Origin: a virus
Strand: one strand, 5' to 3'
Length of the DNA stretch: 61,496 bases
UHGV virus genome: UHGV-0350099
The notes beneath the pieces are model-generated. The model made no database searches and was not told the origin of the DNA. It saw only the letters and a program-made list of their open reading frames with translations. This document shows, piece after piece, positions 1-61,496 of the stretch; positions within the stretch are counted from its first letter, which is position 1; every line of letters begins with the position of its first letter. The translations under genes were made by a program, and so were the position numbers.

Positions 1-3000
1 GCGTCGTCTGCCAGTGCCGCGTCAACAAGTGCCGGGCAGGCCTCAGCCAGTGCCACCGCCGCCGGAAAATCGGCAGAAAGCGCCGCATCATCCGCTTCAA
101 CAGCCACAACGAAGGCTGGCGAAGCCACTGAACAGGCCAGCGCAGCAGCGAGGTCTGCTTCCGCAGCGAAGACATCCGAAACGAACGCGAAAGCGTCGGA
201 AACCCGTGCAGAATCCTCAAAAACGGCAGCCGCATCGTCCGCCAGTTCGGCAGCGTCATCGGCATCATCGGCGTCTGCTTCAAAAGATGAGGCGACCAGA
301 CAGGCGTCAGCAGCGAAGAGCAGCGCCACGACGGCATCCACGAAGGCGACAGAGGCAGCTGGCAGTGCGACGGCGGCAGCTCAGAGCAAAAGTACGGCGG
401 AATCCGCGGCAACGCGCGCCGAGACAGCAGCTAAACGGGCAGAGGATATTGCATCCGCCGTGGCGCTTGAGGATGCAAGTACGACGAAAAAGGGGATAGT
501 ACAGCTCAGCAGTGCGACCAACAGCACATCTGAAACGCTTGCCGCGACACCGAAGGCAGTTAAAGCAGCGAATGACAATGCGAATGGCAGGGTACCATCT
601 AACCGAAAAGTTAACGGGAAAGCACTGACTGCGGATATAACATTAACACCGAAAGATATTGGCACTTTAAATTCAGTAACGATCTCTTTCTCTGGCGGGG
701 CAGGGTGGTTCAAACTGGCAACGGTTACCATGCCACAAGCGAGTTCCATCGTTTACATCGCATTGATTGGTGGCGCTGGTTACAACGTCGGCTCCCCACA
801 TCAGGCAGGCATTTCAGAACTGGTTCTACGAGCAGGCAATGGAAACCCCAAAGGGATTACAGGTGCTTTGTGGAAGCGTACAGCTGTCGGATTAACGAAT
901 TTCGCCTGGATCAACACATCCGGCGATACATATGATATTTACGTTGAGATTGGCAATTATGCGACTAGTGTAAATATCCATTGGGATTGTACTGCAAATG
1001 CGACAGTTTCTATTTATACATCGCCAACATATTCAGCGAGTAAGCCTTCCAGCGTTACCGATGGTGTTGTTTATACGATGTATAGCACACATCAGAAACC
1101 GACGCCGTTAGATATTGGAGCACTGCCAACAACCGGAGGAACAGTTTCAGGTCCGTTGTCTGTTACAGGTGGATTAACTGGTTCATTGAATGGTAATGCA
1201 AGTACAGCCACGAAATTGCAGACGGCAAGATCTATCGGTGGAGTTGTTTTCGACGGTTCTGCAAATATTAACCTTCCAGGTGTAAACACTACGGGTAATC
1301 AGAACACCACTGGTAATGCTGCAACTGCTACAAAACTACAGACAGCGCGTACAATCAACGGTGTTAAGTTTGATGGTTCTGCGGACATAACGCTGACTCC
1401 TGCGAACCTTGACGTATACAGCAAAAGCGAAATAGACAATAAAAAAGGGATGAGAAAATACACTTTTTCAGCGCCTGCAAATGCAGTAAGCGGTAAGTGG
1501 TATCCTATAGTCTTTCGCCGATCTGGAGGCAGTACCGATGAATTAGCCTCACGAGTTGTGATAACTACTTATTCCTCAGCTGGCGGATACGCCATGAATA
1601 ATTGTGAATTTAATGGGTTTGTTATGCCTGGCGGTTGGTCTGATCGCGGTTCATATGCGGCTGGTTTTTTCTCAATATATTCTACTGCTGAGCGAGCTAT
1701 ACACTCGATTATTTCAAGTGTGAAAGATGACGATTTGTGTAGTGTATTTTACGTTGAAGCCAGAGCATTCCCTATCAAGATATTTGCTGAGGAGGGCTTG
1801 AACGTAATTGTTCCAACGGCTGATTATGCAGTTGGTCAAACCACTTATAAGTGGGGGGCAACTGATCCTTTATCAGAAAGTACGAATGCACAGATAATTT
1901 TGGACTTTAAAAATGGACGAGGTTATTACTGTTCACATCCATTTATTTCAAGTCTTTCAGGAAATGCTGCTACAGCAACGAAATTGCAGACTGCAAGAAC
2001 TATCGGCGGCGTGGCCTTCGATGGATCTGCGAACATAAATTTGCCTGGTGTAAACACGGCAGGTAATCAGAATACAACGGGCAACGCGGCTACTGCTACG
2101 AAGTTGCAAACAGCGAGAAACATCAATGGTGTTAAGTTTGATGGCTCAGGCGATATCAACATTAATACACTGGTATCTCGTGGCCAAGTTACGGCGTTAA
2201 GTGGCTCTACTCAGGGTACTGCTGGTATTCAAATGTATGAAGCATATAGCAATAATTACCCAACATCATTCGGCAATGTTCTGCATATGAAAGGGGCGAG
2301 TGCTGCTGGTGAGGGCGAGTTGCTTATTGGCTGGAGTGGTACAAGCGGTGCTCATGCTCCGGTTTATGTTCGTTCACGCCGTGATACTTCGACAGCGAAC
2401 TGGTCTGGCTGGGCGCAGATCTACACAACTGCTCATAAACCCACAGCGAAAGATGTTGGGGCCGCGCAAGCGTTTAGCGCGTCTTACAGCACAGGGGCTG
2501 GCAATTGGACTACCGCTGAATTTATCGCATGGCTGAAGGAGCGTGGTGCTTTCGAAGTGCCGTACTGGATGATGAAGGGTTCCTGGTCATATGCCGACAA
2601 TAAAATTATCACTGATACAGGTGTCGGCAATATTTGTCTTGCTGGTGCGGTTATCGAGGTTTTAGGTCACGAAGGCGCAATGACCATCCGAGTTACTACG
2701 CCTACAACGACAACCGGTGGTGGGATTGCCAGTGCTCAGTTCACCTATATTAATCACGGTAGCGCGTATGCCCCTGCCTGGCGCAGAGATTACAACACTG
2801 CTCTCAAACCTACTGCGGCTGATGTCGGTGCGCTGCCGATTTCTGGCGGGACAATGAATGGTGTGCTGACGCTGCAAAATGTGAGTCAGCCTCTCAAGAC
2901 GCCGGGTGGCGGCATTCTGGCAAATGATGGAAATTTATACATCAATAAGTCAGGATTTGCAGGCTGGATTGATGCGCTGTTTTTGAAGAACAGCGGCGGT

Positions 3001-4026
3001 ACTCTGACTGGAAACCTGCGTTTGTCTGCTGACAATGCCTCCATTGTCTGCGGTAACAATGGGGATATTGGCTTCATCAAAAAACAGGGCTACCCAGGCG
3101 CAATCGTGACTGGTTCGGCAACTAAGTTCATGATTATGCGTAGTAATGCGGCCACGAATATTTCGGCTGCAAATACGCTCACGGAAGTAATGTCCATCCA
3201 GCCAACCTCAAATCGTGCCGACTTCGTAGGTGAGGTGGTTTCGCATTCGGCAAATGCGTTACGCGCGGTTTACGGGAACTACGGCTTCTTTATTCGCAAT
3301 GATGGCGGCACAACTTACTTCCTGCTGACTGCTTCTGGCGATAAATATGGCAGCTGGAACACGTTACGCCCATTGTCCATAAACAACGCAAGCGGTGCAG
3401 TTTCAATGGGGAATGGCTTGAGCGTTGGGGGAGGGGTGAATGTCACGAGCGGAAATATCCGAATCCCGACGTCGAGCACATCGTGGATCGACATGAGGAA
3501 CAATGCCGCTCTGTCTAACAGTTCTGCGGTTGCCACTTCCTCTGCATCGGCCATTATTCGTCAGGAGCACGCCGATCGTCATTATTTTGTTGGTGGTTTA
3601 GGTAACTCTCAGTTCGGATTCTACATGATTAACAAGTCACGAACTGCGAACGGCACGGATGCGAACGCATACCTCCAGAATGATGGCACTTGGGTTTGTG
3701 GCGGTAATGGCAACTTTAATGACGTTTATATCCGCTCTGACCGTCGTAGCAAACGCAATATTCGCAAGATTGAACGGGCGCTCGACAAGCTGGATCGGAT
3801 CGAAGGTGTTCTCTACGAGATTCAGGTCTGTGACCGGTATGAGCAGTCTGGCGGCCTCATCGCTCAGGACGTCCAGAATGTTCAGCCTGAACTGGTAACG
3901 GTTGACCATAACGATCAGTCAGGAGAGCCTCGTCTGCGTCTTAACTACAACGGCGTTATCGGCATGTTGGTCGAGGCTGTCAAAGAGCTGCGCGAGGAAG
4001 TGCGCGAACTGAAGGCAAAAATGTAA
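1..4026 (+). CDS. Tail fibre protein, 5'-partial (frame 1 is open from base 1); C-terminal S74-type intramolecular chaperone domain
   Basis: No stop in frame 1 from 1 to 4026; Ala/Ser-rich N-region with KTSETNAKASE-like motifs; repeated GNAATATKLQTAR blocks; C-terminal SDRRSKRNIRKIE...LVEAVKELREEV resembles autoproteolytic chaperone domain. Confidence 0.8.
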   Translation, partial: ASSASAASTSAGQASASATAAGKSAESAASSASTATTKAGEATEQASAAARSASAAKTSETNAKASETRAESSKTAAASSASSAASSASSASASKDEATRQASAAKSSATTASTKATEAAGSATAAAQSKSTAESAATRAETAAKRAEDIASAVALEDASTTKKGIVQLSSATNSTSETLAATPKAVKAANDNANGRVPSNRKVNGKALTADITLTPKDIGTLNSVTISFSGGAGWFKLATVTMPQASSIVYIALIGGAGYNVGSPHQAGISELVLRAGNGNPKGITGALWKRTAVGLTNFAWINTSGDTYDIYVEIGNYATSVNIHWDCTANATVSIYTSPTYSASKPSSVTDGVVYTMYSTHQKPTPLDIGALPTTGGTVSGPLSVTGGLTGSLNGNASTATKLQTARSIGGVVFDGSANINLPGVNTTGNQNTTGNAATATKLQTARTINGVKFDGSADITLTPANLDVYSKSEIDNKKGMRKYTFSAPANAVSGKWYPIVFRRSGGSTDELASRVVITTYSSAGGYAMNNCEFNGFVMPGGWSDRGSYAAGFFSIYSTAERAIHSIISSVKDDDLCSVFYVEARAFPIKIFAEEGLNVIVPTADYAVGQTTYKWGATDPLSESTNAQIILDFKNGRGYYCSHPFISSLSGNAATATKLQTARTIGGVAFDGSANINLPGVNTAGNQNTTGNAATATKLQTARNINGVKFDGSGDININTLVSRGQVTALSGSTQGTAGIQMYEAYSNNYPTSFGNVLHMKGASAAGEGELLIGWSGTSGAHAPVYVRSRRDTSTANWSGWAQIYTTAHKPTAKDVGAAQAFSASYSTGAGNWTTAEFIAWLKERGAFEVPYWMMKGSWSYADNKIITDTGVGNICLAGAVIEVLGHEGAMTIRVTTPTTTTGGGIASAQFTYINHGSAYAPAWRRDYNTALKPTAADVGALPISGGTMNGVLTLQNVSQPLKTPGGGILANDGNLYINKSGFAGWIDALFLKNSGGTLTGNLRLSADNASIVCGNNGDIGFIKKQGYPGAIVTGSATKFMIMRSNAATNISAANTLTEVMSIQPTSNRADFVGEVVSHSANALRAVYGNYGFFIRNDGGTTYFLLTASGDKYGSWNTLRPLSINNASGAVSMGNGLSVGGGVNVTSGNIRIPTSSTSWIDMRNNAALSNSSAVATSSASAIIRQEHADRHYFVGGLGNSQFGFYMINKSRTANGTDANAYLQNDGTWVCGGNGNFNDVYIRSDRRSKRNIRKIERALDKLDRIEGVLYEIQVCDRYEQSGGLIAQDVQNVQPELVTVDHNDQSGEPRLRLNYNGVIGMLVEAVKELREEVRELKAKM

Positions 4027-4092
4027 TCAAGGTGAATGGTGAGGGGCCACCCTCACCAATTCAGGATATTCACATCAAAAAGGAGATTAGAT

Positions 4093-4875
4093 GTGCCAAT
4101 TGTCGGTGTTCCCGGTTGGATTGGGTCTTCGGCTGTCAGTGTGACAGGCCAGAGATGGATGAGTGCGGCTCGAACGGCGGTGCAACTGCCAGCGGCTGGT
4201 TCAATGTCTCAAATGGCCGGGCGATCTAAAGAAGTTCAGTACAGCATCGGTGCGAATCATAACTACAACAAAGACACACTGATCAACTATTTAAAATCCC
4301 AGGGGGCGACGCCAGTCGTTGTTACCATTACAGGGGATCTGGTGTCGTCCAGTAGCGGCGTGCCATGTTTAGATTTCCCGAGTTCACTTACCAACTCTTA
4401 TATCAGCCTTGTAATCAACGCAGGTGTGACTGTCTATGGACGCGGTGGCAATGGTGGTAGTAACGCTGCCGGTGCTGCTGGTGGTAACGCAATTAATAAT
4501 GGCATCGGTACACGCTTGCGTATTACGAATAATGGTGCAATCGCTGGAGGTGGTGGCGGCGGTGGCGGCGGTAACAGGGGTCGACTAGTATTTGGTGGTG
4601 GCGGTGGGTGCCCATTCGGTGCTGGTGGGTCTTCCTCTCATATGAGTTCCGGTGCAACTGCTGGTACTATTTCCACTCCTGGTAAGGGATCTGTTGGTGA
4701 GGGGTCTCTTAGTGCATATACAGGCGGTTCGGGTGGTAATGTCGGTGCTGCTGGAGGAAGATGTAATACTCAAGGTAACGGTACAGAATATAACGGCGGA
4801 GCAGCTGGTAAAGCTGTTACTGGTAATGCTCCAACTTGGACTAAAGTTGGAGCAATTTACGGCGCTCATGTGTAA
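4093..4875 (+). CDS. Glycine-rich protein, possible tail fibre tip/receptor-binding or fibre-associated protein
   Basis: ORF frame 1; start moved to GTG 4093 after RBS AAGGAG (4079-4085) because ATG 4036 lies inside a hairpin; long poly-Gly tracts; position directly after tail fibre. Confidence 0.4.
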   Translation: MPIVGVPGWIGSSAVSVTGQRWMSAARTAVQLPAAGSMSQMAGRSKEVQYSIGANHNYNKDTLINYLKSQGATPVVVTITGDLVSSSSGVPCLDFPSSLTNSYISLVINAGVTVYGRGGNGGSNAAGAAGGNAINNGIGTRLRITNNGAIAGGGGGGGGGNRGRLVFGGGGGCPFGAGGSSSHMSSGATAGTISTPGKGSVGEGSLSAYTGGSGGNVGAAGGRCNTQGNGTEYNGGAAGKAVTGNAPTWTKVGAIYGAHV

Positions 4876-4949
4876 GTACTTACCTACCAAGTGTGGGCGT
4901 TTTATGATATAAATCCGCCATCCCGATTTGACTTTTCACGGAGGAAAAC

Positions 4950-5273
4950 ATGTCGAACGAGATGGCGGGCGTTACAACAGAGCAAGTTGAGCGTATTGCC
5001 GCGATCGTTGCTCGGGAGGTTGTTGGCAAATTAGGTAAAGAGCTACGTGAAGAAATTGGCCAGGAGGTCAATGATCAGCTGAAAACCTACTTTGGTGATA
5101 TGACCCCGGCGCAACATAGTATTCAACACTCCAATCTGGACAAACTCCTTAACCGGTTAGATTCCATCTCAAGTGGGTTCTTTGGCGGCATTGTTTCTAA
5201 AATAACGTCGTTCATTATTACCGCACTGCTTTTGGGGTTAGCCGCGTATGGCGTAAAAAGTGGACTGCAATAA
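4950..5273 (+). CDS. Small protein with C-terminal transmembrane helix; possible holin
   Basis: 107 aa, single hydrophobic C-terminal segment ITSFIITALLLGLAAYGV; sits immediately upstream of putative endolysin and spanins. Confidence 0.3.
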   Translation: MSNEMAGVTTEQVERIAAIVAREVVGKLGKELREEIGQEVNDQLKTYFGDMTPAQHSIQHSNLDKLLNRLDSISSGFFGGIVSKITSFIITALLLGLAAYGVKSGLQ

Positions 5274-5286
5274 CAGGAGATCAAGG

Positions 5287-5979
5287 ATGAAAACTCCGAG
5301 AGGCATTCGTAATAACAACCCTGGCAACCTCGACAAAGGTTCGCCGTGGCAGGGGCTAATCGACAACCCTGCCGAACCGCGCTTTTGCACGTTTAAAGAC
5401 CCTGTTTGGGGGATTCGTGCGCTGGCGGTGACTCTAATTACCTACCACGACAAACGTCGCGCAAAAGACGGCTCAAGTATCGATACCATTCGTGAAGTTA
5501 TTGAACGTTGGGCACCGCCGAATGAAAACAATACTGACGCCTACATTAATGAGGTGTCTAAAGCCGTTGGTGTAACCGCAGACATGATTATCGATCTGCA
5601 TGATTACGACATTCTTCGACCTTTGGTTGAGGCAATCATTCGCCATGAGAATGGGCGAGGTCCGCTAAAAACGCTGAACACCTGGTATGCGGCAGAAGTT
5701 ATTGAGGAAGGTCTGCGTCGAGCTGGCGTTGTTAAGCCGGCGAAAACCGTGAAGGCTGTTCCTGTAACTAAAGAAACCGCAGGCGCAACTGTTACAGCAG
5801 GTATTGGTCTGGCGCAGCTGGCCGATGTTATGCCGCAGGTTTCCGCTGCTATGGATAAAGCACAAGGTCATATCTCTAGCGGGGATACAGTACGCATCAT
5901 CTTCGGTATTGCCACTATTGTTGTGGCAGGATTCATTGCCTGGTCGCAGGTAAGAAAACACCAGAAAGGGATGGTCTAA
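5287..5979 (+). CDS. Putative endolysin / cell-wall hydrolase (by context), C-terminal hydrophobic segment
   Basis: RBS AGGAG then ATG 5287; lies between putative holin and Rz/Rz1-like pair; no catalytic motif recognised with certainty. Confidence 0.4.
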   Translation: MKTPRGIRNNNPGNLDKGSPWQGLIDNPAEPRFCTFKDPVWGIRALAVTLITYHDKRRAKDGSSIDTIREVIERWAPPNENNTDAYINEVSKAVGVTADMIIDLHDYDILRPLVEAIIRHENGRGPLKTLNTWYAAEVIEEGLRRAGVVKPAKTVKAVPVTKETAGATVTAGIGLAQLADVMPQVSAAMDKAQGHISSGDTVRIIFGIATIVVAGFIAWSQVRKHQKGMV

Positions 5980-5980
5980 T

Positions 5981-6232
5981 ATGCTAGGCAGCCTGATGAC
6001 AAAGCTAAAAGTTGCTTTGATTACGCTGGCTGCCGTTCTTTTCGTTCTTGTCGGCGCTTACACGATGGGCGGGAATGCGGCGCGACGAGCAATGGAAGAG
6101 AAGGCAAAACAGGAAGACAGAAAACGACTTCAAAACACAGTGAAAGTGGTGAATGAGACGAACAGTGAAATACGTCAGAAAGATGCTTCTGCCATTCATC
6201 GTGAGCTGCATGATAAGTGGATGCGTCATTAA
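5981..6232 (+). CDS. i-spanin-like (Rz-like) protein
   Basis: N-terminal TM helix LITLAAVLFVLVGAY followed by charged coiled-coil-like region; next gene overlaps in another frame. Confidence 0.5.
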   Translation: MLGSLMTKLKVALITLAAVLFVLVGAYTMGGNAARRAMEEKAKQEDRKRLQNTVKVVNETNSEIRQKDASAIHRELHDKWMRH

Positions 6233-6368
6233 GCCACAAACCGCTAGCGTGTTGTTCTGCGATGGCGCTGAACCTATTTATATCAGCAATGACGATGTAA
6301 TGACCGAAGAAACCGAACGCCAAATCCTTTTTCACAATACGATGGGAGAGAGAGTTTGCGGTTGGTGA
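6153..6368 (+). CDS. o-spanin-like (Rz1-like) lipoprotein, overlapping the i-spanin gene
   Basis: Signal peptide with lipobox MISGC; starts inside 5981-6232 in a different frame, classic overlapped spanin architecture. Confidence 0.55.
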   Translation: MRRTVKYVRKMLLPFIVSCMISGCVIKPQTASVLFCDGAEPIYISNDDVMTEETERQILFHNTMGERVCGW

Positions 6369-6400
6369 TGTCGAAGTTCCCCTCAAATGAGGGGGACACA

Positions 6401-6922
6401 TTATTCTTCGAACAATTTTTCGATAGATTTTGTTGGATAGAACAAAGAACGATCGTTGTTACCAACCAGCTGGATAAAGCCCAAACTTTTATAAAACGCC
6501 CTGGCTTTATCGTTCAACGCCTCAACGAAAAGCCCATGAATGCCTACCGCAAGAGATGCATTGTACACAACACGCATTGCGTGAGTTACAAGCATTGAGC
6601 CAAGCCCCTGACCTTGAAGAGATTTGTCCAAAGCCAGTCTGCCTAAAGTGATACTTGGGACATTCCGATAAGGCACTTTCTTTTGCTGACTCTTTGAAGG
6701 TAAGGTTTCTTTCTCAAAGCAGCTGCCTGACAAAGTGTAATAACCTAATACCTTTGGTATTTCTTCTTTAGTGCAAAGCACATAAGCGCGAAGAATTTTT
6801 CCTTCATGCTGTCTTTTTAAGTGGTTGGTCAAAAATGCGTTTAGTGACTCTTCGCCGCAATCAAAACCGTTTAGATCATAATCGTTCTCTCCAGAGAAAA
6901 TCTCGATCGTCGTATTGCTCAC
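6401..6922 (-). CDS. GNAT-family acetyltransferase toxin (TacT-like)
   Basis: 173 aa; acetyl-CoA motif LGRLALDKSLQGQGLGSML; immediately downstream of a DUF1778-type small protein on same strand. Confidence 0.7.
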   Translation of the reverse strand: MSNTTIEIFSGENDYDLNGFDCGEESLNAFLTNHLKRQHEGKILRAYVLCTKEEIPKVLGYYTLSGSCFEKETLPSKSQQKKVPYRNVPSITLGRLALDKSLQGQGLGSMLVTHAMRVVYNASLAVGIHGLFVEALNDKARAFYKSLGFIQLVGNNDRSLFYPTKSIEKLFEE

Positions 6923-6929
6923 GAGTAAA

Positions 6930-7199
6930 TTACTCCATGCTTTTCAGACGATTGGCAGCTCGTTTCAGCTTGTCGTTCGGTGCCGGAGGATTGCTTATAG
7001 CATCCATAACCAGATTCCAGGACTCTTCACTTAGAACCAGTCTACGGTGTTGCTCTATCACCTTCACGGCACGTTCGGATGCACTGCTAACCATGAACTG
7101 GGTAATGCTCTGGTTAGACATTGCGGCAGCTTCCTCGATGATGCTTTTATCGTCATCGGTTAATCTCAAATCGATGCGCTGCTTTTTCAGTGCGGACAT
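6930..7199 (-). CDS. RHH/DUF1778-type antitoxin (TacA-like)
   Basis: 89 aa; RIDLRLTDDDKSIIEEAAAMSNQSITQFM pattern typical of DUF1778 antitoxins; 7-nt gap to GNAT gene. Confidence 0.7.
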   Translation of the reverse strand: MSALKKQRIDLRLTDDDKSIIEEAAAMSNQSITQFMVSSASERAVKVIEQHRRLVLSEESWNLVMDAISNPPAPNDKLKRAANRLKSME

Positions 7200-7209
7200 G
7201 TGTACCCCC

Positions 7210-7290
7210 TGATGGCCGGTGATGTAGGAAGGCCATCATTGCTCTCTATTTAAACTGAGTTTTCGACTCAAAGGTTATTTAACTGGGCTA
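7210..7290. promoter_or_regulatory. Inverted repeats upstream of the antitoxin gene (candidate autoregulatory operator)
   Basis: GATGGCC-N13-GGCCATC at 7210-7236 and perfect palindrome TGGGCTATAGCCCA near 7275-7290. Confidence 0.3.
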
Positions 7291-7467
7291 TAGCCCATTG
7301 CGTATGTGTCATCAAATTGTGTACGGCAATTTACCGTACTCGTAATATAGAGATGATTGTCACTTTTTTCAACAGACAAATGAAAACAGTTACTAGCAAT
7401 AGGCAATAACAACCTACTAAATAACCTTTACACCGCAGCCGTAGGCATTTAGGCTATATCACATATA

Positions 7468-7484
7468 AGAAAACAAGTTGTTTC
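7468..7484. promoter_or_regulatory. AAACAAGTTGTTT palindrome upstream of parA
   Basis: AGAAAACAAGTTGTTTC about 35 nt before parA start. Confidence 0.5.
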
Positions 7485-7518
7485 AGACGATAATTATATA
7501 CGCAAAGGGAACTCTCCA

Positions 7519-8187
7519 ATGACCAAGATCTTTGTGGTTGGCGGCACAAAGGGCGGGCCTGGCAAATCCACTGTTGCCCAGCAAATTGCCGTTTGCCTGA
7601 AAGTCAAAAAGAAGAAGAAGGTTTATATCACTGATATAGATATTCAGCGCACGACAACGAGCTGGTGTGAAGACCGTCGACAGAACGAAGACCTTGAGCT
7701 GATTCCTTTTGCATACGTTCAGGATGACATCATTAAGCACCTAAAATCGCTTCAGGGTAGAGCTGAGTATGTAGTGGTAGATGCTGGTGGCTTCGACTCC
7801 GAAATTCAGCGACAAGCGATGCTGATGGCTGACGTTATCATTATCCCGCTGCGTCCTAAGCGTCGTGATTTGAAATCTTTACGTGACATCGATCCTATTA
7901 TCGACAATGTTCGCAATGTAAACGATAAAGTGAAGGTCCGCGCGGTCATGAACCAGTGCCCGGCTTTGCCATCACAAGTGTCTCGCATTCTGGCGGCTAA
8001 AGAGATTGTTGAGACGTTTGGCATCGAGTCTGCGCCAGTCAATCTATATAACCGCAACGTCTATGATGATGCGGAAGAGTCTGGTCGTTCTATCTTTGAA
8101 ATGACCGGTAGCGAGCGCGACAAAAAGGCGGAAGCCGAGTTTGAAGAATTTGTAGATTATCTGTTGAGTCTGGAGGAAGAAGAATAA
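7519..8187 (+). CDS. parA: ParA/Soj-family partition ATPase (small, type Ib-like)
   Basis: Deviant Walker A GGTKGGPGKST at N-terminus; 222 aa without N-terminal HTH. Confidence 0.8.
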   Translation: MTKIFVVGGTKGGPGKSTVAQQIAVCLKVKKKKKVYITDIDIQRTTTSWCEDRRQNEDLELIPFAYVQDDIIKHLKSLQGRAEYVVVDAGGFDSEIQRQAMLMADVIIIPLRPKRRDLKSLRDIDPIIDNVRNVNDKVKVRAVMNQCPALPSQVSRILAAKEIVETFGIESAPVNLYNRNVYDDAEESGRSIFEMTGSERDKKAEAEFEEFVDYLLSLEEEE

Positions 8188-8546
8188 TGTCCATGAAAAT
8201 GGGTGACCTAGCAAAGCGCAAAGAGCCTGATGCACCGGCTAAGAACACAACTCCTTTGCGCCAACCAGTCAGACCACAGGGACGCCCGACTCGTGGCAAA
8301 GAGAAAATTAAAAGCCGCACGATGTCACTGGAAGACGAATACTTCGAACTGCTGGAGATGATGAAGTTCATCCCTCGCTTCGAGAAGTTCACCCGTTCTG
8401 ACGTGATTCGCGCAGCCATTTTCCATCTGGCAGAGAAGTCACCGCAGGAAATCGAGGACATCGTGAAACTTAACGAGGCGATCACTGCTGCCGATGTCAC
8501 GATGCGTACCGATGAAATTAAACGCGAGTTAATGAAGAAAGGTTGA
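8187..8546 (+). CDS. Small partition/centromere-binding protein partner (ParG/RHH-like)
   Basis: 119 aa; start overlaps parA stop (TAATG); basic N-terminus, C-terminal region compatible with ribbon-helix-helix. Confidence 0.45.
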   Translation: MSMKMGDLAKRKEPDAPAKNTTPLRQPVRPQGRPTRGKEKIKSRTMSLEDEYFELLEMMKFIPRFEKFTRSDVIRAAIFHLAEKSPQEIEDIVKLNEAITAADVTMRTDEIKRELMKKG

Positions 8547-8558
8547 TATAAATCTCTA

Positions 8559-8594
8559 AGGCTGGTCTGCATTGGACAGCCTTAGAAATATTTC
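8559..8594. terminator. Hairpin between convergent genes (bidirectional terminator candidate)
   Basis: TAAGGCTG-N12-CAGCCTTA inverted repeat between parB-like (+) and 8607-9680 (-). Confidence 0.35.
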
Positions 8595-8606
8595 GTTCTA
8601 TGAAAG

Positions 8607-9680
8607 CTATTCGTAGTTAAGCTCACCGAACAGACTGAACATCAAGTCACCATCCAAAATTTCAAAGGGCAACTCGACATACTCATCCTTATGTCTCGGA
8701 ATTGCGTTGCCGTCGTTAGGGGCATTCTTGGTATAACCTTTTACATGTTTACCGTTTTCTTTTGTATACGGCAGCACGACAATTCGACCGTGATTTTTTG
8801 AAATGATAGTTCCTTCTTTCCAGAGCGTATTGCCTCTTGAGGTGGTTTCGCTTTCGCTAGCAACTTTAACACTCCAACCTACCTGATTTTTGTCCTCAAA
8901 CCAGAAAACAAAGTTGCCAACAACCAGTACCTTTTGCCCATTCCTGAGAGCTTCATCCAGCATTCTTTTTACGCTGGCGAGTTGCAGTAACCGGTTAGCA
9001 CGCGGCAGAAGCATTGAGCGAATAGTCGCTTTTGTTTTTCCCCAATGTGCAGCGCCTGATAAACCAAAACCTCTGGCTATGCGTTCTTGGTAGCAGATCT
9101 TCGCTGTCTTAGCTTTGTTGTTATATGAACATTCCCAAGTGTTAGGAGCAACGAGTTGAAGTGAAACTTGGAATTTGGGAAGAAAAACAAAATGTAAGTA
9201 AGGCATCTCGCTTAGCACGTCAAAAAGGGGTTGACGCAAAGTTTCGTAATCTGGGTTAATTATTAACTCATTTAATGTCACTCGCGGATCGTTGGCGTGT
9301 GCCTTAATTGCTTCGTTGAGCATTATATGCTCTTCATCCATGAGACGTGATTTGGCTTTGAGTGCTTTGTCAACTTTCAAACGCAATGACTTCTTTTGAA
9401 ACATAGATAGAGGAAGTTTTTCAATGTCAAAGCTCACGTTTTTATTCAGCTCTAATGCCGCTTTTCTTGCTTCAGGATAGTTATCGTAGTCGTCATCAAA
9501 AGCGTGGTTTGGCATACCACGATCAACATATCGCCGATACCAAGCAAGGGTTCCATCATTACGGAGTTTCAGACAGAACATCGACCATTTATTCCGTTCA
9601 TATTTAGGCTGAGGCCAAAAAGCCAGTTCGGGAAGGCCATATCCTGGAAGTCTATTCATGCGCATGGTGACAATATCCAC
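8607..9680 (-). CDS. Hypothetical protein in AT-rich accessory segment
   Basis: 357-aa ORF on minus strand; lower GC than flanking replication genes; no motif recognised. Confidence 0.5.
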   Translation of the reverse strand: MDIVTMRMNRLPGYGLPELAFWPQPKYERNKWSMFCLKLRNDGTLAWYRRYVDRGMPNHAFDDDYDNYPEARKAALELNKNVSFDIEKLPLSMFQKKSLRLKVDKALKAKSRLMDEEHIMLNEAIKAHANDPRVTLNELIINPDYETLRQPLFDVLSEMPYLHFVFLPKFQVSLQLVAPNTWECSYNNKAKTAKICYQERIARGFGLSGAAHWGKTKATIRSMLLPRANRLLQLASVKRMLDEALRNGQKVLVVGNFVFWFEDKNQVGWSVKVASESETTSRGNTLWKEGTIISKNHGRIVVLPYTKENGKHVKGYTKNAPNDGNAIPRHKDEYVELPFEILDGDLMFSLFGELNYE

Positions 9681-9922
9681 GAGGCTAAAACACTGATTCT
9701 AACATGATCTCCCTTGATAAATCTGTCAATGACATAGCATCTGGGGTTGGAGTCAAATTATGTTGTTCTTGGTATCCATTAGGAGCCTGTTTCTGTATAT
9801 AAATAATAAGTAACTTATTAAATATATACGGAAGCAGGTCTTTTAAAAGACACCACCAGACCAACTCCCTTCCGTTTTCACTTCCAAAAACTGACACCAG
9901 TCGCTATCATCCGTTCATTGTG

Positions 9923-9944
9923 ATAAGTAAGTAGCTACCTACCA
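9923..9944. promoter_or_regulatory. Palindromic intergenic motif GATAAGTAAGTAGCTACCTACC
   Basis: Member of dispersed TAAGTA/TACTTA family. Confidence 0.4.
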
Positions 9945-9954
9945 GGTGAGACAC

Positions 9955-10695
9955 ATGAGCCAAATCTTTTTCGATACCATCGACAACGACCAGTACGACT
10001 TCATGACAGAGTGGAATACCGCTGTTATGGACAAGTGGGTCGCTGAAAACATTGGTTTGTCGCGCTGTAAAGATGAGGCTGAACTCTTCGAGACGAAGTG
10101 GTTTGATTACCGCGACATGCATCCTCTGATGGCCACCTGTCTATTTACGGAGGCATACAAACGTCAGTACTCAAATATCATGCTGACGCACGGTCGCGAA
10201 CACTTTGAAACAGCTCCGTTCACCACCGGGTTAAAACGCCTGCCTTATCAGGAGTTGTCGACTGCCAATAAAACGTCGCTATGGAAAGCACGCCAGTTTG
10301 CTGACCGCTATTGCTGCTCATACGACTACTTTATCTCCACCGTTCTTTCCGCAGCTGCACGACGACTGTGGGACAAGCTGCCGCGTCCGCAGCATTTGTG
10401 GCAGCCAGAACTGATTGAGATATTTGAAGAGAAATTAGCCAGACGCGCAACAACCCGTCTGGATGACTCTCTCGTTAGCTTTAAGCATATGGGAGACATG
10501 CAGTTCAACCCGATTCAGGAAAGCTATTTTGGGTGGATTCTGGAGCGTTTACGCACCATCCCCCGCAGCAAGCGCATACGCGCAATTTTCTCCGCTATCT
10601 GGTTAATGGAAATCGTTCCAGAGCGCCTTATTTCCGCCCACTTTCCAGAAGAACTGGAAGAAGCACGGCGGTTTATTGATCCCCTATCTAATTAA
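9955..10695 (+). CDS. Hypothetical protein
   Basis: ORF frame with ATG 9955 after palindromic intergenic motif; no motif recognised. Confidence 0.5.
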   Translation: MSQIFFDTIDNDQYDFMTEWNTAVMDKWVAENIGLSRCKDEAELFETKWFDYRDMHPLMATCLFTEAYKRQYSNIMLTHGREHFETAPFTTGLKRLPYQELSTANKTSLWKARQFADRYCCSYDYFISTVLSAAARRLWDKLPRPQHLWQPELIEIFEEKLARRATTRLDDSLVSFKHMGDMQFNPIQESYFGWILERLRTIPRSKRIRAIFSAIWLMEIVPERLISAHFPEELEEARRFIDPLSN

Positions 10696-10703
10696 CTAAT
10701 ACT

Positions 10704-10723
10704 AGAAAACAATTTGTTTAAAA
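10704..10723. promoter_or_regulatory. AAACAATTTGTTTAA palindrome upstream of helicase gene
   Basis: AGAAAACAATTTGTTTAAAA followed by AAAGGAAAGCACATG. Confidence 0.5.
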
Positions 10724-10738
10724 AACAAAGGAAAGCAC

Positions 10739-12079
10739 ATGACCGAACTTTGCCATACAGGACGCGGGCTGTCCGAAGAGTTTGATGAAGATTTCCAGAA
10801 CAGACTGACGGCATATTTTTGTCGTGATCACGAGTTTCTTACTCGTGCGGGAGATCTGGTTGTGCCTAGCCAATTTGCCAATGCGGCCAATGCCATATTG
10901 GTTAATATGGTTTCGGGCTATTACCGTATGTACAAGAGCGCGCCCTCTTCATCTGCGATTCTGGATATGCTTAAGCGTGCGAAACGCGATAAGACTATCC
11001 GTGAGGAACTATTCGCCGATGTTGTTGCTGCGTTTAAGCGCATCCTTGCAGAAAAATTGTCTGATACCTCGTACATGGTTGACCAGGTATCAACCTTCGC
11101 AAAAAGCGTAGCGTTTGATGATGCTCTGATTAAGGCTGCTGAACTGAAAGAGAAGGGCGACTTTCAGGGGGCGATGGCAATCATGGCCAAGGTTCAGCAG
11201 ATTGGATCGAACGAAGCGACCGGAATCTATGACTACTACACCTCCGCAAGTGAGCGATTGAAAGCGCGTGAATATGAGGCTTCAGAGGAGTATGTGCCAA
11301 ACAGCATTACAACTGGACTCCCTCTGCTCGATAGGTTGCTGTACCAAAAAGGCTGGGCGAAGCGTGAAATGGTGCTCTTCATGGGGTTCGCTAAATCCGG
11401 TAAATCGACCGCAATGGGTGAGTTTTCCATAAACGCAACGCTTGCTGGCTACAATGTTCTGTATCTCTCGCTGGAGGTTCACACCACCATTTTATCCGAC
11501 CGTTTTGATGCAAGATTGTCGGAGACAGAAATGTCCAAGCTGGTGGAACGGCGCGATGAGGTTCATCGTAAGTTGGCAGAGTTGGGAGCCACGAAGGGGA
11601 TTGGTAGTTTGTGGGTTGTTGAGCGTCCGTCAGGAAGTATGTCACCGGCAGATCTGGATCGTATGCTTAACAGCATGAAAGCCAATGGCATGGTGCCTGA
11701 CATGGTTGTTGTCGACTATGCAGATTTGATGCGTGCCAGTTATGACCTTCGTGATGATCGCGCCAACATACGTAGTATCTATACCGACTTACGTGCTCTT
11801 TATGACAAACACAACGTTGCTGGTATCACGGCATCGCAGACAAACCGTGAAGGTGGCGCGTCAGAAGTTGCCACAATGATGCACGCTGCCGACAACATCG
11901 AAAAAGTACGTATTGCTGACCTGGTAATAACGATCAACAAAACCGAAGAAGAAGAAGCGAAAGGAGAGGCTCGTCTCTACTTTGCTGGTTCACGTAACCA
12001 GCAGGGAGGGATCAGCATTCGCGTTAAACAAAACCTCGAACAAATGCGCTTCATTGAGCGAATCTTAGACGTTACCTAA
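10739..12079 (+). CDS. DnaB-family/RecA-fold replicative DNA helicase
   Basis: Walker A GFAKSGKST, Walker B VVVDYADLM; conserved start context AAAGGAAAGCACATG. Confidence 0.65.
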   Translation: MTELCHTGRGLSEEFDEDFQNRLTAYFCRDHEFLTRAGDLVVPSQFANAANAILVNMVSGYYRMYKSAPSSSAILDMLKRAKRDKTIREELFADVVAAFKRILAEKLSDTSYMVDQVSTFAKSVAFDDALIKAAELKEKGDFQGAMAIMAKVQQIGSNEATGIYDYYTSASERLKAREYEASEEYVPNSITTGLPLLDRLLYQKGWAKREMVLFMGFAKSGKSTAMGEFSINATLAGYNVLYLSLEVHTTILSDRFDARLSETEMSKLVERRDEVHRKLAELGATKGIGSLWVVERPSGSMSPADLDRMLNSMKANGMVPDMVVVDYADLMRASYDLRDDRANIRSIYTDLRALYDKHNVAGITASQTNREGGASEVATMMHAADNIEKVRIADLVITINKTEEEEAKGEARLYFAGSRNQQGGISIRVKQNLEQMRFIERILDVT

Positions 12080-12161
12080 AAAATAAGCGTGGAGAACACC
12101 TCCACGCTTGATTCATTGGTGAAACAACTTTTCTTTTGCCAAACCACAAAAGAAAAACACA

Positions 12162-13342
12162 TGAGCCTTTATGTTATATCAACATTTAGGTTGGTCACAA
12201 TATTGCCTGTTAAAAGTGGAATTATCGTGAGCGAGCTGAAAGAGCTAATTACCGAATTAGATTTTGAACAATGGTTGGACACTGAAGGTATCGTTTATCG
12301 ACGTGGAGGCGTGAGTGCTCGCGGTCGTGAAGTGAATATCAAGGAGTGTCCGGTATGCGGCAGCTCCAACTGGAAGGTATATTTCAATCTGACCAGTGGC
12401 GTCGGTAAATGCTTCGCTGGTGATCATCCCGAAGAGATTCAGTTCAATAAGCTGGTCTTCCTCAAGCACTACAGCGGCAAATCACGACGACAGTTCGAGG
12501 AATATGTGCAGAACGCCCTTCTTTCCCAGGGGTGGGCACCAAAGAAAGAAGAGATAGTGCTTGCAAGCACAGTCGAGTTAGAGGGACCACTTGCACTCCC
12601 TCGTCATTACGAACTTCCTATAGATGGCCGTCTTCCAGACTATCTGGTTGAACGAAACATATCGCCTGAAATGGCAAAGTATTTTGACCTACGATACTGC
12701 GTCGAAGGCAAGCACGCTTATGTAGATCCGTATACAGATCAGGTTAAAGGACAGATATTCGATATGCGAATACTGATACCGGTTTACGATCTGGATGGGG
12801 TAATGAAGACATTTCAGGGGCGAGACATTACCGGTACAGCTGAACGTCGCTACCTCTTTCCTATGCAGCTTCCAGCTTCAGGTAAGTTTCTCTACAACGG
12901 CCATAATGCGGTCGGCAAACAGACTGTAGTTGTCTGTGAGGGGGCGTTCGATGTTATGGGAGTTAAACGAGCTATTTTTGATGAAGAAACATTACGTGAT
13001 TACGTGGAACCGATAGGAACGTTCGGGATGCATCTATCTGGTAACACCACTCAGGATGCAGAAGATCAGTTGGGCGCGTTCCTGACGCTCAAGGCGCGTG
13101 GATTACGTAATGTGATCATGATGTGGGATAGTGAAAAGCAAGCTATACGCAACACTATGGCCGCAGCCAGGCGACTGACCAGTATTGGTCTTAATGTCAA
13201 AGTAGCATGTTTGGGCGAGGAAGGACTCGACCCAGGCGATGCAACGCCAGAACAAATTATCAAAGCCTATTATCGGGCAAAACCGTATACCAAACAGTTG
13301 GAGTTGCAAAGCAAGGTTTTGGGCATTAAGGCGCTATCGTAA
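12162..13342 (+). CDS. DNA primase (zinc finger + Toprim)
   Basis: CPVCGSSNW...KCFAGDH zinc-binding motif; Toprim-like VVCEGAFDVMG and MMWDSEK; start chosen at ATG 12162 after AAAAACAC. Confidence 0.7.
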
Positions 13343-13354
13343 CAAGTGCCGCTA

Positions 13355-13377
13355 AAATAAGTAGATGATTACTTATC
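13355..13377. promoter_or_regulatory. Palindromic intergenic motif AAATAAGTAGATGATTACTTATC
   Basis: Member of dispersed TAAGTA/TACTTA family. Confidence 0.45.
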
Positions 13378-13417
13378 TTTCTGTAAGAATACTTTCATCT
13401 GTTAGCTAGGAGTTGGT

Positions 13418-14194
13418 ATGAAAGACGAAATTCAGAAATTAGCCTGCGACATCATTGATAAAACTGGTTTAGAAATCAGCGAGAGCAATCGACTAGACAT
13501 CATTGAAAAAGCGGTAAAAACAGCAATGGATCATATCGCCACTCGTTTGGTCGAGATCCCGCTACCAGGGCTACCTTATCTGAAAGTTGAGTTACACGTA
13601 TGGGGTGAACCTTCTTGTTCACGGCGTTCTGCATTAGTTGTTTTTATTAGCAAAGAAAACCCGCTCAGTCTTAAAGTGCAGGTTGGTGCATGGATGGATG
13701 GAAAAGTGATCTACACAAATACCGTTTTTTGTCTTTCAAACGACGAAACTATTGAAGCGGCCATTCAAGAAGCAGTTCTAGCAATGCGCAGCAGCGGTTT
13801 GATGAAGAATAACTACGAAGAGTACTTGCGTTCGATAAGTGGTGAAAAGACATTATCTCTGAAAGCAGATTTCGTTACCCCGAAAAATCTGTTGGAAGTC
13901 TTGCTTAATAAAGGGGCTAATGATGCCGTAAATGTAATCAGAGAGAGTGAGTATGCGTCTCTTTGCGACATGTGCAAAAGCCAGTTGGATCTGGTGCATA
14001 TCGTTATTGATGCTGGGAAGGCATGTGATGGCGTAATGGCGGAATTTGCTTGGAAGGTGGTCAGGATTGCTAACGAATTACCGATGATAGAGCAAGAGGC
14101 CAAATCATACGCCACCAATCATGTCACAGAGCTTCTTGTCCCCTATCGCTTAGAAAGCAATCAGCGCAAGATGGTTAGCTGGGGAAGTTGGTAA
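13418..14194 (+). CDS. Hypothetical protein
   Basis: 258-aa ORF, plus strand, preceded by palindromic motif at 13355-13377. Confidence 0.5.
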   Translation: MKDEIQKLACDIIDKTGLEISESNRLDIIEKAVKTAMDHIATRLVEIPLPGLPYLKVELHVWGEPSCSRRSALVVFISKENPLSLKVQVGAWMDGKVIYTNTVFCLSNDETIEAAIQEAVLAMRSSGLMKNNYEEYLRSISGEKTLSLKADFVTPKNLLEVLLNKGANDAVNVIRESEYASLCDMCKSQLDLVHIVIDAGKACDGVMAEFAWKVVRIANELPMIEQEAKSYATNHVTELLVPYRLESNQRKMVSWGSW

Positions 14195-14249
14195 TCTCTC
14201 CGCGCGTCGTTTTTTACGCAAATAACGATAGGTAAGTACAAGATTATTT

Positions 14250-14732
14250 ATGGCGGTAGTTGTGAAAGCTGATTTGTCAAAAATCCCTTCTATTTCAGGA
14301 AATAACGGTTATTCACTTCGTTGTGAGGAAGTAAAGATAAACGGTGAGTCGGCATATTGCAGCTATTCCGTTTGCCAGCACACCATTCTTGCCTTCAAAG
14401 AAAACCGTCTTCCTCGAACTTCTTTCCAGTCGTGCGCAGCCGCTATTAAAGCAGGCAAATGCAAGGCGTTAAAAATGATGGTTGAAGAGATTCGTAAAGG
14501 AGAATCTCTGTATTTCGAAGATATGACCGCGCTCATTAAGGAGGTTGAAGAACGGAATAAACAAGCCAGAACTATAAAACGAAAACGTGACAGTGTAACG
14601 ATTAATAGCATGGTTAAGAAGAGCACCACATCACAAACAGCGATCACTGACGTGTATGCGGCGTTGCTTGAAGAAACAACAAAAGAAACACATGAGCAAA
14701 TCGATCAACATATGGAGGCAAAACAACAATGA
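14250..14732 (+). CDS. Hypothetical Cys-rich protein
   Basis: 160-aa ORF with several Cys in the N-terminal half; no recognised motif. Confidence 0.45.
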   Translation: MAVVVKADLSKIPSISGNNGYSLRCEEVKINGESAYCSYSVCQHTILAFKENRLPRTSFQSCAAAIKAGKCKALKMMVEEIRKGESLYFEDMTALIKEVEERNKQARTIKRKRDSVTINSMVKKSTTSQTAITDVYAALLEETTKETHEQIDQHMEAKQQ

Positions 14733-16051
14733 AAAAGTTGATCGCACTTAAGCATAAGCTGGACGAAATGAAAGCTATGGGAACCAATGCAAAAAAAGAG
14801 GCATTGGCCAACATGGATGACTTCGAGCAAAGCATGGTTTCATTGATGCTCAACCCTTTCATCCGTTTTGGGGTAAAGAAATACAAAGTGGCAGAGCCGC
14901 TTAGTGAGTCCATCCCAAGTGACGAAAAAGCCATTGATGTACTGAATAAGCTGGCCTCTCGCGAGCTAACGGGGAACGCAGCAATAGCTGCTGTTGAGTC
15001 TATCGTGGCGTCAATGTGCGCCGATGGGCAGGACGTGTTCCGTCGTTTCCTCTTAAAAGATCCGAAAGCTGGCGTTGGGATTAGCCTATGCAACAAGGTT
15101 TTTGAAAATCCCATTCCGAAATTTGAGGTGCAGCTGGCGTCACCGTATAAAGAAAAAGGCGACAAATACCCCTTCAAGCCAAATCCTAAAGCCAAATGGC
15201 CGATGATTGGCAGCCTTAAGCTCGATGGTTTGCGAGTAATTTGTGAGGTTATTGTTGACGAGGAAGAGGTGAACTTCCTTTCTCGTACTGGTAATCCAAT
15301 CACGTCTCTCGATCACCTAAAGCCAGCCATGCTCGAATTAGGCAAACTTTCAGGCCACAAACACATCTTCTTCGATGGTGAAGGAACAGCCGGTTCATTT
15401 AACCAGTCCGTATCTGCATTGCGCAAAAAGAACGTGCAGGCAATTGGCGCTATTTATCATGTTTTCGACTTCTTCCTACCGGAATGGCGGGCACAGGCTA
15501 AATCCAAAGAGTATGCAAAGACAGGTATGAAGCTGAAAGAGCGCCTGGCTATTCTCGTGGCGTTGTTCAAAAACGATCGCAGTGAAGACTACGCGCAAGA
15601 CATTCACCTACATCCGTTCTACATCATCCATAGCCACGAAGACTTCATCGAACGCTTCATGAAACGCCTGGACGATAACGAAGAAGGGGAGATGGGCAAA
15701 GATCCGAACTCTGTTTACGAGTTTAAACGTACCCGCAGCTGGTGGAAGTTAAAAGACGAAGATTCAGAAGATGGTGAAATTATCGACTTTGAGCCGGGCG
15801 ACCCGGACTCTGGTTTTGCCAACACACTTGGAAAAATTGTTATTCGTCTTGAAAACGGCGTCATCGTTCGTGCGAGCGGCATTAAGCATAAATATCTGGA
15901 CGAGATCTGGAACAACAAAGAGAAGTACCGTGGTCGTATTGTCGAGGTTCATTGTCACGAGAAAACACCGGACGGCAGCTTACGCCACCCACGACTGAAA
16001 TGGCCGCGTTGCTTACGCGATACCGAAGATCGAATCGGAGATAAAGAATGA
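14729..16051 (+). CDS. ATP-dependent DNA ligase
   Basis: Adenylation motif KLDGLR (SLKLDGLRVI); size 440 aa; start overlaps previous stop. Confidence 0.8.
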   Translation: MKKLIALKHKLDEMKAMGTNAKKEALANMDDFEQSMVSLMLNPFIRFGVKKYKVAEPLSESIPSDEKAIDVLNKLASRELTGNAAIAAVESIVASMCADGQDVFRRFLLKDPKAGVGISLCNKVFENPIPKFEVQLASPYKEKGDKYPFKPNPKAKWPMIGSLKLDGLRVICEVIVDEEEVNFLSRTGNPITSLDHLKPAMLELGKLSGHKHIFFDGEGTAGSFNQSVSALRKKNVQAIGAIYHVFDFFLPEWRAQAKSKEYAKTGMKLKERLAILVALFKNDRSEDYAQDIHLHPFYIIHSHEDFIERFMKRLDDNEEGEMGKDPNSVYEFKRTRSWWKLKDEDSEDGEIIDFEPGDPDSGFANTLGKIVIRLENGVIVRASGIKHKYLDEIWNNKEKYRGRIVEVHCHEKTPDGSLRHPRLKWPRCLRDTEDRIGDKE

Positions 16052-16263
16052 TCGTATTAAGTAAAAGGGAGAAAGAAACGCTTCATGAAATCAGTAAGTG
16101 GCCGGAGTTCCCTGAGTACTGGAAGCCTAAAACGCGAGCTAAGTTAGAGCGTTTAGGGTTGGTTGCAAACGTTTCTGAAACGTGGTGCTCGGCCAACTAC
16201 CAGTTAACTGATAAAGGGAAAGTATTGCTACAGCAATTAGTAGAATCAGGAGTGTTAAAATGA
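16048..16263 (+). CDS. Hypothetical small protein
   Basis: 71-aa ORF translationally coupled to ligase (overlapping stop/start). Confidence 0.4.
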   Translation: MIVLSKREKETLHEISKWPEFPEYWKPKTRAKLERLGLVANVSETWCSANYQLTDKGKVLLQQLVESGVLK

Positions 16264-16412
16264 TTCCATACATCTCATTAGCTTTTATGGGTGGCTTCCT
16301 TATCGGCTTCGGCATCTGTCGTGATTTAATTAAGCAGGAACTTAAAACCAAAACACTGTGCATCGGAAAGCGTGTGTATCGGGTAGTTCATGAAATAAAG
16401 GTTAGAAAATGA
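16260..16412 (+). CDS. Small membrane protein (50 aa)
   Basis: Unlisted short ORF MIPYISLAFMGGFLIGFGIC..., ATGA-coupled to both neighbours. Confidence 0.3.
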   Translation: MIPYISLAFMGGFLIGFGICRDLIKQELKTKTLCIGKRVYRVVHEIKVRK

Positions 16413-16699
16413 GCAATTTAACTTCTTGGGACTGGTGGTTGGCCACCTATTTCTTAGCGGCCGGAGTCGCATTCGCCTTTTACGTAGGTCAGTTAGTCGT
16501 AAAACTGTTGCTGATTAAATTTGCTAGTCATAAACGTATCGATGATGGTCTGTGGCGTCTTGGCACACTGGTGGAAACTCGCTACGGGCAACTTAAGGAG
16601 AACGAAACCATTACTATCCAGGCGAAACGATTCACTGCCACCATCACAAGAACACCTAGTCGTAGAGTGGCCTTGATCAAAAAAGTCACAACCGAATAA
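16409..16699 (+). CDS. Small membrane protein
   Basis: 96 aa with N-terminal hydrophobic helix WWLATYFLAAGVAFAFYVGQLVV. Confidence 0.4.
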   Translation: MSNLTSWDWWLATYFLAAGVAFAFYVGQLVVKLLLIKFASHKRIDDGLWRLGTLVETRYGQLKENETITIQAKRFTATITRTPSRRVALIKKVTTE

Positions 16700-16708
16700 A
16701 AACATCAT

Positions 16709-16730
16709 GATAAGTATTTACTTACTTATC
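16709..16730. promoter_or_regulatory. Palindromic intergenic motif GATAAGTATTTACTTACTTATC (dispersed family)
   Basis: Near-perfect palindrome of TAAGTA/TACTTA half-sites; one of about 15 similar intergenic sites. Confidence 0.5.
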
Positions 16731-16895
16731 TTTTATGTATAAGATGACTTTGTTTTCGTTGAGACGCGACTGTTTGAACTTAAATACAAGTGCAAACGAA
16801 GAAGTCTATCTGGCAGTAGCCTAATAAGCCAAACACCAGCGAGGTCAGTTTCCAGCCTCGTTACCGAAATGGGACACACTGAGCGAGTGTGATTG

Positions 16896-17015
16896 CAGAA
16901 CGCAGGAGGGAACATTCATGTTCCCTCCGATGAAGTAACAGAATGGGCGGTTGGTATATTTTCAACTCCATATGACTCCCGGATTCTTAGCCACTGACCG
17001 CCCATTCTGTTACGT
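16896..17015 (+). other. Two strong hairpins in tRNA leader region (candidate small structured RNAs)
   Basis: GGAGGGAACAT-TC-ATGTTCCCTCC (16896-16921) and AACAGAATGGGCGG ... CCGCCCATTCTGTT (16936-17015). Confidence 0.35.
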
Positions 17016-17087
17016 CATTTTGTTCAATTATGTCGTTTATACTGGGTTAAAAAGCGGCGACGTAGCCCGGCTGGTATGGTTAGCCAG

Positions 17088-17271
17088 CACACAACGTTGA
17101 GGCCATTACATTTTTATCAATTCTAAGGTTCTATTCACAGAGATACCGGCGAGCGTTGATATGTAACATGTTGGGCAAACATTCAATCGGAGTAGTGGCC
17201 TCAACGTTGTGAAGACAGGATTGTTGTGTAGGTTTAACCACTGTTGCCATTGGTGCCTGTTTTCACAACAA
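17088..17271 (+). ncRNA. Long hairpins with CACAACG...CGTTGTG stems (structured RNA family, unknown function)
   Basis: CACAACGTTGAGGCCAT (17088-17104) pairs with GTGGCCTCAACGTTGTG (17195-17211); TTGTTGTG/CACAACAA at 17221-17271. Confidence 0.35.
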
Positions 17272-17477
17272 ATGATTCCATACATCACATTGTATAAATT
17301 TCAAAGTAGGTGCTGTCCTCAGAAACATCATCTACTTAAAGATTTTGCCTTCTACTATTGAGCGAAGTCGAAAGCGTCTGGCACTAACGAAAAGTGCAAG
17401 TAGCGGTGCGTTTCCTGGCAGAAACTAAACCGTCGCGATTGGCACTGTTGAGTAATAAATACTGGCAGTGCTGAATT

Positions 17478-17552
17478 GATGGTGTAGCTCAGCGGTAGAG
17501 CAGTTGGCTGTTAACCAACTGGTCGGTGGTTCGAATCCACCCACCATCGCCA
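17478..17552 (+). tRNA. tRNA-Asn (anticodon GUU)
   Basis: Hand-folded cloverleaf: acceptor GATGGTG/CACCATC, D-stem GCTC/GAGC, anticodon loop CTGTTAA, T-loop GGTTCGAATCC, 3' CCA. Confidence 0.8.
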
Positions 17553-17557
17553 ATTTA

Positions 17558-17644
17558 GGGGAGTTAGTCCGTAGGGGCAGCGGGGTAGACTGTAAATCTA
17601 CTGTCATTGCGACTCGGGTGGTTCGACTCCATCACTCCCCACCA
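17558..17644 (+). tRNA. tRNA-Tyr (anticodon GUA), long variable arm
   Basis: Acceptor GGGGAGT/ACTCCCC, anticodon loop CTGTAAA, T-loop GGTTCGACTCC, CCA end; architecture like bacterial tRNA-Tyr. Confidence 0.7.
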
Positions 17645-17648
17645 AATT

Positions 17649-17724
17649 GCCGGTTTAGCTCAGTTGGTAGAGCGCCTGCCTTGTAAGCAGGATGTCAGCG
17701 GTTCGATCCCGTTAACCGGCACCA
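17649..17724 (+). tRNA. tRNA-Thr (anticodon UGU)
   Basis: Acceptor GCCGGTT/AACCGGC, D-stem GCTC/GAGC, anticodon arm CCTGC-CTTGTAA-GCAGG, T-loop GGTTCGATCC, CCA. Confidence 0.75.
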
Positions 17725-17732
17725 ACACAACA

Positions 17733-17944
17733 GGTAAGAGCATTGGGCGAATCGGCGATACTGACCCACAAGCCCGTAAATCGATAGAGTCAGACCAGTG
17801 CTCTTACCGTTGTGAGGAAGTGCAGCTCTTTGAAGCAACCAGAAGATAAGCATCTGGCTTCACAACACAACGATAAGATCATTACGGTTAATCGTCGTTC
17901 ATGTGCACAATGACTGGTCGAAAGGTAGTGATCTTACCGTTGTG
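17733..17944 (+). ncRNA. Three further long hairpins of the same family between tRNAs
   Basis: GGTAAGAGCATTGG/CCAGTGCTCTTACC (17733-17807); GTTGTGAGG/CTTCACAAC (17809-17857); CACAACGATAAGATC/GATCTTACCGTTGTG (17856-17944). Confidence 0.35.
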
Positions 17945-18044
17945 ATGAATGCACAGGCTGATGTGCCGCAACTACAGTAGTGCGCGCTTTGCGGGGCTTG
18001 CTACAACCCTGTGTCGGAGTTCAGCACCGACCATCACAATAGCT

Positions 18045-18131
18045 GGAGAGTAGGGAGCATGGTGCTCAAGCGGTCTTGAAATCCGTCCCATTGTGCAAAC
18101 GATGATGGTTCGATTCCATTACTCTCCGCCA
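18045..18131 (+). tRNA. tRNA-Ser(UGA)-like, long variable arm, possibly degenerate
   Basis: Acceptor GGAGAGT/ACTCTCC + CCA, anticodon loop CTTGAAA, T-loop GGTTCGATTCC; anticodon stem has a T-T mismatch and D-arm is atypical. Confidence 0.45.
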
Positions 18132-18133
18132 GA

Positions 18134-18211
18134 CACAGCGTTGAGCGGTTTGGCCTTTTAATCACCCAGATTAAGACTCCGCTAACATAAACCAGACCGC
18201 TCAACGCTGTG
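18134..18211 (+). ncRNA. 20-bp inverted repeat hairpin following tRNA-Ser-like
   Basis: CACAGCGTTGAGCGGTTTGG ... CCAGACCGCTCAACGCTGTG, same CAACG/CGTTG stem signature as upstream hairpins. Confidence 0.35.
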
Positions 18212-18287
18212 ATAGACAATTACGGCAGACGTTCTTAACCATAGCTTGCTAACATCCTAGCAACACTTTTTTTCAGCGCAAAATTCA

Positions 18288-18309
18288 AAGGGGCTTCGGC
18301 CCCTTTTTT
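18288..18309 (+). terminator. Rho-independent terminator after tRNA cluster
   Basis: GGGGC-TTCG-GCCCC followed by TTTTTT. Confidence 0.6.
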
Positions 18310-18352
18310 GCAACTGAAAGAGTCAAGTCTACGAACTTTGTAGGAAGAAATA

Positions 18353-18703
18353 ATGACCAGCAAAGATAACACACCACTAAAAGTCACCCCTGAACACATT
18401 GAACAACTCATTCAAAGTGAACATTATTTCACTGCATATGATGCCAGCCACGGGGATAACTTCATCTCCGTTTACAATTCAAAAACAGATATCGACAAAT
18501 GTCATGAGTCGTTAAAACTCTTAACGTTCTGCGTTATGGTTCTCAAAAATGGATATACCGTAACGGGAAAATCTGCGTGCGTAAGACCAGAAATCTTCAA
18601 CTTTGATGTTGGTCGCGAGTACGCTCGAAAAGATGCTATCGATCAAATCTGGCCCCTGGAAGGCTATCTCCTGAAGCAAAAGTGGCATGAGGCAAAGCAA
18701 TGA
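18353..18703 (+). CDS. Hypothetical protein
   Basis: 116-aa ORF; no motif recognised. Confidence 0.45.
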   Translation: MTSKDNTPLKVTPEHIEQLIQSEHYFTAYDASHGDNFISVYNSKTDIDKCHESLKLLTFCVMVLKNGYTVTGKSACVRPEIFNFDVGREYARKDAIDQIWPLEGYLLKQKWHEAKQ

Positions 18704-18945
18704 CGATCACTATCTACGGACGAGATAACTGCTCATACTGCAAACGTGCGGTCGAGCTGGCGAAGCAACTAAAGGGACATGGCTACGGTGATTATGAGTA
18801 CATCGACATCACCACTGCCGGTATCGACAAGGAAAAACTAAGTGAAATTGTTGGTAAACCGGTAGAGACTATCCCCCAAGTGCTGATCGATGGCCAACCG
18901 ATTGGCGGATACACAGAACTGGCTGCATACGTCAGCACCCTCTGA
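18700..18945 (+). CDS. Glutaredoxin/NrdH-like redoxin
   Basis: 81 aa; N-terminal TIYGRDNCSYCKRA with CxxC active site. Confidence 0.65.
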   Translation: MTITIYGRDNCSYCKRAVELAKQLKGHGYGDYEYIDITTAGIDKEKLSEIVGKPVETIPQVLIDGQPIGGYTELAAYVSTL

Positions 18946-18949
18946 TTTT

Positions 18950-18976
18950 AACGGCTCACAGGAGCCGTTTTTATTC
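18950..18976 (+). terminator. Rho-independent terminator
   Basis: ACGGCTC-ACAG-GAGCCGT followed by TTTTTATT. Confidence 0.55.
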
Positions 18977-19155
18977 CCACCAAACTCACTCCCGTTTCCC
19001 TTAAAATTCAAAAAACAACGTCAAAATGATTCCATACCTACTATGTATGGAATCATTGCTGAAAATGAGTTACTTTTACTCTTGATCCTATAAGAATCTA
19101 TGCCTAATATACTGTTTACTTATACAGTACATCGGCGTAACTCGGTGATTGTCAT

Positions 19156-20259
19156 ATGAAAAATAGCTTTGACAGAGCACGCGCTGCGGAGAACACCTCA
19201 AAAGAGGCGATTGAGTATCTCGAAAGAGCATCTCAAATGCAGGCCGTTATGATCTCGCAGGTTAGCAATGACATGAGATTCTCGGACGCATTCATGTTAT
19301 TCACTCGCTTATCTCTGCTGATAACCAGACGTCGGCCAGAGATCGCTGTTCATTGTATTTTGATACATGTTTTTCCGCACATTGCCGATGTAAAAGTAAG
19401 TGATATTAATAGGTTCATGGTGAACCAACTGGTCAACCCACTAATACTGGATGGCAAAATTGTTATGGGCCGCCGCGTTTTCTCTCTGATGAAGCAGTTC
19501 CTTAGCTGGTGCGCCTTCCAGGGGATGATAGACGTGTCACCGTTAAACGATATGTCACTTAACAAAGTTGCCGGTGGCGCAAAGCCCACGCCCCGCGAGC
19601 GGAAGCTGACTGACGCAGAGGTATGGGTGTTCTGGAATATATGGGACTACTTCAATGTGTGCGCTGGTACAAAATGGGCGGCCAGACTGTGTCTTGTATC
19701 AGCAAGACGACCTGACGAAGTACTGCGGGCTAAAAAAAGTGAGTTCAATCTTAAGCGTGGAGTTTGGAATCAAGGCAAGAGAAACAAGTCAGCACGTGAG
19801 CATTCGCTGCCTTTAAGCACATTAATGCGCACATGCATTGAAGAGTTGTTCGAATACGGTAAAGACAGCCAGTGGCTCGTGCCTTCGAATAAAAAAATCG
19901 GGAAAGACCTTCCTATGTCTAAAGTGGCAATAGCCCAGGCATTACGTCGTATTCTGGAACGACCAGAACTGATGGAGCTTGAGCCATTTACACCCCGAGA
20001 TTTGCGCCGTACTGCGCGTAGTTACTTCCCAGCATTAGGCATAAGCCAGGAGGTATCACGCAAAATCATGAACCACAGTCTTGAGGGGATAGATCGGGTC
20101 TACGACCGGCACGATTATATGGACGAGATGCGAGACGCCTTAGAAAGTTTCTCGACGTACATCGCATCAATCGTAGAGCAACCGGATTTAGACGAAATTG
20201 ACCACAAATTTAAGGGAGATCGTCTATCAACAGAGCTTATTCGTGTAAATTTTTCATAG
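19156..20259 (+). CDS. int: Tyrosine recombinase / phage integrase family protein
   Basis: 367 aa; C-terminal catalytic-domain pattern ARRPDEV...HSLPL...RDLRRTARS...HSLEGIDRVYDRHDY consistent with R-H-R-Y integrase fold. Confidence 0.7.
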   Translation: MKNSFDRARAAENTSKEAIEYLERASQMQAVMISQVSNDMRFSDAFMLFTRLSLLITRRRPEIAVHCILIHVFPHIADVKVSDINRFMVNQLVNPLILDGKIVMGRRVFSLMKQFLSWCAFQGMIDVSPLNDMSLNKVAGGAKPTPRERKLTDAEVWVFWNIWDYFNVCAGTKWAARLCLVSARRPDEVLRAKKSEFNLKRGVWNQGKRNKSAREHSLPLSTLMRTCIEELFEYGKDSQWLVPSNKKIGKDLPMSKVAIAQALRRILERPELMELEPFTPRDLRRTARSYFPALGISQEVSRKIMNHSLEGIDRVYDRHDYMDEMRDALESFSTYIASIVEQPDLDEIDHKFKGDRLSTELIRVNFS

Positions 20260-20640
20260 AGACTTTATGGCCTCAACAACCTTTTGTGATGCGCCTTTCT
20301 CTTTACCGAATCGCTCGTTATATGCAGCAAGAACCTGTTTTTCGTCCTCGTTAAGAGGAGCAGTGCCTTCTTTGTATAAAAATGCTGCGAGTTCGGGTTG
20401 GCGTTCTTCCAGCACCATCATCATAAGACGACTTGGCTCAATACCCAGCGCCAGCGCCAACGGACGAACCTTATCGATAGGCAAAGGAATTTTGCCACTT
20501 TTAATTAAAGAAAGGTTGTTGGCATTTTTGTAACCAATAAGTCTGGCTATTTGGGCCTGACTCATAGGTGAGGATTCAATCAACCCTGCGATAAAAGCAG
20601 CGTAGCGACTTTCTATAAATTCAATCTTGTTATCAGACAT
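20254..20640 (-). CDS. XRE-family HTH transcriptional regulator (candidate phage repressor)
   Basis: 128 aa; N-terminal HTH MSQAQIARLIGYKNANNLSLIKSGK; convergent with integrase; palindrome GGTAAGTGCTTACC in its upstream region. Confidence 0.6.
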   Translation of the reverse strand: MSDNKIEFIESRYAAFIAGLIESSPMSQAQIARLIGYKNANNLSLIKSGKIPLPIDKVRPLALALGIEPSRLMMMVLEERQPELAAFLYKEGTAPLNEDEKQVLAAYNERFGKEKGASQKVVEAIKSL

Positions 20641-20671
20641 GGTTACAACCTTTGCGCGTTCAATTCTCTCT

Positions 20672-20685
20672 GGTAAGTGCTTACC
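20672..20685. promoter_or_regulatory. Perfect palindrome GGTAAGTGCTTACC in repressor upstream region (candidate operator)
   Basis: Same core as dispersed GGTAAGT..ACTTA motifs found before many replication genes. Confidence 0.45.
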
Positions 20686-20891
20686 GATATTACATCAAAG
20701 GTTAGGGTTGTAAAGCTATTATCATTTTTTTCGATAGGCACTTAAAAGACCGGTTAAAGGCCATTGCACGGAGAAAAATTAGCCCAAAATAGGTAAGAAA
20801 ATCAACTTGCATATGATATGAATGTATTCAGTATTGATACAAATTTTAGTAGTATTCCTTACCATAGTATAAGTTAGAATGGATTGATTGA

Positions 20892-21104
20892 ATGAAAACC
20901 ACTATTTCCAGCCTAATCGCTCTTGAGATCGGACACGTACAGAAATTAGCTGATGAGTGTGTAGCTGACATCCTCACCGATCTACCGAATGAGCAGATTC
21001 AGGTTGGTGTGAATGACACAACTGGATTTATATTCGAACTTAACAACAAACGCTTCACGCTTCTCAATACCGGCTCCGGGTCTTTAGCCGTCAGAATCTG
21101 TTAA
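20892..21104 (+). CDS. Hypothetical small protein divergent from repressor
   Basis: 70-aa ORF on opposite strand across a 250-bp AT-rich intergenic region. Confidence 0.35.
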   Translation: MKTTISSLIALEIGHVQKLADECVADILTDLPNEQIQVGVNDTTGFIFELNNKRFTLLNTGSGSLAVRIC

Positions 21105-21202
21105 CCCCTCTTCTCCCTGCGCGAATGGCTTAGTTCCCTGTTCGCGCAGTGCTACATTAAACACACTAGTAAATAATTTGTTTTCATAACAAAGGATTAG
21201 CC

Positions 21203-23311
21203 ATGTCTAAAAAACGTTCCATCAAAGAGGTTCAGGACTTCCGTGACAGTGTAAAACGAGTAGTCGCTCTCCTTTCAGGTAAAAACATCCCTGTTGCAGA
21301 ACGAGGGGACGACGCTTATGTACGCTATAACGATGATGGAGAGCCAATTCTCGTAAACATCCCATCAATCCCGGATAACGCAACACCGGCATTGATGAAT
21401 GCTGTGCGCGGATTTCTCGATCATGAGGTTGCTCACATTTTGTTTACCGATATTCGTGTGTCCAACAAAATGAGAGAAAAAGGACGCGTTCCTTCCTGGT
21501 CGCTATGGAATGCCTTAGAAGACGTGTTCATCGAGCGAAAAATGGGTCAGGTCTTTAACGGAACAAGACGTAATCTGATGGCAACTCAGCGCCTTATAAT
21601 CGAAAAAGTCTTTAAACCAAAGGCTTCAGAGGCTATTGCTTATTGTGGCAAAGATCAGCGCGCGCTTTTTCTAAACTTCTTTCTCTGTCCGGTTGTAAGA
21701 GCCTGGGATGGCCAAGCACCGTTCGTAGATTTCATGGATGAATATTGGCCTGTCATTGAGAAACCAATTTCATTATTAAAAGAACATGGTATCGATGTGG
21801 CCGTGCGTAACATGTCTTGCACCGAGGATTGTGTAAAGGTGGCTGCGACCATAGCTAAGATCCTCAAAGACACTGAAAGTGAAAGCAAAGGTAAGGAGTC
21901 AGCTCCGGGAAAAACTTCCGATCCTTCAGACGCTGACCAGACGGATGCCTCTGGAGAAAACAATGAAGACAACGAAGATCATGAGACACCCTCATCGTTA
22001 GATAATCACAAATCTATTAAATCAGAGTCACATAGTAAGCACAAACATGATAATAACGACAGTGATGATTCAGATAATCCTGAATCATCAGAAACAATAT
22101 TCGATGATACAGAAAATGATAAAGCGGTATCAGATTCTGATGCTTCTGATAACGCGGCGTCAGAATCATTAACCGCTGACCACGAAAAAAGAAAAACGAC
22201 AGAAGACGGCTCTTCAGACATTCCAACTCCGTCAAAAATGAGTCTGGAAGAGGCTTTAGAGGAGTTGGATAGCATGGAAGATGAAGTCGGAGGCATGACA
22301 GAAGATGCGCTATCCGAAACGATTAAAAGCGAGTTAACAGAAAGCTCGAAAAGCGAATACAGGCCATACAATCGCTCATACGACTTCATCGGCTCGATTG
22401 ATCAGGCAGAAGCCCATATCAAACGGCTTATTAAAACATTCTCCGATATTGATTTAGGTGGATATCCAATCAGCCGTTATCGCATCGTTCCTGAAGGCAA
22501 CCAACTCTTCGACAAATATATTGAAAAGCACCTTTCGTCAGGTGTTTCGTCGACGCTGGCAAAAGACCTGGAACGTGCAATAGCAAGCAGAAACAGAGTT
22601 CAGTTTATACCTGGCCAGCGTCGGGGGCGCATTCATGGTTCAAGTATCTACAGATTAACAATGAATGATGATCGCGTGTTTCGTAAAAAAGAAGAATCTA
22701 AAGCCGTTAACGCCTGTGTTCAACAAGTGATTGATTTATCGGGTTCAATGAGTGGCGAAACGATAAAACTAGCTCTTGCAAGTGCATATACCATCGCCGA
22801 TGCACTTGATCGAATAAATGTTCCCAACATTATCACCGGCTTCACTACATTTGGCAGTCATATGGCAGCAGGAGAACTTAAGGCTATCAAATATGAGTTC
22901 TCTCGCTTTGAATCTTTAATGCTACCTATCATCAAAAATTGGAATGAAAAAGCAAATTCTCGCGAAGTTCGCTCACGTATGGGGTGCGTAGGCTACACAT
23001 TCCCACTTCTTAATAACGTGGATGGTGAAAGCATAGCCAGCCTTGCATCGTTATTTTCCGGTCGCTTGGAGGACAGGAAGATCATGCTTGTTCTGAGCGA
23101 TGGCGCGCCGTGGGCTGTTGGGAGAGGTTTTGACGCCCATTTGCGTTCGGTTACGAAGCAAATTGAAACGCAGACTGACATTGATTTGATGGCAATTGGC
23201 ATCATGACTGATGCACCGGAGAGATTTTACGCAAATCATGCCCTGGTAACTAGTGTTGATAGTCTTGGTTCATCTGTAGTTACTGAACTATCTCGTATCA
23301 TTTTGAAGTAA
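21203..23311 (+). CDS. vWA-domain protein, CobT-like, with long acidic low-complexity linker
   Basis: 702 aa; MIDAS-like DLSGSMSG motif near C-terminal domain; Asp/Ser/Glu-rich linker around 21900-22300. Confidence 0.65.
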   Translation: MSKKRSIKEVQDFRDSVKRVVALLSGKNIPVAERGDDAYVRYNDDGEPILVNIPSIPDNATPALMNAVRGFLDHEVAHILFTDIRVSNKMREKGRVPSWSLWNALEDVFIERKMGQVFNGTRRNLMATQRLIIEKVFKPKASEAIAYCGKDQRALFLNFFLCPVVRAWDGQAPFVDFMDEYWPVIEKPISLLKEHGIDVAVRNMSCTEDCVKVAATIAKILKDTESESKGKESAPGKTSDPSDADQTDASGENNEDNEDHETPSSLDNHKSIKSESHSKHKHDNNDSDDSDNPESSETIFDDTENDKAVSDSDASDNAASESLTADHEKRKTTEDGSSDIPTPSKMSLEEALEELDSMEDEVGGMTEDALSETIKSELTESSKSEYRPYNRSYDFIGSIDQAEAHIKRLIKTFSDIDLGGYPISRYRIVPEGNQLFDKYIEKHLSSGVSSTLAKDLERAIASRNRVQFIPGQRRGRIHGSSIYRLTMNDDRVFRKKEESKAVNACVQQVIDLSGSMSGETIKLALASAYTIADALDRINVPNIITGFTTFGSHMAAGELKAIKYEFSRFESLMLPIIKNWNEKANSREVRSRMGCVGYTFPLLNNVDGESIASLASLFSGRLEDRKIMLVLSDGAPWAVGRGFDAHLRSVTKQIETQTDIDLMAIGIMTDAPERFYANHALVTSVDSLGSSVVTELSRIILK

Positions 23312-23327
23312 TTAAAACAGCCTTAAT

Positions 23328-23349
23328 GATAAGTAACTACTTACCATAG
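23328..23349. promoter_or_regulatory. Palindromic intergenic motif GATAAGTAACTACTTACCATAG
   Basis: Member of dispersed TAAGTA/TACTTA motif family. Confidence 0.45.
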
Positions 23350-23406
23350 TTAATGGTATATTTATATAAGAACTTGAACGCTCATTAGAGAACAAAGGAA
23401 AAGCGC

Positions 23407-24642
23407 ATGACTACTACTGCACTGCAAAATGATAAAAATCCTTCTGATTACCTTGTTTGCAAGTGGTGCGGCAAATCATTTCACTATTTTAAGTCCCATG
23501 TAGCCAATGGTAATTGCGAGGGCATTCCTGAGTCAGTAAAAGATGCCGATCCTGACACCGTACTGAAAATGTACACAACGCAGTTTCCAGATGAACCAAC
23601 GCTATCGAAAAAGGCACTTGATGCAATTCAAGCTAAACGTGCCGAGCAAAAAAGCGAAATGGCGAAATCTTCTGGCTTGACCAGTAGCCCAGGCTACACA
23701 GGCACAGTTGAGTACAAGACAGATCTGGTCGCAGCTCACGAACTGCTAAACGTAACGGTGGAAGAACTCGGAACAAAACGTGGGACGCCGCTCATGGTTA
23801 GCGTCAACGTCAATACGCCGTATCCAGAGTTCGTTCCAGAAGTGAAGAAGGGCTACGTATATGGCGACTTCGAACTGATCAAAGATATTTTCATGATGCT
23901 TGAACTTGGCATACCTGGCTATTTGTGGGGTCATGCAGGAACAGGCAAATCGTCATTGCCTACACAGCTATGTGCTTTGCTCAATCGTCCGTTGATCCGT
24001 GCCCAACATACAGCATCAATGGAAGAGGCACATGTTACGGGGCAAATTCTGGCGCGTGATGGCTCTACGTATTTCGAGCCTGGCTTGCTTGCGCTCGCAA
24101 TGAAGCATGGCTGGGTTTACCTCGCGGATGAATACGACTTTGCGTTTCCACAAATTCTTGGCGTGTATCAGCCAGTGCTGGAAGGTGAGGCGTTGGTCAT
24201 CAAAGAGGCAACTCCAGAATGGCGTCGCATTACTCCGCATGAACGGTTTGCTTTCATTGGCACTGGCAACACAAACGGTTCTGGTGATGAAACCGGCTTG
24301 TACCAGGGTACAAACATCCAGAACGCCGCGAACTTTTCACGTTTTGGCATCGTTTCGAATGTGAAATACATGAGCAAAGAGGCAGAGATCAACATGTTGA
24401 TAAATGCCGGCATCGTGGATGAGTACGCTGAAAAGATGGTTAAGTTTGCCGGTATCGTTCGCGATGGATATGAAGAACACCTTATCAGCCAGCCAATTGG
24501 GCCTCGTGAGCTTTTGTTGTCGGCCAAGATTGGAATGATGCGAGGCGACTTTGTGGCAGGTATTGAGCGTTCTTTCATTAACAAACTCCCTTCAGCTTCT
24601 GCGCAAGCGGCTCGTGAAGTTGTTCAAAAAATATTTGGTTAA
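23407..24642 (+). CDS. AAA+ ATPase, MoxR/CobS-like
   Basis: Walker A GHAGTGKSSL, Walker B-like VYLADEYDF; adjacent to vWA partner. Confidence 0.7.
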   Translation: MTTTALQNDKNPSDYLVCKWCGKSFHYFKSHVANGNCEGIPESVKDADPDTVLKMYTTQFPDEPTLSKKALDAIQAKRAEQKSEMAKSSGLTSSPGYTGTVEYKTDLVAAHELLNVTVEELGTKRGTPLMVSVNVNTPYPEFVPEVKKGYVYGDFELIKDIFMMLELGIPGYLWGHAGTGKSSLPTQLCALLNRPLIRAQHTASMEEAHVTGQILARDGSTYFEPGLLALAMKHGWVYLADEYDFAFPQILGVYQPVLEGEALVIKEATPEWRRITPHERFAFIGTGNTNGSGDETGLYQGTNIQNAANFSRFGIVSNVKYMSKEAEINMLINAGIVDEYAEKMVKFAGIVRDGYEEHLISQPIGPRELLLSAKIGMMRGDFVAGIERSFINKLPSASAQAAREVVQKIFG

Positions 24643-24822
24643 TCGTGCGTAAAGGATGTTTCGGCTCTCTTATCGCTGCTTCTGAAACTGGCAAGGCTTG
24701 TCTGGGGTGTCCAGACAAGCCCGATTGTCACCAATCAGCAAAAGAAGTTGCGATTTCGATGTATGGGAAGTTCGTAGGCTTCCCCAATGACAAAATCAAA
24801 AAAACCAGAAAGGTAAAAACAC

Positions 24823-27800
24823 ATGAAGGCACTGATGGTTCGAACTGACTTCTCACTTGGGGAGTCGGCTCTAAAAGCAGAAAACGCGGTGAAGATTGCC
24901 AGAGAAGCTGGCTACACCGCTGTAATTTCAGCAGATAGCATGAATATTGCGAGCGTTATTCCACTACAACGTGCCGCTGGTGACGACATGGCGGTTATTT
25001 GTGGTGTGAAACTAAACATTGTTGATGATCCCACATACGAGCACCGGGCTAAACTTGCTAAAGAATCTATGAGATGTATGGAATCATTAGAGCGGGGACG
25101 TAACTACTCGTTTACCGCTCTAATTAAAAATGAGCAAGGATATCGCGACATCTGCGAACTAATGACGGTGGCCAACACACGAGAACAGTTCTACTTTGTA
25201 CCGCGTCTCTCGCTCGAACAGTTGGTTTCTACATATGCCAAAGGCAACATCATCCTGCTTACTTCCGACATCGGTAGCGTGTTCCAACGCAACGATTTTG
25301 CAAAAATCATAAGCACACTGATTACAGCGGGTGGAAAAGACAACTTCTATAGTGTGGTTTATCCGCACCCTACCCCATTCTACGACCAGATTAACGTCCG
25401 AGCGATGAAAGTAGCCAGCGCACTGAAAATAGAGCCAGTAGCGTTCTATCCCGCTTATTACGAATCGATCGACGATGCAGACATTAAAGACATTGCGCAC
25501 ATGGTTACGAACAACATAAAAATCGACCAGCCGCATCGTCTGCGTATCCCCCACCAGCGAGATAACGCCATCAATGGTCGTCGCCATCTCCTTGAGGCGC
25601 TTAAAGCCTTCTCCGTTCGCATGGATGTGCCGGTAACAGCTGCAATGGCCTCAACAACGCAGGACTCCATTATCGATGCCTGCACATGGCGCTGGCATGA
25701 ATTGCCACCAGCACTGCCCAAGATGGCAGACGACGAACCTGCAACGCTGATGAAACTGGCTGTTGCAGGGCTGCGTAAACGTCTTACCACAAAAGAGTTT
25801 GGATACACACCACCTGCTTCTGAGAACAGGGTTTATGTTGAGCGGCTAAAGTACGAAATGAACACGCTGACTCGCCTGGGATTTTGTGGTTACTTCCTGA
25901 TGGTACGCGATCTGATGAATCACAGCCGTGAAACTGGCATTCCTGTCGGGCCTGGTCGTGGTTCCTCTGCCGGTTCTCTGGTGGCGTGGTGCATAGGCAT
26001 AACCAACGTCGACCCAATCCGTCACGGTCTTCTGTTTGAGCGTTTCATCAACCCTGAGCGTCTCGACTTGCCGGATGCGGACTTGGACTTCAGCCAGGCA
26101 CGTCGCCATGAGGTGATCGAGTATCTGAATGAACGCTACGGCGAAGATTACGTTGCAGGCATTCCGAACTTCACCTATCTGGGCGCGGCATCTGCACTAC
26201 GTGACACCGCTCGTATTTATGGTGTGGAGTCCGCAGATATGGCGGTATCAAAAGAACTGAAGAACGTCGAGGATGATAGCCTTCCATTGGAAGAGCTGCG
26301 CGAACAACTGGCAAGTCTCGACAAATACGCAACAAAATATCCTGATGCATTCAATGCAGCCTGCAAGTTACAAAGCCTTATGCGTGGCTTTGGTAGACAT
26401 GCGGCAGGGATGATTGTAGCAGGTGTTCCTCTGACAGAACGTACACCGGTTGAGCGCCGTGGTGACGCGCGTTGTATCGCATTTGACAAGCGTTACTGCG
26501 AGGCTATGGGCCTAATTAAGCTGGACGTGCTTGGCCTGGCAACTCTCGATTTGCTCGATAGTGCAAAACGCTACATAAAAGAGAACACAGGTGAAGATAT
26601 CAATCTTGATGCCATTTCTCTTGAAGATCGCAAGGTGCTGGATGGTTTTGCTGCAGGGTATACACAGGGCGTATTCCAGCTGGAGTCCGGCCCCATGCGC
26701 AAGCTGCTTAAAGATCTAGGCGGTGGCATTGAGCCAATGAGCTTTAAAACCGTTGTCGCCACGACCGCACTCTTCCGACCTGGCCCGATCCAATCCGGCA
26801 TGTTGGACGACTATGTTTCTGTCGCCAAAGGCTTTATGACGCCGGAATCATTACACCCCGTTCTTGATGAACTTACCGCGGAAACAAATGGCGTGATTCT
26901 CTATCAGGAACAGACGATGAACGCGACTCGATTGCTTGCCGGCTTCACAATGGCTGAAGCTGACGGTGTGCGTTCCGCAATCGGTAAGAAGAACATGGAA
27001 AAAATGAAGAGCATGGGCGAGAAGTTCATCGTTCAGGCTCAAGCTGGCTGGATAGACGTTGAGCTGGAAGATGGCACTACACAGCGCATTCACCGTGCGG
27101 AACATTTTAAATGCGAAGACGGAACTCTGAAAACTGTCGAAGAGGCACTTGAGCACGGCGCAAAACTACCTATAAACGCAGTACGCGTTACAGCGTCACA
27201 TCCAGGGCTATCAGAGATGAAAGCGAAGGAGATCTGGACCGCATTCGAAAAAAATGGTGCCTACCAGTTCAATAAATCACACTCCGTTGCTTATTCTTTA
27301 ATCAGTTATCAGTCTATGTGGCTAAAGACGCACTACCCTGCTGAGTTCTTCGCAGCTGCGCTCACCATTCTGGGCGAGGATAAGCATCAGGGGCTGGTGA
27401 AGGATGCGCTGACCTATGGCATTCGCGTATTGCCACCAGACGTTAATGTGTCATCTAACCGAATTGAGATCCGCACACTCGAAGACGGCAGTCAGGCACT
27501 GTATGCGCCATTCTCTGCTGTGAAAGGCTGTTCTGAAAATGGTTGTCAGGCAATTATGCGTGCGCGTGAGAAAGTTGGTGGCAAATTCGAGTCAGTGGCA
27601 CAATTCGATGAAGCGGTCGAGAAGCGTGCATGTAACAGTCGTGTACGCGAGTCGCTTCATAAAGTAGGGGCTTTTGCGTCAATTGAGCCAGGCAGTCTGC
27701 CAGCAACTGATCCTGAACGACTGCGCGACCAGGCTGAGCTGATGGGCAATCTCATCATTGACGCTGTTAAAGCATCACGTCCGTTCGAAATGAATCCTAA

Positions 27801-28341
27801 GCGTTCTGCCGAAATCAACGTACTCATGACACGTATGGCGGCTGAAATGGGCTTGGGTGAGGAGTTGATACGCCCGACTATTGGTATTAAACCCAAAATC
27901 ATGATCATTCTGGACAATGCGAACGGCAATGACGCTCGTACCGGCTACTTCATGGAGAACGGATACGACGACTTTAAGGCAAAACTACTGACAGTTGGAG
28001 ATCTGCGCATGGGCGATCTTTATGTCACGGGTGTTTGTAAGAAGGTTAAGGACAAAGAGAAAGACTATACCAAAGACGAGATAGGCCAGTTCACAGACTT
28101 TATGCGGGAAGAAATTAATCTTGTACGACCAACCTACATTTTGACGTGTGGTAGTCGTTCAACCGCACTATTTAACAATAAGAGTAAACCATCAGATCTG
28201 ATTGGTCGTAAGGAGTACTTCCCAGAGCTTGATGCAACCGTCTTCTACGGATTTAACCCGAATATCCTGTACTTCCGACCGGAAGAAGGAGAGCGACTGG
28301 AGGCCATTCTGGCTGATATCGCGGAGACAATAAATAAGTAA
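24823..28341 (+). CDS. dnaE: DNA polymerase III alpha-subunit-like (DnaE-family, C-family polymerase)
   Basis: 1172 aa; N-terminal PHP-like region; core GFCGYFLMVRDLM...GPGRGSSAGSLVAWCIGITNVDP...PDADLDF. Confidence 0.9.
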   Translation: MKALMVRTDFSLGESALKAENAVKIAREAGYTAVISADSMNIASVIPLQRAAGDDMAVICGVKLNIVDDPTYEHRAKLAKESMRCMESLERGRNYSFTALIKNEQGYRDICELMTVANTREQFYFVPRLSLEQLVSTYAKGNIILLTSDIGSVFQRNDFAKIISTLITAGGKDNFYSVVYPHPTPFYDQINVRAMKVASALKIEPVAFYPAYYESIDDADIKDIAHMVTNNIKIDQPHRLRIPHQRDNAINGRRHLLEALKAFSVRMDVPVTAAMASTTQDSIIDACTWRWHELPPALPKMADDEPATLMKLAVAGLRKRLTTKEFGYTPPASENRVYVERLKYEMNTLTRLGFCGYFLMVRDLMNHSRETGIPVGPGRGSSAGSLVAWCIGITNVDPIRHGLLFERFINPERLDLPDADLDFSQARRHEVIEYLNERYGEDYVAGIPNFTYLGAASALRDTARIYGVESADMAVSKELKNVEDDSLPLEELREQLASLDKYATKYPDAFNAACKLQSLMRGFGRHAAGMIVAGVPLTERTPVERRGDARCIAFDKRYCEAMGLIKLDVLGLATLDLLDSAKRYIKENTGEDINLDAISLEDRKVLDGFAAGYTQGVFQLESGPMRKLLKDLGGGIEPMSFKTVVATTALFRPGPIQSGMLDDYVSVAKGFMTPESLHPVLDELTAETNGVILYQEQTMNATRLLAGFTMAEADGVRSAIGKKNMEKMKSMGEKFIVQAQAGWIDVELEDGTTQRIHRAEHFKCEDGTLKTVEEALEHGAKLPINAVRVTASHPGLSEMKAKEIWTAFEKNGAYQFNKSHSVAYSLISYQSMWLKTHYPAEFFAAALTILGEDKHQGLVKDALTYGIRVLPPDVNVSSNRIEIRTLEDGSQALYAPFSAVKGCSENGCQAIMRAREKVGGKFESVAQFDEAVEKRACNSRVRESLHKVGAFASIEPGSLPATDPERLRDQAELMGNLIIDAVKASRPFEMNPKRSAEINVLMTRMAAEMGLGEELIRPTIGIKPKIMIILDNANGNDARTGYFMENGYDDFKAKLLTVGDLRMGDLYVTGVCKKVKDKEKDYTKDEIGQFTDFMREEINLVRPTYILTCGSRSTALFNNKSKPSDLIGRKEYFPELDATVFYGFNPNILYFRPEEGERLEAILADIAETINK

Positions 28342-28347
28342 TAAAGA

Positions 28348-28372
28348 AAACCCGCCTGTTGGCGGGTTTATA
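28348..28372. terminator. Bidirectional rho-independent terminator between dnaE (+) and cspA (-)
   Basis: AAAACCCGCC-TGTT-GGCGGGTTTAT, A-tract and T-tract on either side. Confidence 0.65.
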
Positions 28373-28644
28373 AAGAATTATGGCGCTTGTTGAGGAAGTC
28401 ACTCCTCTTACGCACTTTGTTTTGCCATGCCGGCAGTTAGCTTCTGCCTTTGACTATTCATGCGGCAACCCCGCATTTCGCCACAATGGGCAATTCACTT
28501 TTATGGAATAAACTGGCCGTTGTGTCGATTTAATTAGCATGGCCTTACCATGCTAATTTATTCAACTTGTACAATCCTACAAATCTATCCACTCAGGCTT
28601 ACACCGTCTTCGTTATTGTAGAAATGAGGATCATCAGCGTTGAA

Positions 28645-28860
28645 TCAGCTTAGAGCAACGACATTTGCTGCTGCTGGGCCTTTAGCACCATTCTCGATAG
28701 AGAATTCGACCTGCTGGCCTTCTTCCAAAGTGCGGAAATTATTACTCTGAATTGCCGAAAAATGTACAAAAACATCTTTACTGCCATCAGCAGGAGAAAT
28801 AAAGCCAAAGCCTTTATCAGAGTTAAACCATTTTACTAAACCAGTCATTTTATTAGACAT
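28645..28860 (-). CDS. cspA: Cold-shock protein, CspA family
   Basis: [38 protein letters not shown]... with RNP motifs KGFGFI and VFVHF; start trimmed to MSNK. Confidence 0.9.
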
Positions 28861-29075
28861 AGATATTACCTTCTTAATTTTGTGAGCCACATAGTGCGGC
28901 GAGAATTTGATCTGTATAGATTGGGACTTACTTAGGCACTTAAGGAGGAGACTCACGAAGAAGGGAAATCAGAAGATAACACTGAACTGAGACTGCTTTA
29001 CTAAAACTGCTTACATAAGGTCTGTCTTGCAAACCAACGATGCTATTAACGCATACCCCTTCTTTTCATGCAACC
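28861..29075 (-). promoter_or_regulatory. cspA-type promoter and long 5' UTR
   Basis: On minus strand reads TTGCAT -35-like, TTAAT -10-like and a cold-box-like TGCAAGACAGACC; about 180-nt leader as in enterobacterial cspA (recalled from memory). Confidence 0.5.
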
Positions 29076-29189
29076 TTTATTTTTCAAAGATAACTAATTT
29101 TTGTCACCATTGGTTTAGTAAACGTTAACGAACCAGACGATGCCAGACACCTTTACAGAGAACAGATGCCCGCCAATTGGCGGGCATCA

Positions 29190-29753
29190 TTATGCGCATT
29201 TCGCAATATCTTTGCGGCGTTTAATCAGTTTCTCCGCAATTTGCTCTATTTCGTTGAAATCTTTCGAGACGCTGTTTCGAAGCGCCAGATTCCATTTACT
29301 CAAAGTTCGGGCATTTTGGACAATTTGATCGCCCTCTTTAAGTCGTCCGTTATTCATGAGCCATTCAGCCACATCAGCCCAATCCCAGAGAGGAGACTGG
29401 CCTTTTATGCGTTGTACAGGGCAAGGGAAGTCGCCGCTTCCGCGCTTACCGTCTTTGAGCAACGCCACTGCCTGGCGAGACAGGTCTGTCAGTTCCGCGA
29501 TATCGCTTAAGCCCACAAGAGCCGAGTCGACGGATTCAACAATTGCACCGATACCGGCTGATTCAATATTGTCGACCGCAGATGCGATAGCTGCATCAAG
29601 TGATTGTGCTTCGCGGTCAAATTCTACATAGACGGAGTTTCCATATGCGCAAATTAGCGCATCGTCACAGCCGTTTTGGTACAGCGCGTCTTCCAGTCCT
29701 TCCGTCTCATACGATACGCCTGAGAGCGTCAGAGTGAAGTTATAAAGCGCCAT
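29190..29753 (-). CDS. Putative DNA-binding protein with HicB-like N-terminal fold (antitoxin-like)
   Basis: Start taken at MALYNFTLTL; N-terminal YxFTLTL...YVEF pattern and a C-terminal HTH-like segment; assignment is weak. Confidence 0.3.
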   Translation of the reverse strand: MALYNFTLTLSGVSYETEGLEDALYQNGCDDALICAYGNSVYVEFDREAQSLDAAIASAVDNIESAGIGAIVESVDSALVGLSDIAELTDLSRQAVALLKDGKRGSGDFPCPVQRIKGQSPLWDWADVAEWLMNNGRLKEGDQIVQNARTLSKWNLALRNSVSKDFNEIEQIAEKLIKRRKDIAKCA

Positions 29754-29813
29754 AGTTTTCCTTTGAAGATAGTTGGACAGTTTCTGCAAAAGGCGGCTAA
29801 TGCCGCCTTGAAA

Positions 29814-30038
29814 TCATTTACAACGATCAACCATTCGTTTGATCTGTTTGGCATGGTTTTCGGGATTACCCGGAGTCGACCATACGCTCATTTGGTGAGT
29901 TTTGTGTTCACCTTCTGGATTACCGCATCGCAGTCTGCAAAAACAATGTGCAGCACCACCAGCTGCTACCCAGATCCAGCCTTTACTTAATGCATAGTCA
30001 ATGGCTGCTTGAATATGCTTATTCGGATGTTGCTTCAT
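29814..30038 (-). CDS. Small Cys/His-containing protein upstream of the HicB-like gene
   Basis: 74 aa, HCFCRLRC...H..H motif; first gene of a two-gene minus-strand cassette. Confidence 0.35.
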   Translation of the reverse strand: MKQHPNKHIQAAIDYALSKGWIWVAAGGAAHCFCRLRCGNPEGEHKTHQMSVWSTPGNPENHAKQIKRMVDRCK

Positions 30039-30292
30039 TCGCCTCCGATAATAGTATTCTATTCACAGTGTTGACATCTGTCAACGGCGACTGAATTTCA
30101 TCCGTTCATGCCACACCCCCATCCATCTCATGTATGTGACCTAAAGATGGTCAGCACAGCTTACCAAAATAAGACAACTAATTATCTTCGGTGATCTCAA
30201 TATTTTCCCCTGAACAAAGTTGACATGACGCCATAAACCCGTTCTCTGTTTGATATAATTGATACAGATTTTATAAGTAGGAACCTATTAGA

Positions 30293-30724
30293 GTGAACAC
30301 TGATATTTTTTCTAAAATCATGGCCGATCTGGAGTTCGACCGCGACAACCTTGAGGAAGTATGGCGTAAACAGCCACGGCTTTTAATGGAGTATGGGTCA
30401 AAACTAGCGCAGGCAGATCGAGATGTCGCAGAGGCAAAACTTAACCTTGAAGCTGTTGAAGCAAAGCTATACGACACAGAGCGTAAGAACTTGAGTATGA
30501 ACGGCATTAAGTTTAACGAGTCTGTACTGGACGCTAAGGTTAAAACAAACCCACAGTATCTGTCTAAACGGCAGAAGTTGGATGAAGCACGGCACATCGC
30601 AGACATATACAAACATGCTGTCGCCGCCTTTTCGCATCGCCGAGACATGATCGTTCAGGCGTCAAAGATGGCCATCGTTGAATTAGAGCGATTAGGCTCT
30701 GAACGCTTTATTACTCCCCGTTGA
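30293..30724 (+). CDS. Hypothetical protein
   Basis: 143-aa ORF with GTG start; coiled-coil-like composition. Confidence 0.45.
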   Translation: MNTDIFSKIMADLEFDRDNLEEVWRKQPRLLMEYGSKLAQADRDVAEAKLNLEAVEAKLYDTERKNLSMNGIKFNESVLDAKVKTNPQYLSKRQKLDEARHIADIYKHAVAAFSHRRDMIVQASKMAIVELERLGSERFITPR

Positions 30725-30729
30725 TTTTT

Positions 30730-30758
30730 GATAGATAATAAGTAAGTACTGATCTATC
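30730..30758. promoter_or_regulatory. Palindromic intergenic motif GATAGATAATAAGTAAGTACTGATCTATC
   Basis: Member of dispersed TAAGTA/TACTTA family, upstream of SSB-like gene. Confidence 0.45.
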
Positions 30759-30841
30759 ATTTAACAGCTCGAAAGAGCCACGAATGAACGAAAGCCCAAC
30801 GCGCATAGCGCCATCGGCCAAATCACAACAAGGAGAAACAC

Positions 30842-31870
30842 ATGTCTAAGACATTACTTGATTTGCTTAACAAAACTCGTGAAGACATTGCCGCCAAACG
30901 TGGCAACAACGTTGATCTGACTCGCTTAAAAGACGGCGTCAACTATATCCGCATCTTCCCGAATAAAGACGACCCAAACGGTAAGTTCTTCCAGACTTTC
31001 GGTATGCACTACGTTAAGTATCAGAACGAGGAAGGTAAAGAAGCAACCAACGCTTATATTTGTGAGCAACATACTCACGGTCGCGCTTGTCAGCTATGCG
31101 AAATGGTTATGGAAGGTCGCGCTCGTCACAAGGGTAACAAAGCAATGGAAGAACGCATCGGTCAAATGCGTGCCACTCCTCGCTACCTGGTCAACGGCAT
31201 TCTTTCTGCTCGTGAGGATTTCGCAGATGCTGAGAAATGCCAGTTAATCGAGCTGCCGTCTACTGTATTCGATGATATCTGCAAAGCAATCACCGAAGAC
31301 ATCGCTGATGATATCGGCAATCCACTGAGCAAAGAGGAAGGCTACGCATTCCTGATTAAACGTACTGGCTCTGGTCGCGATACCAAATATGACGTCTCGC
31401 CTAAGCGTAAAGTCTACAAAGGCGATATCGAAGATAAATTCTGGAACACCCAGCATGATCTGATCGCATACGCAAATCAGGCTGATGAAACTCGTCTTCT
31501 GTCGACAGTTCGCACTATGGGTCGTCTGATTGGCATCGCTGCACCAACTGCCGCAGCATCTGCACCAGCAATTTCCTCAACCGCGAAAACATCGGCTGCG
31601 GCACTACCTGGATTTGGCTCTGTCACTGGTCATACGGAGGGTGCGACTGCTGTAGCAACCGCTCACACCCCAGCTTCTGAACCAACCAGTCTGGTTGATG
31701 AAGAAATCCTCCGTGCCGTTGAAACTGAATTTAAACCAGAAGCAAGTTCCGCTGCCGTTGCCGTATCAGTCAAAGAGTCTGAAGCAGTCGCAGCGACATC
31801 TGTAGCAGCCGCATCTGCGACGGAAGATGAAGGTCTGGATGACCTACTGAGAGAGCTGGACTCTCTGTAA
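30842..31870 (+). CDS. Single-stranded DNA-binding protein (gp32-like)
   Basis: Zn-binding-like CEQHTHGRACQLCE; Ala/Ser-rich linker and acidic C-terminal tail DEGLDDLLRELDSL. Confidence 0.55.
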   Translation: MSKTLLDLLNKTREDIAAKRGNNVDLTRLKDGVNYIRIFPNKDDPNGKFFQTFGMHYVKYQNEEGKEATNAYICEQHTHGRACQLCEMVMEGRARHKGNKAMEERIGQMRATPRYLVNGILSAREDFADAEKCQLIELPSTVFDDICKAITEDIADDIGNPLSKEEGYAFLIKRTGSGRDTKYDVSPKRKVYKGDIEDKFWNTQHDLIAYANQADETRLLSTVRTMGRLIGIAAPTAAASAPAISSTAKTSAAALPGFGSVTGHTEGATAVATAHTPASEPTSLVDEEILRAVETEFKPEASSAAVAVSVKESEAVAATSVAAASATEDEGLDDLLRELDSL

Positions 31871-31886
31871 TCCCATTACGTGACCA

Positions 31887-31915
31887 GTAAGGCGTCTACG
31901 GACGCCTTACTTTTT
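31887..31915 (+). terminator. Rho-independent terminator (AGGCGTCC/GGACGCCT family)
   Basis: GTAAGGCGTC-TACG-GACGCCTTAC followed by TTTTT. Confidence 0.65.
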
Positions 31916-31930
31916 GGAAGGAATGTACCG

Positions 31931-32875
31931 GTGAATTATCTCTTCGTAGATGGCAATAGCCTGGGTTATTACCACCAACAATCTGACAAATTGCACAACG
32001 GCGAAATGGAAGTACAGGCTGCTTTCGGCTTTGTTAAGAACGTCCGTCGTTATGCCTCCATCCTCCATGCCCGACCTATGATTCTTTGGGATGGATTTAG
32101 TGACAAGCGTCGCGACTTTTACCCGGACTACAAAGCAAATCGCGACGACGATCCTGATATGAAAAAGATGAAGGAAGGCTTTGCTGTCCAGAAGCCATAC
32201 ATCCTCAAAATGATGACCGCGCTTGGTGTTAACCAAATCATTGCAAAAGATGCAGAAGCGGATGATCTGGCCGGGCTGCTGGTATCCCGCATGGCACCGC
32301 AGCCAACCGTTGAACACATCTATCTGTTAACAGGCGATAGCGACTGGCTTCAGTTAGTTCGTGAAAACGTAAGCTGGGTAAGCCTGCGTGAAGACGCCAA
32401 AAACAAGCAGGTTAATTTTGAGCAATTTGCGGAGCTGACAGGATTCGCCACGCCTCGCGCATTTTTGGAAGCAAAAGCATTACAAGGCGATAACTCGGAC
32501 AACATTAGCGGTGTTGGAGGCATTGGTGCTGGCGGTGCGAAAGAGCTGCTGCATGAATGGGGAAGTGTCGCAACGATGGTACGCGGCATCAACGACGGCT
32601 CAATCGTGGTTAATAAAGGGCGTCATAAGACCGCCTTCAACAAACTAGCGAAGAATGCCTTCAACGAGAAAACAGGCTGTCGAATGCTCGAAGCGTTCAA
32701 GAGAAACATCACGCTAATGAACCTGATTGAGACGAAGTTTCCGCCTACCGAAATCGAAACAATCAAAGGCAATCGTGACGTGAAAGCATTCGAGCAACTG
32801 TGCTACGAGCTGAATTTCCGTTCGTTCCTTGAAGACCTTGAAGTGTTTGTTCTTCCATTCGAAAGGTATTGCTAA
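31931..32875 (+). CDS. 5'-3' exonuclease / flap endonuclease (Pol I 5' nuclease-like, phage RNase H type)
   Basis: LFVDGNSLGYY, AEADDLAG, LLTGDSDWLQLV and H3TH GDNSDNISGVGGIG motifs; start GTG 31931 after RBS GGAAGGA, since the longer ORF start lies inside the terminator. Confidence 0.8.
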   Translation: MNYLFVDGNSLGYYHQQSDKLHNGEMEVQAAFGFVKNVRRYASILHARPMILWDGFSDKRRDFYPDYKANRDDDPDMKKMKEGFAVQKPYILKMMTALGVNQIIAKDAEADDLAGLLVSRMAPQPTVEHIYLLTGDSDWLQLVRENVSWVSLREDAKNKQVNFEQFAELTGFATPRAFLEAKALQGDNSDNISGVGGIGAGGAKELLHEWGSVATMVRGINDGSIVVNKGRHKTAFNKLAKNAFNEKTGCRMLEAFKRNITLMNLIETKFPPTEIETIKGNRDVKAFEQLCYELNFRSFLEDLEVFVLPFERYC

Positions 32876-33141
32876 TGCTTAAATCGATTATCAATGGCGC
32901 TACAACCACCCCTGCCCAACTGGCAAAAGAGATTGTCTTTTATCACGGTGAGTACGCTGTCATCGCACTGCCGTCAATTCTAGGCGCTGCCGGAATGAAA
33001 GCGACAGATCGCGAGTTTGGATTAGTCAGCGAGCAGGTCGTAAAAATCCTCGCTCGTGTATCCAGACTCCTTAACCACGATGCGATTGTATTCGATGAAT
33101 CCGCCGCTTTAAAACGAATCAACGAAACAAAAGGAGCCTGA
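32875..33141 (+). CDS. Hypothetical small protein
   Basis: 88-aa ORF, TAATG-coupled to exonuclease gene. Confidence 0.4.
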   Translation: MLKSIINGATTTPAQLAKEIVFYHGEYAVIALPSILGAAGMKATDREFGLVSEQVVKILARVSRLLNHDAIVFDESAALKRINETKGA

Positions 33142-33143
33142 TC

Positions 33144-35483
33144 ATGGCAAAAGGAAAATCCGCACTGGCACTTGCTCTGAAAAAGAAAATCGGTAGCAAC
33201 GACGAAATTCAGAAAGTAACTCATTGGATTGATACAGGCTTTCCACCGTTAAACAAAGCTATTTCTGGTCGTTACGATGGCGGCTTCCCATGTGGTCGTA
33301 TCGTCGAAGTATTCGGTCCACCAAGCGCGGGGAAATGTGTTACCGCAGACACCATGCTGCTGACGGAGCGTGGAATGGTAACAGTGAAAGAGTTGTTTGA
33401 GATTGAAGGGTACAAAGCGACATGCACTACTCGCGATGTAGAGCATAACGTTGGACTCATCAATGAAAATGGCGTGATAGAGAAGACCTCACACCTGACA
33501 TGGAACAACCGTCGCAAATTCAAGCGTATTAAGCTGGCATCAGGCGGTTATATCGAGGCTACGTTCCGTCACCCAATCCGTGTGGTTGACGACTTAGGTA
33601 ATGTCGTCTGGCGACATGCTGAAAAAATCAGTGTAGGCGACACGATTCCTTCAATGGTTGGCACACATCAATTCGGCGATCAGCACCTGGATGCCAATAT
33701 CGCAAAACTGATGGGCTATTTAATTGCTGACGGATACGTGGCCTCTGAAAATTCAGTGAATTTTTCTAACACAGATCCTTTCATCAAGGATGAGTACTAC
33801 CGCCTCATTTCGCTGGTATCAGACAAGATGCCAGTTGCGAGAAAACATAACGGCTCGGAAGACCATGTGCTGTTTAGCAAAGAGGTGCGTTCGCTGCTTT
33901 TTAAAGAATATGGTCTGGAGTATGAGAAAGCTGCTGGCAAGCAGGTTCCGTTGAGTGTGCGTCGCGCCAATAGCGAGGCTCAAATTGCATTCCTTCGCGG
34001 CTACTTTGAGCTGGAATGCCACGTCAATGATGGTCGCTGCATTGAGGTTGTGAGCGCGAGTGGGCTGCTGCTACAGCAAATTCGCCTCATGCTCCTGAAT
34101 CTGGGGATTACGTCAACTATCTCTGAAAAACACGTCGCGGGTTATGAAAATACATATTACCGGCTGTCATTCAGTGGCTCTAATTACGACCTTTTTCTGT
34201 CAACGATTGGTTTCGAATCTCCGGCACGTTTATCAGTGGCAACCAAACGGGACATTGGTTTTGACCGCACTTACTCAGGCTATGTTCCGCACATCAGCGG
34301 CTTAGTGAAATCACTCTACGAGTCGCTCACCAAGACCACCCGTGAAGACTACGCTCTGGTAGACCACGTTATTGGCCGCGGCGATCGTGTCGGAATAGAC
34401 AAACTGCGAGAAATCTATGTCTCCTTCATTGGCAGAAAGAATCGTTTTAACGAGCATCTGTTTGCACAACTGGCAGCGGTAATTGGCTCTAACTTGTTCT
34501 ACGACGAAGTCGTGGCTATTGAGGAAGGTGAAGCACCAACGTTCGACGTAGCGATGCCGGAAACACACTCTTTCTGGTCTAACGGGATTATCAGCCACAA
34601 CACATTCCTTGCAACAGCAGCGATGATCTCCGCTCAAAAACAAGATGGTCTGGCGGTATTCCTCGATCATGAAAACAGTTTTGACGTTGGCCTGGCTGTA
34701 GCCAATGGCCTGAACGCAGATGAGGATGACGGTCAGTGGGTATACAAGCAGCCAGATACCTTCGAAGACTCTGTAGAGTTGATCGGCACAATACTTAAAT
34801 TGGTTCGTGATGAAGAGCTTATCCCCGAATCAGCACCTATCTGTATCGTGGCTGACTCTCTTGCGTCTATGGTTCCGAACTCCAAAGCCGAGAAGTTCGA
34901 AAAGATGGCTGAAGGCACAGCCAAAGACAAAGATCAGCTAAACATGAACGACAATACGGCACTGGCTCGTGCGACGAGTGCGAACTTCCCTACTCTGGCT
35001 TTGTGGGCACGCAAATACAACGCCTGCATCATCTTCTTGAATCAGGTTCGCACAAAAATCGGTGTAATGTTTGGCGACCCTACTACGTCGCCAGGTGGAG
35101 ATTCACCGAAGTTTTACGCTTCTGTGCGTATCCGTCTTGGTGCATCGGTGATGAAGGATGGTAAAGAGAAGATCGGCCAGGACGTAGGCGCAGAATGCAT
35201 CAAAAACAAAGTTGCACCACCGTATGGCAAATGCACCTGGAAATTCTACTTCGATCCTACTCGTGGCCTCGACGTTATCGAATCGCTCGTCGAGTACATG
35301 CTGGAAGAAGGATACCTGCCAAAGAACGCCAGCGGGCGAGTTGAAATTGGTGACAAGAAATACACCAAATCGCAGATCGTCGAGATGTATCGGGAGAAGC
35401 CACTGGCTGAAATCATTGCGGCTTTGCAGGCAATCGACGACCGAAGAGCAAAAGACAACCCCACCGAGTCAGTAGAAGAGTAA
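33144..35483 (+). CDS. recA: RecA-like recombinase interrupted by an intein
   Basis: Exteins: GRIVEVFGPPSAGK|...|TFLATAAM, AVFLDHENSFD, CIVADSLASMVP, IFLNQVRTKIGVMFGDPTTSPGGDSPKFYASVRIRLG match RecA core motifs. Confidence 0.85.
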   Translation: MAKGKSALALALKKKIGSNDEIQKVTHWIDTGFPPLNKAISGRYDGGFPCGRIVEVFGPPSAGKCVTADTMLLTERGMVTVKELFEIEGYKATCTTRDVEHNVGLINENGVIEKTSHLTWNNRRKFKRIKLASGGYIEATFRHPIRVVDDLGNVVWRHAEKISVGDTIPSMVGTHQFGDQHLDANIAKLMGYLIADGYVASENSVNFSNTDPFIKDEYYRLISLVSDKMPVARKHNGSEDHVLFSKEVRSLLFKEYGLEYEKAAGKQVPLSVRRANSEAQIAFLRGYFELECHVNDGRCIEVVSASGLLLQQIRLMLLNLGITSTISEKHVAGYENTYYRLSFSGSNYDLFLSTIGFESPARLSVATKRDIGFDRTYSGYVPHISGLVKSLYESLTKTTREDYALVDHVIGRGDRVGIDKLREIYVSFIGRKNRFNEHLFAQLAAVIGSNLFYDEVVAIEEGEAPTFDVAMPETHSFWSNGIISHNTFLATAAMISAQKQDGLAVFLDHENSFDVGLAVANGLNADEDDGQWVYKQPDTFEDSVELIGTILKLVRDEELIPESAPICIVADSLASMVPNSKAEKFEKMAEGTAKDKDQLNMNDNTALARATSANFPTLALWARKYNACIIFLNQVRTKIGVMFGDPTTSPGGDSPKFYASVRIRLGASVMKDGKEKIGQDVGAECIKNKVAPPYGKCTWKFYFDPTRGLDVIESLVEYMLEEGYLPKNASGRVEIGDKKYTKSQIVEMYREKPLAEIIAALQAIDDRRAKDNPTESVEE
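33336..34601 (+). mobile_element. Intein (422 aa) with LAGLIDADG homing endonuclease, inserted in the RecA P-loop
   Basis: Begins with Cys right after GPPSAGK, ends HN followed by Thr; LAGLIDADG-like LMGYLIADGYV and FLRGYFELECHV. Confidence 0.8.
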
Positions 35484-35487
35484 ACAC

Positions 35488-35513
35488 AAGGCGTCCACAG
35501 GACGCCTTTTTAT
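35488..35513 (+). terminator. Rho-independent terminator (AGGCGTCC/GGACGCCT family)
   Basis: AAGGCGTCC-ACA-GGACGCCTT followed by TTTATCT. Confidence 0.6.
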
Positions 35514-35524
35514 CTCTTGAAAAT

Positions 35525-35544
35525 ATATAAGTACTTACTTATAT
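35525..35544. promoter_or_regulatory. Palindromic intergenic motif ATATAAGTACTTACTTATAT
   Basis: Member of dispersed TAAGTA/TACTTA family. Confidence 0.45.
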
Positions 35545-35573
35545 TTTCGCATAACAACCACATAGGAAAACAC

Positions 35574-35774
35574 ATGATCAAAATCTATCTATTGGCAGTA
35601 GCCACAGGCCTTTCAGTGGCTCTCATCTACGGTTTACTGGTTCCGTCGCTGATTTCTACCAAGAGTGATTTAGCCGTCATGTTTGGAGTTATCGTTGGTT
35701 TTGGTGCTCCTGTAATCGGTCTTATTGCTGGTCGTAAGTTTATCAACTCATTAATCAAAGCAAAGGGGAAATAA
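35574..35774 (+). CDS. Small membrane protein (two predicted TM helices)
   Basis: Start at ATG 35574 after GGAAAACAC; hydrophobic segments LLAVATGLSVALIYGLLV and VMFGVIVGFGAPVIGLIAG. Confidence 0.4.
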   Translation: MIKIYLLAVATGLSVALIYGLLVPSLISTKSDLAVMFGVIVGFGAPVIGLIAGRKFINSLIKAKGK

Positions 35775-35777
35775 GTA

Positions 35778-36608
35778 ATGAAGAAAGGTTTACTTGCAGT
35801 TGCTCTGGCGGCTATTTGCACAATGGGTCTTACTGGCTGTGATCGCGTGGAGCCTGGATACGTTGGCATCAAAGTAAACAAATTAGGTGAAGACAAAGGG
35901 ATTGGTGAAGTGGTTGGCGTTGGTCGCCAATGGACAGGTCTTAACACCGAACTTTACGTATTCCCGACCTTCAAACAAATGAAGACCTACGACGAGCCGT
36001 TCACATTCCAGATGAGTGACGGTACTGCTATTGGTCACAAAATTGGCGTTGCGTATCTGGTTAATCGTGACAAGGTAACGACGGTGTTCCAGACCTATCG
36101 CAAAGGCGTAGACGATATCACCGAATCAGATCTGCGTCAGAAAATTGCCGACTCTCTAAACCGTTTGGCCAGCCGTATGACCACTGACTCATTTATCGAC
36201 GGTGGTAAGGCACAATTGCTGGACAACGCACTGAAAGATATTCAGAAAGAGATGTCTCCGGTTGGTATTGAGGTACTGAGCCTGTCATGGGTTGGAAAGC
36301 CTGATTACCCAAAAACTGTCATTGAATCTATTAACGCCAAAGTAACGGCTAACCAGCGTACTCTGCAACGTCAGCAGGAAGTTGAACAACGTAAAGCTGA
36401 GGCGAATATGCTACGTGAACAGGCTAATGGTGAAGCTGATGCTATCCGTGCTCGTGCGCAAGCAGAAGCAGACGCCATTCGTCTGCGCGGTGAAGCTCTG
36501 CGTCAAAACCCGAACGTTATGGAACTGGAAGCCATCAATAAATGGAATGGCCAGTTACCGCAGTACATGACTCAAGGGGCTAACACTCCTTTCATTACAG
36601 TGAAATAA
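35778..36608 (+). CDS. SPFH/band-7 (prohibitin/stomatin-like) domain lipoprotein
   Basis: Signal peptide with lipobox LTGC; SPFH-like core followed by Ala/Glu/Arg-rich coiled coil (EADAIRARAQAEADAIRLRGEA). Confidence 0.65.
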   Translation: MKKGLLAVALAAICTMGLTGCDRVEPGYVGIKVNKLGEDKGIGEVVGVGRQWTGLNTELYVFPTFKQMKTYDEPFTFQMSDGTAIGHKIGVAYLVNRDKVTTVFQTYRKGVDDITESDLRQKIADSLNRLASRMTTDSFIDGGKAQLLDNALKDIQKEMSPVGIEVLSLSWVGKPDYPKTVIESINAKVTANQRTLQRQQEVEQRKAEANMLREQANGEADAIRARAQAEADAIRLRGEALRQNPNVMELEAINKWNGQLPQYMTQGANTPFITVK

Positions 36609-36625
36609 CTCCCCTAAAAAGTTCA

Positions 36626-36649
36626 GGCGTCCAGTTGGACGCCTTTTTT
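36626..36649 (+). terminator. Rho-independent terminator (AGGCGTCC/GGACGCCT family)
   Basis: GGCGTCC-AGTT-GGACGCC followed by TTTTTTA. Confidence 0.65.
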
Positions 36650-36666
36650 ATCGCAATTATCTTATT

Positions 36667-36687
36667 AAGAAAACAATTTGTTTAAAA
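36667..36687. promoter_or_regulatory. AAACAATTTGTTTAA palindrome upstream of 36700 gene
   Basis: AAGAAAACAATTTGTTTAAAA followed by GGATAAGAAAACATG. Confidence 0.5.
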
Positions 36688-36699
36688 GGATAAGAAAAC

Positions 36700-37125
36700 A
36701 TGACAGCTATTAAGAAACTCTACGATGCCGCAAACGTGGCTCTGGATGTTATTGATGATGAAGTAGCAAAAGGCTTTCCTGAACCTGATTGGGCGCATCA
36801 GCTACGAAACGCTATCGCAGAAATGACCCCACCAGATCCAACCCCCGACGAGACAGACTGGCAGCGATTCATCCGTATGTACGCTCAGGAAATAGGTCCA
36901 ACGCCAACGGCAGAGCAGGCAATGCTGCTGAAATACTTCAAAGAGGCGGGAGAGGATTTACCAATTGATGACTCAGCATATTGGTTCCACTGCGCATGGC
37001 GTAAGTATGACGTGATATTCACACAAGGCATGGGAAGCAAAGATATGGTTGTGTGGCATCTACTCCATATAGACACAGCCGTTGACAGAGTTATTGAACA
37101 GTTTTTCCCTAAACAAGAAGATTGA
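36700..37125 (+). CDS. Hypothetical protein
   Basis: 141-aa ORF preceded by AAACAATTTGTTTAA motif. Confidence 0.5.
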   Translation: MTAIKKLYDAANVALDVIDDEVAKGFPEPDWAHQLRNAIAEMTPPDPTPDETDWQRFIRMYAQEIGPTPTAEQAMLLKYFKEAGEDLPIDDSAYWFHCAWRKYDVIFTQGMGSKDMVVWHLLHIDTAVDRVIEQFFPKQED

Positions 37126-37180
37126 TCGCCTATTCATAACTAACAAAATAAGTAAACACTAACCACAAAAGGAAAAACAC

Positions 37181-37456
37181 ATGAGAGTTTTAGTTCGAAT
37201 CGTTACCAGCACTGTCTATGACGTGTTTCCGCTTTTTATGGTCAAAGCCGATGGCCTTAACGACGAAGAAACTGACGCGCTGATCCAGCGTATTCTCGTT
37301 GAATATACAGGTCATGACGCTGATTCAGTGATGGTTGATGATGATGGTGTTTGTTGGCATAACGGCAACTGTTGGTACGTAGAAGAGACTCAACAAATCA
37401 GTGATGAAGATGCCGAACATCTTGAGCGTATTTTAAGCATCAGCACTTTTGAGTGA
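37181..37456 (+). CDS. Hypothetical acidic protein
   Basis: 91-aa ORF with conserved AAAGGAAAAACACATG start context. Confidence 0.5.
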   Translation: MRVLVRIVTSTVYDVFPLFMVKADGLNDEETDALIQRILVEYTGHDADSVMVDDDGVCWHNGNCWYVEETQQISDEDAEHLERILSISTFE

Positions 37457-37473
37457 GTTTACAGTAAAATTTA

Positions 37474-37495
37474 TATAAGTTAGTATCTACCTATC
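37474..37495. promoter_or_regulatory. Palindromic intergenic motif TATAAGTTAGTATCTACCTATC
   Basis: Member of dispersed motif family. Confidence 0.4.
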
Positions 37496-37675
37496 ATGAA
37501 GATTTTTATTGAATACTTGTTACTCATCGTTTCAATAGCTTTTGTCATCGACTGCATTTTCACTGGTGTCATTCGTAAAGTCTTTTCCCCGGTGCACGAC
37601 GTAGTCATAAACGCTTTGGCTATCGTGCTCGTATTTAATTCAGCATTTGATGTAATCAAAGAGGTGGCAGCATGA
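37496..37675 (+). CDS. Small membrane protein (about 59 aa)
   Basis: Unlisted short ORF MKIFIEYLLLIVSIAFVIDC...; ATGA-coupled to next gene; preceded by palindromic motif. Confidence 0.3.
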   Translation: MKIFIEYLLLIVSIAFVIDCIFTGVIRKVFSPVHDVVINALAIVLVFNSAFDVIKEVAA

Positions 37676-38007
37676 AGGCCATCCCATTCGCGCTGTTGTT
37701 CCTTTCTTCGATCGTTGTGGCCGACACCACTGTTTATCAGTGTGAAATGTCTGTAGCCGACGTTAAGAATGGCGCTCTTACCGACGTCATAAAAGCACCA
37801 TATGGAGCGATGGTCGTAGACAGCGGCGACCAGTTCTATGTTGTGCGTGACGATCGAGTGTTGTCATCCCCATATCTCACAAATCGTAATGGCAAATTAA
37901 CCGGCGTCGGAGAAGACCACTTCGTATACAACAAATACAAGGGCTTCTATGGCGTTCACGCTTCTCAGCAAAGCTACCTTTTCGATGACTGCAAGGAGGT
38001 TGGATAA
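37672..38007 (+). CDS. Secreted protein (signal peptide)
   Basis: N-terminal MKAIPFALLFLSSIVVA signal-like sequence; 111 aa. Confidence 0.45.
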   Translation: MKAIPFALLFLSSIVVADTTVYQCEMSVADVKNGALTDVIKAPYGAMVVDSGDQFYVVRDDRVLSSPYLTNRNGKLTGVGEDHFVYNKYKGFYGVHASQQSYLFDDCKEVG

Positions 38008-38219
38008 TGGCATTAACACTGGCAGGTCTGGAAATCGAGAAAACAAGCGGCTACTGGCGTGCTAAGGGTTTCAAGCAGCCTGGCATTCTTGAGCGTCTGG
38101 AACGTGAAGATGGGTATATCGTCCACCAGCGGCGTGAATGGCGTATGTACGATCCAGAAACAGGAAAACTGACTACAAAAGCCGGAACACTTTGGGGTCT
38201 GTTGAAGAAAATACACTAA
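38007..38219 (+). CDS. Hypothetical small protein
   Basis: 70-aa ORF, ATGG-coupled to previous gene. Confidence 0.4.
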   Translation: MALTLAGLEIEKTSGYWRAKGFKQPGILERLEREDGYIVHQRREWRMYDPETGKLTTKAGTLWGLLKKIH

Positions 38220-38224
38220 TAGCA

Positions 38225-38708
38225 CCAACCACTGCGGTGAGTAGTCTGCTCACCGCATTCGTATCCAGCTCATTATCCACTGTAGTCAGTAACAAAACCT
38301 TCCTACATATCTGCTAACCACTGTAGCGAGTAGACAGCCTTTCATTCGCATCAAACAACCACTATGGTGAGTATTGGAGTGAGATGTCCAGCGGGTATCC
38401 ACTATGGTGAGTAAGCCTTTGCTGTTTTCAGTGGATATCCACTCGCCACAGTGGATACGCTCAAAGATGAGGGCGACAACAACCACTATAGACAGTAAAT
38501 TTTCCAAGATACCCAGTGACCACTAACCTCGCAGCCCTTGTTTCATCAGTGTTAGTGATCACTAACATTTAATTCAGTATTTGCATTCTACTGCCTACAG
38601 TGGTTATCAACAGATAACGATACTCACTATAGTGGATAGCGAATTACAGATATAAGTAAGGCTCACTACAGTGGATAGTGAGCCTTACTACTAACTACAG
38701 TGGTTGGG
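38225..38708. repeat. Iteron-like repeat array downstream of repA (incA-like copy-control candidate)
   Basis: About 11 copies of CCACTRTRG(N)GAGTA / CTACAGTGGWTA at roughly 40-bp spacing, both orientations; core CACTATAGTG is palindromic. Confidence 0.6.
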
Positions 38709-39764
38709 CTATTTGCGAGTCTTTGCCTTGCGCAACTCTTCGAGAAGCGCCAGTTCTTCTTTACTCAACATGACCATTTTGCCTTCTTTTTCGTCAGGCA
38801 CAACGTCGATAATGTCATCTTGATTCTCATCTGGGAGGCTATATTCCGTCTCATCATTATCGATTTTTGTTGATATTTGTGCCTGGCGTAACTTTGGCCG
38901 CCTATAGTGGATGACGAAGTAGACCGAGTTTCCGCGCTTAACTTCCGTGTAATCGAGATATCCTATCTCTCGCAGCTGTTCCATAGCCTTTCTTACCGTC
39001 GCATTCTGAGTAATAGTGCGACTTGTCAGATTAAGTCTGGCGCGTAAACGGGCTAGTGATATTGGTGCCGGATCAGGCGGCAAACTTTCAATAAAAGTAT
39101 AAAGCGCCTGAGCGGATTCTTTTCTTGAGAGTTCGTTTATAGCCCGGAGTTGCAGAAGAACCTTTTTGTCGAACTGGTAGAGTTCGAAAATCTTGGGATC
39201 TGCTTTCAGTTCGACCGTATCGTGCTTGACACTATATTTTGCCGTTTGCACAAGATGCGTTACGTAAAACTCATCAGAGCCTTTGCTACGGAACGAGATG
39301 GTATTTGTGGCAATACGGCTTAGCGAACTGTCCAGGCGTTTGCGTAACTTCGCTGATGACCTGGCGGTCGGAATGCCACACAGCCTTACAAACTCAACGA
39401 ACGGCAACGTGACAGTATCGCCAACGACCTTGTGTTTGGCAAACGCGTGGATTATTCCCACCCACGTTTTAAAGTCGTTATCCATATCAAGCCGAAGGCC
39501 AGAGATCCTTATGTCTTCGTACCCTTCGGCTTTTGCCAGAGACAGCTGTTTGAGTTCAGCAGAGGCATCCATAGAGACCATTTGCCCCTTTCTTCCTCTG
39601 GATGTCGATTTCAGCGTCGGAACGAAGAGGCCCAGACGCATCAAAGCAACAGGCTGAACAGTGTTATTAGTGTTAGGAACCAACGTAACAACTTCGCCTG
39701 TCTTTTTATCTGTTTCTGAAAATGCTTCAACGATCGCTATGTTTTTATTGCCGTTTTCGCTCAT
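38709..39764 (-). CDS. repA: Iteron-type plasmid replication initiator RepA (P1 RepA / RepFIB-like)
   Basis: 351 aa flanked by iteron arrays; [47 protein letters not shown] segments recalled as matching P1-type RepA (no search run). Confidence 0.8.
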
Positions 39765-39804
39765 TCCAAATGTCTCTTGTTATTCGACGGCTTTGGTGGC
39801 CTTT

Positions 39805-39930
39805 GCTGATTACAGTGGATAGTAGCACTCATCACAGCGGTTATCCTACCGTCTATAGTGGTTTTTCTCCTCTCTATAGTGGTTGCTTTGCTCCCTATAG
39901 TGGATTATTCGCTCTCTATAGTGGATATCG
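39805..39930. repeat. Origin iterons (6 direct repeats, about 21-bp spacing)
   Basis: YTCTATAGTGGWT cores at 39811, 39833, 39853, 39875, 39896, 39917. Confidence 0.7.
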
Positions 39931-39964
39931 ATCATGTCTGAAGGCAGATGGCACAACGGTTTGA

Positions 39965-40050
39965 GGTGGGCGGGGATCTTATTGGGTCTTTATGGGTCTC
40001 TTTGGTTCTCTTTGTGATCTGAATTACTGGATCGGGCCTGTGGATAAAAA
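39965..40050. promoter_or_regulatory. Degenerate GATC-heptamer region plus DnaA-box-like TGTGGATAA
   Basis: GGGATCTTATT/GGGTCTTTAT/GGGTCTCTTT/GTGATCT repeats; TGTGGATAA at 40039-40047. Confidence 0.45.
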
Positions 40051-40204
40051 TCAGAGGATTTCAAGAACAGGTAACTCTACTCTTCTGTGGATATTTAAGG
40101 ACATAAGAATCATGACTAAGAGTAGAGTTTAAAATATATCTATGTATATCAGTATGTTAATGAAGAATTAAGTCATTAAGTTATCCATAAAAGACAATGT
40201 GCTC

Positions 40205-40310
40205 TACTCTCTACAGTGGATATATACAGCTCTCCAGAGTGGTTGTTTTACTCTTCATAGCGGTTATTCAGCTCTCTACAGAGGTTTCTTTGCTCTCCAT
40301 AGTGGATGGC
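40205..40310. repeat. Second iteron set (5 repeats), part of duplicated origin module
   Basis: CTCTACAGTGG, CTCCAGAGTGG, CTTCATAGCGG, CTCTACAGAGG, CTCCATAGTGG at 21-22-bp spacing. Confidence 0.6.
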
Positions 40311-40344
40311 AACACCCTTTCAGACCAGTAACCGCAACGGCTAG

Positions 40345-40420
40345 AGGCGATCGGGGATCTCTTTGGATCTTCTATTTGATCTTACTTGGGATCTCTTATT
40401 TGGATCTATCCAGTGGATAA
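40345..40420. promoter_or_regulatory. Cluster of six GATC sites at 11-13-bp spacing plus DnaA-box-like CAGTGGATAA
   Basis: CGATCGGGGATCTCTTTGGATCTTCTATTTGATCTTACTTGGGATCTCTTATTTGGATCTATCCAGTGGATAA. Confidence 0.55.
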
Positions 40421-40507
40421 CTGGGATAAGTAAAACAGGCAAATGCAGATTAAGGTATGCCTAATGAGTTATCGTAGCATCGGCCAATAACTACTGAAAA
40501 AACGATT

Positions 40508-41152
40508 ATGGATCTAAAACGCACGCGCTGGGTTCGTCGTCTTGAGGACGGCTCCTACACTATCGAATCAAATTCCAACCTGAATAAGCAGAAGTTACTT
40601 TGTGATATCTGCGGTATAGCGGCGAAGTGCCCGATCTACGAAACCAGAATTAAACTTGATAAGGCTGGTGTGAACTTTCATTTGAATAGTTGTATCAGGT
40701 ACGTTCCATTGCTCGCATTTCGTAAACCGATCATCGGATTGGATGCGCCCTACTTCAACACACTCCGTTCAGGAGTAACGTGGCGAGATCGTTTATCACC
40801 AGACAAACTGATTTGCCTTGTATCCGCAGATACAGGAAAAATCATTCGTTTTGGGAAAGTAGACAAGGTTTACTCAGGCCCAGTTGACGAGATGTTGCGG
40901 AAACACAGCCGGTTTAATCACCTCTGCATGGGTGGTGAGAAAATCGAGAAGGTTGAAGAAGTGATCCGCAAATCCTACGGACACTTCCTGACCAAAGATA
41001 GCCTGCTCACCGCAATCTACATCAGACATGTAAAACGTGAGTTCGACCTCGAATACCACAGCGAAGAAGAGCTTAACCTTGTTGACCCACGTCCAAAAGC
41101 TGGCGTCATAAGCATAAACGCAGCGCGTAAAAAGCCCACTGACGCGCTGTAA
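40508..41152 (+). CDS. Hypothetical protein
   Basis: 214-aa ORF next to origin region; no motif recognised. Confidence 0.5.
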   Translation: MDLKRTRWVRRLEDGSYTIESNSNLNKQKLLCDICGIAAKCPIYETRIKLDKAGVNFHLNSCIRYVPLLAFRKPIIGLDAPYFNTLRSGVTWRDRLSPDKLICLVSADTGKIIRFGKVDKVYSGPVDEMLRKHSRFNHLCMGGEKIEKVEEVIRKSYGHFLTKDSLLTAIYIRHVKREFDLEYHSEEELNLVDPRPKAGVISINAARKKPTDAL

Positions 41153-41276
41153 CCCTCCAGATCGTATATTGGCGTAGATAGAATCTACGCCCCCTCAAAA
41201 TAGCTCTCATAGCGTTCTACAGTGATCCTGTCTTATTTTTAGTCATACAGACAAGCAAAGTTGCGTCACAACAAAT

Positions 41277-41294
41277 AGGTATATACTTACTTAT
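41277..41294. promoter_or_regulatory. Palindromic intergenic motif AGGTATATACTTACTTAT
   Basis: Member of dispersed TAAGTA/TACTTA family, upstream of sbcD-like gene. Confidence 0.4.
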
Positions 41295-41406
41295 AAATTT
41301 TGTATATTAAGACGCTCGTTTCATTCCTAACATACCGTTATGCATAGTTGTTTACCTTCTCATTGCTCTTAAAATTTGTATCAAAATAACCACAAAGGAA
41401 AAACAC

Positions 41407-42492
41407 ATGACTTTGCCATACGGCGTCATTTCTGACTGCCACTACCACAAATGGGATGCGTTCTCCACGACGAACGCAGAGGGGCTTAACTCCAGACTTG
41501 AAATACAGTTGGAAGCAACGAAAGAAGCAGCCATCGCCATGAAGAAGGCCGGTTGTAAGTACATGTTGGTTGCCGGTGACACATTTCACGTCCGAGGAAC
41601 TGTGTCCCCTTCTGTTTTGCATTACGTAACTGAAACGTACAAGTGGATTATCAACGAGCTTGATCTGACAGTAGTAATGCTGGCCGGTAATCACGATCTT
41701 GAAACCAACGATTCAGTATATAGCGCCAACGCAGCAGCATCGCTGAGTTCTATCGGCGTGGTAATCGTATGTGGCAAGCGCCCACACTCAATAAAAATTG
41801 GTGATGTGACTGTCCACCTGATTAGCTGGCGTAACAATCATGCGGAGCTTATCAGCGATCTGAAAGCATTACGTAAGAGCGTAGAAGGTGATAATCATGA
41901 CGTTGTTATCCATACATCCATTAACAAAGCCATTCCAACAATGCCTGACGTCGGTATCGATGCGCAGGAGTTAAAGGATATCGGCTTTCGTCTCGTGCTT
42001 AGTGGGCATTACCACAACCACAAAGAGGTCATTCCTGGAGTTATCAGTGTCGGTGCACTGACTCATCAAAATTGGGGAGATGTTGGATCTCTGGCTGGCT
42101 ACATGATCGTAAACCCGGACGGCAGTTTCAGTCACTACGAAACCAGTGCGCCTAAATTCATTAACCTGGAAGATGATGTTGCTGATGACCAAATTCGCGG
42201 CAACTACGTGCGTTTCCGCGCCGTAATTGAGAACGATGAAGAAGGCATTAAGTACCAGAACATCCTCAAAACAATGGGTGCAAAAGGTGTCGTGTGCAAC
42301 TTCATCCGTAAGTCATCAATGATGGAAGGGACAGCCAGCACAACTGAAACCAGCAAAATCGATAGCCTGGGAGAGTCGGTATCTGCTTATTGCAAGATTG
42401 TCCACGATACTGACGGCGGATTTGATCTGAGCAAGTTGGATATTTTGTGTCAGGAAATCCTCACCGAAGCGGAGAGTTCGGAGGCTGTGTGA
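41407..42492 (+). CDS. sbcD: SbcD/Mre11-family nuclease (metallophosphatase)
   Basis: Phosphoesterase motifs SDCHYH, AGDTFH, GNHD, SGHYHN. Confidence 0.8.
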   Translation: MTLPYGVISDCHYHKWDAFSTTNAEGLNSRLEIQLEATKEAAIAMKKAGCKYMLVAGDTFHVRGTVSPSVLHYVTETYKWIINELDLTVVMLAGNHDLETNDSVYSANAAASLSSIGVVIVCGKRPHSIKIGDVTVHLISWRNNHAELISDLKALRKSVEGDNHDVVIHTSINKAIPTMPDVGIDAQELKDIGFRLVLSGHYHNHKEVIPGVISVGALTHQNWGDVGSLAGYMIVNPDGSFSHYETSAPKFINLEDDVADDQIRGNYVRFRAVIENDEEGIKYQNILKTMGAKGVVCNFIRKSSMMEGTASTTETSKIDSLGESVSAYCKIVHDTDGGFDLSKLDILCQEILTEAESSEAV

Positions 42493-42533
42493 GGCAAAGT
42501 CGTTATGGGAGCTTTCGAGACTTTGCCATCACG

Positions 42534-42725
42534 ATGAAAAGACTTGAACGAGGCCAGACGGTGATGTTTCACAAGCCCTACCCGCCACAAGGAAATCCCG
42601 TAGCGTTTTATCTTGGAAGGTTAACCAGAAAAGGCGTATTGAGGCGCAGATCCTTCCCGGCGCATACGGAGTTCAGATTGAAAGAAGGTCAAAAGCTAAC
42701 ACACGGTATCAAAGGTGTTATATGA
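42534..42725 (+). CDS. Small basic protein between sbcD and sbcC
   Basis: About 63 aa from ATG 42534; ATGA-coupled to sbcC start; preceded by hairpin GGCAAAGTC...GACTTTGCC. Confidence 0.3.
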   Translation: MKRLERGQTVMFHKPYPPQGNPVAFYLGRLTRKGVLRRRSFPAHTEFRLKEGQKLTHGIKGVI

Positions 42726-44638
42726 AGTTTTTAAAGCTCCAGGTTGAGAATTTTATGGCTATCGCCAGCGCGGAGGTCGAGTTAGATCAGCGTGGTTTAG
42801 TGCTCATTCAGGGTGTTAATAGTGATGATAGTTCCGCATCAAGTAATGGCTCTGGAAAGTCAACGCTAATGAATAGCCTGATGTGGTGTCTTTATGGCGA
42901 AACAGCTCATGGTGTGAAGGGTGACGATGTGTTGTCTACCGACCATGAAAAGAACTGTCGTGTTGCAGTAACCATCGAGGATGAAGGCAAGAGATATGCG
43001 ATCATTCGTCACCGTAAACACAAAGAGTTCAAAAATCGGCTTATCGTTCGTGGTGAAGACGGCGATATGACGAAAGGCAAAGATGCGCTGACGCAGGAGT
43101 TCGTCGAGCGTCTGATCGGTGCATCTAAAGAGGTTTTCATGGCTTCCATCTATGCGAGCCAAGAAGCTATGCCAGATTTACCTGGAATGTCCGACAAAAA
43201 CCTCAAAACCATCGTAGAAGAAGCCGCTGGCGTTGACAGACTGACACGCGCCTACGCTATTGCTCGTGAGCGAGCTAATGCAGCTGCCGCACGTATGGAT
43301 GTGGTTAAAACCAAATTGGAGTCGACAATCTCGACCATTGAGGCAACACAGTCAGAAATTGAGTCAGCGAAAGCCTCCTCTGAATCATGGGAGCAAGAGC
43401 GTTCTAAACGTTATGACGATGCCCTGGCTGGGCTGGCCAGTGCCGAAGTTGAGTTAACGGAAGTTGAACTTGAGATCCGCACTCTTCCCGAACAGATACG
43501 TGATACCGAGAAGGCAATCGAAAGTGAGCGCAAAAAGTTAGCCTCAAAAGAAGAACATGACGCCAAGTTGCTCAAAGTTCGTGGTGCGATAACTGATATT
43601 CGGGCAAGCATCAAAGCTACAGAAAATAGTCAGGCTGATGCAATGAACCGCGCGCGTAATTTTAAGACCAAAGCAGAAGAGGTTGGTACTAAAGTGGGAT
43701 CACCATGCCCTACTTGTGGCAAAGCCTACTGCGAAGAAGATCTATCAACGGTGAAGGAGAATTTCATTGAACAAGCACGTCAGGAAATTGGTCAGGCGAA
43801 GACACTTGCAGAGGCAATGGCTAAACACAAAACGAATCTTGAGAAAGCGTTAAGCATTGAGTCTGCCCTTGTTAAAACGACACCTGATGTAACGGCTATC
43901 ATTGCCCGGATTGAAGAGCTTACGAAACAACTCTCATCTTTGCGTCATCGTGAGAAGGAGGTTGTTGCTATTGAGTCTCTTGTGACTCGTGCTCGTACTG
44001 AGGTCGATCGTATATCAAAAGAGATTAATCCGTTTATTGCTCTTATCGCCAGACACGAAGATAACCTGGTATCCAGTAAGTCTACCTTCAAGTCCTTAAA
44101 AGATGAGTTGAAGGCTATTCAGGAACAAACGTTGCTATTGGAAAAAGCTCGTCAGGTCTACTCTCCTGCCGGGGTGCGTTCTCATATTTTGACGTCTGTT
44201 ACGCCTTTCCTGAATACACGCACTGCCGAGTATCTCAATACGTTGTCTGACGGGAATATTACTGCTGAGTGGTCGACGATGGATGTCACTAAAAAAGGTG
44301 AGTATCGCGACAAATTCAACATTAGTGTGCAGAAGAAAGGTTCAAGTAAGTCGTTCCAGACCCTCTCTGGTGGTGAGAAGCGGAAGGTTCGCATTGCGTG
44401 TTCTTTGGCATTGCAGGATCTGGTTAGTAACCGGGCGAGTAAAAACATCGATTTGTTTATCGGCGACGAAATTGACGATGCACTCGATACAGCCGGTCTT
44501 GAACGCCTCATGGGTATTCTGGAGTCCAAAGCTCGCGAGCGAGGTACTGTGCTGATTATCTCCCATAAAGAGATGAAGTCATGGTTCCGGGAAACTATTA
44601 CGCTGGAAGTTAAAGAGGGGCGCAGCTATGTCGTTTAA
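42722..44638 (+). CDS. sbcC: SbcC/Rad50-family ATPase
   Basis: Walker A NGSGKST, central coiled coil with zinc hook CPTCG, signature LSGGEKRKV, Walker B LFIGDEIDDALD. Confidence 0.8.
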   Translation: MKFLKLQVENFMAIASAEVELDQRGLVLIQGVNSDDSSASSNGSGKSTLMNSLMWCLYGETAHGVKGDDVLSTDHEKNCRVAVTIEDEGKRYAIIRHRKHKEFKNRLIVRGEDGDMTKGKDALTQEFVERLIGASKEVFMASIYASQEAMPDLPGMSDKNLKTIVEEAAGVDRLTRAYAIARERANAAAARMDVVKTKLESTISTIEATQSEIESAKASSESWEQERSKRYDDALAGLASAEVELTEVELEIRTLPEQIRDTEKAIESERKKLASKEEHDAKLLKVRGAITDIRASIKATENSQADAMNRARNFKTKAEEVGTKVGSPCPTCGKAYCEEDLSTVKENFIEQARQEIGQAKTLAEAMAKHKTNLEKALSIESALVKTTPDVTAIIARIEELTKQLSSLRHREKEVVAIESLVTRARTEVDRISKEINPFIALIARHEDNLVSSKSTFKSLKDELKAIQEQTLLLEKARQVYSPAGVRSHILTSVTPFLNTRTAEYLNTLSDGNITAEWSTMDVTKKGEYRDKFNISVQKKGSSKSFQTLSGGEKRKVRIACSLALQDLVSNRASKNIDLFIGDEIDDALDTAGLERLMGILESKARERGTVLIISHKEMKSWFRETITLEVKEGRSYVV

Positions 44639-45371
44639 ATTAAGCCGCTCGCAGTTTTTGCAGGTATTTGCAGTGATGCAGTCGATAAAACTGATCAATG
44701 GGCATACTTCCAATGGTGCGGCTCCACGTATTCTGTGGGGCAGCAACAATATTGACGGAGTACAATTCGCCGCGTTGCTTGGTCTAATATCCGAGACGCC
44801 ATTGATGCAAAGTTTGAAATCACTACCACCTGGATGTATTGCGCCGATCCTGATTAATCCTTTTGTTGAGGGGGGATATCTTCCCAACGTCGGGCCTGGG
44901 TTTATTGCATCCCATGAAACTGAAGATCTTAACATTAATAGCGAAGGGTTCTTTGGGGGAATGGGTGCGCATCACTGTATGGCTTTCACGAACCTTATTC
45001 GACTTGCCAATAAGCGGGTGGATAGTTTGGCATCGCCAGGTGATGCTTTTACTGGTTTCCTTATCCAAAGGAGGGATAAAAAGTACAGTGCGGACAAACT
45101 ACAGTTTGTTGGTAAGTATGGAGAAATGGTAGAAATCGAACTTCAGCTCCCTCATGTTTTAGCAAACGATAGTGCAGACAGTCGGAGGCTATTGGGCATC
45201 ATGCGTCATTTCATAGCAAGTGGTGTTAAACATGCCGCAGATAAACGTGTCACGCAGGAAAATGAGTATTCAGACTTTGCAAACTATCCCCAACCAACGT
45301 TGCAAACGGCAATAGTAGCCAATTCGTTGGAGGCGAGATTATTGGAAAACCCTATATGGGGAACATGGTAA
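44628..45371 (+). CDS. Hypothetical protein
   Basis: 247-aa ORF overlapping sbcC end; no motif recognised. Confidence 0.5.
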   Translation: MSFKLSRSQFLQVFAVMQSIKLINGHTSNGAAPRILWGSNNIDGVQFAALLGLISETPLMQSLKSLPPGCIAPILINPFVEGGYLPNVGPGFIASHETEDLNINSEGFFGGMGAHHCMAFTNLIRLANKRVDSLASPGDAFTGFLIQRRDKKYSADKLQFVGKYGEMVEIELQLPHVLANDSADSRRLLGIMRHFIASGVKHAADKRVTQENEYSDFANYPQPTLQTAIVANSLEARLLENPIWGTW

Positions 45372-45380
45372 GGAGACTAT

Positions 45381-45950
45381 ATGAGTAAAAAAATCAGCGT
45401 AGTTGGTGTTGATCCCTCAATGAGCAACTTTGGGCTTGCTGTGGGCACTTTAGACCTTGAGACGGACGAACTTGAGATTCACGGCCTTACTCTTGTTGAG
45501 ACTAAAGCGGGGAGTAACAAAAAGACCGTTCGTGTGAACAGTGACGATCTGCGCCGCGCCAGTGAAATATGGCGTGTTGCGAAGCCAATCATTGATAAGG
45601 CAAATATGGTTTTTTGTGAGCTACCGGTTGGGAGCCAAAACTCTCGTTCGCAGACGTCTTACGGTATTTGTATCGGTGTACTTGCGTGTGTGGATAAGCC
45701 ATTGATCCAGGTTACTCCAAACGAAATCAAGCATTTTGTCGGCAATAAACTTACTACATCGAAAGAAGAGATTATCCAGTGGGCTACGAAAAAACACCCT
45801 AAAGCACCGTGGCTGCGTCGTAAGCAATCTGGACAGGATGTTCTCGTGAACAAAAACGAACATTTGGCTGATGCGGTGGCTGCCATCCATACCGGTATGC
45901 AAACAGATCAGTTCCGCCAGGTGCGCGATGTTCTTAAGTCTCTCATTTGA
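45381..45950 (+). CDS. RuvC-like Holliday junction resolvase (RNase H fold)
   Basis: VVGVDPSMSNFGLAVG N-terminus, acidic residues in CELPVG, C-terminal HLADAVAAIHTG resembling RuvC catalytic end. Confidence 0.5.
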   Translation: MSKKISVVGVDPSMSNFGLAVGTLDLETDELEIHGLTLVETKAGSNKKTVRVNSDDLRRASEIWRVAKPIIDKANMVFCELPVGSQNSRSQTSYGICIGVLACVDKPLIQVTPNEIKHFVGNKLTTSKEEIIQWATKKHPKAPWLRRKQSGQDVLVNKNEHLADAVAAIHTGMQTDQFRQVRDVLKSLI

Positions 45951-45957
45951 TTTCATT

Positions 45958-45978
45958 GATAGGTAAGTGCTTATCTAT
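45958..45978. promoter_or_regulatory. Palindromic intergenic motif GATAGGTAAGTGCTTATCTAT
   Basis: Shares GGTAAGTGCTTA core with the palindrome upstream of the XRE repressor. Confidence 0.5.
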
Positions 45979-45984
45979 TAACAT

Positions 45985-46015
45985 GGGCCACTATATTTAG
46001 TGGCCCTCTTTATTT
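45985..46015 (+). terminator. Rho-independent terminator
   Basis: GGGCCACT-ATATTT-AGTGGCCC followed by TCTTTATTT. Confidence 0.55.
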
Positions 46016-46023
46016 GGTGATAC

Positions 46024-48339
46024 ATGATAAGCATCGTAAAACGTAACGGCCAAACAGAGCCGTTATCCGAAGAAAAATACAACCGCGTCGTAATGTATGG
46101 CGTAGAAGGCATTCGTGGTGTAAGCGCATCCGCTGTAGCAATGGGAGCTGCGGCCAGCATTTTTGATGGGATTACCACCAGCCAGTTGCATGAGGCTTTG
46201 GTTAAATCTGCCGCTGATTTGATCTCACCAGAAGCACCAAATTACTCACAGGTGGCTGCCCGCCTGAACATTTTTAAAATCCGCAAAGATGCCTTCGGTC
46301 GTTACGACTATCCGAACTTCTACCAACACATTGTCAAGAACGTTAACAAGGGCGTTTATGACAAGGATTTGCTGACACATTATTCGTTTGAAGAGATCGA
46401 AGAACTCGGCAATTACATTAAGCCGAAACGTGACGATCTTTTTGGCTATGCAGCTACGGTGCAGTTGCAAAGCAAATACCTCGTTCAAAACCGTGTTACT
46501 GGTGAGATTCATGAGGGGCCGCAACATATCTATATGCTGGTAGGCATGTGTCTGTTCCAGAATTGGGAAGACGACTGCGCTGGCAAAACACGTATGGAGA
46601 TGGTCAAAGGTTTCTATGACGTTACAAGTACGTTCAAACTGTCTCTGCCCACACCAATCATGGCCGGCGTCCGTACTCCAACCCGTCAGTTCTCCAGTTG
46701 TGTGCTGATTGAGTCTGGCGATAGTCTGAAAGGGATTAGTGCAGCTTCAGCCGCAATTATCGACTACGTTTCACGTCGTGCTGGAATTGGTATTGGTTTT
46801 GGCCGTATCCGTGCGCTGGGCAGCGAGATCCGCAATGGTGAAGCCACCCATACTGGAGTTATTCCATTCCTGAAGCATTTCCAGACGGCTGTTAAATCTT
46901 GTTCGCAAGGTGGTGTTCGTGGTGGCGCAGCAACAGCGTTTTACCCGATCTGGCATCTTGAAGTTGAAAGTCTGCTGGTGGTGAAAAATAACCGTGGTAT
47001 TGATGAAAACCGCGTTCGCCATCTTGATTACGGCGTCATGAGTAACCGTCTAATGTACCGTCGACTCGTCAGAAGCGAGAACATCACTCTGTTCAGCCCG
47101 CATGATGTGCCTGATATGTACGAAGCCTTCTTCACAGACCAGGAGCTGTTTGAAAAGCTGTACCATAAATACGAAGCCGATGATTCAATTCGCAAGAAGT
47201 CAGTACCTGCCATTGAGCTGTTCTCATCTCTGATGCAGGAACGAGCGTCCACGGGCCGAATTTATATTGCGAACGTCGATCATATTAATGAGCATGGCGC
47301 TTTCATTCCTGCTCTTGCACCTGTTCGCCAGTCAAACCTGTGTATGGAGATCACCCTACCCACCCGTCCACTGGCATTTACCGACGACCCGAACGGTGAG
47401 ATCGCGCTATGCACTTTATCCGCTTTTAACCTCGGAGCCATCCGTTCACTGGAGTCTCTTAAAGAGGTGGCGTTCTATGCCGTTGCTGCACTGGATTCGT
47501 TACTGGATTATCAAGACTATCCGATGGAGGCAGCCGAAGTGCCTGCCAAAGCTCGTCGTAGCTTGGGAATTGGTGTAACCAACTTTGCTTATTACCTGGC
47601 AAAGAATGGCGTTCGTTATTCTGATACCGCTGGCAATAAACTGGTGCATGAAACGTTCGAAGCTATCCAGTATTACCTTCTTGATGCCAGCTGCCGACTT
47701 GCTGAAGCAAAAGGTGAGTGTGACTGGTTTGAGCAGACCAAATACGCAATTGGTCAGTTGCCGATCGACCATTACCGTTCTTCATTAGACGAAAGTGGCG
47801 AAACCAACTTTGAGTTAAAGATGCCGTGGGAAGAACTGCGTGAACGTATTGCAAAATACGGCCTTCGCAACTCCACACTGACGGCACAAATGCCATGCGA
47901 GACTTCCAGCCAGATCACTAATTCCACCAACGGCATCGAACCGCCTCGTGGCCCGGTGTCGGTGAAATCTTCTAAGGACGGCATCGTTAAGATGGTCGTG
48001 CCTGAGTTTGAAAAACTGAAGGAACAGTATGAATACCTGTGGGATATGCCGGACAACCGCGGCTATCTGACAAAGGTGGCGATCATCCAGAAGTTCTTTG
48101 ACCAGGCTATTTCAGCCAATACCAACTATGACCCTTCTCGCTTTGAAGGCGATAAAGTCCCAATGATGACGCTACTGTCAGATTTGCTTCTCGCCTACAA
48201 GATGGGAGTTAAAACGCTTTACTACCACAACACCAGAGATGGGGCAGGAAAGCGTGATGACGACGAACCGCAGAATCCACTGACGCAAGCTGTAGCCGTC
48301 GAGCCAGAAGATGAGTGCGACGGAGCCTGCAAAATCTGA
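46024..48339 (+). CDS. nrdA: Ribonucleoside-diphosphate reductase alpha subunit (class I)
   Basis: 771 aa; N-terminal ATP-cone-like VVKRNGQTEPL; active-site NLCMEI; C-terminal Cys pair ECDGACKI. Confidence 0.9.
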   Translation: MISIVKRNGQTEPLSEEKYNRVVMYGVEGIRGVSASAVAMGAAASIFDGITTSQLHEALVKSAADLISPEAPNYSQVAARLNIFKIRKDAFGRYDYPNFYQHIVKNVNKGVYDKDLLTHYSFEEIEELGNYIKPKRDDLFGYAATVQLQSKYLVQNRVTGEIHEGPQHIYMLVGMCLFQNWEDDCAGKTRMEMVKGFYDVTSTFKLSLPTPIMAGVRTPTRQFSSCVLIESGDSLKGISAASAAIIDYVSRRAGIGIGFGRIRALGSEIRNGEATHTGVIPFLKHFQTAVKSCSQGGVRGGAATAFYPIWHLEVESLLVVKNNRGIDENRVRHLDYGVMSNRLMYRRLVRSENITLFSPHDVPDMYEAFFTDQELFEKLYHKYEADDSIRKKSVPAIELFSSLMQERASTGRIYIANVDHINEHGAFIPALAPVRQSNLCMEITLPTRPLAFTDDPNGEIALCTLSAFNLGAIRSLESLKEVAFYAVAALDSLLDYQDYPMEAAEVPAKARRSLGIGVTNFAYYLAKNGVRYSDTAGNKLVHETFEAIQYYLLDASCRLAEAKGECDWFEQTKYAIGQLPIDHYRSSLDESGETNFELKMPWEELRERIAKYGLRNSTLTAQMPCETSSQITNSTNGIEPPRGPVSVKSSKDGIVKMVVPEFEKLKEQYEYLWDMPDNRGYLTKVAIIQKFFDQAISANTNYDPSRFEGDKVPMMTLLSDLLLAYKMGVKTLYYHNTRDGAGKRDDDEPQNPLTQAVAVEPEDECDGACKI

Positions 48340-48382
48340 CATATGGTGGGGTATAACCCCACCTTCTCTTTGATTTGTAAGC

Positions 48383-48418
48383 CTTGTTTAAACAAATAAG
48401 ATAACAACTTGTTTAAAC
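48383..48418. promoter_or_regulatory. Two adjacent AAACAA/TTGTTT palindromes upstream of nrdB
   Basis: TTGTTTAAACAA and AACAACTTGTTTAAAC followed by AAAGGAAAAACACATG. Confidence 0.5.
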
Positions 48419-48444
48419 ACATCAAAAAGCAAAAGGAAAAACAC

Positions 48445-49587
48445 ATGTCATATTCAACGTTCCGTTTGGGTGCTAATGATGCAACCAAAGAGCCTATGTT
48501 CCTCGGACAATCTGTCAACGTGGCACGTTACGATCAGCAAAAATACCGTGATTTTGAAAAGTTGATTGAACGTCAATTGTCTTTCTTCTGGCGGCCGGAA
48601 GAAGTTGATATTTCGAGCGATCGTATCGACTTCAACACGAAGCTGCGGGACCACGAACGTCACATTTTTCTGAGCAATCTCCGTTATCAAACGTTACTCG
48701 ACTCAGTTCAGGGACGTAGCCCAAATGCAACGCTGCTGCCGCTTATCTCTATTCCTGAACTGGAAACGTGGGTTGAAACATGGTCTTTCTCTGAGACTAT
48801 CCATAGCCGCAGCTACACCCACATTATTCGTGGCATGGTGGACGATCCGAGCATTGTTTTTGACGGTATTGTTACGGATGAAGAAATCATCAACCGAGCG
48901 ATCAGTATCTCTGCTGAATATGACAGGCTTTATGGGATGACCTGCGAGCGCCAGTCGTTAGGTGAGAAAGAGTTTGAACGTCTGTACGTAAATGAATATG
49001 GCTGGGAGCCATACCCTTTGCATCGTCAGCTTTTCCGCACGTTGGTGTCCATTAATGCGCTTGAGGCGATCCGTTTCTATGTAAGTTTTGCATGTACGTT
49101 TGCCTTTGGCGAACGGAAGTTGCTTGAGGGTAACACCAAAATTATGCGCTTTATTGCCCGTGATGAAGCTCTGCATTGCGAAGGAACTGAACGCATGATC
49201 CGCTTCATGCGTACCGGTCGCGAAGGTTTATTGTGGAAAGAGATTGCTGCTGATGAAGAAAACGTCATTTACGACACCATGAAATCAGTCGCCGAACAAG
49301 AAATGAACTGGGCAGACTATCTCTTCAAAGACGGTTCGATGATTGGTTTAAACGCGGATATTCTGAAGACCTATGTAAAATACCGAACCAATCTGGCTAT
49401 GAATCGTCTTGGCCTGAAGGCTTTATTTCCAGAAGTTACCACTGATCCGCTGGTCTGGATGAACAAGTGGTTGTTAACCGACACACTGCAAATTGCACCA
49501 CAAGAGGCAGAGCAAAGCACATATCTGGTAGGTCAGATCGATTCTACCGTGGATAAGGCTTCTCTAAGCCAGTTTGCTGACCTGTAA
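48445..49587 (+). CDS. nrdB: Ribonucleoside-diphosphate reductase beta subunit (class I)
   Basis: Di-iron ligand pattern [13 protein letters not shown] and RDEALH; start at ATG 48445 in conserved start context. Confidence 0.9.
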
Positions 49588-49664
49588 ACCGATACAAAGC
49601 ATTATGTGGCCTGGCAACGCTGGTCCACAATGGATCACAAGAATTAAGAAGGAACAAAACTAGC

Positions 49665-50534
49665 ATGAACTTTACCAAACTGACTGACCACCTGAAACTT
49701 GCCACCGATCGACTCATTGGATTTAAGCCAGAACCATATGAGTTGCATGAAGGTCATGGTGTAGCTACTGAAAGTATTTACAAGATGGTCGATCAGTTTC
49801 ATGAACTCTTCCAGCATCCGAGACGCGTTATGCCGACACCAGAGCTGCTTCGTCTCCGTGCAAGCCTGATTCATGAAGAAGCTGTAGTGGAAGGTATTCC
49901 AGCCGCAATGAATGGGGATATTGAGCAACTGCTGGATGCAATGGCCGACTTTTTATACGTTGGTGTTGGTACGATGGTCGCCATCAAAGGTGGTATTTCT
50001 ACCGGCATGACCTATTACACGCAGGAACAGAGCATTGATCGCTTTATGCAGACAATTTTTGTGCCCGGTAACACTGTTTTCGATGATATGGCAATGCCAT
50101 TTCAGGAAGCTCGTGAGGCGTCATGTATGCTCGAAGAGCTGGCAGATAAACTTGAGAACAAGACTGTTAAGGATTCTGAGCTGATTCAGGAACTGCGCCG
50201 TGTCATGAACAAAATCTATGTGGCGTGCATGATGACCTATCGACTGGCTGATTTCCTCGGTATCAATGTAGTCGAGCTGGTTGGCGAAATTCATCGGTCT
50301 AACATGACAAAATTATGGCCTGCTGATGTTGAGGAACGTCGCCAGGCTGTGGCCAACTGCAAATACGACTCTTCAGACCTGGGATTTCGCCATGCTGATG
50401 GTACCGATAAGATGATCGGTTTTCGAATTTCCGATGGAAAGATTCTGAAGTCTCCAACCTATAGTGATGTCGATTTATCCTCCTTTGTTGAGCAAGCTAA
50501 AGCCTCAGCAATGTACGGAATGATCAAAAAATAG
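49665..50534 (+). CDS. Putative all-alpha NTP pyrophosphohydrolase (MazG/dimeric dUTPase-like)
   Basis: Glu/Asp-rich helical motif HEEAVVEGIPAAMNGDIEQLLDAMADF; context among nucleotide metabolism genes; weak. Confidence 0.4.
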   Translation: MNFTKLTDHLKLATDRLIGFKPEPYELHEGHGVATESIYKMVDQFHELFQHPRRVMPTPELLRLRASLIHEEAVVEGIPAAMNGDIEQLLDAMADFLYVGVGTMVAIKGGISTGMTYYTQEQSIDRFMQTIFVPGNTVFDDMAMPFQEAREASCMLEELADKLENKTVKDSELIQELRRVMNKIYVACMMTYRLADFLGINVVELVGEIHRSNMTKLWPADVEERRQAVANCKYDSSDLGFRHADGTDKMIGFRISDGKILKSPTYSDVDLSSFVEQAKASAMYGMIKK

Positions 50535-50536
50535 TT

Positions 50537-50557
50537 GTAGGTAGTTATCTATCTATG
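50537..50557. promoter_or_regulatory. Palindromic intergenic motif GTAGGTAGTTATCTATCTATG
   Basis: Member of dispersed motif family. Confidence 0.4.
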
Positions 50558-50603
50558 TATATTGTGTTGGCGCGTTAAATTCCTGAAACAACTATTCGTT
50601 TTT

Positions 50604-50628
50604 GGTGGCCTATGGCCACCATTTTTTT
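50604..50628 (+). terminator. Rho-independent terminator
   Basis: GGTGGCC-TAT-GGCCACC followed by ATTTTTTT. Confidence 0.65.
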
Positions 50629-50673
50629 ATCTATCTGGCCTTGTTCTCTCAATAAATGTAAACTCACGTAATG

Positions 50674-50691
50674 AATAAGTGGTTACTTATC
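50674..50691. promoter_or_regulatory. Palindromic intergenic motif AATAAGTGGTTACTTATC
   Basis: Member of dispersed motif family, directly upstream of thyA. Confidence 0.45.
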
Positions 50692-50705
50692 TTTGTGAGG
50701 TTTTT

Positions 50706-51809
50706 GTGTCACTCCTTTTGAATCGTGAGCATACGAACGGTCAGGTAACAAACGCATCGTATGCAAAAGTTATTGAGACGGTGCTTAAAAGCGGCGTGCA
50801 GGCTGATGATCGCACAGGCACTGGTACTTTAAGCACCTGCTACGTTCCCTCTTACTACATGCTTACTGGTGGGACTGTGCCGCTTATTTCTGGAAAGGCG
50901 GTAAATCTTAAGCCACTGCTTGTCGAACTTGAGTGGTATCTGAAAGGCACGGGCAACATCCAATTTCTCAAGGATAACGGCGTTAAGATTTGGGATGCAT
51001 GGGCCGATGAGAATGGCGATTTGGGGCCGGTTTACGGTAAGCAGTGGCGTCGATGGGAAGATACCCGCATCGTGAGCCATAGTGAATATCTGAGCAAGAT
51101 CGATACTTTCCGTGAACGCGGGTACAAAGTCGAGGGATACCTGGGTATCAGTGAAGATCGCGTAGTGCTGTCCCGTGAAATCGATCAGCTACAGCGTATT
51201 GTCGATACACTGCGCACGAACCCTACCGATCGTCGCATCATGCTTAACGCATGGAACGTAGGCGAGCTTGAGGATATGAAACTGCCACCTTGCCACTTTG
51301 TCTTCTCTTTGTGGAGTCGTGAGCTGGATTTTGAAACCCGTTTAACGATGGCAACTGACATTGGTCTTCAACACAGTCGCCTCGGTTACGAGTCTATCTA
51401 CACCAAGATGCTATACGATCTGGAGATGGACGGCAGTGTTACTGAAGCTGAACTGGATGAACTTGGAATCCCCAAACGCATCCTCAACTCCTGCCTCGTA
51501 CAGCGTAGCGTAGACACTTTTGTTGGTATGCCATTCAATATTGCTGGCTATGGCATTCTCACTCATTTTCTCGCGAAGATTACGGGTCACATGGCCGGTG
51601 CATTTGTGCATTTTGGCTTTGACGTGCATTTGTACAACAACCACATGGAAGGTGTGTGTGAGCTAATGAAACGACAGGCTCCAGAGCATTCAGATCCGGT
51701 CGTTATTTTCCCTCATGAATGGTCAGAGTTGGATGATTTCAAATGGGACGAGGTTTTAATTCTTGGCTATGACCCTCTACCGTGGATCAAGGTTCCAGTG
51801 GCGGTGTGA
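50706..51809 (+). CDS. thyA: Thymidylate synthase (ThyA family) with two insertions
   Basis: DDRTGTGTLS, IWDAWADENGDLGPVYGKQWRRW, RRIMLNAWNVGEL, LPPCH, GMPFNIAGY, C-terminal GYDPLPWIKVPVAV; start at GTG 50706 is tentative. Confidence 0.85.
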   Translation: MSLLLNREHTNGQVTNASYAKVIETVLKSGVQADDRTGTGTLSTCYVPSYYMLTGGTVPLISGKAVNLKPLLVELEWYLKGTGNIQFLKDNGVKIWDAWADENGDLGPVYGKQWRRWEDTRIVSHSEYLSKIDTFRERGYKVEGYLGISEDRVVLSREIDQLQRIVDTLRTNPTDRRIMLNAWNVGELEDMKLPPCHFVFSLWSRELDFETRLTMATDIGLQHSRLGYESIYTKMLYDLEMDGSVTEAELDELGIPKRILNSCLVQRSVDTFVGMPFNIAGYGILTHFLAKITGHMAGAFVHFGFDVHLYNNHMEGVCELMKRQAPEHSDPVVIFPHEWSELDDFKWDEVLILGYDPLPWIKVPVAV

Positions 51810-51810
51810 T

Positions 51811-52224
51811 ATGGCAAGAGGTATGTATGTCTTATGCGAAATTGAAGGTGTGCTGGCAAATGCCAGCCATCGTAAATCAGTATCTGACGCGGATGCAGGC
51901 CAGCTCATTGCCGGTGATGAACTCATTTTCCCCACCAGCCGTATGTTGCGTGGTTTTGCTCGCTCAGGGGCTGAAGTGGTGCTTATCAGTAGCCGCTCTG
52001 AAACTCTTGAAGCGCCAACTAAACGATGGCTGAAAGATTTTGGCGTTGATTATGACTGGCTTCATCTCGTACCGAATGGCACCAGTTATGAGAAGCATAT
52101 TAAGCGCACATTAGCGGAGCATAAAGGCGATCTGCTTATCGCTGCGCTGGTGCACGATCCTCGACTCCGTGCCGCTTTAGCCGACTCTCACCATCGACCG
52201 GTCATCTATGAGGTGAGCAAATGA
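51811..52224 (+). CDS. Hypothetical protein
   Basis: ATG 51811 overlaps thyA stop (TGATATG); 137 aa; no confident motif. Confidence 0.45.
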   Translation: MARGMYVLCEIEGVLANASHRKSVSDADAGQLIAGDELIFPTSRMLRGFARSGAEVVLISSRSETLEAPTKRWLKDFGVDYDWLHLVPNGTSYEKHIKRTLAEHKGDLLIAALVHDPRLRAALADSHHRPVIYEVSK

Positions 52225-52697
52225 AGATGATCGCTGCTGTTGGCCGTAACTATGAGATCGGCATAGCGAATGAACTCCCCTGGCGTTGTTCTACCGATCT
52301 GAAGCTATTTAAGAGACTCACCAAAAACGCCACTGTCGTTATGGGGCGTAAAACGATGGAAAGTCTCAAACGCCCTCTTCCAGAGCGTCATAACCTCGTT
52401 TTGACGCGCTCTCATGGCTTTGTACCAAATGGATTCTACCCTGCTGGTGTGGATGATGTGTTGCGATTACCAGAGCCTGTGTGGGTGATTGGCGGGGAAC
52501 AAATTTACTCGCTATTCATGCCGCATGTTGAAGAGATTTGGCTCTCCCACATCGGCGTTGATGTACCAAACGCCGATGCATTCTTCCCGGCAAGCATGAT
52601 GCGTAACTTAGGCTTTGTGCCTGTTGAAACAGCTTATACCCAACGAGCCAGCGAGGAAGAGCCTGGCTTTTCGCAGATCGTATACAGAAGGTCGTAA
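52221..52697 (+). CDS. Dihydrofolate reductase
   Basis: MIAAVGRNYEIGIANELPWRCSTDLKLFKRLTKNATVVMGRKTMESL matches DHFR N-terminal signature. Confidence 0.9.
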   Translation: MKMIAAVGRNYEIGIANELPWRCSTDLKLFKRLTKNATVVMGRKTMESLKRPLPERHNLVLTRSHGFVPNGFYPAGVDDVLRLPEPVWVIGGEQIYSLFMPHVEEIWLSHIGVDVPNADAFFPASMMRNLGFVPVETAYTQRASEEEPGFSQIVYRRS

Positions 52698-53341
52698 TGG
52701 ATTACCGGATTGGGATCACTGGTGCTCAGGGCAGTGGGAAAACAACCCTGGCTAAATATATCGACAAACATTACGGAATCCCTTACGTGGATGCTGGTGT
52801 CGGAAGTTTGATGAGCCGCCTCGGTGTTCGAGTAGGTGATTCTATGCCTCTATATGAGCGGCTTCAGATTCAAATGGAAATAGCAAAGCATATAGAGCTA
52901 CTTACGCGTGGAGTTGAAGGCTTTGTTATCGATCGCACACCTGCTGATGTTATGGCCTACACGTTGGATTTGGTCGGCCATACAAATGAAGATCGGTGTA
53001 TTGAGTTAGCCCTCGATATCGAAAAGTTTTGCCACAAAACTGCTATTTCAAACTTTAACGCCATTGCTGGCTTACGCCCGGGAGTCGCTCTCTCAGAGCG
53101 AGATTACTTGCGGTCACAACGAGCATCATTAGACCGTCTGTATGTCGCTCGTATTGATGCGTTGATGTGCGGGGAACTGACAAAAATTCACCTGCATCCG
53201 CAAAGGGGAGATCTGCAAACCTTCGTCGTTTCCAACCGGTATCGCACAGTTGAAGCAAGAGCCAGATCAGTGATGAGAATGCTAGATAACGCTGTAGAAA
53301 AGATAGAAAACCGGTTCTGTGGCCGAGTGACCGTTCATTAG
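52697..53341 (+). CDS. P-loop kinase, possibly deoxynucleoside monophosphate kinase
   Basis: N-terminal GITGAQGSGKTTLAKY Walker A; context; function inferred. Confidence 0.4.
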   Translation: MDYRIGITGAQGSGKTTLAKYIDKHYGIPYVDAGVGSLMSRLGVRVGDSMPLYERLQIQMEIAKHIELLTRGVEGFVIDRTPADVMAYTLDLVGHTNEDRCIELALDIEKFCHKTAISNFNAIAGLRPGVALSERDYLRSQRASLDRLYVARIDALMCGELTKIHLHPQRGDLQTFVVSNRYRTVEARARSVMRMLDNAVEKIENRFCGRVTVH

Positions 53342-53402
53342 AAATTGTTCGCCTCTTCGACATTGCGACAATAAAACTCTCAAAATGGGTTAAGGATAAA
53401 AA

Positions 53403-53822
53403 ATGTTTAGTGAAATGTTGCTTGAAGATGAACTGGATCGGAAAACAACAGAGGCTTTGATTCGTGTAGCGGACGAACATTCCCGGTCGCTTATGAGCGA
53501 TCGAGAGGCTCGTCTGGCTATTCGTGCCATATTCGAAACTGCGCAGGGGCTTGTTGGTACACAAGTGGGTGAAGCCATTAACATCGCCATGTCTCAGTTC
53601 AGTGAAGGCAGTAAAAAGCCTCTGTTTCCTATGCATTTGATGCTGGCTGGTGGCACGGTGCTTTATATCTCTGTTTGTCTGGATAGCAACCAAATCAATA
53701 TTCTCAACACTGTGTCAGGTAAGTGGAAAGATCCGATTGTCTGTGAAACCAGTGAAGAAACTTTGAAAAAAGCGGCTCAATTTGTACGTAGCGCACTACT
53801 TAAGGGCGCTAAGAAGTTGTAA
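53403..53822 (+). CDS. Hypothetical protein
   Basis: 139-aa ORF; no motif recognised. Confidence 0.45.
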   Translation: MFSEMLLEDELDRKTTEALIRVADEHSRSLMSDREARLAIRAIFETAQGLVGTQVGEAINIAMSQFSEGSKKPLFPMHLMLAGGTVLYISVCLDSNQINILNTVSGKWKDPIVCETSEETLKKAAQFVRSALLKGAKKL

Positions 53823-53831
53823 GGAGTTCTG

Positions 53832-54389
53832 ATGACAACGATTGTTGCAGGCATCGATATCGAGTCTACGGGACTGGATTTCCTTGCTGGTCATAAAATT
53901 ATTGAAATCGCAATTACCCGCTATGAACTGGAGACACAGAGACATATTGATAGTCTGGAGATGCGTTTTAACCCTCGCAGAAACATAGATCCGAAAGCTC
54001 AAGCCGTTCATGGCATTTCATTGGAACAGCTCGCAGCTGAACCTTTGTTGTCAAATCATGCCAGCGAAATTGGCGCTTATATGGGGGCATGTAGTGTGTG
54101 GGTTGCTCATAACGGCGAAGCATTTGATATACCATTTATTCGACACGAGTTTTCAGGGTATGGAGTAAGACTGCCAGAAGTTCCTGTTATAGATACTATG
54201 TTATCGGGATTGTGGGCCACAGAAGACGGTAAACGTCCCCGCCTTGAAGAGTTGGCCTTCTCTCTTGGCTTTATATACGATCATGCCAAAGCACATAGTG
54301 CCTTATATGACACAAACTTAATGATGCAATGCTTCTTTAAGGCACGTAATAAGTACGGATTTTTTAAATTACCCTCTGAAATTGTGTAA
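53832..54389 (+). CDS. DnaQ-like 3'-5' exonuclease (DEDDh family, epsilon-like)
   Basis: Exo I GIDIESTG, Exo II VAHNGEAFDIPF, Exo III HSALYDTN. Confidence 0.7.
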   Translation: MTTIVAGIDIESTGLDFLAGHKIIEIAITRYELETQRHIDSLEMRFNPRRNIDPKAQAVHGISLEQLAAEPLLSNHASEIGAYMGACSVWVAHNGEAFDIPFIRHEFSGYGVRLPEVPVIDTMLSGLWATEDGKRPRLEELAFSLGFIYDHAKAHSALYDTNLMMQCFFKARNKYGFFKLPSEIV

Positions 54390-54394
54390 AACAA

Positions 54395-54433
54395 AAGCCT
54401 ACTTTAAAAAGTTTAAAGTAGGCTTTCTTTTAA
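54395..54433 (+). terminator. Rho-independent terminator (long AT-rich stem)
   Basis: AAGCCTACTTTAAA-AAG-TTTAAAGTAGGCTT followed by TCTTTT. Confidence 0.55.
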
Positions 54434-54547
54434 AGAACAGTCGCCTTTCAATCATTTCCTGCCTGTATTTAATACTTTTCCGCCTGATAGGTTTAGTCAA
54501 AATGTAGCCATCGAAACGCAAATGTAACCAAACAGAAGGAGACTTAC

Positions 54548-55357
54548 ATGAGTTCGGTTGAAAATGTAATGACAAATGATGATCTGGACGAGCTGACAGC
54601 CATGTTGCAATCACTTGATGAACCAGTAAAAAAAGCTGCACAGGTTGAAAATACTGATGATATTGACGATCTGCTGCTCGGCCTAGATGCTGGCGTAGCC
54701 ATGAGTTCTGATGATGTTGCCGAAGAACTGTTCAATGAAGAAAAAGCAGGTGATTTCAGCTCTGCTTTAAATGAGTTGGAGTTAGCGCATGAGCCTATAA
54801 ACGTAATTAACGTTGAAAGTGTTGAAGCTGCCGAAAACGAGCCAGAACAATTGGGATTTATTGAGGTTGAAGAGTGTGTTGAGGTTAATGATGAATTAAA
54901 AGTTCAACAGTCAAATGATAGCAATACAAATAAAAAAGCTCGTACTGCAAGAGGTCCTCGTTTTACTTTAAGTGATAAAGATGATTCGTTTTTCAATAAA
55001 GCGGGCTTAGAAAAAGATATTTTCTTAGACGCTTACGATAACGCGCCTGTCAAAGCAAAGGATAAGATATTAAACCTTCTTAATTGGTTTAGCGGAGGTC
55101 CAGATATTAGTGTTTACACGGTAATTTCCATGAGACACCTTCTCACAGAAAAGAAGGCTACAAGTAATAGTATTAAGATTGCTTTAATGAGCAATCCAGA
55201 AAAACCGTATCCGCTTAACACTGCGTCAACTCAGGCTGGGCAAATGATGGCTGTATTTCCAGCGACAGGAATTGCCGTTAGAGACGGTGGAAATCTAACA
55301 TTGAACGAAGAATCACCGATCGTTAAGAAGTTTGTCGCGGAGTACACTATTGGATGA
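54548..55357 (+). CDS. Hypothetical acidic protein (AT-rich gene)
   Basis: 269-aa ORF, Asp/Glu-rich N-terminal half; lower GC than neighbours. Confidence 0.45.
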   Translation: MSSVENVMTNDDLDELTAMLQSLDEPVKKAAQVENTDDIDDLLLGLDAGVAMSSDDVAEELFNEEKAGDFSSALNELELAHEPINVINVESVEAAENEPEQLGFIEVEECVEVNDELKVQQSNDSNTNKKARTARGPRFTLSDKDDSFFNKAGLEKDIFLDAYDNAPVKAKDKILNLLNWFSGGPDISVYTVISMRHLLTEKKATSNSIKIALMSNPEKPYPLNTASTQAGQMMAVFPATGIAVRDGGNLTLNEESPIVKKFVAEYTIG

Positions 55358-55432
55358 CGTTCCCCTACTGAAAATAAAGCCCATAGAGAGCTTTATAGTG
55401 CTGGGTAAGCCAATCACATACCCAGCACCACA

Positions 55433-55480
55433 AAAACGCGCCAGAGAGCTTCTCGTTTGCATTTCTGGCGCGTTTTATTT
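55433..55480 (+). terminator. Rho-independent terminator (12-bp stem)
   Basis: AAACGCGCCAGA ... TCTGGCGCGTTT followed by TATTTGATT. Confidence 0.55.
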
Positions 55481-55509
55481 GATTGCCAGACATAAAATCA
55501 AATGCAAAA

Positions 55510-55530
55510 ATAGGTATTTACTTACCTATC
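55510..55530. promoter_or_regulatory. Palindromic intergenic motif ATAGGTATTTACTTACCTATC
   Basis: Member of dispersed motif family, upstream of methyltransferase gene. Confidence 0.45.
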
Positions 55531-55540
55531 GAGAAAGAAG

Positions 55541-56134
55541 ATGATTGCAGCCGAAAAAATCAAACAGCGAAAGCGCGACAACTCTCTTCGTGACCTCTGG
55601 AGAACACCTGACTGGCTGTTTTCTGCCATTCAACGTTATCTTGGAGTGACATTTGATGTTGACGTTGCCTGCAACAAGGACAATGCAAAGCTGCCTAATT
55701 TCATAGGCGTTGAGCGTGATGCTTTGAAATCTGAATGGGGACAGCCAGGTACAATTGCCTTCCTCAATCCACCCTACTCCAAAATCTCCCCCTGGATTGA
55801 TGCAGCTATACGTGAGCAGGCTCGCGGAGTTACAACAGTGATGCTAATTCCTCAATCCCTAGATACAAAGTGGTATGAGCGTGCAACAGAGTGTGCGAAT
55901 GAGACGATTATTCTGTCTGGTGGCCGCGTAGCGTTTGTCGAGCCTGACGTCAATCTGGGTCAGGTAGAAGTAAACATCAACCCCGGTGGCAGTATGCTCG
56001 TTGTTTTTCGAGGATTCTGTCAGGACGCTGGGCACTCTATAAGCAAGATCCCTTTGGACGTCATGAAAAGTCTGGGAGGGTATGATCCTGCGAATGTGGT
56101 CAGAAAAAAAAGACCATCAAAGAAGGCTGCTTAG
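55541..56134 (+). CDS. DNA N6-adenine methyltransferase (phage Dam-like)
   Basis: Motif IV AFLNPPYSKI (NPPY); 197 aa typical of small phage N6A methyltransferases. Confidence 0.6.
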   Translation: MIAAEKIKQRKRDNSLRDLWRTPDWLFSAIQRYLGVTFDVDVACNKDNAKLPNFIGVERDALKSEWGQPGTIAFLNPPYSKISPWIDAAIREQARGVTTVMLIPQSLDTKWYERATECANETIILSGGRVAFVEPDVNLGQVEVNINPGGSMLVVFRGFCQDAGHSISKIPLDVMKSLGGYDPANVVRKKRPSKKAA

Positions 56135-56320
56135 TTTGTTCTGGCGTCTGTAATTAGCCTGCTTCTGTATATATAAATAACTACATATTAATTATTAATA
56201 TACGGAAACAGGCTGTTTTGTATCAGAGACTCCAGACCTGAACATCACTACAGAATCCACTAGAACCCCTTCCCAGACGCTTTAAAATCGATTTTATGAA
56301 CCACTTTAAGGAAAACTAAC

Positions 56321-56551
56321 ATGCCATACCCGACCAATGTTGTTGCGCTCGTAGAGAGCGATTTTCTGGCTAAGGCTCGTGAAATGATGAAAGACCGCGA
56401 GCAGGCTTTCAACTTGTACGAATGGGCAATTAAGTGCTTGCATCTTGGGGAACATCGCGAACTTGTTGAACAGCTTTTAGGTGAGTTGATCAACGAGGTG
56501 TTTGCCTTGAATGTTCAACTACATGGTCGAGAAAATAATCAATCGAAATGA
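56321..56551 (+). CDS. Hypothetical small protein
   Basis: 76-aa ORF. Confidence 0.4.
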   Translation: MPYPTNVVALVESDFLAKAREMMKDREQAFNLYEWAIKCLHLGEHRELVEQLLGELINEVFALNVQLHGRENNQSK

Positions 56552-57135
56552 TAGATAAGTACAAACTATTCATAAAATGAATTGTAAGTGCTAAGATCTG
56601 ATAGTTTCCAGTCGTAGACTGGAGACTCGACCTGATGGGTGGGGGTAAGCGTCACTGGCGTCAGGTTTAAAAAAGCTCACTACCAGCGTAGAACCGGTGC
56701 CGTTTAGGTGTCGGGGAAGGGGGAACCAAAGTGAGCGGAGACAAGGGTCACTTTATGATTGTCGAGTCTGGGGTGTTTCGAGAGGTTGAATCCAGTACTC
56801 CCCTTCATAAAGTGTGGGAAGATCTCGGTTCTGGGGTGCTGTCATCCATAACTTCCCAAGTCTAAGCTGGCAGTAGACTTAGGCCATAACTTTTCAGGTT
56901 ATGAAACGACCAGGTTGGTGAGGGATTTTTATACTCACCTCCCTGGGAGAGTATTACCTGAAAAGACAACCTCTCACTTCGTTCGAGGTGAACTTCACTC
57001 ACTTCGTTCGTTCAGTTCAGGTTTATAAAAACCTGTTCTGGGAAGTAATTTGTTTATTTTAATAATTATTAACACGCACGCGTGTGCGCACGCGCGAGGA
57101 AAAAAATCGGCGCGGCGCTTGATTCAGGAGTTTAT
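56552..57135. other. About 580-bp non-coding region with direct repeats and a GC-rich double palindrome
   Basis: No ORF of 60 aa or more; CACTCACTTCGTTCG tandem repeat near 56985-57015; CACGCGTG/GTGCGCAC palindromes at 57073-57098. Confidence 0.4.
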
Positions 57136-57729
57136 ATGACGACGAAGACACCAGCCCGATCGCAAGACAAAACTCGCAAAAAAGCCAAAAACAAAAATTC
57201 TCCCCGCACCAATTCCACAACGCCTGTCGTAGAGTTCAATCCCCAGCTTAAAACCGTGAAAATCTTCAGTGATGGCTCTTGCCTTAAAAATCCGGGTGGC
57301 CCGGGCGGTTACGGTATAGTTCTCCAGTATCGTGGTGAGGAACGCGAGTTCTCAGATGGTTTTCATAGCACCACCAATAACCGCATGGAGATGATGGGGG
57401 CACTTATCGGGCTGGAGCGTTTGAAATATCCATGCAACGTTATTTTGCACTCTGATAGCCAGTATCTGAAAAACGGCATGACACAGTGGATGAAATGGTG
57501 GAAACGCAATGGATGGGTGACTTCTGACAAAAAACCGGTAAAGAATGTTGATCTGTGGAAGCGTCTGGATGAGGCTGCAAGTCGACATAATGTTCGCTGG
57601 AAGTGGGTTAAAGGTCACGCCGGGCATCGTGAAAATGAAATATGTGATCGACTCGCGAAGATCGCAGCTTTTTCCGCAGCAGATATGCCTCACAAGAAAG
57701 ATATTGGTTTTGTTTACAACAAGCAGTAA
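57136..57729 (+). CDS. rnhA: Ribonuclease HI with basic N-terminal extension
   Basis: [57 protein letters not shown]; start at ATG 57136 after RBS AGGAG. Confidence 0.9.
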
Positions 57730-57747
57730 GTAAGTGTTTACCTATCA
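57727..57747. promoter_or_regulatory. Palindromic intergenic motif GTAAGTAAGTGTTTACCTATC
   Basis: Member of dispersed motif family. Confidence 0.4.
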
Positions 57748-57874
57748 TTTTAAATCATGTATCTTATCGGCGTCAGGATGACAATGTGTCGGTAAGACAC
57801 AGTTCCAGGATGGAACGAGAAAGGCGGCTGGCAATCGCCAGCCGCAACTCTTTCTGACACTGGATGGAGTCCAC

Positions 57875-58369
57875 ATGGCACGTCAAACCTATTTCACTTC
57901 TGCAACTAAACGTCCTCGTTCACTACGTCAAATTTTGGCCGAATTATTTAGCGGTCGTGTTCTGTCACGTCTTGATGAACTAGAGACTGCCGTTCGGTTG
58001 CTGAATGAACGTTTAGATAAGCAAGCGTCAGTTGTTGCGAACGTGGGGGCGATTGTTACCTCTGGTTCTTCACGCGAAGCGAAAAGTACACGGCCTTTAG
58101 TGAAGGAGAAAAACAACAAGGACAGTTCGAATGGAAAATTTTCAAAGAAAGAGGCTGAAACCAATGGCCTACGTTCTCATTATAGTTTCACTGGCGACGG
58201 TAGCCGTTCCAGCCGGCCAGAGCCTTTTGATGCCGGGTTCATCCATCACCACACCTCCGTCGACGACAATTACCACCACTCCAGTAGAGCGTCCTGTCAC
58301 TCTGGATGGGATGACGGTGGATGCGATACCTCAAGTTCATCCAGTTACTCAGGATCATGCTGTGACTAA
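57875..58369 (+). CDS. Hypothetical Ser-rich protein
   Basis: 164-aa ORF; low-complexity C-terminus. Confidence 0.4.
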   Translation: MARQTYFTSATKRPRSLRQILAELFSGRVLSRLDELETAVRLLNERLDKQASVVANVGAIVTSGSSREAKSTRPLVKEKNNKDSSNGKFSKKEAETNGLRSHYSFTGDGSRSSRPEPFDAGFIHHHTSVDDNYHHSSRASCHSGWDDGGCDTSSSSSYSGSCCD

Positions 58370-58378
58370 GGCGGTTGT

Positions 58379-58576
58379 ATGAACTGGTTTTCAAATCACT
58401 TTGGAAAAACTTGGCTGGCGATTCTGGCTTTCATAGCTCTCATGGCCGCCGGTTGGGTATCGAACATTGTAAAACTCGTTTGCTCTGGTGATCTCCAGTT
58501 TCAGGCTGGTATGACCTTGGCTCGTGTTGTTGGGATTTTTGTTTTTCCAGTCGGTTCGGTACTTGGTTATTTCTGA
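58379..58576 (+). CDS. Small membrane protein
   Basis: 65 aa with two hydrophobic segments. Confidence 0.35.
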   Translation: MNWFSNHFGKTWLAILAFIALMAAGWVSNIVKLVCSGDLQFQAGMTLARVVGIFVFPVGSVLGYF

Positions 58577-58628
58577 CGGTTGTTAGTGCATATGCATTGC
58601 CCGTCTTTTCGTAAGCAATTCATGTAAC

Positions 58629-58651
58629 TAGAAAACAACTTGTTTTAACAA
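58629..58651. promoter_or_regulatory. AAACAACTTGTTTT palindrome upstream of TerB-like gene
   Basis: TAGAAAACAACTTGTTTTAACAA followed by AAAGGAAAGCACATG. Confidence 0.5.
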
Positions 58652-58669
58652 ATAACAAAAGGAAAGCAC

Positions 58670-59095
58670 ATGTTAGGTTTATTCAAAAAGAAAACTCGTA
58701 AAGCTGTTATCGAGGTCAAAAAAATGGAGAACCGAGATGCGGTTGAAGCCACCGTGTGGGGCGCGTACATGATCTCCTATGCCGATGGCACATGCGACGC
58801 AAAGGAAATTTCCATTCTTGAGAAAACAATTGCAGCTCTGCCTGCGTTTTCTCCGTTTGCTGGTGAGATTGCCCAAATGAGCGCCAATATCCGTGCTCAA
58901 TACGAAGCCTCACCGCGCCGCGCTAATGCCCAGGCTTTACGTGAGCTGGCTGATGTGGCCGGGACTAATGATGCAGTAGATGTACTGTGTCTGTGCCTTG
59001 ATATTGCCGACCAAGACGGTATTGGCGAACAAGAAGAGCTGGCCCTGAAAAAGATCGCACAGGCGCTCCAGTTGTCACTGGATGCTTATCTCTAA
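58670..59095 (+). CDS. TerB-like domain protein
   Basis: 141 aa; pattern AYMISYADGTCDAKEISILEK...CLDIADQDGIGEQEE resembles TerB/tellurite-resistance-like fold; weak. Confidence 0.35.
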   Translation: MLGLFKKKTRKAVIEVKKMENRDAVEATVWGAYMISYADGTCDAKEISILEKTIAALPAFSPFAGEIAQMSANIRAQYEASPRRANAQALRELADVAGTNDAVDVLCLCLDIADQDGIGEQEELALKKIAQALQLSLDAYL

Positions 59096-59255
59096 TGCTT
59101 GAGAGATTCCGGCTTGTGACCGTCATTGCTCTTCTGGTGATGGCGGTGTTGGTGGATTTTACGGGAAAGATGATGTCTGTCATTTCTGATGGCGTCCTCA
59201 TTGGTCTGGCGATCTACTTCGCTTATCCGCTAGTCCGTAAAGCAACGTGTTAATG

Positions 59256-59285
59256 ACAAGGGCCAAATGGCCCTTGTGTTTCGTT
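59256..59285 (+). terminator. Rho-independent terminator
   Basis: ACAAGGGCC-AAAT-GGCCCTTGT followed by GTTTCGTT. Confidence 0.5.
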
Positions 59286-59357
59286 GACCGAAATAGAGAG
59301 TTTGCACCTTTACGTTTAGCTTGCTCCCCTTTTATGCCACATCACAATAAAGCCAAT

Positions 59358-59378
59358 AAGAAAACAACTTGTTTAAGC
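59358..59378. promoter_or_regulatory. AAACAACTTGTTTAA palindrome upstream of 59393 gene
   Basis: AAGAAAACAACTTGTTTAAGC followed by AGGAAAAACACATG. Confidence 0.5.
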
Positions 59379-59392
59379 ATTAGGAAAAACAC

Positions 59393-59962
59393 ATGTGCAA
59401 GAAATGCAAAGCGATAGCTGATGAACAAAACGCCTTATTCGAAGAAATGGATGCTAATGAACTGGTCAAAATGTTAGCCATTCTTCGAGGAATAGAAGAC
59501 GTTTCCATATTTGAGAGAGTGGTTACAGCACTTAATTTTGAGTCCACCTTTGAAGAGCCAACTCAGGTTGTAGCTTTAGCACATCATTTCGGTGTTCATT
59601 ATCTTGCTGAAAAAGAGCGCGCTGATAAGTTGCAGGCGACTTTGGATATGGTGAGCGAGACTCAACGAACTGATGACACTAACAAGAGTGAGGCGATTAT
59701 TGCCAGCAAAGATCGTGAAATTGCTGGGCTTAAATCCTCTCTAACGATGTTGATGTCTGCGTTCAATCTTATGTCTTCTCAGGCGGGTTATAAAATGCCA
59801 TCACTAAACAGCGATGATCCGATGGCCGTTCGTCAGCTTTTGGGAGCAATGGCCGACCAACTCGACGACACAAAGAGTCGGCTTGAAGACATGATGCGTG
59901 AGTTAAGCCATCGACATAACCTCGCAACACAGCCACACAAAGCCTTTCAAAGCTCTAATTGA
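59393..59962 (+). CDS. Hypothetical protein
   Basis: 189-aa ORF with conserved start context. Confidence 0.45.
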   Translation: MCKKCKAIADEQNALFEEMDANELVKMLAILRGIEDVSIFERVVTALNFESTFEEPTQVVALAHHFGVHYLAEKERADKLQATLDMVSETQRTDDTNKSEAIIASKDREIAGLKSSLTMLMSAFNLMSSQAGYKMPSLNSDDPMAVRQLLGAMADQLDDTKSRLEDMMRELSHRHNLATQPHKAFQSSN

Positions 59963-60244
59963 TCTGATATGGCCGCATGATCGGCCATATTGTGTTGATA
60001 AAAAACAAGGATGAAAAATGGCATACGGTACAGGGATTTACAACAATAAAGGAATTAACGTTACTGGCTTCCTTACTCCTATTTTTTTTCTTGATCGATT
60101 TACTGCGTCATCAGGCTCTAAGACGTACTCCAATCCGCCACCGGGTAAATCGCTACATGCCGTGTGGTCATTGATGCCTCTTAACAACGACAACTACATT
60201 AATTTACCTGTTCCAACAGTTACTATTAATGGAAATACGGTTAG

Positions 60245-60916
60245 TTGGTCAAATTTATATACGGGGCTTGGTTCTTACATATACACATACTGGGGATAAT
60301 TATGTTCGGGATGTCAATTACTCAATCAGATGGAAGTTTGTGGATGAGTCCAGAATTTACTCCGCAAAATCTGATTAATAAAGGGACAATGTCTACATCT
60401 AAAGGTTCTGTTTTTCAAACATCAATCCCATCAAACAAATCATGCTTTTTCTTCATAAAAAGCAGTAATAAGGCGAACATGATGTTTATTCATGAGCATA
60501 GTAACGGATACAATGCTCTCAGATTGCATCAGGTAAATGGTAGCCCCGGAACAATAACAGTTTATGCTTTTTCTGATATGGTGTTACCACATTCTGGCTA
60601 TGGCATTGCCATGTATAACAGCGCAGGCGCAATGGTGTATCACGGTGAGATGATGCCCCTTGATGCGAAACTTATCACTATTTCTGACCCTCAATTTACA
60701 ATAGATATGGGGTATCCATGTGCGGTAATGCCTGCTATGGTTGGGGTATATAACTATAGACGAACCGATTACGACAGACCTGTCTATGTAACTATGACCG
60801 GTGCAACTGGAAACCAAGTATATAACGGTCAATGGTATTCCGGTAATGTCACATGGGATATTAAGAAGATTTATACAAACAAAATCCTGGTTATAAATAC
60901 CTCAAAGTATGATTAG
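60245..60916 (+). CDS. Hypothetical protein (AT-rich gene); true start may be internal ATG
   Basis: 223-aa ORF in low-GC segment; overlapping 60018-60299 ORF may be alternative/upstream gene. Confidence 0.35.
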   Translation: MVKFIYGAWFLHIHILGIIMFGMSITQSDGSLWMSPEFTPQNLINKGTMSTSKGSVFQTSIPSNKSCFFFIKSSNKANMMFIHEHSNGYNALRLHQVNGSPGTITVYAFSDMVLPHSGYGIAMYNSAGAMVYHGEMMPLDAKLITISDPQFTIDMGYPCAVMPAMVGVYNYRRTDYDRPVYVTMTGATGNQVYNGQWYSGNVTWDIKKIYTNKILVINTSKYD

Positions 60917-61019
60917 CAAATACCTTTATTTAAAGGATTGCCTGTTAATTTCTATTTAGCACCTTTTCATTTTTGAAATAATTGCACCATTAAACAAATC
61001 TTTTCTTAATGGTGCAATT

Positions 61020-61496
61020 ATGAATACAGCTCTTTCCATCATCGACGATGCCAACTCAAACACTGCTATCGATTATCGTCAGGAAATGAACGTCATCCAC
61101 GAAATTGTGGCCGAGTGCGAGAAAGAGATCGCCTTCATGTATCAGGTTCACGACTTCGTTTATGGAGACGAACGCCACAACATGATTAATCGCCTGCTGC
61201 AACTGAACCACCGACCAGATGAAGAACGCTCACGTTTGAATCGAGCTTGGCTGGATAAAGTCGATCTGGAATGGGTGAAACAGAATATTTGGGCCGAGTA
61301 CTGGAGGAAGGTCACGGATATGACTAACGTTCTGCTGATCATGCCAGCTTCCCGTCGTGACGAGTGGTATGAGCAATTTATCGAGGGCAAGCAGGAAGTC
61401 ATCAAAACTGACAGAACCGGCTATCAGATGAAGGTTAAAGAGTTCGTTGGTGTACCTGAGTTCAAAGTGGATACAGACATCCCTACGATGGCTTGA
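61020..61496 (+). CDS. Hypothetical protein
   Basis: 158-aa ORF ending with TGA at window end. Confidence 0.45.
   Translation: MNTALSIIDDANSNTAIDYRQEMNVIHEIVAECEKEIAFMYQVHDFVYGDERHNMINRLLQLNHRPDEERSRLNRAWLDKVDLEWVKQNIWAEYWRKVTDMTNVLLIMPASRRDEWYEQFIEGKQEVIKTDRTGYQMKVKEFVGVPEFKVDTDIPTMA

Follow-up and report, generated by a model that had tools for sequence, protein, structure and literature searches.

Organization of the Locus

The window analysed here, a 61,496-nucleotide stretch of viral DNA, opens with the tail-fibre gene of an SSU5-type E. coli plasmid-prophage, followed by a gene for a T2/S16-type Gp38 receptor-binding tip protein. The features of this region are listed in Table 1. Reading frame 1 stays open from the first base as far as a TAA ending at 4026, in agreement with the earlier note, and its product matches PHROG tail-fibre families as well as the Pfam domains Phage_fiber_2, Gp34_trimer and Peptidase_S74, which bears out the identification as a tail fibre. 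The IncFIB plasmid NZ_CP061531.1 of E. coli WEM25 (circular, 108,197 bp) is 99.9% identical to the region; its matching fibre ORF begins 897 nt further upstream and encodes 1640 aa in full (5104–10026 in L001). Residues are numbered by the window, in which residue n corresponds to residue n + 299 of the full-length fibre. The minus-strand ORFs beneath the fibre gene are at most 122 aa long and lie opposite a strongly supported gene. A promoter scan of 3900–6500 detected no sigma-70-like promoter, and the terminator-like hairpins in that interval were all weak. NCBIfam gave no match for the fibre, gp38, holin or endolysin.

Table 1. Features of the fibre and adhesin genes, in window coordinates.
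Feature	Position	Strand	Basis or remark
Side/long tail-fibre gene	1..4026	+	5' end cut by window edge; last 1341 of 1640 codons plus stop
Ala/Ser-rich shaft segment, lambdoid Stf type	1..477	+	Translation
Phage_fiber_2 motif KGIVQLSSATNSTSETLAATPKAVK	478..597	+	PF03406, E 4.6e-20, aa 160–199
Globular domain WFKLATVTMPQ...GGAGYNV	634..1101	+	44% aa identity to T-even Bas45 gp37 residues 794–937
Connector block 1, two 40-aa GNAxTATKLQTAR...FDGS units	1189..1389	+	Repeat search, codon alignment
Inserted fibre module, fold unknown, not in SSU5	1405..1950	+	PHROG families of unknown function only
Connector block 2, two 40-aa units	1957..2157	+	Repeat search, codon alignment
Globular domain homologous to Mu S' (G(-) fibre variable part)	2446..2829	+	PDB 8JU3_A residues 199–328, domain E 2.7e-51
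Distal shaft, Mu S / T4 gp34 C-terminal type, ending in the predicted mature tip	3160..3735	+	PF21446 Gp34_trimer, E 2e-26
S74 intramolecular chaperone domain, aa 1246–1341	3736..4023	+	PF13884
Shine-Dalgarno AAGGAG, 8 nt upstream of GTG 4093	4079..4084	+	Sequence
Gp38-type adhesin gene, 260 aa	4093..4875	+	PF05268, PF21721, phrog_2056, PDB 6F45_D
gp38 attachment domain and beta-helix part, plasmid lineage	4093..4425	+	nt identity comparison
Polyglycine-rich putative receptor-binding cassette, T-even type, Gly-rich motifs and hypervariable loops	4426..4852	+	nt identity comparison

The element is an SSU5-like phage-plasmid: the group comprises plasmids of about 100–115 kb with tail genes, a fibre, a lysis cassette and ParA partition, and the genes for tail protein J, fibre, adhesin, holin, endolysin, spanin and ParA follow the same order as in SSU5. 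The fibre and gp38 might be relics on a plasmid that no longer produces infectious particles, leaving the fibre–adhesin device unused. Such decay could account for the nearest PLSDB record, in which only a C-terminal fragment of the fibre is annotated as a CDS, and for the finding that SSU5-like phage-plasmids gave no lysogens on the 18 strains tested (PMC9600943). However, both ORFs are unbroken over 4.9 kb (fibre) and 0.78 kb (gp38), their catalytic and structural motifs have been kept, the near relatives CMS-2020a, Cyrano and PhiR41_1 were deposited as phages, and induction and packaging of SSU5-like phage-plasmids have been demonstrated (PMC9600943). We consider it improbable that the genes are relics.

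Modular Structure of the Fibre

The fibre is a mosaic. Its first 581 nt are 94–96% identical to the side-tail-fibre genes of many lambdoid coliphages. The Phage_fiber_2 segment aligns to the Mu fibre S in PDB 5YVQ, and the globular domain that comes after it is 43% identical to part of the fibre of the Nonagvirus HdSG1, where it is placed after, not before, the connector repeats. The Mu S'-like domain is also found in SSU5, and the distal shaft matches residues 258–445 of PDB 5YVQ_A (E 1.8e-54) and the T4 gp34 entries 4UXE and 5NXF. Homology to these solved trimeric fibres suggests that the fibre is a trimer.

Two blocks of about 75% identity had been described within the fibre gene. A repeat search aligned 1192–1388 with 1960–2156 at 77% identity, and codon alignment, which required small corrections to the coordinates first given, extended the blocks to 201 nt (67 codons) with 75% nucleotide and 90% amino acid identity. 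The probability that 151 or more of 197 ungapped positions would match by chance somewhere within 5 kb is about 1e-44. Each block carries two 40-aa units, giving four copies of GNA[AS]TATKLQTAR at aa 398, 438, 654 and 694. A blastp comparison of the fibre with itself gave the identity match alone (contained hits are culled), and a BLOSUM62 sliding-window dot-plot was used instead. The expected self-similarity was apparent, the repeat units scoring 106–150 compared to a maximum of 43 in shuffles, and a second junction motif, KPTxxDxGALPxxGGT, appeared at aa 361–390 and 931–960. Tandem Repeats Finder found nothing in 1–6500; the blocks are thus dispersed rather than tandem.

The earlier note had read these blocks as evidence of a recent duplication, and that interpretation did not hold. 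A tandem or segmental duplication within the gene would fit two copies 768 nt apart that share a reading frame and 90% of their amino acids, but synonymous sites are saturated (dS ≈3.8, dN 0.085), and 38 of the 50 differences fall at third codon positions. Moreover, each block is closer to another phage than to its partner. Over the first 151 nt, block 1 is identical to the lambdoid phage phi458 at 150 positions and block 2 is identical to HdSG1, likewise at 150, whereas the two blocks match each other at merely 113. The stretch from 1405 to 2131, which includes the module between the blocks, is 96.2% identical to the HdSG1 fibre in nucleotides and 95% in amino acids. The mosaic boundaries can be seen directly: the likeness of block 2 to HdSG1 stops inside the second TATKLQTAR unit, at about 2107–2115. 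The number of units also varies between phages, with two in SSU5 and four in tandem in HdSG1, and a single connector block is present in SSU5 and in the Citrobacter and Enterobacter relatives. That each block is nearly identical to a different phage, while these relatives have one block, indicates that the extra block came with the foreign module (1405–2131), most plausibly by recombination at a conserved connector. A recent duplication is hardly credible, and the blocks appear instead to be connector repeats, conserved in units of 40 aa, that serve as recombination points for fibre modules.

The C-Terminal Chaperone Domain

The final 96 aa of the fibre ORF form an S74-type domain, as the earlier note had proposed. 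Peptidase_S74 (PF13884) matched aa 1246–1300 over its entire profile (positions 1–58 of 58) and scored 42.1 bits, the cut-off being 22 (E 1.1e-10). The SDRRSK motif at aa 1246–1251 (nt 3736–3753) aligns with SDRRIK of S16 gp37 (6F45_A) and SDERLK of 8JOV, with its Ser and Lys in place, and in the surrounding VYIRSDxRxKxN sequence six aligned fibres, T-even gp37 included, all have the S, D, R, K and N. The last 122 aa could be aligned with the S16 gp37 chain of the solved gp37–gp38 complex (6F45_A, E 2.4e-13). On the basis of this conservation, self-cleavage is predicted between R1245 and S1246 (nt 3735/3736), with S1246 and K1251 as the catalytic dyad. In most T-even phages, gp37 has such a self-cleaving C-terminal chaperone, and one gp38 monomer attaches after its removal (PMC9569957, PMC6851490).

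The Gp38 Adhesin

The gene directly downstream of the chaperone-ended fibre gene, on the same strand, probably starts at GTG 4093, a choice based on the AAGGAG at 4079–4084 and on the RefSeq start in relatives. An alternative ATG at 4036 was rejected: it would add 19 unsupported residues without usable Shine-Dalgarno spacing, the Gp38_N match begins at residue 22 of that longer ORF, and every homologue begins, as MPIVGVPGW or MAIVGVPGW, where GTG 4093 lies. The product is rich in glycine, as had been noted, with 23% Gly over the ORF ending at 4875 and 34% in the last 144 aa, including a run of nine. Its proposed role as a distal-tip adhesin is upheld by its membership in the Gp38 family: it matched PF05268 (GP38; E 2.7e-69, 233.8 bits) and PF21721 (Gp38_N; E 1.2e-14, 54.5 bits), the cut-off being 25 for both, as well as phrog_2056 "host specificity" (E 2e-91) and the S16 gp38 of known structure (PDB 6F45_D; E 2.2e-46 over residues 8–258 of 260). 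Ten GG-containing runs, among them G9 and G5, align with S16 and Bas45, and as in 6F45_D the Gly-rich motifs alternate with hypervariable segments. The putative polyglycine-II sandwich fold is taken from the alignment to 6F45_D; a single-sequence AlphaFold2 model had a pLDDT of 31.4.

In Gp38 proteins of the T2/T6/S16 type, the N-terminal helices bear three conserved Trp residues that plug into pockets in gp37 (PMC6851490). Two of the three are present here (Trp9 and Trp22), while the third position is Ser37. It is Ser or Asn in five of five plasmid homologues, compared to Trp in Bas45 and SSU5, and the missing Trp thus appears to be a lineage-wide variant rather than a sequencing error. Because the third anchor is absent, the geometry of attachment may differ from that in S16.

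We considered the possibility that the Gly-rich protein serves only as an assembly chaperone, like T4 gp38, and that the fibre's own tip binds the receptor. Some homologues are labelled "distal long tail fiber assembly catalyst" in database records, and the loss of the third anchor Trp could be understood in the same way. However, the protein is a member of the T2/S16 adhesin family whose Gly-rich motifs and hypervariable loops are complete in the alignment to 6F45_D, and T4 gp38 is very different in sequence (PMC6851490). Furthermore, across plasmids of different host genera the cassette retains 65% amino acid identity, compared to 92–100% for the front end, and a variable cassette behind a constant front end is the pattern expected for a receptor binder. 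A role limited to assembly is very unlikely, and we continue to regard the protein as the receptor-binding tip.

Chimeric Origin and Predicted Receptor of Gp38

The two parts of gp38 differ sharply in their relatives. The first (4093–4425) is 92–93% identical in nucleotides to other phage-plasmid gp38 genes and 65.5% to Bas45, whereas the second (4426–4852) is 94.6% identical to the Tequatrovirus PaulHMueller/Bas45 and only 62% to the gene on a C. freundii plasmid. In protein, 136 of 144 residues of the cassette are identical to Bas45; the eight substitutions include R173C, a Cys where all compared homologues carry Arg. Gp38 is thus a recombinant of a plasmid-lineage attachment part and a cassette about 95% identical in nucleotides to virulent T4-like phages. 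That identity extends over 427 nt and drops to 65% in the flank, which led us to propose that the cassette was recently exchanged between virulent T4-like phages and temperate SSU5-like phage-plasmids; we give this an even chance. In that case, a prophage residing on a plasmid has a siphovirus side fibre equipped with a host-range determinant of the T-even OmpA type, which a variant attachment domain with two Trp residues keeps in place.

Nearly all of the Gp38 matches listed from the phage collection are genomes of about 155–178 kb, the exceptions among those listed being SSU5-like records and one 86-kb Hafnia phage record. The carrier here is an SSU5-like phage-plasmid rather than a T-even-like member of the Straboviridae, and carriage by Straboviridae is a habit of the Gp38 family rather than a structural criterion. 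Full-text searches on gp38 with SSU5 and on phage-plasmid tail fibres returned no paper discussing Gp38 adhesins on SSU5-like elements.

The receptor is most likely OmpA, since the polyglycine-II domain is so close to that of Bas45, which needs OmpA (PMC8594841). Identity to gp38 of RB49, JSE and Phi1 is 82–85%, and RB49 needs OmpA on K-12 (PMC9569957). An O-antigen, an LPS core structure or another porin might be used instead, with the architecture otherwise as described: gp38 of the RB49 type can use certain O-antigens as alternative primary receptors (PMC9569957), the title of one paper calls SSU5 "core lipopolysaccharide-specific", and the eight substitutions, R173C in particular, set the cassette apart from Bas45. 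We regard this as possible but doubtful. The receptor-binding domain is 94% identical in amino acids to that of an OmpA-dependent phage, closely related Gp38 proteins have a receptor in common, such that Gp38 phylogeny predicts the receptor (PMC12032242), and SSU5 is uninformative here because the C-terminal domain of its adhesin is different and not Gly-rich. OmpA remains the preferred candidate.

Proposed Mechanism and Significance

We are confident that the two genes encode the host-recognition device of a temperate SSU5-like E. coli phage-plasmid, in which a long side fibre, modular and trimeric, is paired with a tip adhesin that is a separate monomer, with predicted S74 self-cleavage and Gp38 capping, probable OmpA binding, module swaps at connectors and a chimeric Gp38. 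The three fibre chains would fold with the aid of their own C-terminal S74 intramolecular chaperone domains (aa 1246–1341), which would then cleave themselves off at R1245|S1246 by means of Ser1246 and Lys1251. One Gp38 molecule would cap the exposed end of the trimer through its N-terminal helical attachment domain, while its C-terminal polyglycine-II sandwich would present the hypervariable loops to the outer-membrane receptor. The fibre itself can be pictured as a chain of globular modules linked by conserved connectors, the 40-aa GNAATATKLQTAR...FDGS unit and the KPTxxDVGA motif, which would act as sites of homologous recombination for the exchange of modules between unrelated phages; the supposed duplicated block would be the pair of connectors flanking one acquired module.

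The architecture of a fibre with Gp38 is known, and our understanding of how such fibres work is unchanged by these findings; it is the host lineage that has been under-discussed. The main interest lies in the visible exchange of parts with unrelated phages, some of them virulent and T4-like. The locus is a natural example of two elements of a fibre recombination "grammar", the 40-aa connector and the Gly-rich motifs of gp38, with breakpoints readable to within a few bases, and one gene pair links lambdoid, Nonagvirus, Mu-like, SSU5-like and T4-like phages. If the cassette exchange took place, the phage-plasmids that Enterobacteriaceae harbour would serve as a standing reservoir of T-even adhesin alleles and as a vessel in which these are mixed, and the Gp38 family would not be "unique to Straboviridae", contrary to recent literature. 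The model also yields a host-range prediction that can be tested, for a class of phage-plasmids that is widespread in E. coli and includes carriers of resistance genes: the phage-plasmid described here should adsorb via OmpA, and swapping the cassette at 4426–4852 should reprogram its specificity.

Comparison with Known Systems

Salmonella phage SSU5 (fibre SSU5_021, adhesin SSU5_022) has the same genome type and synteny. The N-terminus, Mu S'-like domain, tip and chaperone domain of its fibre are 85–96% identical in amino acids to those described here, but it carries a single connector block, and the HdSG1-like module is missing. Its adhesin, of 178 aa, is 58% identical over the N-terminal 38 aa and has an unrelated C-terminal domain.

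Two internal segments of the fibre are strongly homologous to phage Mu S' (199–328) and S (258–445) (PDB 8JU3, 5YVQ). The Mu fibre terminates in a receptor-binding domain of its own, which a separate Tfa protein folds, whereas here the Mu-like shaft leads into the S74 chaperone domain, with Gp38 next and no Tfa gene after it.

With the chaperones of the endosialidase and T5 pb1 type, the fibre shares the Peptidase_S74 Pfam family, the C-terminal position on a trimeric fibre and a C-terminal helical tail. Its Ser-x4-Lys motif is probably also that of the catalytic residues in endoNF and T5. Unlike in those systems, a separate adhesin is predicted to cap the new fibre end created by cleavage, which would not itself be the binding tip.

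A close known counterpart of the tip is the gp37–Gp38 assembly of the T2/T6/S16 type (PDB 6F45), with which it shares the order of fibre and adhesin genes, an S74-type C-terminal domain with SDxRxK, and a Gp38 comprising an N-terminal attachment domain, a beta-helix and, as judged here by sequence, a polyglycine-II sandwich. The differences lie in the carrier, a temperate siphovirus-type phage-plasmid instead of a Straboviridae myovirus; in the third anchoring position, Ser or Asn instead of Trp; and in the shaft, a mosaic of lambda Stf, Mu S and Nonagvirus parts that is Mu S-like just upstream of the predicted cleavage site, the fibre resembling gp37 only in its last ≈100 aa (42% identity).

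Genome Setting

The first 6300 nt of the window matched plasmid p1 of E. coli WEM25 (NZ_CP061531.1; 108,197 bp, circular, IncFIB, non-mobilizable) over their full length at 99.9% identity, with further matches in hundreds of Escherichia, Enterobacter, Salmonella and Citrobacter plasmids. The best matches among phage records were SSU5-like CMS-2020a, Cyrano and Salmonella phage SSU5, and the gene order is that of SSU5: tail protein J, fibre, adhesin, holin, endolysin, spanin and ParA. Taken together, these sequence matches and the shared order identify the window as part of an SSU5-like phage-plasmid. The lysis cassette adjoins the adhesin gene (gp38) directly; its endolysin has a hydrophobic C-terminal end, IIFGIATIVVAGFIAW, and homologues of this protein are named "membrane protein" by PGAP. 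Further along, the Rfam cspA thermoregulator was matched full-length (187.6 bits; gathering score 78), implying a cold-shock-protein gene with a regulatory 5' leader on the phage-plasmid.

Coordinates of features in the window, with closest matches
Feature	Coordinates	Match or remark
Fibre, blastn map	1-1434	phi458, 92% nt identity
Fibre, blastn map	1405-2131	HdSG1, 96% nt identity
Fibre, blastn map	2016-2849	SSU5, 84% nt identity
Fibre, blastn map	3592-4010	SSU5, 93% nt identity
gp38, front	4093-4425	92-93% to other phage-plasmid gp38 genes; 65.5% to Bas45
gp38, cassette	4426-4852	62% to C. freundii plasmid gene; 94.6% to Bas45
gp38, last few dozen bases		Back to the plasmid type; Bas45 less similar
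Lysis cassette	4950-6368	
Holin-like protein, 107 aa	within 4950-6368	phrog_5093
Endolysin	RefSeq start ~5287	phrog_873
Rz-like spanin	5981-6232	
ORF overlapping the spanin	6153-6368, + strand	N-terminus …SCMISGC… resembles lipobox; possibly Rz1
GNAT-family acetyltransferase toxin and DUF1778 antitoxin	6401-7199, minus strand	TacT/KacT-type pair; toxin counterpart annotated KacT in phage Cyrano
ParA-like partition ATPase	7519-8187	Fits plasmid maintenance of the prophage
Four clustered tRNA genes	17478-18131	Asn-GTT, Tyr-GTA, Thr-TGT, Ser-TGA
cspA thermoregulator	28620-29038, minus strand	Rfam

Organization of the Fibre

As the earlier note stated, the fibre gene is open at the window edge: frame 1 runs uninterrupted from base 1 through the stop ending at 4026. 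In NZ_CP061531.1, whose fibre differs from that of the window by one residue, the ORF starts 897 nt upstream of this edge, for a product of 1640 aa. Of its codons (gene at 5104-10026), just the final 133 appear in the PLSDB gene table, under the CDS name "tail fiber domain-containing protein". The ORF is intact in the plasmid DNA; the short CDS is an annotation gap, not a biological feature.

The chain starts with an Ala/Ser-rich Stf-like shaft (94-96% nt identity to lambdoid side-fibre genes), followed by a Phage_fiber_2 motif (Pfam match), a domain common to T-even gp37 residues 794-937, a connector, a module like that of Nonagvirus vB_EcoS_HdSG1, and a second connector. Beyond this lie a Mu S'-like domain (PDB 8JU3, domain E 2.7e-51), a distal shaft that matched both Mu S (5YVQ, E 1.8e-54) and the C-terminal trimerisation domain of T4 gp34, and, last, the S74 domain. 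In SSU5-like Cyrano (2104-6655), the first 1383 nt of the window fibre are matched at 92% identity. Cyrano has no gp38 gene and its holin directly follows the fibre, indicating that the kind of fibre end varies within the SSU5 group.

Origin of the Connector Blocks

The two approximately 75%-identical blocks described previously in the fibre were recovered. A nucleotide repeat search paired 1192-1388 with 1960-2156 at 77% identity, and codon alignment of 1189-1389 (block 1) with 1957-2157 (block 2) gave 75% DNA and 90% protein identity (chance expectation ~1e-44). Each block comprises two 40-aa units, and the motif GNA[AS]TATKLQTAR is present four times in the fibre. The proposed dot-plot of the fibre against itself, made at the protein level, found all four offsets with scores of 106-150 (shuffle maximum 43). 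It also picked out another junction motif, KPTxxDxGALPxxGGT, which occurs at aa 361-390 and again at 931-960.

The blocks had been taken as evidence of recent duplication, a reading that the sequence comparisons contradict. Third codon positions hold 38 of the 50 nucleotide differences between them, and the Nei-Gojobori estimates were dN 0.085 and dS ~3.8 (saturated). Much closer counterparts in other phages are the more decisive evidence: over its first 151 nt, block 1 agrees with lambdoid phage phi458 at 150/151 positions and block 2 agrees with HdSG1, also at 150/151, whereas the blocks share only 113/151 with each other. Both near-identity tracts end abruptly within the second TATKLQTAR unit. 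Only one connector block is present in SSU5 and in the plasmids of Citrobacter and Enterobacter; the sequence upstream of it corresponds to that preceding block 1 in the window, and the sequence downstream to that following block 2. In HdSG1, the shared module leads into four tandem units, after which comes a 'GGAGY' domain; in the window fibre this domain precedes block 1.

Read most simply, the 40-aa unit is a conserved connector common to fibres of unrelated phages. On this reading it would serve as a homologous crossover site, and block 2 would have been acquired together with a foreign module.

The Chaperone Domain and Gp38

The C-terminal domain singled out in the earlier note indeed matched Peptidase_S74 (42.1 bits; cut-off 22), starting at SDRRSK, aa 1246-1251. 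Over its final 122 aa, the fibre aligns with S16 gp37 of the solved gp37-gp38 complex (6F45_A, E 2.4e-13), with SDRRSK opposite SDRRIK, and the residues V-Y-I-R-S-D-x-R-x-K-x-N are invariant across six aligned fibres, including gp37 of the T-even phage Bas45 (Tequatrovirus PaulHMueller). A Ser-Lys dyad is known for the S74-type chaperone family, to which endosialidase and T5 pb1 belong, and the invariant S-D-x-R-x-K residues fit it. Cleavage is predicted between R1245 and S1246. In the related plasmid pLAO59 (NZ_OP242238.1, 4552-4935), typed IncY, the fibre's chaperone domain is T-even-like (SDARLKSNFAPIKNAL; Bas45, SDIRLKSNFKPIENAL) and not of the SSU5 type, which suggests that T4-like phages took part in a second exchange, independent of the first.

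The Gly-rich product of the next gene, previously put forward as a tip or adhesin, is well matched by Pfam GP38 (E 2.7e-69), Gp38_N (E 1.2e-14), the PHROG family "tail fiber protein; host specificity" and, over residues 8-258, the S16 gp38 crystal-structure sequence (E 2.2e-46). The ORF ends at 4875, and its last 144 residues are 34% Gly, including a nine-Gly run. The start is most likely GTG 4093, because AAGGAG lies 8 nt upstream, RefSeq annotates this position in relatives, and M[PA]IVGVPGW is the N-terminus of all homologues there.

In S16, monomeric gp38 sits on the trimeric gp37 end, attaches by three Trp of its N-terminal helices and has a polyglycine-II sandwich whose loops bind the receptor (PMC6851490). 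In most T-even phages, the C-terminal chaperone domain of gp37 is lost before gp38 attachment (PMC9569957). Here too, the fibre would shed its chaperone domain and a monomeric Gp38 would then cap the trimer end via its N-terminal helices. Trp9 and Trp22 are kept; the third anchor position is Ser37, and Ser or Asn in 5/5 plasmid homologues examined, while SSU5 and Bas45 retain the Trp. Codon 173 (4609-4611) encodes Cys, in GGGGGCPFG, where Bas45, four other plasmid homologues and S16 have Arg; this alignment marks the Cys as a substitution particular to the lineage, within a Gly-rich motif that is conserved.

Recombination, Distribution and Receptor

The alternating identities along gp38 (Table) mark it as a recombinant gene. 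At the protein level, the receptor-binding part is identical to Bas45 at 136/144 positions, but at only 94-95/144 to the proteins of the Citrobacter and Enterobacter plasmids, which have almost the same front end as the window protein. The left breakpoint of the cassette lies within sequence encoding the Gly-rich motif VTVYGRGGNGG.

Gp38 matched 758 records of the phage collection; among the matches listed, nearly all were genomes of ~155-178 kb, the exceptions being records of the SSU5-like group and a single Hafnia phage record of 86 kb. A 2025 paper describes Gp38 as a unique receptor-binding protein of Straboviridae. Homologues were present in 87 records of the plasmid collection (Enterobacter 40, Escherichia 30, Citrobacter 13), labelled "receptor-recognizing protein" by NCBI, and an open-access literature search found no discussion of Gp38 on phage-plasmids.

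Bas45 requires OmpA (PMC8594841). The gp38 of RB49-type phages shares 82-85% identity with that of the window; on K-12 these phages need OmpA, and some O-antigens can serve them as well (PMC9569957). Among closely related Gp38 proteins, the receptor recognised is the same (PMC12032242). For these reasons OmpA is our best guess for the receptor, and a somewhat favoured one.

Comparison with T2/S16-Type Fibre Tips

RefSeq already carries annotations for both genes, and so, in outline, does SSU5. The main gains are a corrected view of the repeats, recombination boundaries mapped at base level and a receptor prediction open to testing. By sequence, the window device belongs to both families that make up the T2/S16-type fibre tip, the S74 chaperone and Gp38, and is consistent with working in the same way. 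It differs from that tip in that its Gp38 lacks one conserved anchoring Trp and its carrier is not a T-even phage.

Follow-up and report, generated by a model that had tools for sequence, protein, structure and literature searches.

An AtaRT/KacAT-clade GNAT-RHH toxin-antitoxin module in an accessory cassette of an SSU5-like Escherichia phage-plasmid

The window considered here, the whole 61,496-nt stretch of viral DNA catalogued as UHGV virus genome UHGV-0350099, carries on its minus strand a pair of small genes encoding an RHH (DUF1778) protein and a GNAT protein, together with a set of predicted regulatory features upstream (Table 1). The antitoxin gene comes first on the same strand, and a 7-nt gap (6923-6929) separates its stop codon from the toxin start. 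The position of the two ORFs, their spacing and their orientation opposite to the surrounding genes agree exactly with what an earlier sequence-only reading of this DNA had claimed. The GTG start of the toxin gene has a GGAG 10 nt upstream. To the left of the pair, the plus strand encodes holin, endolysin, Rz and Rz1 and, to the right, ParA and its small partner, the pair being divergently adjacent to parA. The hairpin on the Rz1 side is terminator-like on the plus strand, with a 9-bp stem containing 6 GC pairs and a T-rich tail; the T-tract is absent on the minus strand, and we infer that the TA transcript ends at this hairpin.

Table 1 Features of the toxin-antitoxin locus and its surroundings (coordinates are those of the window).
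Feature	Coordinates	Strand	Details
Rz/Rz1 spanins	5981-6232, 6153-6368	plus	
Accessory cassette, extent relative to the SSU5 backbone	about 6369-7412		from alignment with SSU5
GC-rich hairpin, likely terminator	6376-6397		between convergent Rz1 and toxin stop codons
Toxin gene, GNAT, AtaT/KacT clade	6401-6922	minus	173 aa, GTG start
Antitoxin gene, RHH/DUF1778, AtaR/KacA clade	6930-7199	minus	89 aa, ATG start, preceded by Shine-Dalgarno (SD) GGGGG at 7205-7209
Leader, 121 nt	7200-7320	minus	between operator and antitoxin ATG
Stem-loop TGATGGCC-N13-GGCCATCA	7210-7238	minus	perfect 8-bp inverted repeat, adjoins the GGGGG at 7205-7209
Palindrome	7244-7259		within leader
Palindrome TGGGCTATAGCCCA	7284-7297		within leader
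Predicted operator GTACGG-N7-CCGTAC, GTACGGCAATTTACCGTAC	7321-7339		inverted repeat
Predicted sigma-70 promoter	7344-7372	minus	-35 TTGAAA 7372-7367, 17-nt spacer, -10 TATATT 7349-7344
ParA gene	7519-8187	plus	

Profile searches of both ORFs returned the families that the sequence-only reading had expected. The larger protein matched the GNAT families PF00583 and PF13508 (both at about 1.6e-8) and PF13673, all above the Pfam gathering cut-offs, and the smaller one matched TacA1/DUF1778 (PF08681, E=3.5e-26, cut-off 21 bits). Against PDB sequences, the toxin aligned over its full length with AtaT (6GTS/6AJM, E~1e-78, best 1.5e-78; 266 bits) and with KacT (5ZGN/5XUN, E~1e-76; 257 bits), whereas Salmonella-type TacT structures reached only E=1e-12 to 1e-21 (49-79 bits). 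The toxin is 69% identical to E. coli O157 AtaT along its full length and without gaps. The acetyl-CoA motif previously noticed in the GNAT protein was located as the loop QGQGLG at residues 102-107, which fits the consensus Q/R-x-x-G-x-G/A and is conserved with AtaT, and the catalytic tyrosine Y144 is kept in the segment ...ARAFYKSLGF..., aligning with AtaT Y144, the equivalent of KacT Y145; a Y145F mutant is the form present in the acetyl-CoA-bound KacT structure (PMC6698736). The antitoxin matched KacA (5zgn_A, E=2.5e-41) and AtaR (6ajm_C, E=5e-40) and is 75% identical to E. coli O157 AtaR, also without gaps. [quoted passage not shown]

As measured by the alignments to AtaT (E=1.5e-78) and KacA (E=2.5e-41), the family resemblance is far beyond chance. 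The identities to AtaT and AtaR, the family E-values and the conserved residues together indicate membership of the AtaRT/KacAT clade and, at the level of sequence, the pair is confirmed as a GNAT-RHH (DUF1778) type II toxin-antitoxin of that clade (clade A of PMC9177977). Of the TacT/TacA-like label originally given to the pair, the GNAT/DUF1778 type II part is thus retained, but the closest kin are AtaRT and KacAT, the match to TacT being much weaker. This distinction bears on the expected targets, with TacT-type toxins (clade D) being specific for Gly-tRNA and clade A toxins promiscuous (PMC9177977), and the module is placed in the promiscuous clade of AtaT and KacT and not in the Gly-specific TacT clade.

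A consensus scan upstream of the antitoxin gene detected a predicted sigma-70 promoter with 10 of 12 matches, and an inverted repeat starts 4 nt downstream of its predicted -10 box. In its half-sites and its 7-nt spacing, this repeat matches the KacAT operator, crystallised as the 27-bp sequence AAATGTACGGTTATTAACCGTACATGA and reported to span the transcription start (PMC6698736), although the spacer sequence differs; the position of the predicted promoter fits such an arrangement. GTACGG-N7-CCGTAC is unique in the 61-kb window, in which 0.02 chance matches would be expected. Of the close relatives examined, nearly all have the palindrome upstream; its half-sites are the same throughout and its spacer sequence varies, which is the pattern expected of a protein-binding site. 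The exceptions were one locus with an N6 spacer and a Cyrano-type locus (L055) without a match. Most relatives examined also have a TTGAnn-17-TAnnnT layout placed 4-5 nt before the palindrome, and the combination of promoter and palindrome was present at O157 ataR in Escherichia, at an IncF-plasmid homologue and at 63-71% identical relatives from Leclercia, Hafnia, Silvania, Brenneria, Rahnella and others.

The 7321-7339 repeat, overlapping the transcription start predicted near 7335-7340, is consequently the predicted operator candidate of the module. The sequence-only reading had nominated palindromes at 7210-7290 for this function. Those palindromes do exist, but the role of KacAT/AtaRT operator homologue falls to the intact homologue at 7321-7339: the predicted promoter is upstream of the candidates at 7210-7290, which are specific to their lineage and differ from the KacAT/AtaRT operator. 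Binding and reporter work would therefore be better directed at 7321-7339 than at the 7210-7290 palindromes.

The leader between operator and antitoxin ATG is presumably transcribed, since it is downstream of the predicted promoter, and shares conserved blocks with the corresponding allele of Escherichia phage Cyrano. Its stem-loop beside the SD appears in both the MFE and the centroid folds and, when the phage-plasmid alleles are compared, the loop varies and the stem is the same in all. The distance from operator to ATG divides the relatives into a short class (23-26 nt) and a long class (83-148 nt), and both the copy on the phage-plasmid and that on an IncF plasmid belong to the latter. Of six independent loci with a long leader, four possess a stem of 8-12 bp that ends 10-13 nt before the ATG, beside the SD. 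The sequences of these stems are unrelated between lineages, and 0 of 2000 shuffles gave more than two loci with such a stem, in a test whose position criterion (stem end 10-13 nt before the ATG) was set post hoc, with the pattern already seen. The folding energy of the leader was not significant (Z of -1.46 for the window and -1.36 for the IncF homologue), per-locus hairpin energies compared with shuffles gave mixed results, and an Rfam search of 6200-7600 at E<=1 returned no match, the leader thus corresponding to no catalogued RNA. On these sequence comparisons, the SD-adjacent hairpin stands as an unexplained lead, short of a finding. The long leader with its SD-adjacent stem might exert post-transcriptional control as an element of an undescribed kind, such as a protective hairpin remaining at the 5' end after processing or, alternatively, the module could engage in cross-talk with chromosomal AtaRT, suggestions that we regard as unlikely. 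If true, the leader element would set antitoxin synthesis or mRNA half-life.

The 1.3-kb stretch searched was 99.9% identical to plasmid p1 of E. coli WEM25, an IncFIB, non-mobilizable plasmid of 108 kb, and shared 90% identity with Escherichia phage Cyrano (pLF82), a virion-producing phage-plasmid of the SSU5-like kind (PMC9928086). Judged by these matches, the window is an Escherichia SSU5-like phage-plasmid, which bears out the phage-plasmid location claimed earlier. Aligned with SSU5, the window loses homology at the stop codon of Rz1 (~6368) and regains it at ~7412, upstream of parA, which delimits an accessory cassette of ~1 kb. The slot between Rz1 and parA is variable, with SSU5, PhiR41_1 and pJN2-26 holding unrelated genes and SSU5 lacking the cassette. 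Pfam searches with these other occupants (SSU5_031/032 and the PhiR41_1 and pJN2-26 genes) and with the ParA partner gave no matches.

The cassette was found in 144 PLSDB plasmids (140 from Escherichia, three from Shigella and one from Enterobacter), 131 of which are non-mobilizable, and occurs as two alleles, one at an identity of at least 99% (46 records) and the other at ~91% (96 records). The conserved segment upstream of parA has a wider distribution, being present in 598 plasmids that include 256 from Klebsiella and 43 from Salmonella, but none of the 145 PLSDB records matching the cassette came from these two genera. Among Escherichia and Shigella records with the parA-upstream segment, ~60% carry the cassette. 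In complete E. coli genomes it was detected in 152 of 5426 (2.8%) and was plasmid-borne in all 152. Between the two phage-plasmid alleles, the antitoxin gene has a dN/dS of 0.04 and the toxin gene one of 0.06, values that indicate strong purifying selection on each. Of the same 5426 genomes, 1625 carry chromosomal ataRT and 1727 carry at least one of the two modules, and both modules were found together in 50, against 45.5 expected under independence and uncorrected for phylogeny, a comparison that gives no signal of avoidance or enrichment. Because the operator half-sites are identical in both modules, cross-regulation between the phage-plasmid module and chromosomal ataRT is possible in the hosts that carry both (50/152).

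We consider it highly probable that the pair is a functional AtaRT/KacAT-clade operon, housed in an accessory cassette and favouring maintenance of the phage-plasmid, with toxicity, tRNA targets, repression and addiction projected from its homologues. The sigma-70 promoter would drive a bicistronic mRNA beginning with the 121-nt leader. [quoted passage not shown] The clade A profile expected of it comprises Gly together with Trp, Tyr, Phe and Met. Growth arrest by the toxin and its neutralisation by the antitoxin have been shown for AtaT and KacT (PMC9177977, PMC9431474). The C-terminal part of the antitoxin would wrap around the toxin, covering its acetyl-CoA site and keeping it from dimerising, and a T-A2-A2-T heterohexamer would bind the 7321-7339 palindrome through its RHH domains (R8/D10/R12) and repress its own promoter, probably with conditional cooperativity. 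These steps, from tRNA acetylation through the antitoxin block to repression by the hexamer with conditional cooperativity, are projected from PMC6698736, PMC9177977 and PMC7595197.

Cells losing the low-copy plasmid-prophage would then be killed or growth-arrested, complementing the adjacent ParA-based partition. We favour this role, plasmid-prophage maintenance by post-segregational growth arrest, by analogy with characterised systems and because the module is exclusively plasmid-borne, on an IncFIB phage-plasmid replicon with parA adjacent, abuts the partition operon, is associated with lysogeny expression and has precedents in GmvAT, a GNAT TA that promotes vertical transmission of pINV (PMC6519299), and in phd-doc, which counts among the persistent gene families of P1-like phage-plasmids (PMC7969092). 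There are counterpoints to addiction. Many SSU5-like phage-plasmids persist without the cassette, among them SSU5 itself and, judged by organism counts, the matched Klebsiella and Salmonella records, hence it is not required for maintenance. The presence of chromosomal ataRT in 50 of the 152 carriers would weaken addiction in those hosts if the antitoxins cross-neutralise, and the ~5.5 copies per cell reported for Cyrano (PMC9928086) imply less need for post-segregational killing. Addiction, if demonstrated, would help explain the persistence of such phage-plasmids in E. coli lineages.

The module could instead act mainly in anti-phage abortive infection or superinfection control, in which a competing phage would shut down host and plasmid transcription, the labile antitoxin would decay and the freed toxin would halt translation before that phage finishes its cycle. 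The variable slot of the cassette, whose other occupants are morons of unknown function, and the expression of the Cyrano homologue in lysogens (PMC9928086) are compatible with such a function, and PMC11559606 and PMC12409363 describe tRNA-targeting toxins as recurring in phage defence. However, no PADLOC-DB 2.0 defence model matched either protein at E<=0.01, which means that the pair is uncatalogued as defence, not that it is inactive in defence; the alternative slot occupants and a neighbouring 357-aa ORF were also without PADLOC matches. In the work cited here (PMC6698736, PMC9177977, PMC9431474, PMC6519299), GNAT-RHH modules are linked with arrested growth, tolerance of antibiotics and the maintenance of plasmids and not with phage defence, and a parAB-adjacent site on a mostly non-mobilizable plasmid-prophage suits maintenance equally or better. 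Addiction is thus better supported by context and precedent, and a mainly anti-phage role appears rather improbable.

A lower probability still is given to the module being a selfish passenger or a stress/persistence modulator of no net benefit to the phage-plasmid, kept because its loss is toxic. Such a passenger could well be optional, as the cassette is within the SSU5 supercommunity, and could occur independently of chromosomal ataRT, as observed (50 against 45.5 expected); KacT is moreover reported to induce antibiotic tolerance (PMC9431474). Set against this are the two ~9% diverged alleles in the same slot of 144 plasmids and the strong purifying selection on them, which point to long vertical persistence, a pattern that cannot separate selfish retention from benefit. 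The reading of the larger protein as a RimI-, MshD- or PaiA-like acetyltransferase, with a housekeeping or small-molecule function, beside an unrelated RHH regulator encoded upstream, an outcome that the sequence-only reading had named as its own undoing, is effectively refuted by the profile scores and keeps practically no probability: NCBIfam equivalogs gave weak matches to rimI and other GNATs, all far under the curated cut-offs (the best, rimI, at 28.3 bits against 86.4), whereas AtaT is matched at 69% identity (E=1e-78) and a DUF1778 partner 75% identical to AtaR is present.

The probable maintenance module is in itself ordinary and already known, being catalogued and published in kind. 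RefSeq labels identical proteins as GNAT and DUF1778, with ataT used in one record, and PHROGs already holds both families. The main value of the analysis lies in the correct annotation of the pair, in a family that is structurally and biochemically well characterised. The mildly novel part is the recurrent SD-adjacent hairpin in long-leader members, together with the role of the cassette for the phage-plasmid.

The AtaR-AtaT module of E. coli O157:H7 (PDB 6GTS, 6AJM, 6AJN) agrees with the pair in gene order, in the gap of 6-7 nt and in the lengths of both proteins. GTACGG-N7-CCGTAC likewise follows just after the -10 box, and Y144, QGQGLG and the RHH N-terminus are common to both. The O157 module, however, is chromosomal, located between livJ and panM and never on plasmids, whereas the window copy was found only on plasmids, and its operator-to-ATG leader measures 26 nt, compared with 121 nt and an SD-adjacent hairpin in the window. 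KacA-KacT of Klebsiella pneumoniae (PDB 5ZGN, 5XUN) shares the operator half-sites and R8/D10/R12; KacA has Q and R at positions 70 and 77, where the window antitoxin has N and K, and the operator spacer also differs. In K. pneumoniae HS11286, the strain of PMC9431474, KacAT resides on the chromosome. TacA-TacT of Salmonella and the wider DUF1778-GNAT family have the same Pfam families and architecture but are far more distant; the chemistry, aminoacyl-tRNA acetylation (PMC9177977), is expected to be the same here by homology.

The role proposed here has functional analogues in GmvAT of the Shigella plasmid pINV and phd-doc of P1, TA modules that use post-segregational killing to stabilise low-copy plasmids or plasmid-prophages (PMC6519299, PMC7969092). 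The phd-doc pair is of an unrelated family, with a Fic kinase as toxin, and GmvAT is likened to the present module by function, not by sequence. The counterpart in Cyrano (pLF82; OV696614), CYRAN_26/CYRAN_27, occupies the same Rz1-parA slot in the same orientation and with the same layout of promoter, operator and leader. It represents a distinct allele, ~90% identical in DNA, with amino-acid identities of 94% for the toxin and 98% for the antitoxin, and its annotated antitoxin start is 36 nt further upstream than here. The two genes are annotated as 'KacT acetyltransferase-type toxin' and 'putative antitoxin' and described as lysogeny-expressed morons, with transcription in lysogens 35- and 60-fold over the local background (PMC9928086).

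SSU5-like phage-plasmids vary in what they carry between Rz1 and parA: this accessory slot is occupied by the toxin-antitoxin cassette in the window and in the related phage-plasmid Cyrano, and by different ORFs in SSU5, PhiR41_1 and pJN2-26. No match was obtained for any of these other ORFs in Pfam or PADLOC searches. Beyond the par operon, the position of the 357-aa ORF, likewise without a match in Pfam and PADLOC, is taken in the E. coli plasmid WEM25 p1, Cyrano and PhiR41_1 by shorter genes, some in opposite orientation, which suggests that a second variable slot flanks parAB.

Features of the cassette, its neighbourhood and the comparison loci.
Feature	Locus	Position	Strand	Remark
Rz1-parA slot	window	6369-7412		TA cassette (also in Cyrano)
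Rz1-parA slot	L002	2600-4000		compared with the window slot
Rz1-parA slot	L056	2100-3500		compared with the window slot
Rz1-parA slot	L057	2680-3500		compared with the window slot
Rz1-parA slot	SSU5		+	two ORFs
Rz1-parA slot	PhiR41_1		+	two ORFs
Rz1-parA slot	pJN2-26		-	one 185-aa ORF
Hairpin	window	6376-6397		GC-rich, 9 bp; exactly between convergent Rz1 and toxin stop codons
SD-adjoining stem-loop	window	7210-7238
SD-adjoining stem-loop	L005	~2960-2991
SD-adjoining stem-loop	L007
SD-adjoining stem-loop	L010
119-aa ORF	window	8187-8546	+	overlaps parA stop
357-aa ORF	window	8607-9680	-	just past par operon
IncF-plasmid pair	L005	2871-3805
Chromosomal ataRT operator	L004	1462-1480

A stem-loop of 8-12 bp, ending 10-13 nt before the antitoxin ATG and adjoining the Shine-Dalgarno (SD) sequence, was found in four of the six independent AtaRT/KacAT-clade operons with a long leader. 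The stem sequences are unrelated among these operons, and an Rfam search with 6200-7600 of the window matched no family. In a shuffle control (n=2000), applied after the pattern had been seen, the number of loci with such a stem never exceeded two. The element may serve post-transcriptional control or stabilise the mRNA. One of its carriers, E. coli p4422IncF (L005), represents a third Escherichia lineage of the clade, located on IncF plasmids and with 68% DNA identity to the window; its pair adjoins a RepB replication gene, and its leader is also long (112 nt), with a 12-bp stem beside the SD.

Chromosomal ataRT was also present in 50 of the 152 genomes that bear the phage-plasmid module in the E. 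coli genome collection, as expected from random association (45.5 genomes). The half-sites of its operator, GTACGG-N7-CCGTAC, are identical to those of the module. The two systems might plausibly repress or neutralise each other.

The sole match of the 119-aa ORF was phrog_5111, of unknown function, and its Pfam search returned none. The Cyrano counterpart, CYRAN_29, is annotated as 'RelE/ParE putative toxin'; the position of the ORF, however, makes a ParA partner (centromere-binding protein) more likely than a toxin, and the Cyrano label thus looks unsupported.

The hairpin between Rz1 and the toxin gene has a T-rich tail on the plus strand only, and is probably the terminator of the lysis operon; it may insulate the TA genes against antisense late transcription. 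At the equivalent junction, SSU5 carries a different hairpin.

Follow-up and report, generated by a model that had tools for sequence, protein, structure and literature searches.

Among the partition systems described so far, ParF-ParG-parH of plasmid TP228 is the closest to the locus analysed here. It pairs a small Walker-type ParA without an HTH (206 aa) with ParG (76 aa), which is encoded directly downstream and combines a flexible N-terminal tail with a ribbon-helix-helix (RHH) fold, and it carries an upstream array of short boxes. Small ParAs lacking an HTH normally work with a small protein encoded directly downstream. In type Ib systems, the flexible N-terminal tail of this partner stimulates the ParA ATPase through a basic residue, and the centromere consists of iterated short repeats beside the operon, mostly on its 5' side and overlapping the promoter. 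A partition role in plasmid prophages is known from P1 ParA-ParB-parS and N15/F SopAB-sopC, and N15 bears four dispersed sopC-like sites, palindromic centromeres that lie in phage gene regions. Moreover, in delta-omega of pSM19035 and IncC-KorB of RK2, whose partition adaptors double as global regulators, a short protein-binding motif recurs at several promoters, including that of the par leader. KorB is an HTH ParB that recognizes O_B, a palindrome of 13 bp whose central base is free and which is present in 12 dispersed copies in RK2, whereas omega, a further precedent, binds heptad arrays.

The window studied here, a stretch of 61,496 nucleotides from the virus genome UHGV-0350099, belongs, judging by nucleotide identity, to the SSU5-like phage-plasmids: it is 95–98% identical to Escherichia phages Cyrano/pLF82 and PhiR41_1 and 87% identical to SSU5. 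This agrees with the original prediction of an extrachromosomal prophage, and the RepA replicon on which it relied is also present, in the form of a Rep3-type repA gene with WH1/WH2 domains (38709..39764, minus strand) accompanied by 21-bp iterons (39852-39928 and 40200-40305). Phage-plasmids of the SSU5 type occur widely among clinical Enterobacteriaceae and have been reported to carry resistance genes. Within the window, positions 7410-8549 seem, with reasonable probability, to constitute the active-partition operon of such a phage-plasmid, built like the type Ib systems of the ParF/ParG class. It is an already known kind of module, a type Ib-like partition cassette. For their inheritance as plasmids of single or low copy number, SSU5-like elements probably rely on this operon. 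Once its adaptor and the corresponding site are defined, the stability of the family and its incompatibility could be explained, and a target for curing would be available. In the literature on partition in SSU5, pHCM2 and Cyrano, no functional study was found, and none of the papers found treats the pair as a partition system.

The operon comprises parA (7519..8187, plus strand; ATG at 7519, TAA at 8185-8187), which encodes a 222-aa Walker-type partition ATPase, and directly downstream the gene of a 119-aa basic protein (8187..8546, plus strand; ATG at 8187, TGA at 8544-8546), a putative centromere-binding adaptor. The stop and start codons overlap as TAATG, with a Shine-Dalgarno sequence, GGAGG (8172-8176), 10 nt upstream, and the partner has a pI of 9.6; translational coupling of ParA to a 119-aa basic protein, as had been proposed, is therefore well founded. 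A small partner gene behind parA in a single operon is the type Ib arrangement, the DNA binding of the partner being putative in this case. The proposed extent of the cassette, 7468-8546, holds only in part, since both reading frames exist but 7468 is not a start codon: it falls within the leader, the first start codon comes 51 nt later, and the frame is interrupted by a stop at about 7450. Downstream, an inverted repeat (8555..8586), located between the partner gene and a convergent gene (8607..9680), forms a stable hairpin (RNA fold of -20 kcal/mol, z = -3.6, with equally good folds in 0 of 200 shuffles) that probably acts as a terminator in both directions and marks the end of the operon.

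The ATPase belongs to the ParF size class and lies within the range of about 190–310 aa of the small ParAs of type Ib. Its deviant Walker A motif, GGTKGGPGKST, occupies residues 8-18 and follows the pattern KGGxxGK[ST] with its signature lysine, with lysines K11 and K16 as read from the translation; the protein begins straight at this motif and therefore has no space for an N-terminal HTH, whose absence had been claimed beforehand, and Pfam adds no further domain. The Pfam matches are AAA_31, MipZ, CbiA, ParA and VirC1, with MipZ in second place, while the best NCBIfam model is ParA_partition (2.3e-33, residues 9-213), reached with a score of 115 bits that stays below the equivalog cut-off of 180. 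Among solved structures, the best relatives are ParF of TP228 (4dzz, 3.1e-10), aligned almost end to end over residues 9-199, and the ParA 5u1g (about 3e-10), and the protein also matches PHROG 164, 'ParA-like partition protein' (2e-51). In RefSeq it goes under 'AAA family ATPase' and, in some records, 'MipZ'. In contrast with type Ia systems (P1 ParAB, F SopAB), the ParA here lacks the N-terminal HTH region of about 100 aa, and the partner matches no ParB/Srx domain and no HTH family.

The orthologs in SSU5, SSU5_033/034, share 87% DNA identity with the pair, and SSU5_033 is already annotated as a 'ParA-like partition protein'; those in Cyrano and pLF82, CYRAN_28/29, share 95.5%. The parA-partner pair is kept in every related lineage examined and is therefore not a chance association. 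The partner always follows parA in five divergent clades, and the pair stands after the tail-fibre and lysis genes in loci L011, L012, L013-15, L016 and L021-L026, where the partner is 26–40% identical. In an alignment of seven genomes, homology starts at about 7410 and ends at about 8549, only 0–3% of the columns outside these limits are invariant, and the flanks differ among relatives on both sides. This alignment delimits a mobile module, 7410..8549 (plus strand), which includes leader, parA and partner gene and is exchanged as one unit. A blastn search recovered the cassette in 774 PLSDB plasmids, covered from query positions 1-15 to about 1135-1140. The cassette is universal in the approximately 770 low-copy family plasmids of about 110 kb, and a maintenance role would fit this distribution.

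The partner falls into PHROG 5111, of function 'unknown', and no Pfam family was found for it. Its pI reaches 11.4 in residues 1-47, and in the AF2 monomer model, which is of low confidence (pLDDT 66), residues 1-46 are disordered and are followed by helices 48-59, 70-82, 86-97 and 101-118, with no strand. Family alignments reveal a conserved N-terminal motif, MGDLAK[RK] (MGDLAKR here), in which L8 and K10 are nearly invariant, and a putative beta-strand, IKSRTMSLE, behind a basic disordered tail that extends to about residue 45; residues L8, I41, R44, S47, E49, R70, D72, R75 and L81 are invariant across the family. As in ParG, a flexible basic N-terminal tail precedes a short, here putative, DNA-binding core, but the partner has two extra C-terminal helices in the AF2 model, and no sequence similarity to ParG could be detected. 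The RHH model aCcr1 matches 9 of the 13 family members at E ~2e-4, and Pfam RHH_1 matches 5 of the 13, where residues 49-85 of the partner align in register with positions 3-36 of the 39 of the model, that is, a full RHH; all of these matches are sub-threshold, and none of the 13 members reached an RHH model at its own threshold. aCcr1 is an RHH transcription factor (PMC9976878). Fold searches with the partner gave no match, and comparison of the family profile by hhalign with unverified sequences of ParG, omega, CopG, Arc, Mnt, MetJ and ParD, or with TacA of the window and the RHH-like partner of an Aeromonas relative, gave nothing significant; CopG aligned in register, but at 2% probability. 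An HMM search for annotated distant relatives among 1.84 billion representatives returned only 18 proteins, all of the same narrow family. The core is probably an RHH dimer with a two-helix C-terminal extension.

The leader contains a predicted sigma-70 promoter, P_parA (7427..7455, plus strand), with the -35 box TTTACA at 7427-7432, a 17-nt spacer and the -10 box TAGGCT at 7450-7455, from which transcription of parA would start near 7462. It was missed in a scan for consensus promoters, as the -10 box fits at only 3 of 6 positions, and is predicted from cross-clade conservation: TTTACA-N17-TAGGCT also occurs in L021 and L012 with differing spacer sequences, and the counterparts are TTTACA-N17-TAGTAT in L013 and TTGTTT-N17-TAGGCT in L022. 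Besides the promoter, the leader features are one tandem, TAGGC-ATT-TAGGC, with an 8-bp period (7442..7454, plus strand), which overlaps the spacer and the -10 box, and one 13-bp palindrome, AAACAAGTTGTTT (7471..7483, plus strand), which spans roughly +9 to +21 of the transcript predicted from P_parA. Although seven phages share only about 80% identity in their coding DNA, positions 7424-7486 are invariant among them. The TAGGC-N3-TAGGC tandem, invariant in the same phages, is single-copy in the complete genome of pJN2-26, is found again in L021 with a displacement of 8 bp, and could be a par-specific operator or centromere core. The original prediction had found no obvious centromere repeats, and a search of 7200-7520 and 8547-8606 again located no array; nothing iterated like parH, parC or the omega sites adjoins the operon, and no second copy of the par-specific leader block occurs in the window or in the complete pJN2-26 genome. 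Where TP228 has its upstream boxes, this locus has a conserved block that occurs once and a palindrome that is spread over the genome. An intragenic candidate, the 9-mer CGATGTCAC (three copies, at 7883, 8320 and 8492), is not conserved in relatives and was rejected as a centromere because it varies there at synonymous positions.

For the partition operon, the following mechanism could be envisaged. In the lysogenic plasmid state, the promoter TTTACA-17-TAGGCT would drive a bicistronic, translationally coupled transcript. The 222-aa ParA would form dimers with ATP and attach to the nucleoid without sequence specificity, while the helical core of the 119-aa adaptor would recognise a site in the leader of its own operon, a binding that would also autoregulate the operon. 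Through its disordered, K/R-rich N-terminal tail, which bears the MGDLAKR motif, the adaptor would make contact with ParA and raise the ATPase activity of the latter, and the plasmid prophage would be pulled along a ParA gradient. The RHH fold, the DNA site, the ATPase stimulation and the plasmid stabilisation are what we infer for this system.

The strongest alternative concerns the palindrome, AAACAAnTTGTTT, which occurs in the window at 7471, 10707, 21171, 36671, 48402, 58633 and 59362, always 19–35 nt 5' of a plus-strand ATG. Five copies are perfect and two have one mismatch, versus 0.005 and 0.2 expected, and pJN2-26, a complete relative, has 17 sites. The promoters that bear it include those of the par, helicase, CobT-like and RNR-beta genes, pointing to an undescribed regulatory circuit in SSU5-like elements. 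The arms are conserved and the central base is variable, as would be expected of the site of a dimeric protein. The 119-aa protein could be a KorB/omega-like global regulator and the founding member of an undescribed family of centromere-binding proteins, acting on dispersed copies of AAACAAnTTGTTT that would serve both as lysogenic operators of replication and early genes and as multiple scattered centromeres, as in N15. If this were true, a partition adaptor would silence promoters of replication and nucleotide metabolism, joining the logic of KorB/omega and of N15 in a siphovirus plasmid-prophage. The presence of the motif in the par leader and at no fewer than six other promoters, far above chance, speaks for such a regulator, as does the control region of the HTH repressor: this divergent region (20641-20891) has no copy of AAACAAnTTGTTT and carries instead GGTAAGTGCTTACC, a different palindrome that shows a relationship to a second motif, likewise dispersed.

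Expression data from the Cyrano lysogen bear on this regulator from both sides; the cassette of Cyrano/pLF82, 95.5% identical to that of the window, stands proxy for its expression. Published RNA-seq shows that both genes are transcribed in this lysogen, in line with the partition operon proposed here: ParA (49.8) and the partner (89.1) rise above a background of about 10 to values comparable with that of the putative repressor (95.8). The partner is among the few genes clearly expressed in the lysogen, and other genes that carry the palindrome stay close to the background or at it (helicase 21, CobT-like 7.8, TciA-like 7.0; PMC9928086 S1 Table). However, across conditions, parA transcription tracks the repressor and integrase genes and not the helicase (PMC9928086 S1 Table), which counts against this regulator. 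Furthermore, the partner of Morganella, Xenorhabdus and Photorhabdus keeps the same putative DNA-reading strand, I[KR]SRT.S.E.E[YF], yet the palindrome is absent from their 20-kb loci, parA and helicase promoters included, a clade that sets this family apart from delta-omega and IncC-KorB. Nor was a palindrome found upstream of parA in L012, where the partner is 40% identical, and the fixed position of the motif just past a -10-like A.TA[AG]GA suggests an element of a promoter class read by another factor. A nucleotide search with the helicase promoter, which sought plasmids that have the promoter and lack the cassette, found essentially the same set as the cassette itself, and an Aeromonas relative with a different ParA, an 83-aa partner and no palindrome does not discriminate between the models. 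On balance, the idea of a silencer with scattered centromeres is a speculative one with perhaps some chance of being right, and a type Ib-like adaptor that acts at the operon's own leader is preferred.

Less probable still is that this ParA works with a distant ParB, the 119-aa protein then being a transcription factor or unrelated to segregation. Close relatives encode two ParB-N-domain proteins and a MinD-like ATPase outside the window, the former about 30 kb away by the packaging genes: positions 105144-106492 of Cyrano encode a 'ParB protein' and a 'ParB-like nuclease domain protein', the corresponding pair lies at 34817-36165 in pJN2-26, and a 'parB' marker serves the SSU5 group in a typing study. 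Nevertheless, these genes are unlinked to parA and their neighbours are a UvsW-like helicase, ABC-type ATPases and the terminase, whereas translation of the 119-aa gene is coupled to that of parA, the two genes are inherited together in all clades, and the module is swapped whole. This explanation is doubtful, and the adaptor encoded next to parA is preferred as the partner of the ATPase.

A function other than partition, as a toxin-antitoxin or defence pair or as a positioning ATPase of the MipZ/MinD type that targets the host, is very improbable, since the name 'RelE/ParE putative toxin' in the Cyrano record, the 'MipZ' of some RefSeq records and the second-best Pfam match of the ATPase stand against best specific matches that are partition ParAs and against the universality of the cassette in the low-copy plasmids of the family. 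The toxin name, given to CYRAN_29, is supported by no search: none of the 13 family members matched a RelE/ParE model in Pfam or NCBIfam at E <= 10. In the SSU5 record, the same protein is a 'hypothetical protein' with a shorter start.

The two genes of the cassette lie on the + strand, parA (222 aa) at 7519..8187 and the partner gene, encoding a 119-aa protein, at 8187..8546. The original prediction had placed the cassette at 7468-8546, and both genes hold, but there is no start codon at 7468, and the first in-frame start is the ATG at 7519, after a stop codon at about 7450. The translational coupling of ParA to a basic 119-aa protein was borne out by a TAATG in which the parA stop overlaps the partner start, a GGAGG 10 nt 5' of that start, and a partner pI of 9.6 (11.4 for residues 1-47). 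Beyond the operon, a stable hairpin (-20 kcal/mol, z = -3.6) at 8555-8586 is followed by a convergent gene (8607..9680, - strand), whose 357-aa product falls in PHROG 22329, of unknown function, and has no Pfam match.

Since the deviant Walker A motif, GGTKGGPGKST, already occupies residues 8-18, ParA cannot carry an N-terminal HTH, in line with the claim that it lacks one. The protein matches Pfam AAA_31, MipZ, CbiA, ParA, and VirC1, PHROG 164 'ParA-like partition protein' (2e-51), and NCBIfam ParA_partition (2.3e-33, residues 9-213), although the latter gives 115 bits, below the 180-bit cut-off. The closest solved structures are ParF of TP228 (4dzz) and ParA 5u1g, both at ~3e-10 over nearly the full length. 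Taken together, the Walker A position and these matches place the protein, as a divergent member, among the small ParAs of ParF size.

The partner has no Pfam family and falls in PHROG 5111, of unknown function. Its family is tiny, with 25 clusters among 5.8 billion proteins and 18 representatives when 1.84 billion were searched exhaustively with a profile. In the AF2 model (mean pLDDT 66; 67-88 in the helical part), residues 1-46 are disordered and helices span 48-59, 70-82, 86-97, and 101-118. Residues that never vary, even in clades with only 26% identity, are L8, within the N-terminal motif MGDLAK[RK], I41, R44, S47, and E49, in I[KR]SRT.S.E.E[YF], and R70, D72, R75, and L81, in [ST]RSDV.RAA. 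This pattern seems to be of the ribbon-helix-helix (RHH) type, with a strand, helix 1, and a helix 2 opening with S/T, but with an unusually long inter-helix loop and two additional helices. The NCBIfam model of aCcr1, an RHH transcription factor (PMC9976878), matches 9 of 13 family members at E ~2e-4, but its 21 bits fall short of the cut-off of 60, and Pfam RHH_1 matches five of the 13 at a weak E of 0.005-0.17, aligning partner residues 49-85 with model positions 3-36 of 39. The RHH-like character that had been assigned to the partner is in keeping with the sequence pattern and weakly supported by the model matches, and an RHH fold is likely. The annotation of the Cyrano counterpart as a 'RelE/ParE putative toxin' found no support in family-model searches.

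In all lineages compared, the same parA is directly followed by a partner-family gene, always 3' of SSU5-like tail-fibre and lysis genes. The partner is 50-100% identical to that of the window in the Escherichia/Salmonella/Klebsiella/Enterobacter group, 40% in locus L012, 31% in L013-15, 26% in L016, and 29-34% in the Morganella/Xenorhabdus/Photorhabdus group (L011, L023-L026). In PLSDB, 774 plasmids carry the cassette, almost all of them ~105-120 kb long and from Enterobacteriaceae, and RefSeq lists its products as an 'AAA family ATPase' and a 'hypothetical protein'; for SSU5, the existing annotation of ParA is that of a partition protein. A literature search found no paper on the parA-partner pair or its centromere, and the partner family is uncharacterised. 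In a seven-genome alignment, homology extends from ~7410 to ~8549 and the DNA on either side is unrelated; upstream lies a TacT/TacA toxin-antitoxin pair in the window but other genes in SSU5 and PhiR41_1, and the downstream neighbour differs too. Because homology ends at these points and the neighbours differ, parA, the partner gene, and a leader of ~110 bp behave as one module.

The GNAT toxin gene (TacT/KacT-like, 6401..6922, - strand) and the TacA antitoxin gene (6930..7199, - strand; Pfam TacA1, 3.5e-26), which as a pair immediately precede the module, are kept in Cyrano, whereas other genes take their place in SSU5, PhiR41_1, and the Klebsiella phage-plasmid pJN2-26. Expression of the pair is high in the LF82 lysogen (344 and 592; PMC9928086), and the two genes are a further maintenance function, which was inserted at a hot spot for cargo. 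Other genes also hold the position of 8607..9680 in Cyrano, SSU5, and pJN2-26, and therefore both module flanks are variable cargo sites. In L013 (Enterobacteriaceae contig DAGKNZ010000016.1), a 456-bp intergenic insert 3' of the partner gene (6442-6897), with ~55-bp inverted repeats at its ends and a hairpin inside, looks like a MITE-type insertion.

The par region is 95-98% identical to that of Escherichia phages Cyrano, CMS-2020a, and PhiR41_1, 87% to Salmonella phage SSU5, and ~81% to Klebsiella phage-plasmids; plasmid NC_011917 of E. coli LF82, of the same length as Cyrano, is identified as pLF82 in the Cyrano paper (PMC9928086). The gene order runs from tail fibre through holin/endolysin/spanins, variable cargo, parA-partner, and variable cargo to a DnaB-like helicase and primase. 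The replicon region (38709..40410) holds a Rep3 WH1/WH2 initiator, RepA (38709..39764, - strand), 21-bp iterons on both sides of the initiator (39852-39928 and 40200-40305), a 10-bp repeat (39982-40014), and GATC-containing repeats of 12-13 bp (40355-40407), and the origin is of the iteron type, likely under Dam/SeqA control. The description as an extrachromosomal prophage with a RepA replicon is correct, since the initiator, iterons, and GATC-rich repeats are present and the relatives are phage-plasmids. In RNA-seq of LF82 carrying Cyrano in LB, where the cassette is 95.5% identical, ParA reached 49.8, the partner 89.1, the gene after it, CYRAN_30, 54.6, and the putative repressor 95.8, over a local background of ~10 (PMC9928086, Table 1 and S1 Table). 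The par operon is thus on in the plasmid state, as expected of a maintenance function.

The repeat search of 7200-7520 and 8547-8606 found no array next to the operon, in agreement with the earlier statement that no obvious centromere repeats exist. Positions 7424-7486 of the leader are essentially invariant in seven phages, whereas their coding DNA is only ~80% identical, and more distant clades split this stretch into three elements. The first is a promoter predicted from cross-clade conservation, TTTACA-N17-TAGGCT (+ strand; -35 at 7427-7432, -10 at 7450-7455), which reads the same in L021 and L012, TTTACA-17-TAGTAT in L013, and TTGTTT-17-TAGGCT in L022, the spacers varying despite their fixed 17-nt length. 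The second is a TAGGC-ATT-TAGGC tandem at 7442-7454, present once in a complete relative genome and found again in L021, displaced 8 bp. The third is a palindrome, AAACAAGTTGTTT, at 7471-7483.

The palindrome is not par-specific. Copies of the 13-bp AAACAAnTTGTTT occur at 7471, 10707, 21171, 36671, 48402, 58633, and 59362 (five perfect and two with one mismatch; expected, 0.005 and 0.2), each preceded by A.TA[AG]GA and followed after 19-35 nt by an ATG on the + strand. They precede parA and genes for a DnaB-like helicase, a CobT-like protein, DUF7238, RNR beta, a TerB-like protein, and one unknown; the complete pJN2-26 carries 17 copies, and L013 has the palindrome at both parA and the helicase gene. 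Its conserved arms and free centre base are characteristic of a site bound by a protein dimer, and the set has the look of a promoter/operator class of SSU5-like elements that has not been described before. Of all the features of the cassette, only this shared regulon could lift it above routine.

That the partner itself binds the palindrome is doubtful. It is among the few genes expressed in the Cyrano lysogen, where other palindrome-bearing genes stay at or near background (helicase 21, CobT-like 7.8, TciA-like 7.0; PMC9928086), and the control region of the HTH repressor (20641-20891) has a different palindrome, GGTAAGTGCTTACC, in place of this one. However, the Morganella/Xenorhabdus/Photorhabdus clade, whose partner has an identical putative DNA-reading strand, shows no palindrome of this kind in 20-kb loci spanning the promoters of parA and the helicase gene, the parA of L012 is not preceded by it either, and parA expression across conditions varies with that of the repressor and integrase genes and not with that of the helicase gene (PMC9928086). 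For these reasons, a par-specific site within 7424-7470 that would act as operator and centromere is favoured, with the TAGGC tandem as best candidate, and the palindrome is read as part of a separate phage regulon. The two ParB-N-domain proteins that close relatives encode, together with a MinD-like ATPase, outside the window are unlikely partners of ParA, because their genes are unlinked to parA, adjoining UvsW-like helicase, ABC-type ATPase, and terminase genes, while the 119-aa gene is tightly coupled to and co-inherited with parA. In Cyrano (OV696614), the tandem ParB-N-domain pair lies next to packaging genes (105144-106492), and expression of the MinD-like ATPase (89738-90838) in the lysogen exceeds background 9-fold (PMC9928086).

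The cassette probably works like the type Ib ParF/ParG system of TP228, in which a small, HTH-free ParA is likewise paired with a small protein that is encoded downstream and has a flexible basic tail. It shares the ATPase features and operon architecture of that type; the defining upstream repeat array was searched for and not found. The distant SSU5-like phage-plasmid pNY4622-IMP of Aeromonas caviae (L028, 26105-27114) encodes, at another position, an unrelated 253-aa ParA with an 83-aa protein of textbook RHH-like sequence pattern, and has no AAACAAnTTGTTT palindromes. This unrelated pair suggests that partition modules can be exchanged among members of this phage-plasmid supergroup.

A second dispersed motif, ATAAGTAAGTA-N2-TACCTAYC, forms an imperfect 16-bp palindrome, GTAAGTA-N2-TACYTAC, and lies near gene starts on both strands, at 9923 and 30738 (+) and 16719, 35532, and 41284 (-), with one-mismatch copies at 14228, 23329, 28330, and 37475 (+) and 55519 (-). 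The related GGTAAGTGCTTACC (20672-20685) sits in the divergent region beside the HTH 'putative repressor' gene (20254..20640), and the motif sites are candidate operators for the prophage repressor; the half-motif TACCTAYCA occurs just 5' of the parA -35 in SSU5 and PhiR41_1. Five copies of a 14-mer, AATGATTCCATACA, at 16259, 17271, 19025/19044, and 25075, are possibly recombinase or regulator sites; the inverted pair at 19025/19044 lies ~110 nt 5' of the integrase gene (19156..20259), while the Pol III alpha gene contains another of the five. At least six genes of the window share a translation-initiation string, GGAAAAACACATG, made up of a Shine-Dalgarno sequence, a spacer of fixed length, and an ATG, with copies at 12152, 24815, 37172, 41398, 48436, and 59384.

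Follow-up and report, generated by a model that had tools for sequence, protein, structure and literature searches.

A directional, partly palindromic 17-mer, AGAAAACAA-N-TTGTTTA, precedes a series of operons in an SSU5-like phage-plasmid, and this candidate site is very probably bound by an element-encoded regulator that holds the genes behind it off in the plasmid state. The window, that is the whole stretch of 61,496 nucleotides analysed here, shares about 98% identity with the SSU5-like phage-plasmid pLF82 (Escherichia phage Cyrano). In the 108-kb Cyrano genome about 17 copies of the motif are found, nearly all of them intergenic; they precede parA, cobT, and nrdB as well as the helicase gene, a cluster of small early genes, and the terminase operon, and terS has tandem copies in front of it. 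There are two competing readings of the level at which the motif acts, the DNA or the leader of the mRNA. The one preferred here, with a probability of about 0.42, takes the motif for an operator on the DNA, lying in the initially transcribed region of host sigma-70 promoters, with the 119-aa partner of ParA as the best candidate for the binder. No published description of such a control circuit or motif was found in the literature.

An earlier note on this DNA had placed a 13-base palindrome some 20-35 nt upstream of the start codons of six genes. All six sites were recovered (parA, the helicase, the gene at 36700, nrdB, the TerB-like gene, and the gene at 59393), and the distance given was roughly right, as the gap between the end of the 17-mer and the ATG is 15-34 nt among the seven copies in the window. 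The unit itself had been drawn too short, since more than the palindrome is conserved: the complete conserved unit is AGAAAACAANTTGTTTA, and the right half of the motif is less well kept than its left half and the AGA flank. In a scan with shuffled controls, a check that had also been proposed, the motif proved enriched, with seven matches in the window to AAACAANTTGTTT at one mismatch or fewer where 0.56 were expected (the largest count in 100 dinucleotide shuffles was 3); the extended pattern AGAAAACAANTTGTTTAA, with up to three mismatches, likewise gave seven matches against 0.40 expected. All seven window copies are on the plus strand and intergenic, and about 70% of motif copies are oriented toward the gene.

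The copy before parA (ATG 7519) is AGAAAACAAGTTGTTTC at positions 7468..7484, 34 nt from the start codon, and that before the DnaB-like helicase gene (ATG 10739) is AGAAAACAATTTGTTTA at 10704..10720, with a gap of 18 nt and a -10-like hexamer, TCTAAT (10687..10692), as the presumed promoter element 11 nt upstream. The same AGAAAACAATTTGTTTA recurs at 36668..36684, 15 nt before a DUF7238 gene (ATG 36700). In this instance an intrinsic terminator, a hairpin followed by a T run, occupies 36625..36644 and ends 23 nt 5' of the motif, so that the DUF7238 gene needs a promoter of its own within the next 50 nt or so; a putative -10 element, CAATTAT (36654..36660), lies between terminator and motif, and its counterpart in SSU5 reads TATTAT. 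The nrdB copy (ATG 48445) is AGATAACAACTTGTTTA at 48399..48415, with a gap of 29 nt, and two further copies stand before the TerB/TciA-like gene (ATG 58670; AGAAAACAACTTGTTTT at 58630..58646) and before a gene for a 189-aa protein at 59393 (AGAAAACAACTTGTTTA at 59359..59375), the latter with a -10-like hexamer, CACAAT, at 59343..59348, or -16..-11 relative to the motif. The seventh and weaker copy, AGTAAATAATTTGTTTT at 21168..21184, precedes the cobT-like gene (ATG 21203), and the probable extended -10 upstream of it, TGcTACATT (21150..21158), has the counterpart TGaTAAATT at the same position in SSU5.

The spacing to a -10-like element is regular at these sites. Usually the motif begins 10 nt 3' of a -10 element, in many cases an extended one (TGnGATAAT); a T is present 11 nt 5' of the motif at 26/26 forward sites, and in 29 of 74 sites the best-matching -10 sequence is at -16/-17 from the motif, mostly as TGnGATAAT or TGnTATTAT. 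The distance from motif to start codon, unlike the -10 spacing, varies from about 13 to 34 nt. Within the window, nrdB and the TerB-like gene fit the -10 pattern less clearly. No canonical -35 hexamer is present 16-18 bp upstream, and a consensus scan of the sites at 36668, 58630, and 59359 returned no forward promoter with two hexamers, which agrees with dependence on an extended -10. From these spacings we infer that transcription would start some 4 nt before the motif, which would then cover about +5 to +21. In 11 promoters a second, inverted copy is fixed 49 bp upstream, in 5 further promoters an inverted copy is found at 23 bp, and some have tandem direct copies 25 bp apart. The inverted copies 5' of the -10 would lie outside the mRNA, which argues for a role at the level of the DNA. 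The suggestion of a co-regulated promoter/operator class made in the earlier note is thus borne out in that the palindrome sites are promoter-proximal, enriched, conserved, and always before genes; that they function as promoters and operators is what their sequence and placement suggest.

Conservation extends across genera. SSU5, two Klebsiella phages, and relatives from Nissabacter, Enterobacter, and metagenomes all have the identical 17-mer at orthologous sites, within flanks that have diverged, and the parA site is kept in about 80 related contigs, with a copy in every lineage examined. In a divergent lineage (L134) the parA site is a perfect 17-bp palindrome, GAAAACAACTTGTTTTC. The helicase copy has orthologues in SSU5 and lineages L132-L134, the weak cobT site corresponds to a perfect copy, AGAAAACAAATTGTTTA, in SSU5, and at nrdB SSU5 has the identical AGATAACAA variant. 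In the one lineage in which the ParA partner has drifted to 42% identity (strand SRSLS), the parA site no longer has its right half and the copy before the helicase is degenerate, which counts in favour of the partner as binder. Selection for an RNA hairpin is not apparent in these variants, as compensatory changes are scarce (3 versus approximately 190 one-sided changes); the palindrome forms no stable RNA fold (-0.7 to -2.3 kcal/mol; z-scores close to 0), and no Rfam match was found at any motif site.

Most motif-bearing genes are at background in the lysogen, according to published RNA-seq data with a median value of 9.8 (PMC9928086, S1 Table). This applies to cobT (7.8), CYRAN_58 (5.7), nrdB (12.9), tciA (7.0), and terS (7.1). 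The helicase is at 21; among the promoters of these genes, several have a near-consensus extended -10. The parA gene, despite its motif, is 5-fold above background (PMC9928086). In the same data set the ParA partner is expressed at 89, CYRAN_117 at 114, and the gene for a FljA-like protein at 18, above background, and the two genes for ParB-domain proteins are at background, 5.0 and 9.5 (PMC9928086).

The shared start context, AAGGAAA(A/G)CACATG, which had been viewed as standard for the motif class, turned out to be unspecific. It is certainly enriched in the window, where AAAGGAAARCACATG with up to two mismatches gave 7 matches against 0.32 expected and GGA[AG]A.{0,3}CACATG gave 8 against 0.175 expected (largest count 2 in 200 shuffles). 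Ten sites carry it (10739, 12161, 24823, 30842, 35574, 37181, 41407, 48445, 58670, and 59393), nine of them at the head of accepted or evident genes, so the claim that at least ten genes share the context holds only if the in-frame ATG at 12161, inside the primase reading frame, is counted as the proposed true start of primase. Context and palindrome coincide at only four of the ten (10739, 48445, 58670, and 59393; at the helicase the context is AAAGGAAAGCACATG, 10725..10741), and the two features are thus separable; the other six are at genes that lack the palindrome, several of them behind another palindrome family, TAAGTAnnTACTTA.

In the preferred explanation, host RNA polymerase (sigma-70) would use promoters that consist of a -10 element, often with a TGn extension, and lack a recognisable -35, and a protein bound to the 17-mer at about +5 to +21 would block open-complex formation or promoter escape; at some promoters the inverted copy 49 bp upstream, near -38, could strengthen repression. 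A single element-encoded protein, made in the plasmid state, would in this way hold down the operons behind some 17 copies. We infer that this protein may be the ParA partner. The parA gene (7519..8187, plus strand) encodes a 222-aa ParA with ATPase-family matches only, no DNA-binding domain having been detected with Pfam or NCBIfam, which on our reading is a type Ib ParA. Its stop codon is overlapped by the ATG of the 119-aa partner gene (8187..8546, plus strand), which is translationally coupled to it. The partner is probably a ribbon-helix-helix (RHH) protein, as suggested by the strand-helix-helix pattern KSRTMSL / EDEYFELLEMM / TRSDVIRAAIFHL; family matches are weak (the aCcr1 RHH family at E=2e-4, and a marginal remote match named Arc/MetJ RHH at E=0.078). 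Between E. coli, Salmonella, and Klebsiella its sequence identity is 91-100%. Such a protein would autoregulate parA, as partners of this kind do, and would in addition serve as a global silencer, comparable to omega of pSM19035 or to KorB of RK2. Several observations sit uneasily with this explanation: a symmetric DNA-bound dimer has no need of a directional site, the site is always in the predicted leader just 5' of the ribosome-binding site, where an RNA target fits equally, and parA itself is 5-fold over the lysogen background in spite of its motif. Nor does the explanation give a route by which repression would be lifted on induction, and between 6900 and 8700 no iterated short-repeat array that could form a centromere or operator was found, only the single dyad.

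The position in the leader is readily accounted for if the motif is instead the mRNA operator of the element's own FljA-family protein (CYRAN_114 / SSU5_121, encoded outside the window), which would bind the unstructured A-rich/U-rich 17-mer, block translation, and hasten mRNA decay, as FljA does on fliC mRNA. This main rival we regard as less likely than the DNA operator, even though the protein is a full-length match to Pfam Flag1_repress (FljA; E=1e-80) with an Sm/Hfq-like, tandem-Sm fold, and its gene occurs in 12 of 14 matching phage records (11 distinct genomes, as SSU5 was deposited twice), all 12 SSU5-like, and in every SSU5-like phage record that the search returned. Six of the records are from Klebsiella, which is not known to have flagellin, so that the FljA-like protein should have its targets on the element itself. 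Moreover, the gene is expressed over the lysogen background (18 versus a median of 9.8), but its own leader lacks the motif, and the motif is unchanged in lineages where the protein has fallen to 54-57% identity. While the directional flanks and better-kept left half suit a single-stranded target, and the motif lies within the predicted leader, 13-34 nt 5' of the start codon, it is the spacing to the -10 that is fixed and that to the ribosome-binding site that varies, and the inverted copies fixed 49 bp upstream, 5' of the -10, would be outside the mRNA. The motif core, CAAGTTGT, does occur in the Salmonella fliC leader (primer sequence, PMC5056187), 19 nt ahead of the ATG; however, the match is just 8 nt long and the E. 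coli fliC leader is spaced differently (CAA-CGAC-TTG). In its furthest-reaching form, which we hold to be about as probable, a FljA-family tandem-Sm (Hfq-like) regulon would comprise some 17 translationally repressed leaders, with early, replication, partition, and packaging genes kept off or shut down, and FljA, the phase-variation repressor of Salmonella, would be a domesticated relative of the phage-plasmid regulator.

The DNA-level evidence for an operator would apply equally if a different protein bound it, be it another small protein of the element, a KorB-like ParB-domain protein, a host factor, or an activator, and this we consider improbable. Two small proteins can be named: an 88-aa protein encoded upstream of terS, adjoining the motif pair there, which has weak matches to winged-helix regulators (Sta1, Lrs14, and the LexA N-terminus), and the 92-aa CYRAN_117, a conserved protein with a lysogen expression of 114; yet apart from the terS region the promoters of the alternative binders themselves have no motif copy. 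The many scattered copies of a 13-bp palindrome, some of them near -38, bring to mind RK2 and its KorB operators, which are dispersed 13-bp palindromes too, but both ParB-domain genes are at lysogen background. RNA polymerase-contacting activators often bind near -38, where the upstream copy is located; against an activator, the best-conserved copy is 3' of the presumed start, a repressor position. The constancy of the motif from one genus to another would suit a host factor that is itself conserved, but we know of no enterobacterial regulator with such a consensus, and the motif sequence was not found in the papers searched. A reading that dispenses with a dedicated protein, in which a cis-acting, unstructured A/U-rich leader would act as a translational enhancer, aiding ribosome loading, and would have been copied from gene to gene as part of a promoter-leader cassette, is very improbable. 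It draws on the lack of structure in the leaders, the start context standardised in ten genes, and the early-cluster promoter cassettes, which are alike outside the motif and suggest spread by duplication; in addition, the helicase site, CTAGAAAACAATTTGTTTAAA, would agree at 17 of 21 positions with the leader of gene 10 of phage T7 (CTAGAAATAATTTTGTTTAAC...AAGGAG). A/U-richness nevertheless leaves the strongly conserved C and G and the dyad symmetry unexplained, as it does the inverted copies 5' of the -10, the tandem terS copies, the parA copy, and the lysogen silence of most motif genes.

A DNA operator bound by the ParA partner would have its closest likenesses in omega of pSM19035 and ParG of TP228, small proteins that are also encoded directly after an ATPase-only ParA, share the RHH-like strand-helix-helix pattern and basic N-terminal tail, and have a site at the parA promoter. 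Omega controls several unrelated promoters, as the partner would, and on its heptads inverted half-sites are 7-8 bp apart, the same geometry as in the motif. These proteins, however, bind arrays of 7-10 short repeats adjoining the genes they control, unlike the approximately 17 single dyads spread over 108 kb, mostly 3' of the presumed start and at phage lytic functions, and RHH membership of the 119-aa protein is weakly supported. KorB of RK2 is a partition protein that doubles as a global repressor, and its O_B operator, a 13-bp palindrome, is scattered in at least a dozen copies, some of which lie about 39 bp 5' of starts; a dispersed 13-bp palindrome and a partition protein as candidate global repressor are common to both systems, but KorB is of the ParB family with a helix-turn-helix, the element's ParB-domain genes are silent in the lysogen, and the site sequences are unrelated. 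The C1 repressor of P1 acts on many operators across a plasmid prophage of about 100 kb, before replication and other lytic genes; these are scattered, asymmetric 17-bp sites on a phage-plasmid, as here, but they are not palindromic and are of another sequence. In Cyrano one gene alone, CYRAN_45, bears a repressor annotation, and SSU5, which has the same motif, shows no annotated equivalent at the corresponding place. With the FljA/fliC operator the element shares a full-length FljA-family protein, a predicted leader target just 5' of the ribosome-binding site, and the 8-nt core CAAGTTGT; the differences are one known target as opposed to a putative regulon of some 17 sites, the shortness of the match, and the inverted copies outside the predicted mRNA. 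Like operators of the lac O1 type, which are centred 3' of the start site, the motif would be a dyad in the RNA polymerase footprint, centred at about +13/+14, with an auxiliary upstream copy at some promoters; here, however, the auxiliary copy is just 49 bp away, too short a distance for a simple loop, and the binder is putative.

Phage-plasmids of the SSU5/pHCM2 type are frequent in E. coli, Salmonella, Klebsiella, and Enterobacter, and antibiotic-resistance genes are found on some of them. No description of how they silence their lytic genes as plasmids was found in the literature. The motif offers a testable handle on this question, as it reduces to one 17-base site before about 17 operons, with two proteins named as possible regulators, the partner of ParA and the FljA-like Sm protein. 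It also aids annotation, since it marks the starts of operons and brings to light several start codons that had been called wrongly. Were the FljA-like protein the binder, a family with one known target would turn out to regulate translation globally on a mobile element; if it is the ParA partner, partition and the silencing of the phage programme would be coupled through one protein.

A motif scan recovered all six of the palindromes that the earlier note had placed upstream of parA, the helicase gene, the DUF7238 gene at 36700, nrdB, the TerB-like gene and the gene at 59393, and a seventh, weaker copy precedes a cobT-like gene. At no more than one mismatch, AAACAANTTGTTT occurs seven times in the window against 0.56 expected from shuffles, and an extended form of the motif likewise matches seven times against 0.40 expected. 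All seven copies are intergenic and on the plus strand, with the 3' end 15-34 nt ahead of an ATG. Alignment of 26 forward copies from Escherichia phage Cyrano and Salmonella phage SSU5 gives the consensus AGAAAACAA-N-TTGTTTA. The conserved unit is a directional 17-mer: its symmetry is confined to the inner 6+6 bases, and the left AGA and the right A are conserved, yet are not mirror images of each other. In some 290 distinct variants, collected at roughly 170 related loci, the right half varies more often than the left.

The window belongs with these phages, as its 24-kb segment 20000-44000 is 98.4% identical to Cyrano (OV696614.1), which is the phage-plasmid pLF82 of E. coli LF82, and ~80% identical to SSU5. 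Nearly all of its genes lie on the plus strand, in an order that runs from tail-fibre genes to lysis, toxin-antitoxin, parA, replication, recombination and nucleotide-metabolism genes, with four tRNA genes at 17.5-18.1 kb. A local gene replacement adjoins the par operon, where a minus-strand frame of 357 aa without a family match (8607-9680) stands in the place of the plus-strand CYRAN_30 of Cyrano. Across the Cyrano genome as a whole, about 17 good copies of the motif can be counted. Two in tandem precede terS, and others stand ahead of parA, the helicase gene, cobT, CYRAN_58, nrdB, tciA, CYRAN_87 and a series of small genes between 93 and 98.5 kb. The same 17-mer is placed orthologously in SSU5, in the Klebsiella phages pJN2-26 and p4727, and in relatives from Nissabacter, Enterobacter and metagenomes, and it is also found in more distant lineages reached by way of the protein encoded next to ParA. 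Between elements the intergenic flanks diverge while the motif itself stays constant, and the motif is therefore under selection. It is real, conserved and very probably regulatory, and in the published literature searched neither its sequence nor a description of it was found. Two Cyrano gene starts may be revised in passing: the annotated start of CYRAN_105 (95805) falls within a motif copy, and the true start is likely about 95826, past the ribosome-binding site that follows the motif, while that of CYRAN_110 (97903) lies upstream of a copy, the likely true start being about 97972, which corresponds to the start of SSU5_115.

The motif is tied to a putative promoter of fixed layout. Each of the 26 aligned forward sites has a T 11 nt upstream of the motif, where a putative -10 hexamer ends. 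Of 74 sites drawn from seven elements, 29 have their best -10 match at -16/-17; the majority of the 29, with the sequence TGnGATAAT or TGnTATTAT, would be extended -10 promoters. A promoter consensus scan at 36668, 58630 and 59359 found no -35 hexamer. Transcripts would start about 4 nt ahead of the motif, which would thus occupy about +5 to +21. Within the window this layout fits the helicase, cobT, DUF7238 and 59393 sites, and less clearly the parA, nrdB and TerB-like sites, where the -10 may overlap the motif. The motif at the DUF7238 site (36668) lies 23 nt past the end of an intrinsic terminator, so a separate promoter for the DUF7238 gene has to be placed in the roughly 50 nt that follow the terminator. 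The same gene has an ATG at 36700, whereas Cyrano has ATA at the corresponding position (58633), and the Cyrano annotation opens the CDS at an ATT nine bases downstream; in Cyrano the gene may have lost its function or been annotated wrongly.

Outside the window some promoters carry the motif twice. An inverted second copy stands exactly 49 bp upstream, at about -38, in eleven promoters and 23 bp upstream in five, and tandem direct copies 25 bp apart occur at some, namely at terS and as one pair in Nissabacter-type elements; none of the seven window sites has a second copy. Copies upstream of the -10 would fall outside the mRNA, and several of them abut the terminator of the preceding gene. 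In the two-copy cassettes of the early cluster (for example Cyrano 93111-93178 and SSU5 88318-88383) the -10 region between the copies is nearly symmetric, with TGCGATAAT in one orientation and TGTTATTAT on the opposite strand, and divergent transcription is therefore possible; a reverse transcript could carry the motif followed by the neighbouring hairpin. Upstream of terS (Cyrano 54-95, SSU5 53-94) a GC-rich hairpin, AGAGCGC...GCGCTCT, with a T-rich run behind it comes between the two copies and the gene for the terminase small subunit, and the packaging/late operon may be under termination and read-through control besides that of the motif.

Published RNA-seq of the LF82 lysogen (PMC9928086, S1 Table) shows that most, though not all, genes behind the motif are expressed at background level. 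Against a median of 9.8 for Cyrano genes, terS stands at 7.1, cobT at 7.8, CYRAN_58 at 5.7, nrdB at 12.9, tciA at 7.0, CYRAN_87 at 7.1 and CYRAN_101 at 7.5; the helicase gene (21), CYRAN_111 (25.5) and parA (50) are higher, and the gene that follows parA reaches 89. That near-consensus extended -10 promoters should be silent argues for active repression, or else for rapid loss of the mRNA.

The reading we favour, at a probability of roughly 0.4, is that the motif is a DNA operator whose candidate binder is this partner of ParA. Action at the level of the DNA is favoured by the dyad, by the copies found upstream and in tandem, by the constant distance to the -10 and by the site at parA. The parA product is an ATPase-only ParA of 222 aa, and the partner gene (8187-8546, 119 aa) begins on its stop codon. 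The sequence of the partner can be divided into a basic tail, the short strand KSRTMSL, the helix EDEYFELLEMM, a loop and a further helix that opens with TRSDVIRAAI; the pattern recurs in remote relatives, one of which bears the source name Arc/MetJ ribbon-helix-helix (RHH) regulator, and the match to the aCcr1 RHH family is weak (E=2e-4, below the family cut-off). A structure model of the monomer was too poor for use. Across E. coli, Salmonella and Klebsiella elements the partner is 91-100% identical, which matches the unchanging site, and the motif is present at the partner's own operon in every lineage examined, as a perfect 17-bp palindrome in one of them (L134). It stays constant where the FljA-like protein encoded elsewhere on these elements is 54-57% identical, or the partner 48-64%. 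The Raoultella lineage alone differs: its partner is 42% identical, with a strand that reads SRSLS, its parA site lacks the right half and its helicase site is degenerate, in a single lineage covered over 20 kb only (logan SRR29816690_64). Klebsiella phage ST13-OXA48phi12.3 has no partner, and was left out as a test since its record, at 84 kb against 103-120 kb in relatives, may be incomplete.

That the motif is instead an mRNA-leader operator of an FljA-type protein is doubtful, and is kept alive because the motif is directional and lies in the predicted leader, where it is the most over-represented element. Every SSU5-like phage record returned encodes, outside the region covered by the window, a full-length FljA-family protein (Pfam Flag1_repress, E=1e-80; CYRAN_114 at OV696614.1 100780-101301 and SSU5_121 at 96897-97415, both on the minus strand) with a predicted tandem Sm/Hfq-like fold. 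The gene is kept in Klebsiella elements. As Klebsiella has neither flagellin nor flagella, targets of the protein are to be expected on the element. In the Salmonella fliC leader the 8-nt core of the motif, CAAGTTGT, is found 19 nt ahead of the ATG, but in the E. coli fliC leader the spacing differs. Inverted copies upstream also speak against an RNA site, as does a spacing that is fixed to the -10 and variable to the start codon; moreover, the leader of the FljA-like gene is without the motif, and autoregulation of that gene was rejected on this ground.

Binding of the DNA by some other protein is improbable, and a purely cis-acting leader more improbable still. As other binders, CYRAN_45, the annotated master repressor, is unlikely, since SSU5 carries the same motif although no counterpart of the gene is annotated at the matching position, and CYRAN_98 (S24 peptidase) was rejected as a CI-like repressor, being a 129-aa UmuD-like peptidase domain only, with no upstream frame holding a DNA-binding domain. 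An RNA hairpin was rejected, as the leaders fold at -0.7 to -2.3 kcal/mol (z-scores -0.7 to +0.5) and the six symmetric pairs show 3 compensatory double changes against about 190 one-sided ones among the about 290 variants. Rfam gave no match at the motif sites, its only matches in the window being three of the four tRNA genes and a full-length cspA thermoregulator (187.6 bits; 28620-29038, minus strand) in a stretch for which Cyrano has no annotation; a gene for a cold-shock protein, together with its regulatory leader, thus seems to be present on the element. As the conserved block directly adjoins the ribosome-binding site, a promoter for a phage RNA polymerase of the T7 or N4 kind was considered; it was discarded, since the annotations of Cyrano and SSU5 include no gene for an RNA polymerase and a host-type -10 lies at fixed distance. 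The P1 late-promoter type, an activator-bound dyad at about -22, finds no room where the ribosome-binding site begins 2-20 nt past the dyad.

The shared start context proposed in the earlier note is also real, with seven matches to AAAGGAAARCACATG against 0.32 expected and eight against 0.175 for a looser pattern, and the proposed figure of at least ten holds (ten sites) if a primase start at 12161 is counted. In the primase frame this ATG follows the standard context ACCACAAAAGAAAAACACATG, Cyrano being annotated from a GTG at 12227 and the longest ORF opening at 12089; ATG 12161 is probably the true start. What did not stand is the union of palindrome and start context in one co-regulated class: only four of the ten context genes have the palindrome, and several of the others stand behind a different palindrome family, so the two elements are independent. 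That family, TAAGTAnnTACTTA, is found at about 18 separate places in the window, with 24 matches when overlapping ones are counted (for example 16711-16724, 23330-23343, 35528-35541, 41276-41289, 45960-45973, 50676-50689 and 55511-55524), often followed by CTTATC and then by a TAAGAAT/TATAAGAT-like -10, and lies over the -35/spacer region of its promoters. It precedes early as well as structural genes in SSU5, occurs in Klebsiella and Nissabacter relatives, and is probably both the first motif family of the earlier note and the site of another regulator. A longer leader of about 23 nt, AACCACA(A)AAGGAAAAACACATG, is nearly identical ahead of four genes without the palindrome (35551-35576, 37158-37183, 41384-41409 and 12138-12163); the Raoultella lineage (L294) has a related form of it, AAAACAAT-AAAGGAAAACACATG.

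By analogy, the nearest known systems would be the plasmid global regulators that double as partition proteins, such as omega, ParG and KorB, together with the dispersed C1 operators of P1. Omega of pSM19035 recognizes two inverted half-sites 7-8 bp apart, and the half-sites of the motif are likewise inverted and 7-8 bp apart. The order of parA and partner gene and the operator at parA recall the RHH partition class, to which the partner may belong by its fold; the system differs in that no repeat array, and hence no centromere array, was found near parA (6900-8700), a repeat flagged at 6942 being a chance match. Known RHH partition proteins occupy the promoter core, whereas here the motif would lie at +14 and, like lac O1, would act as a downstream operator. 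Both differences speak against the partner as the binder. A role at the level of the RNA is judged less likely than that of a dispersed operator serving a regulator of the mobile element.
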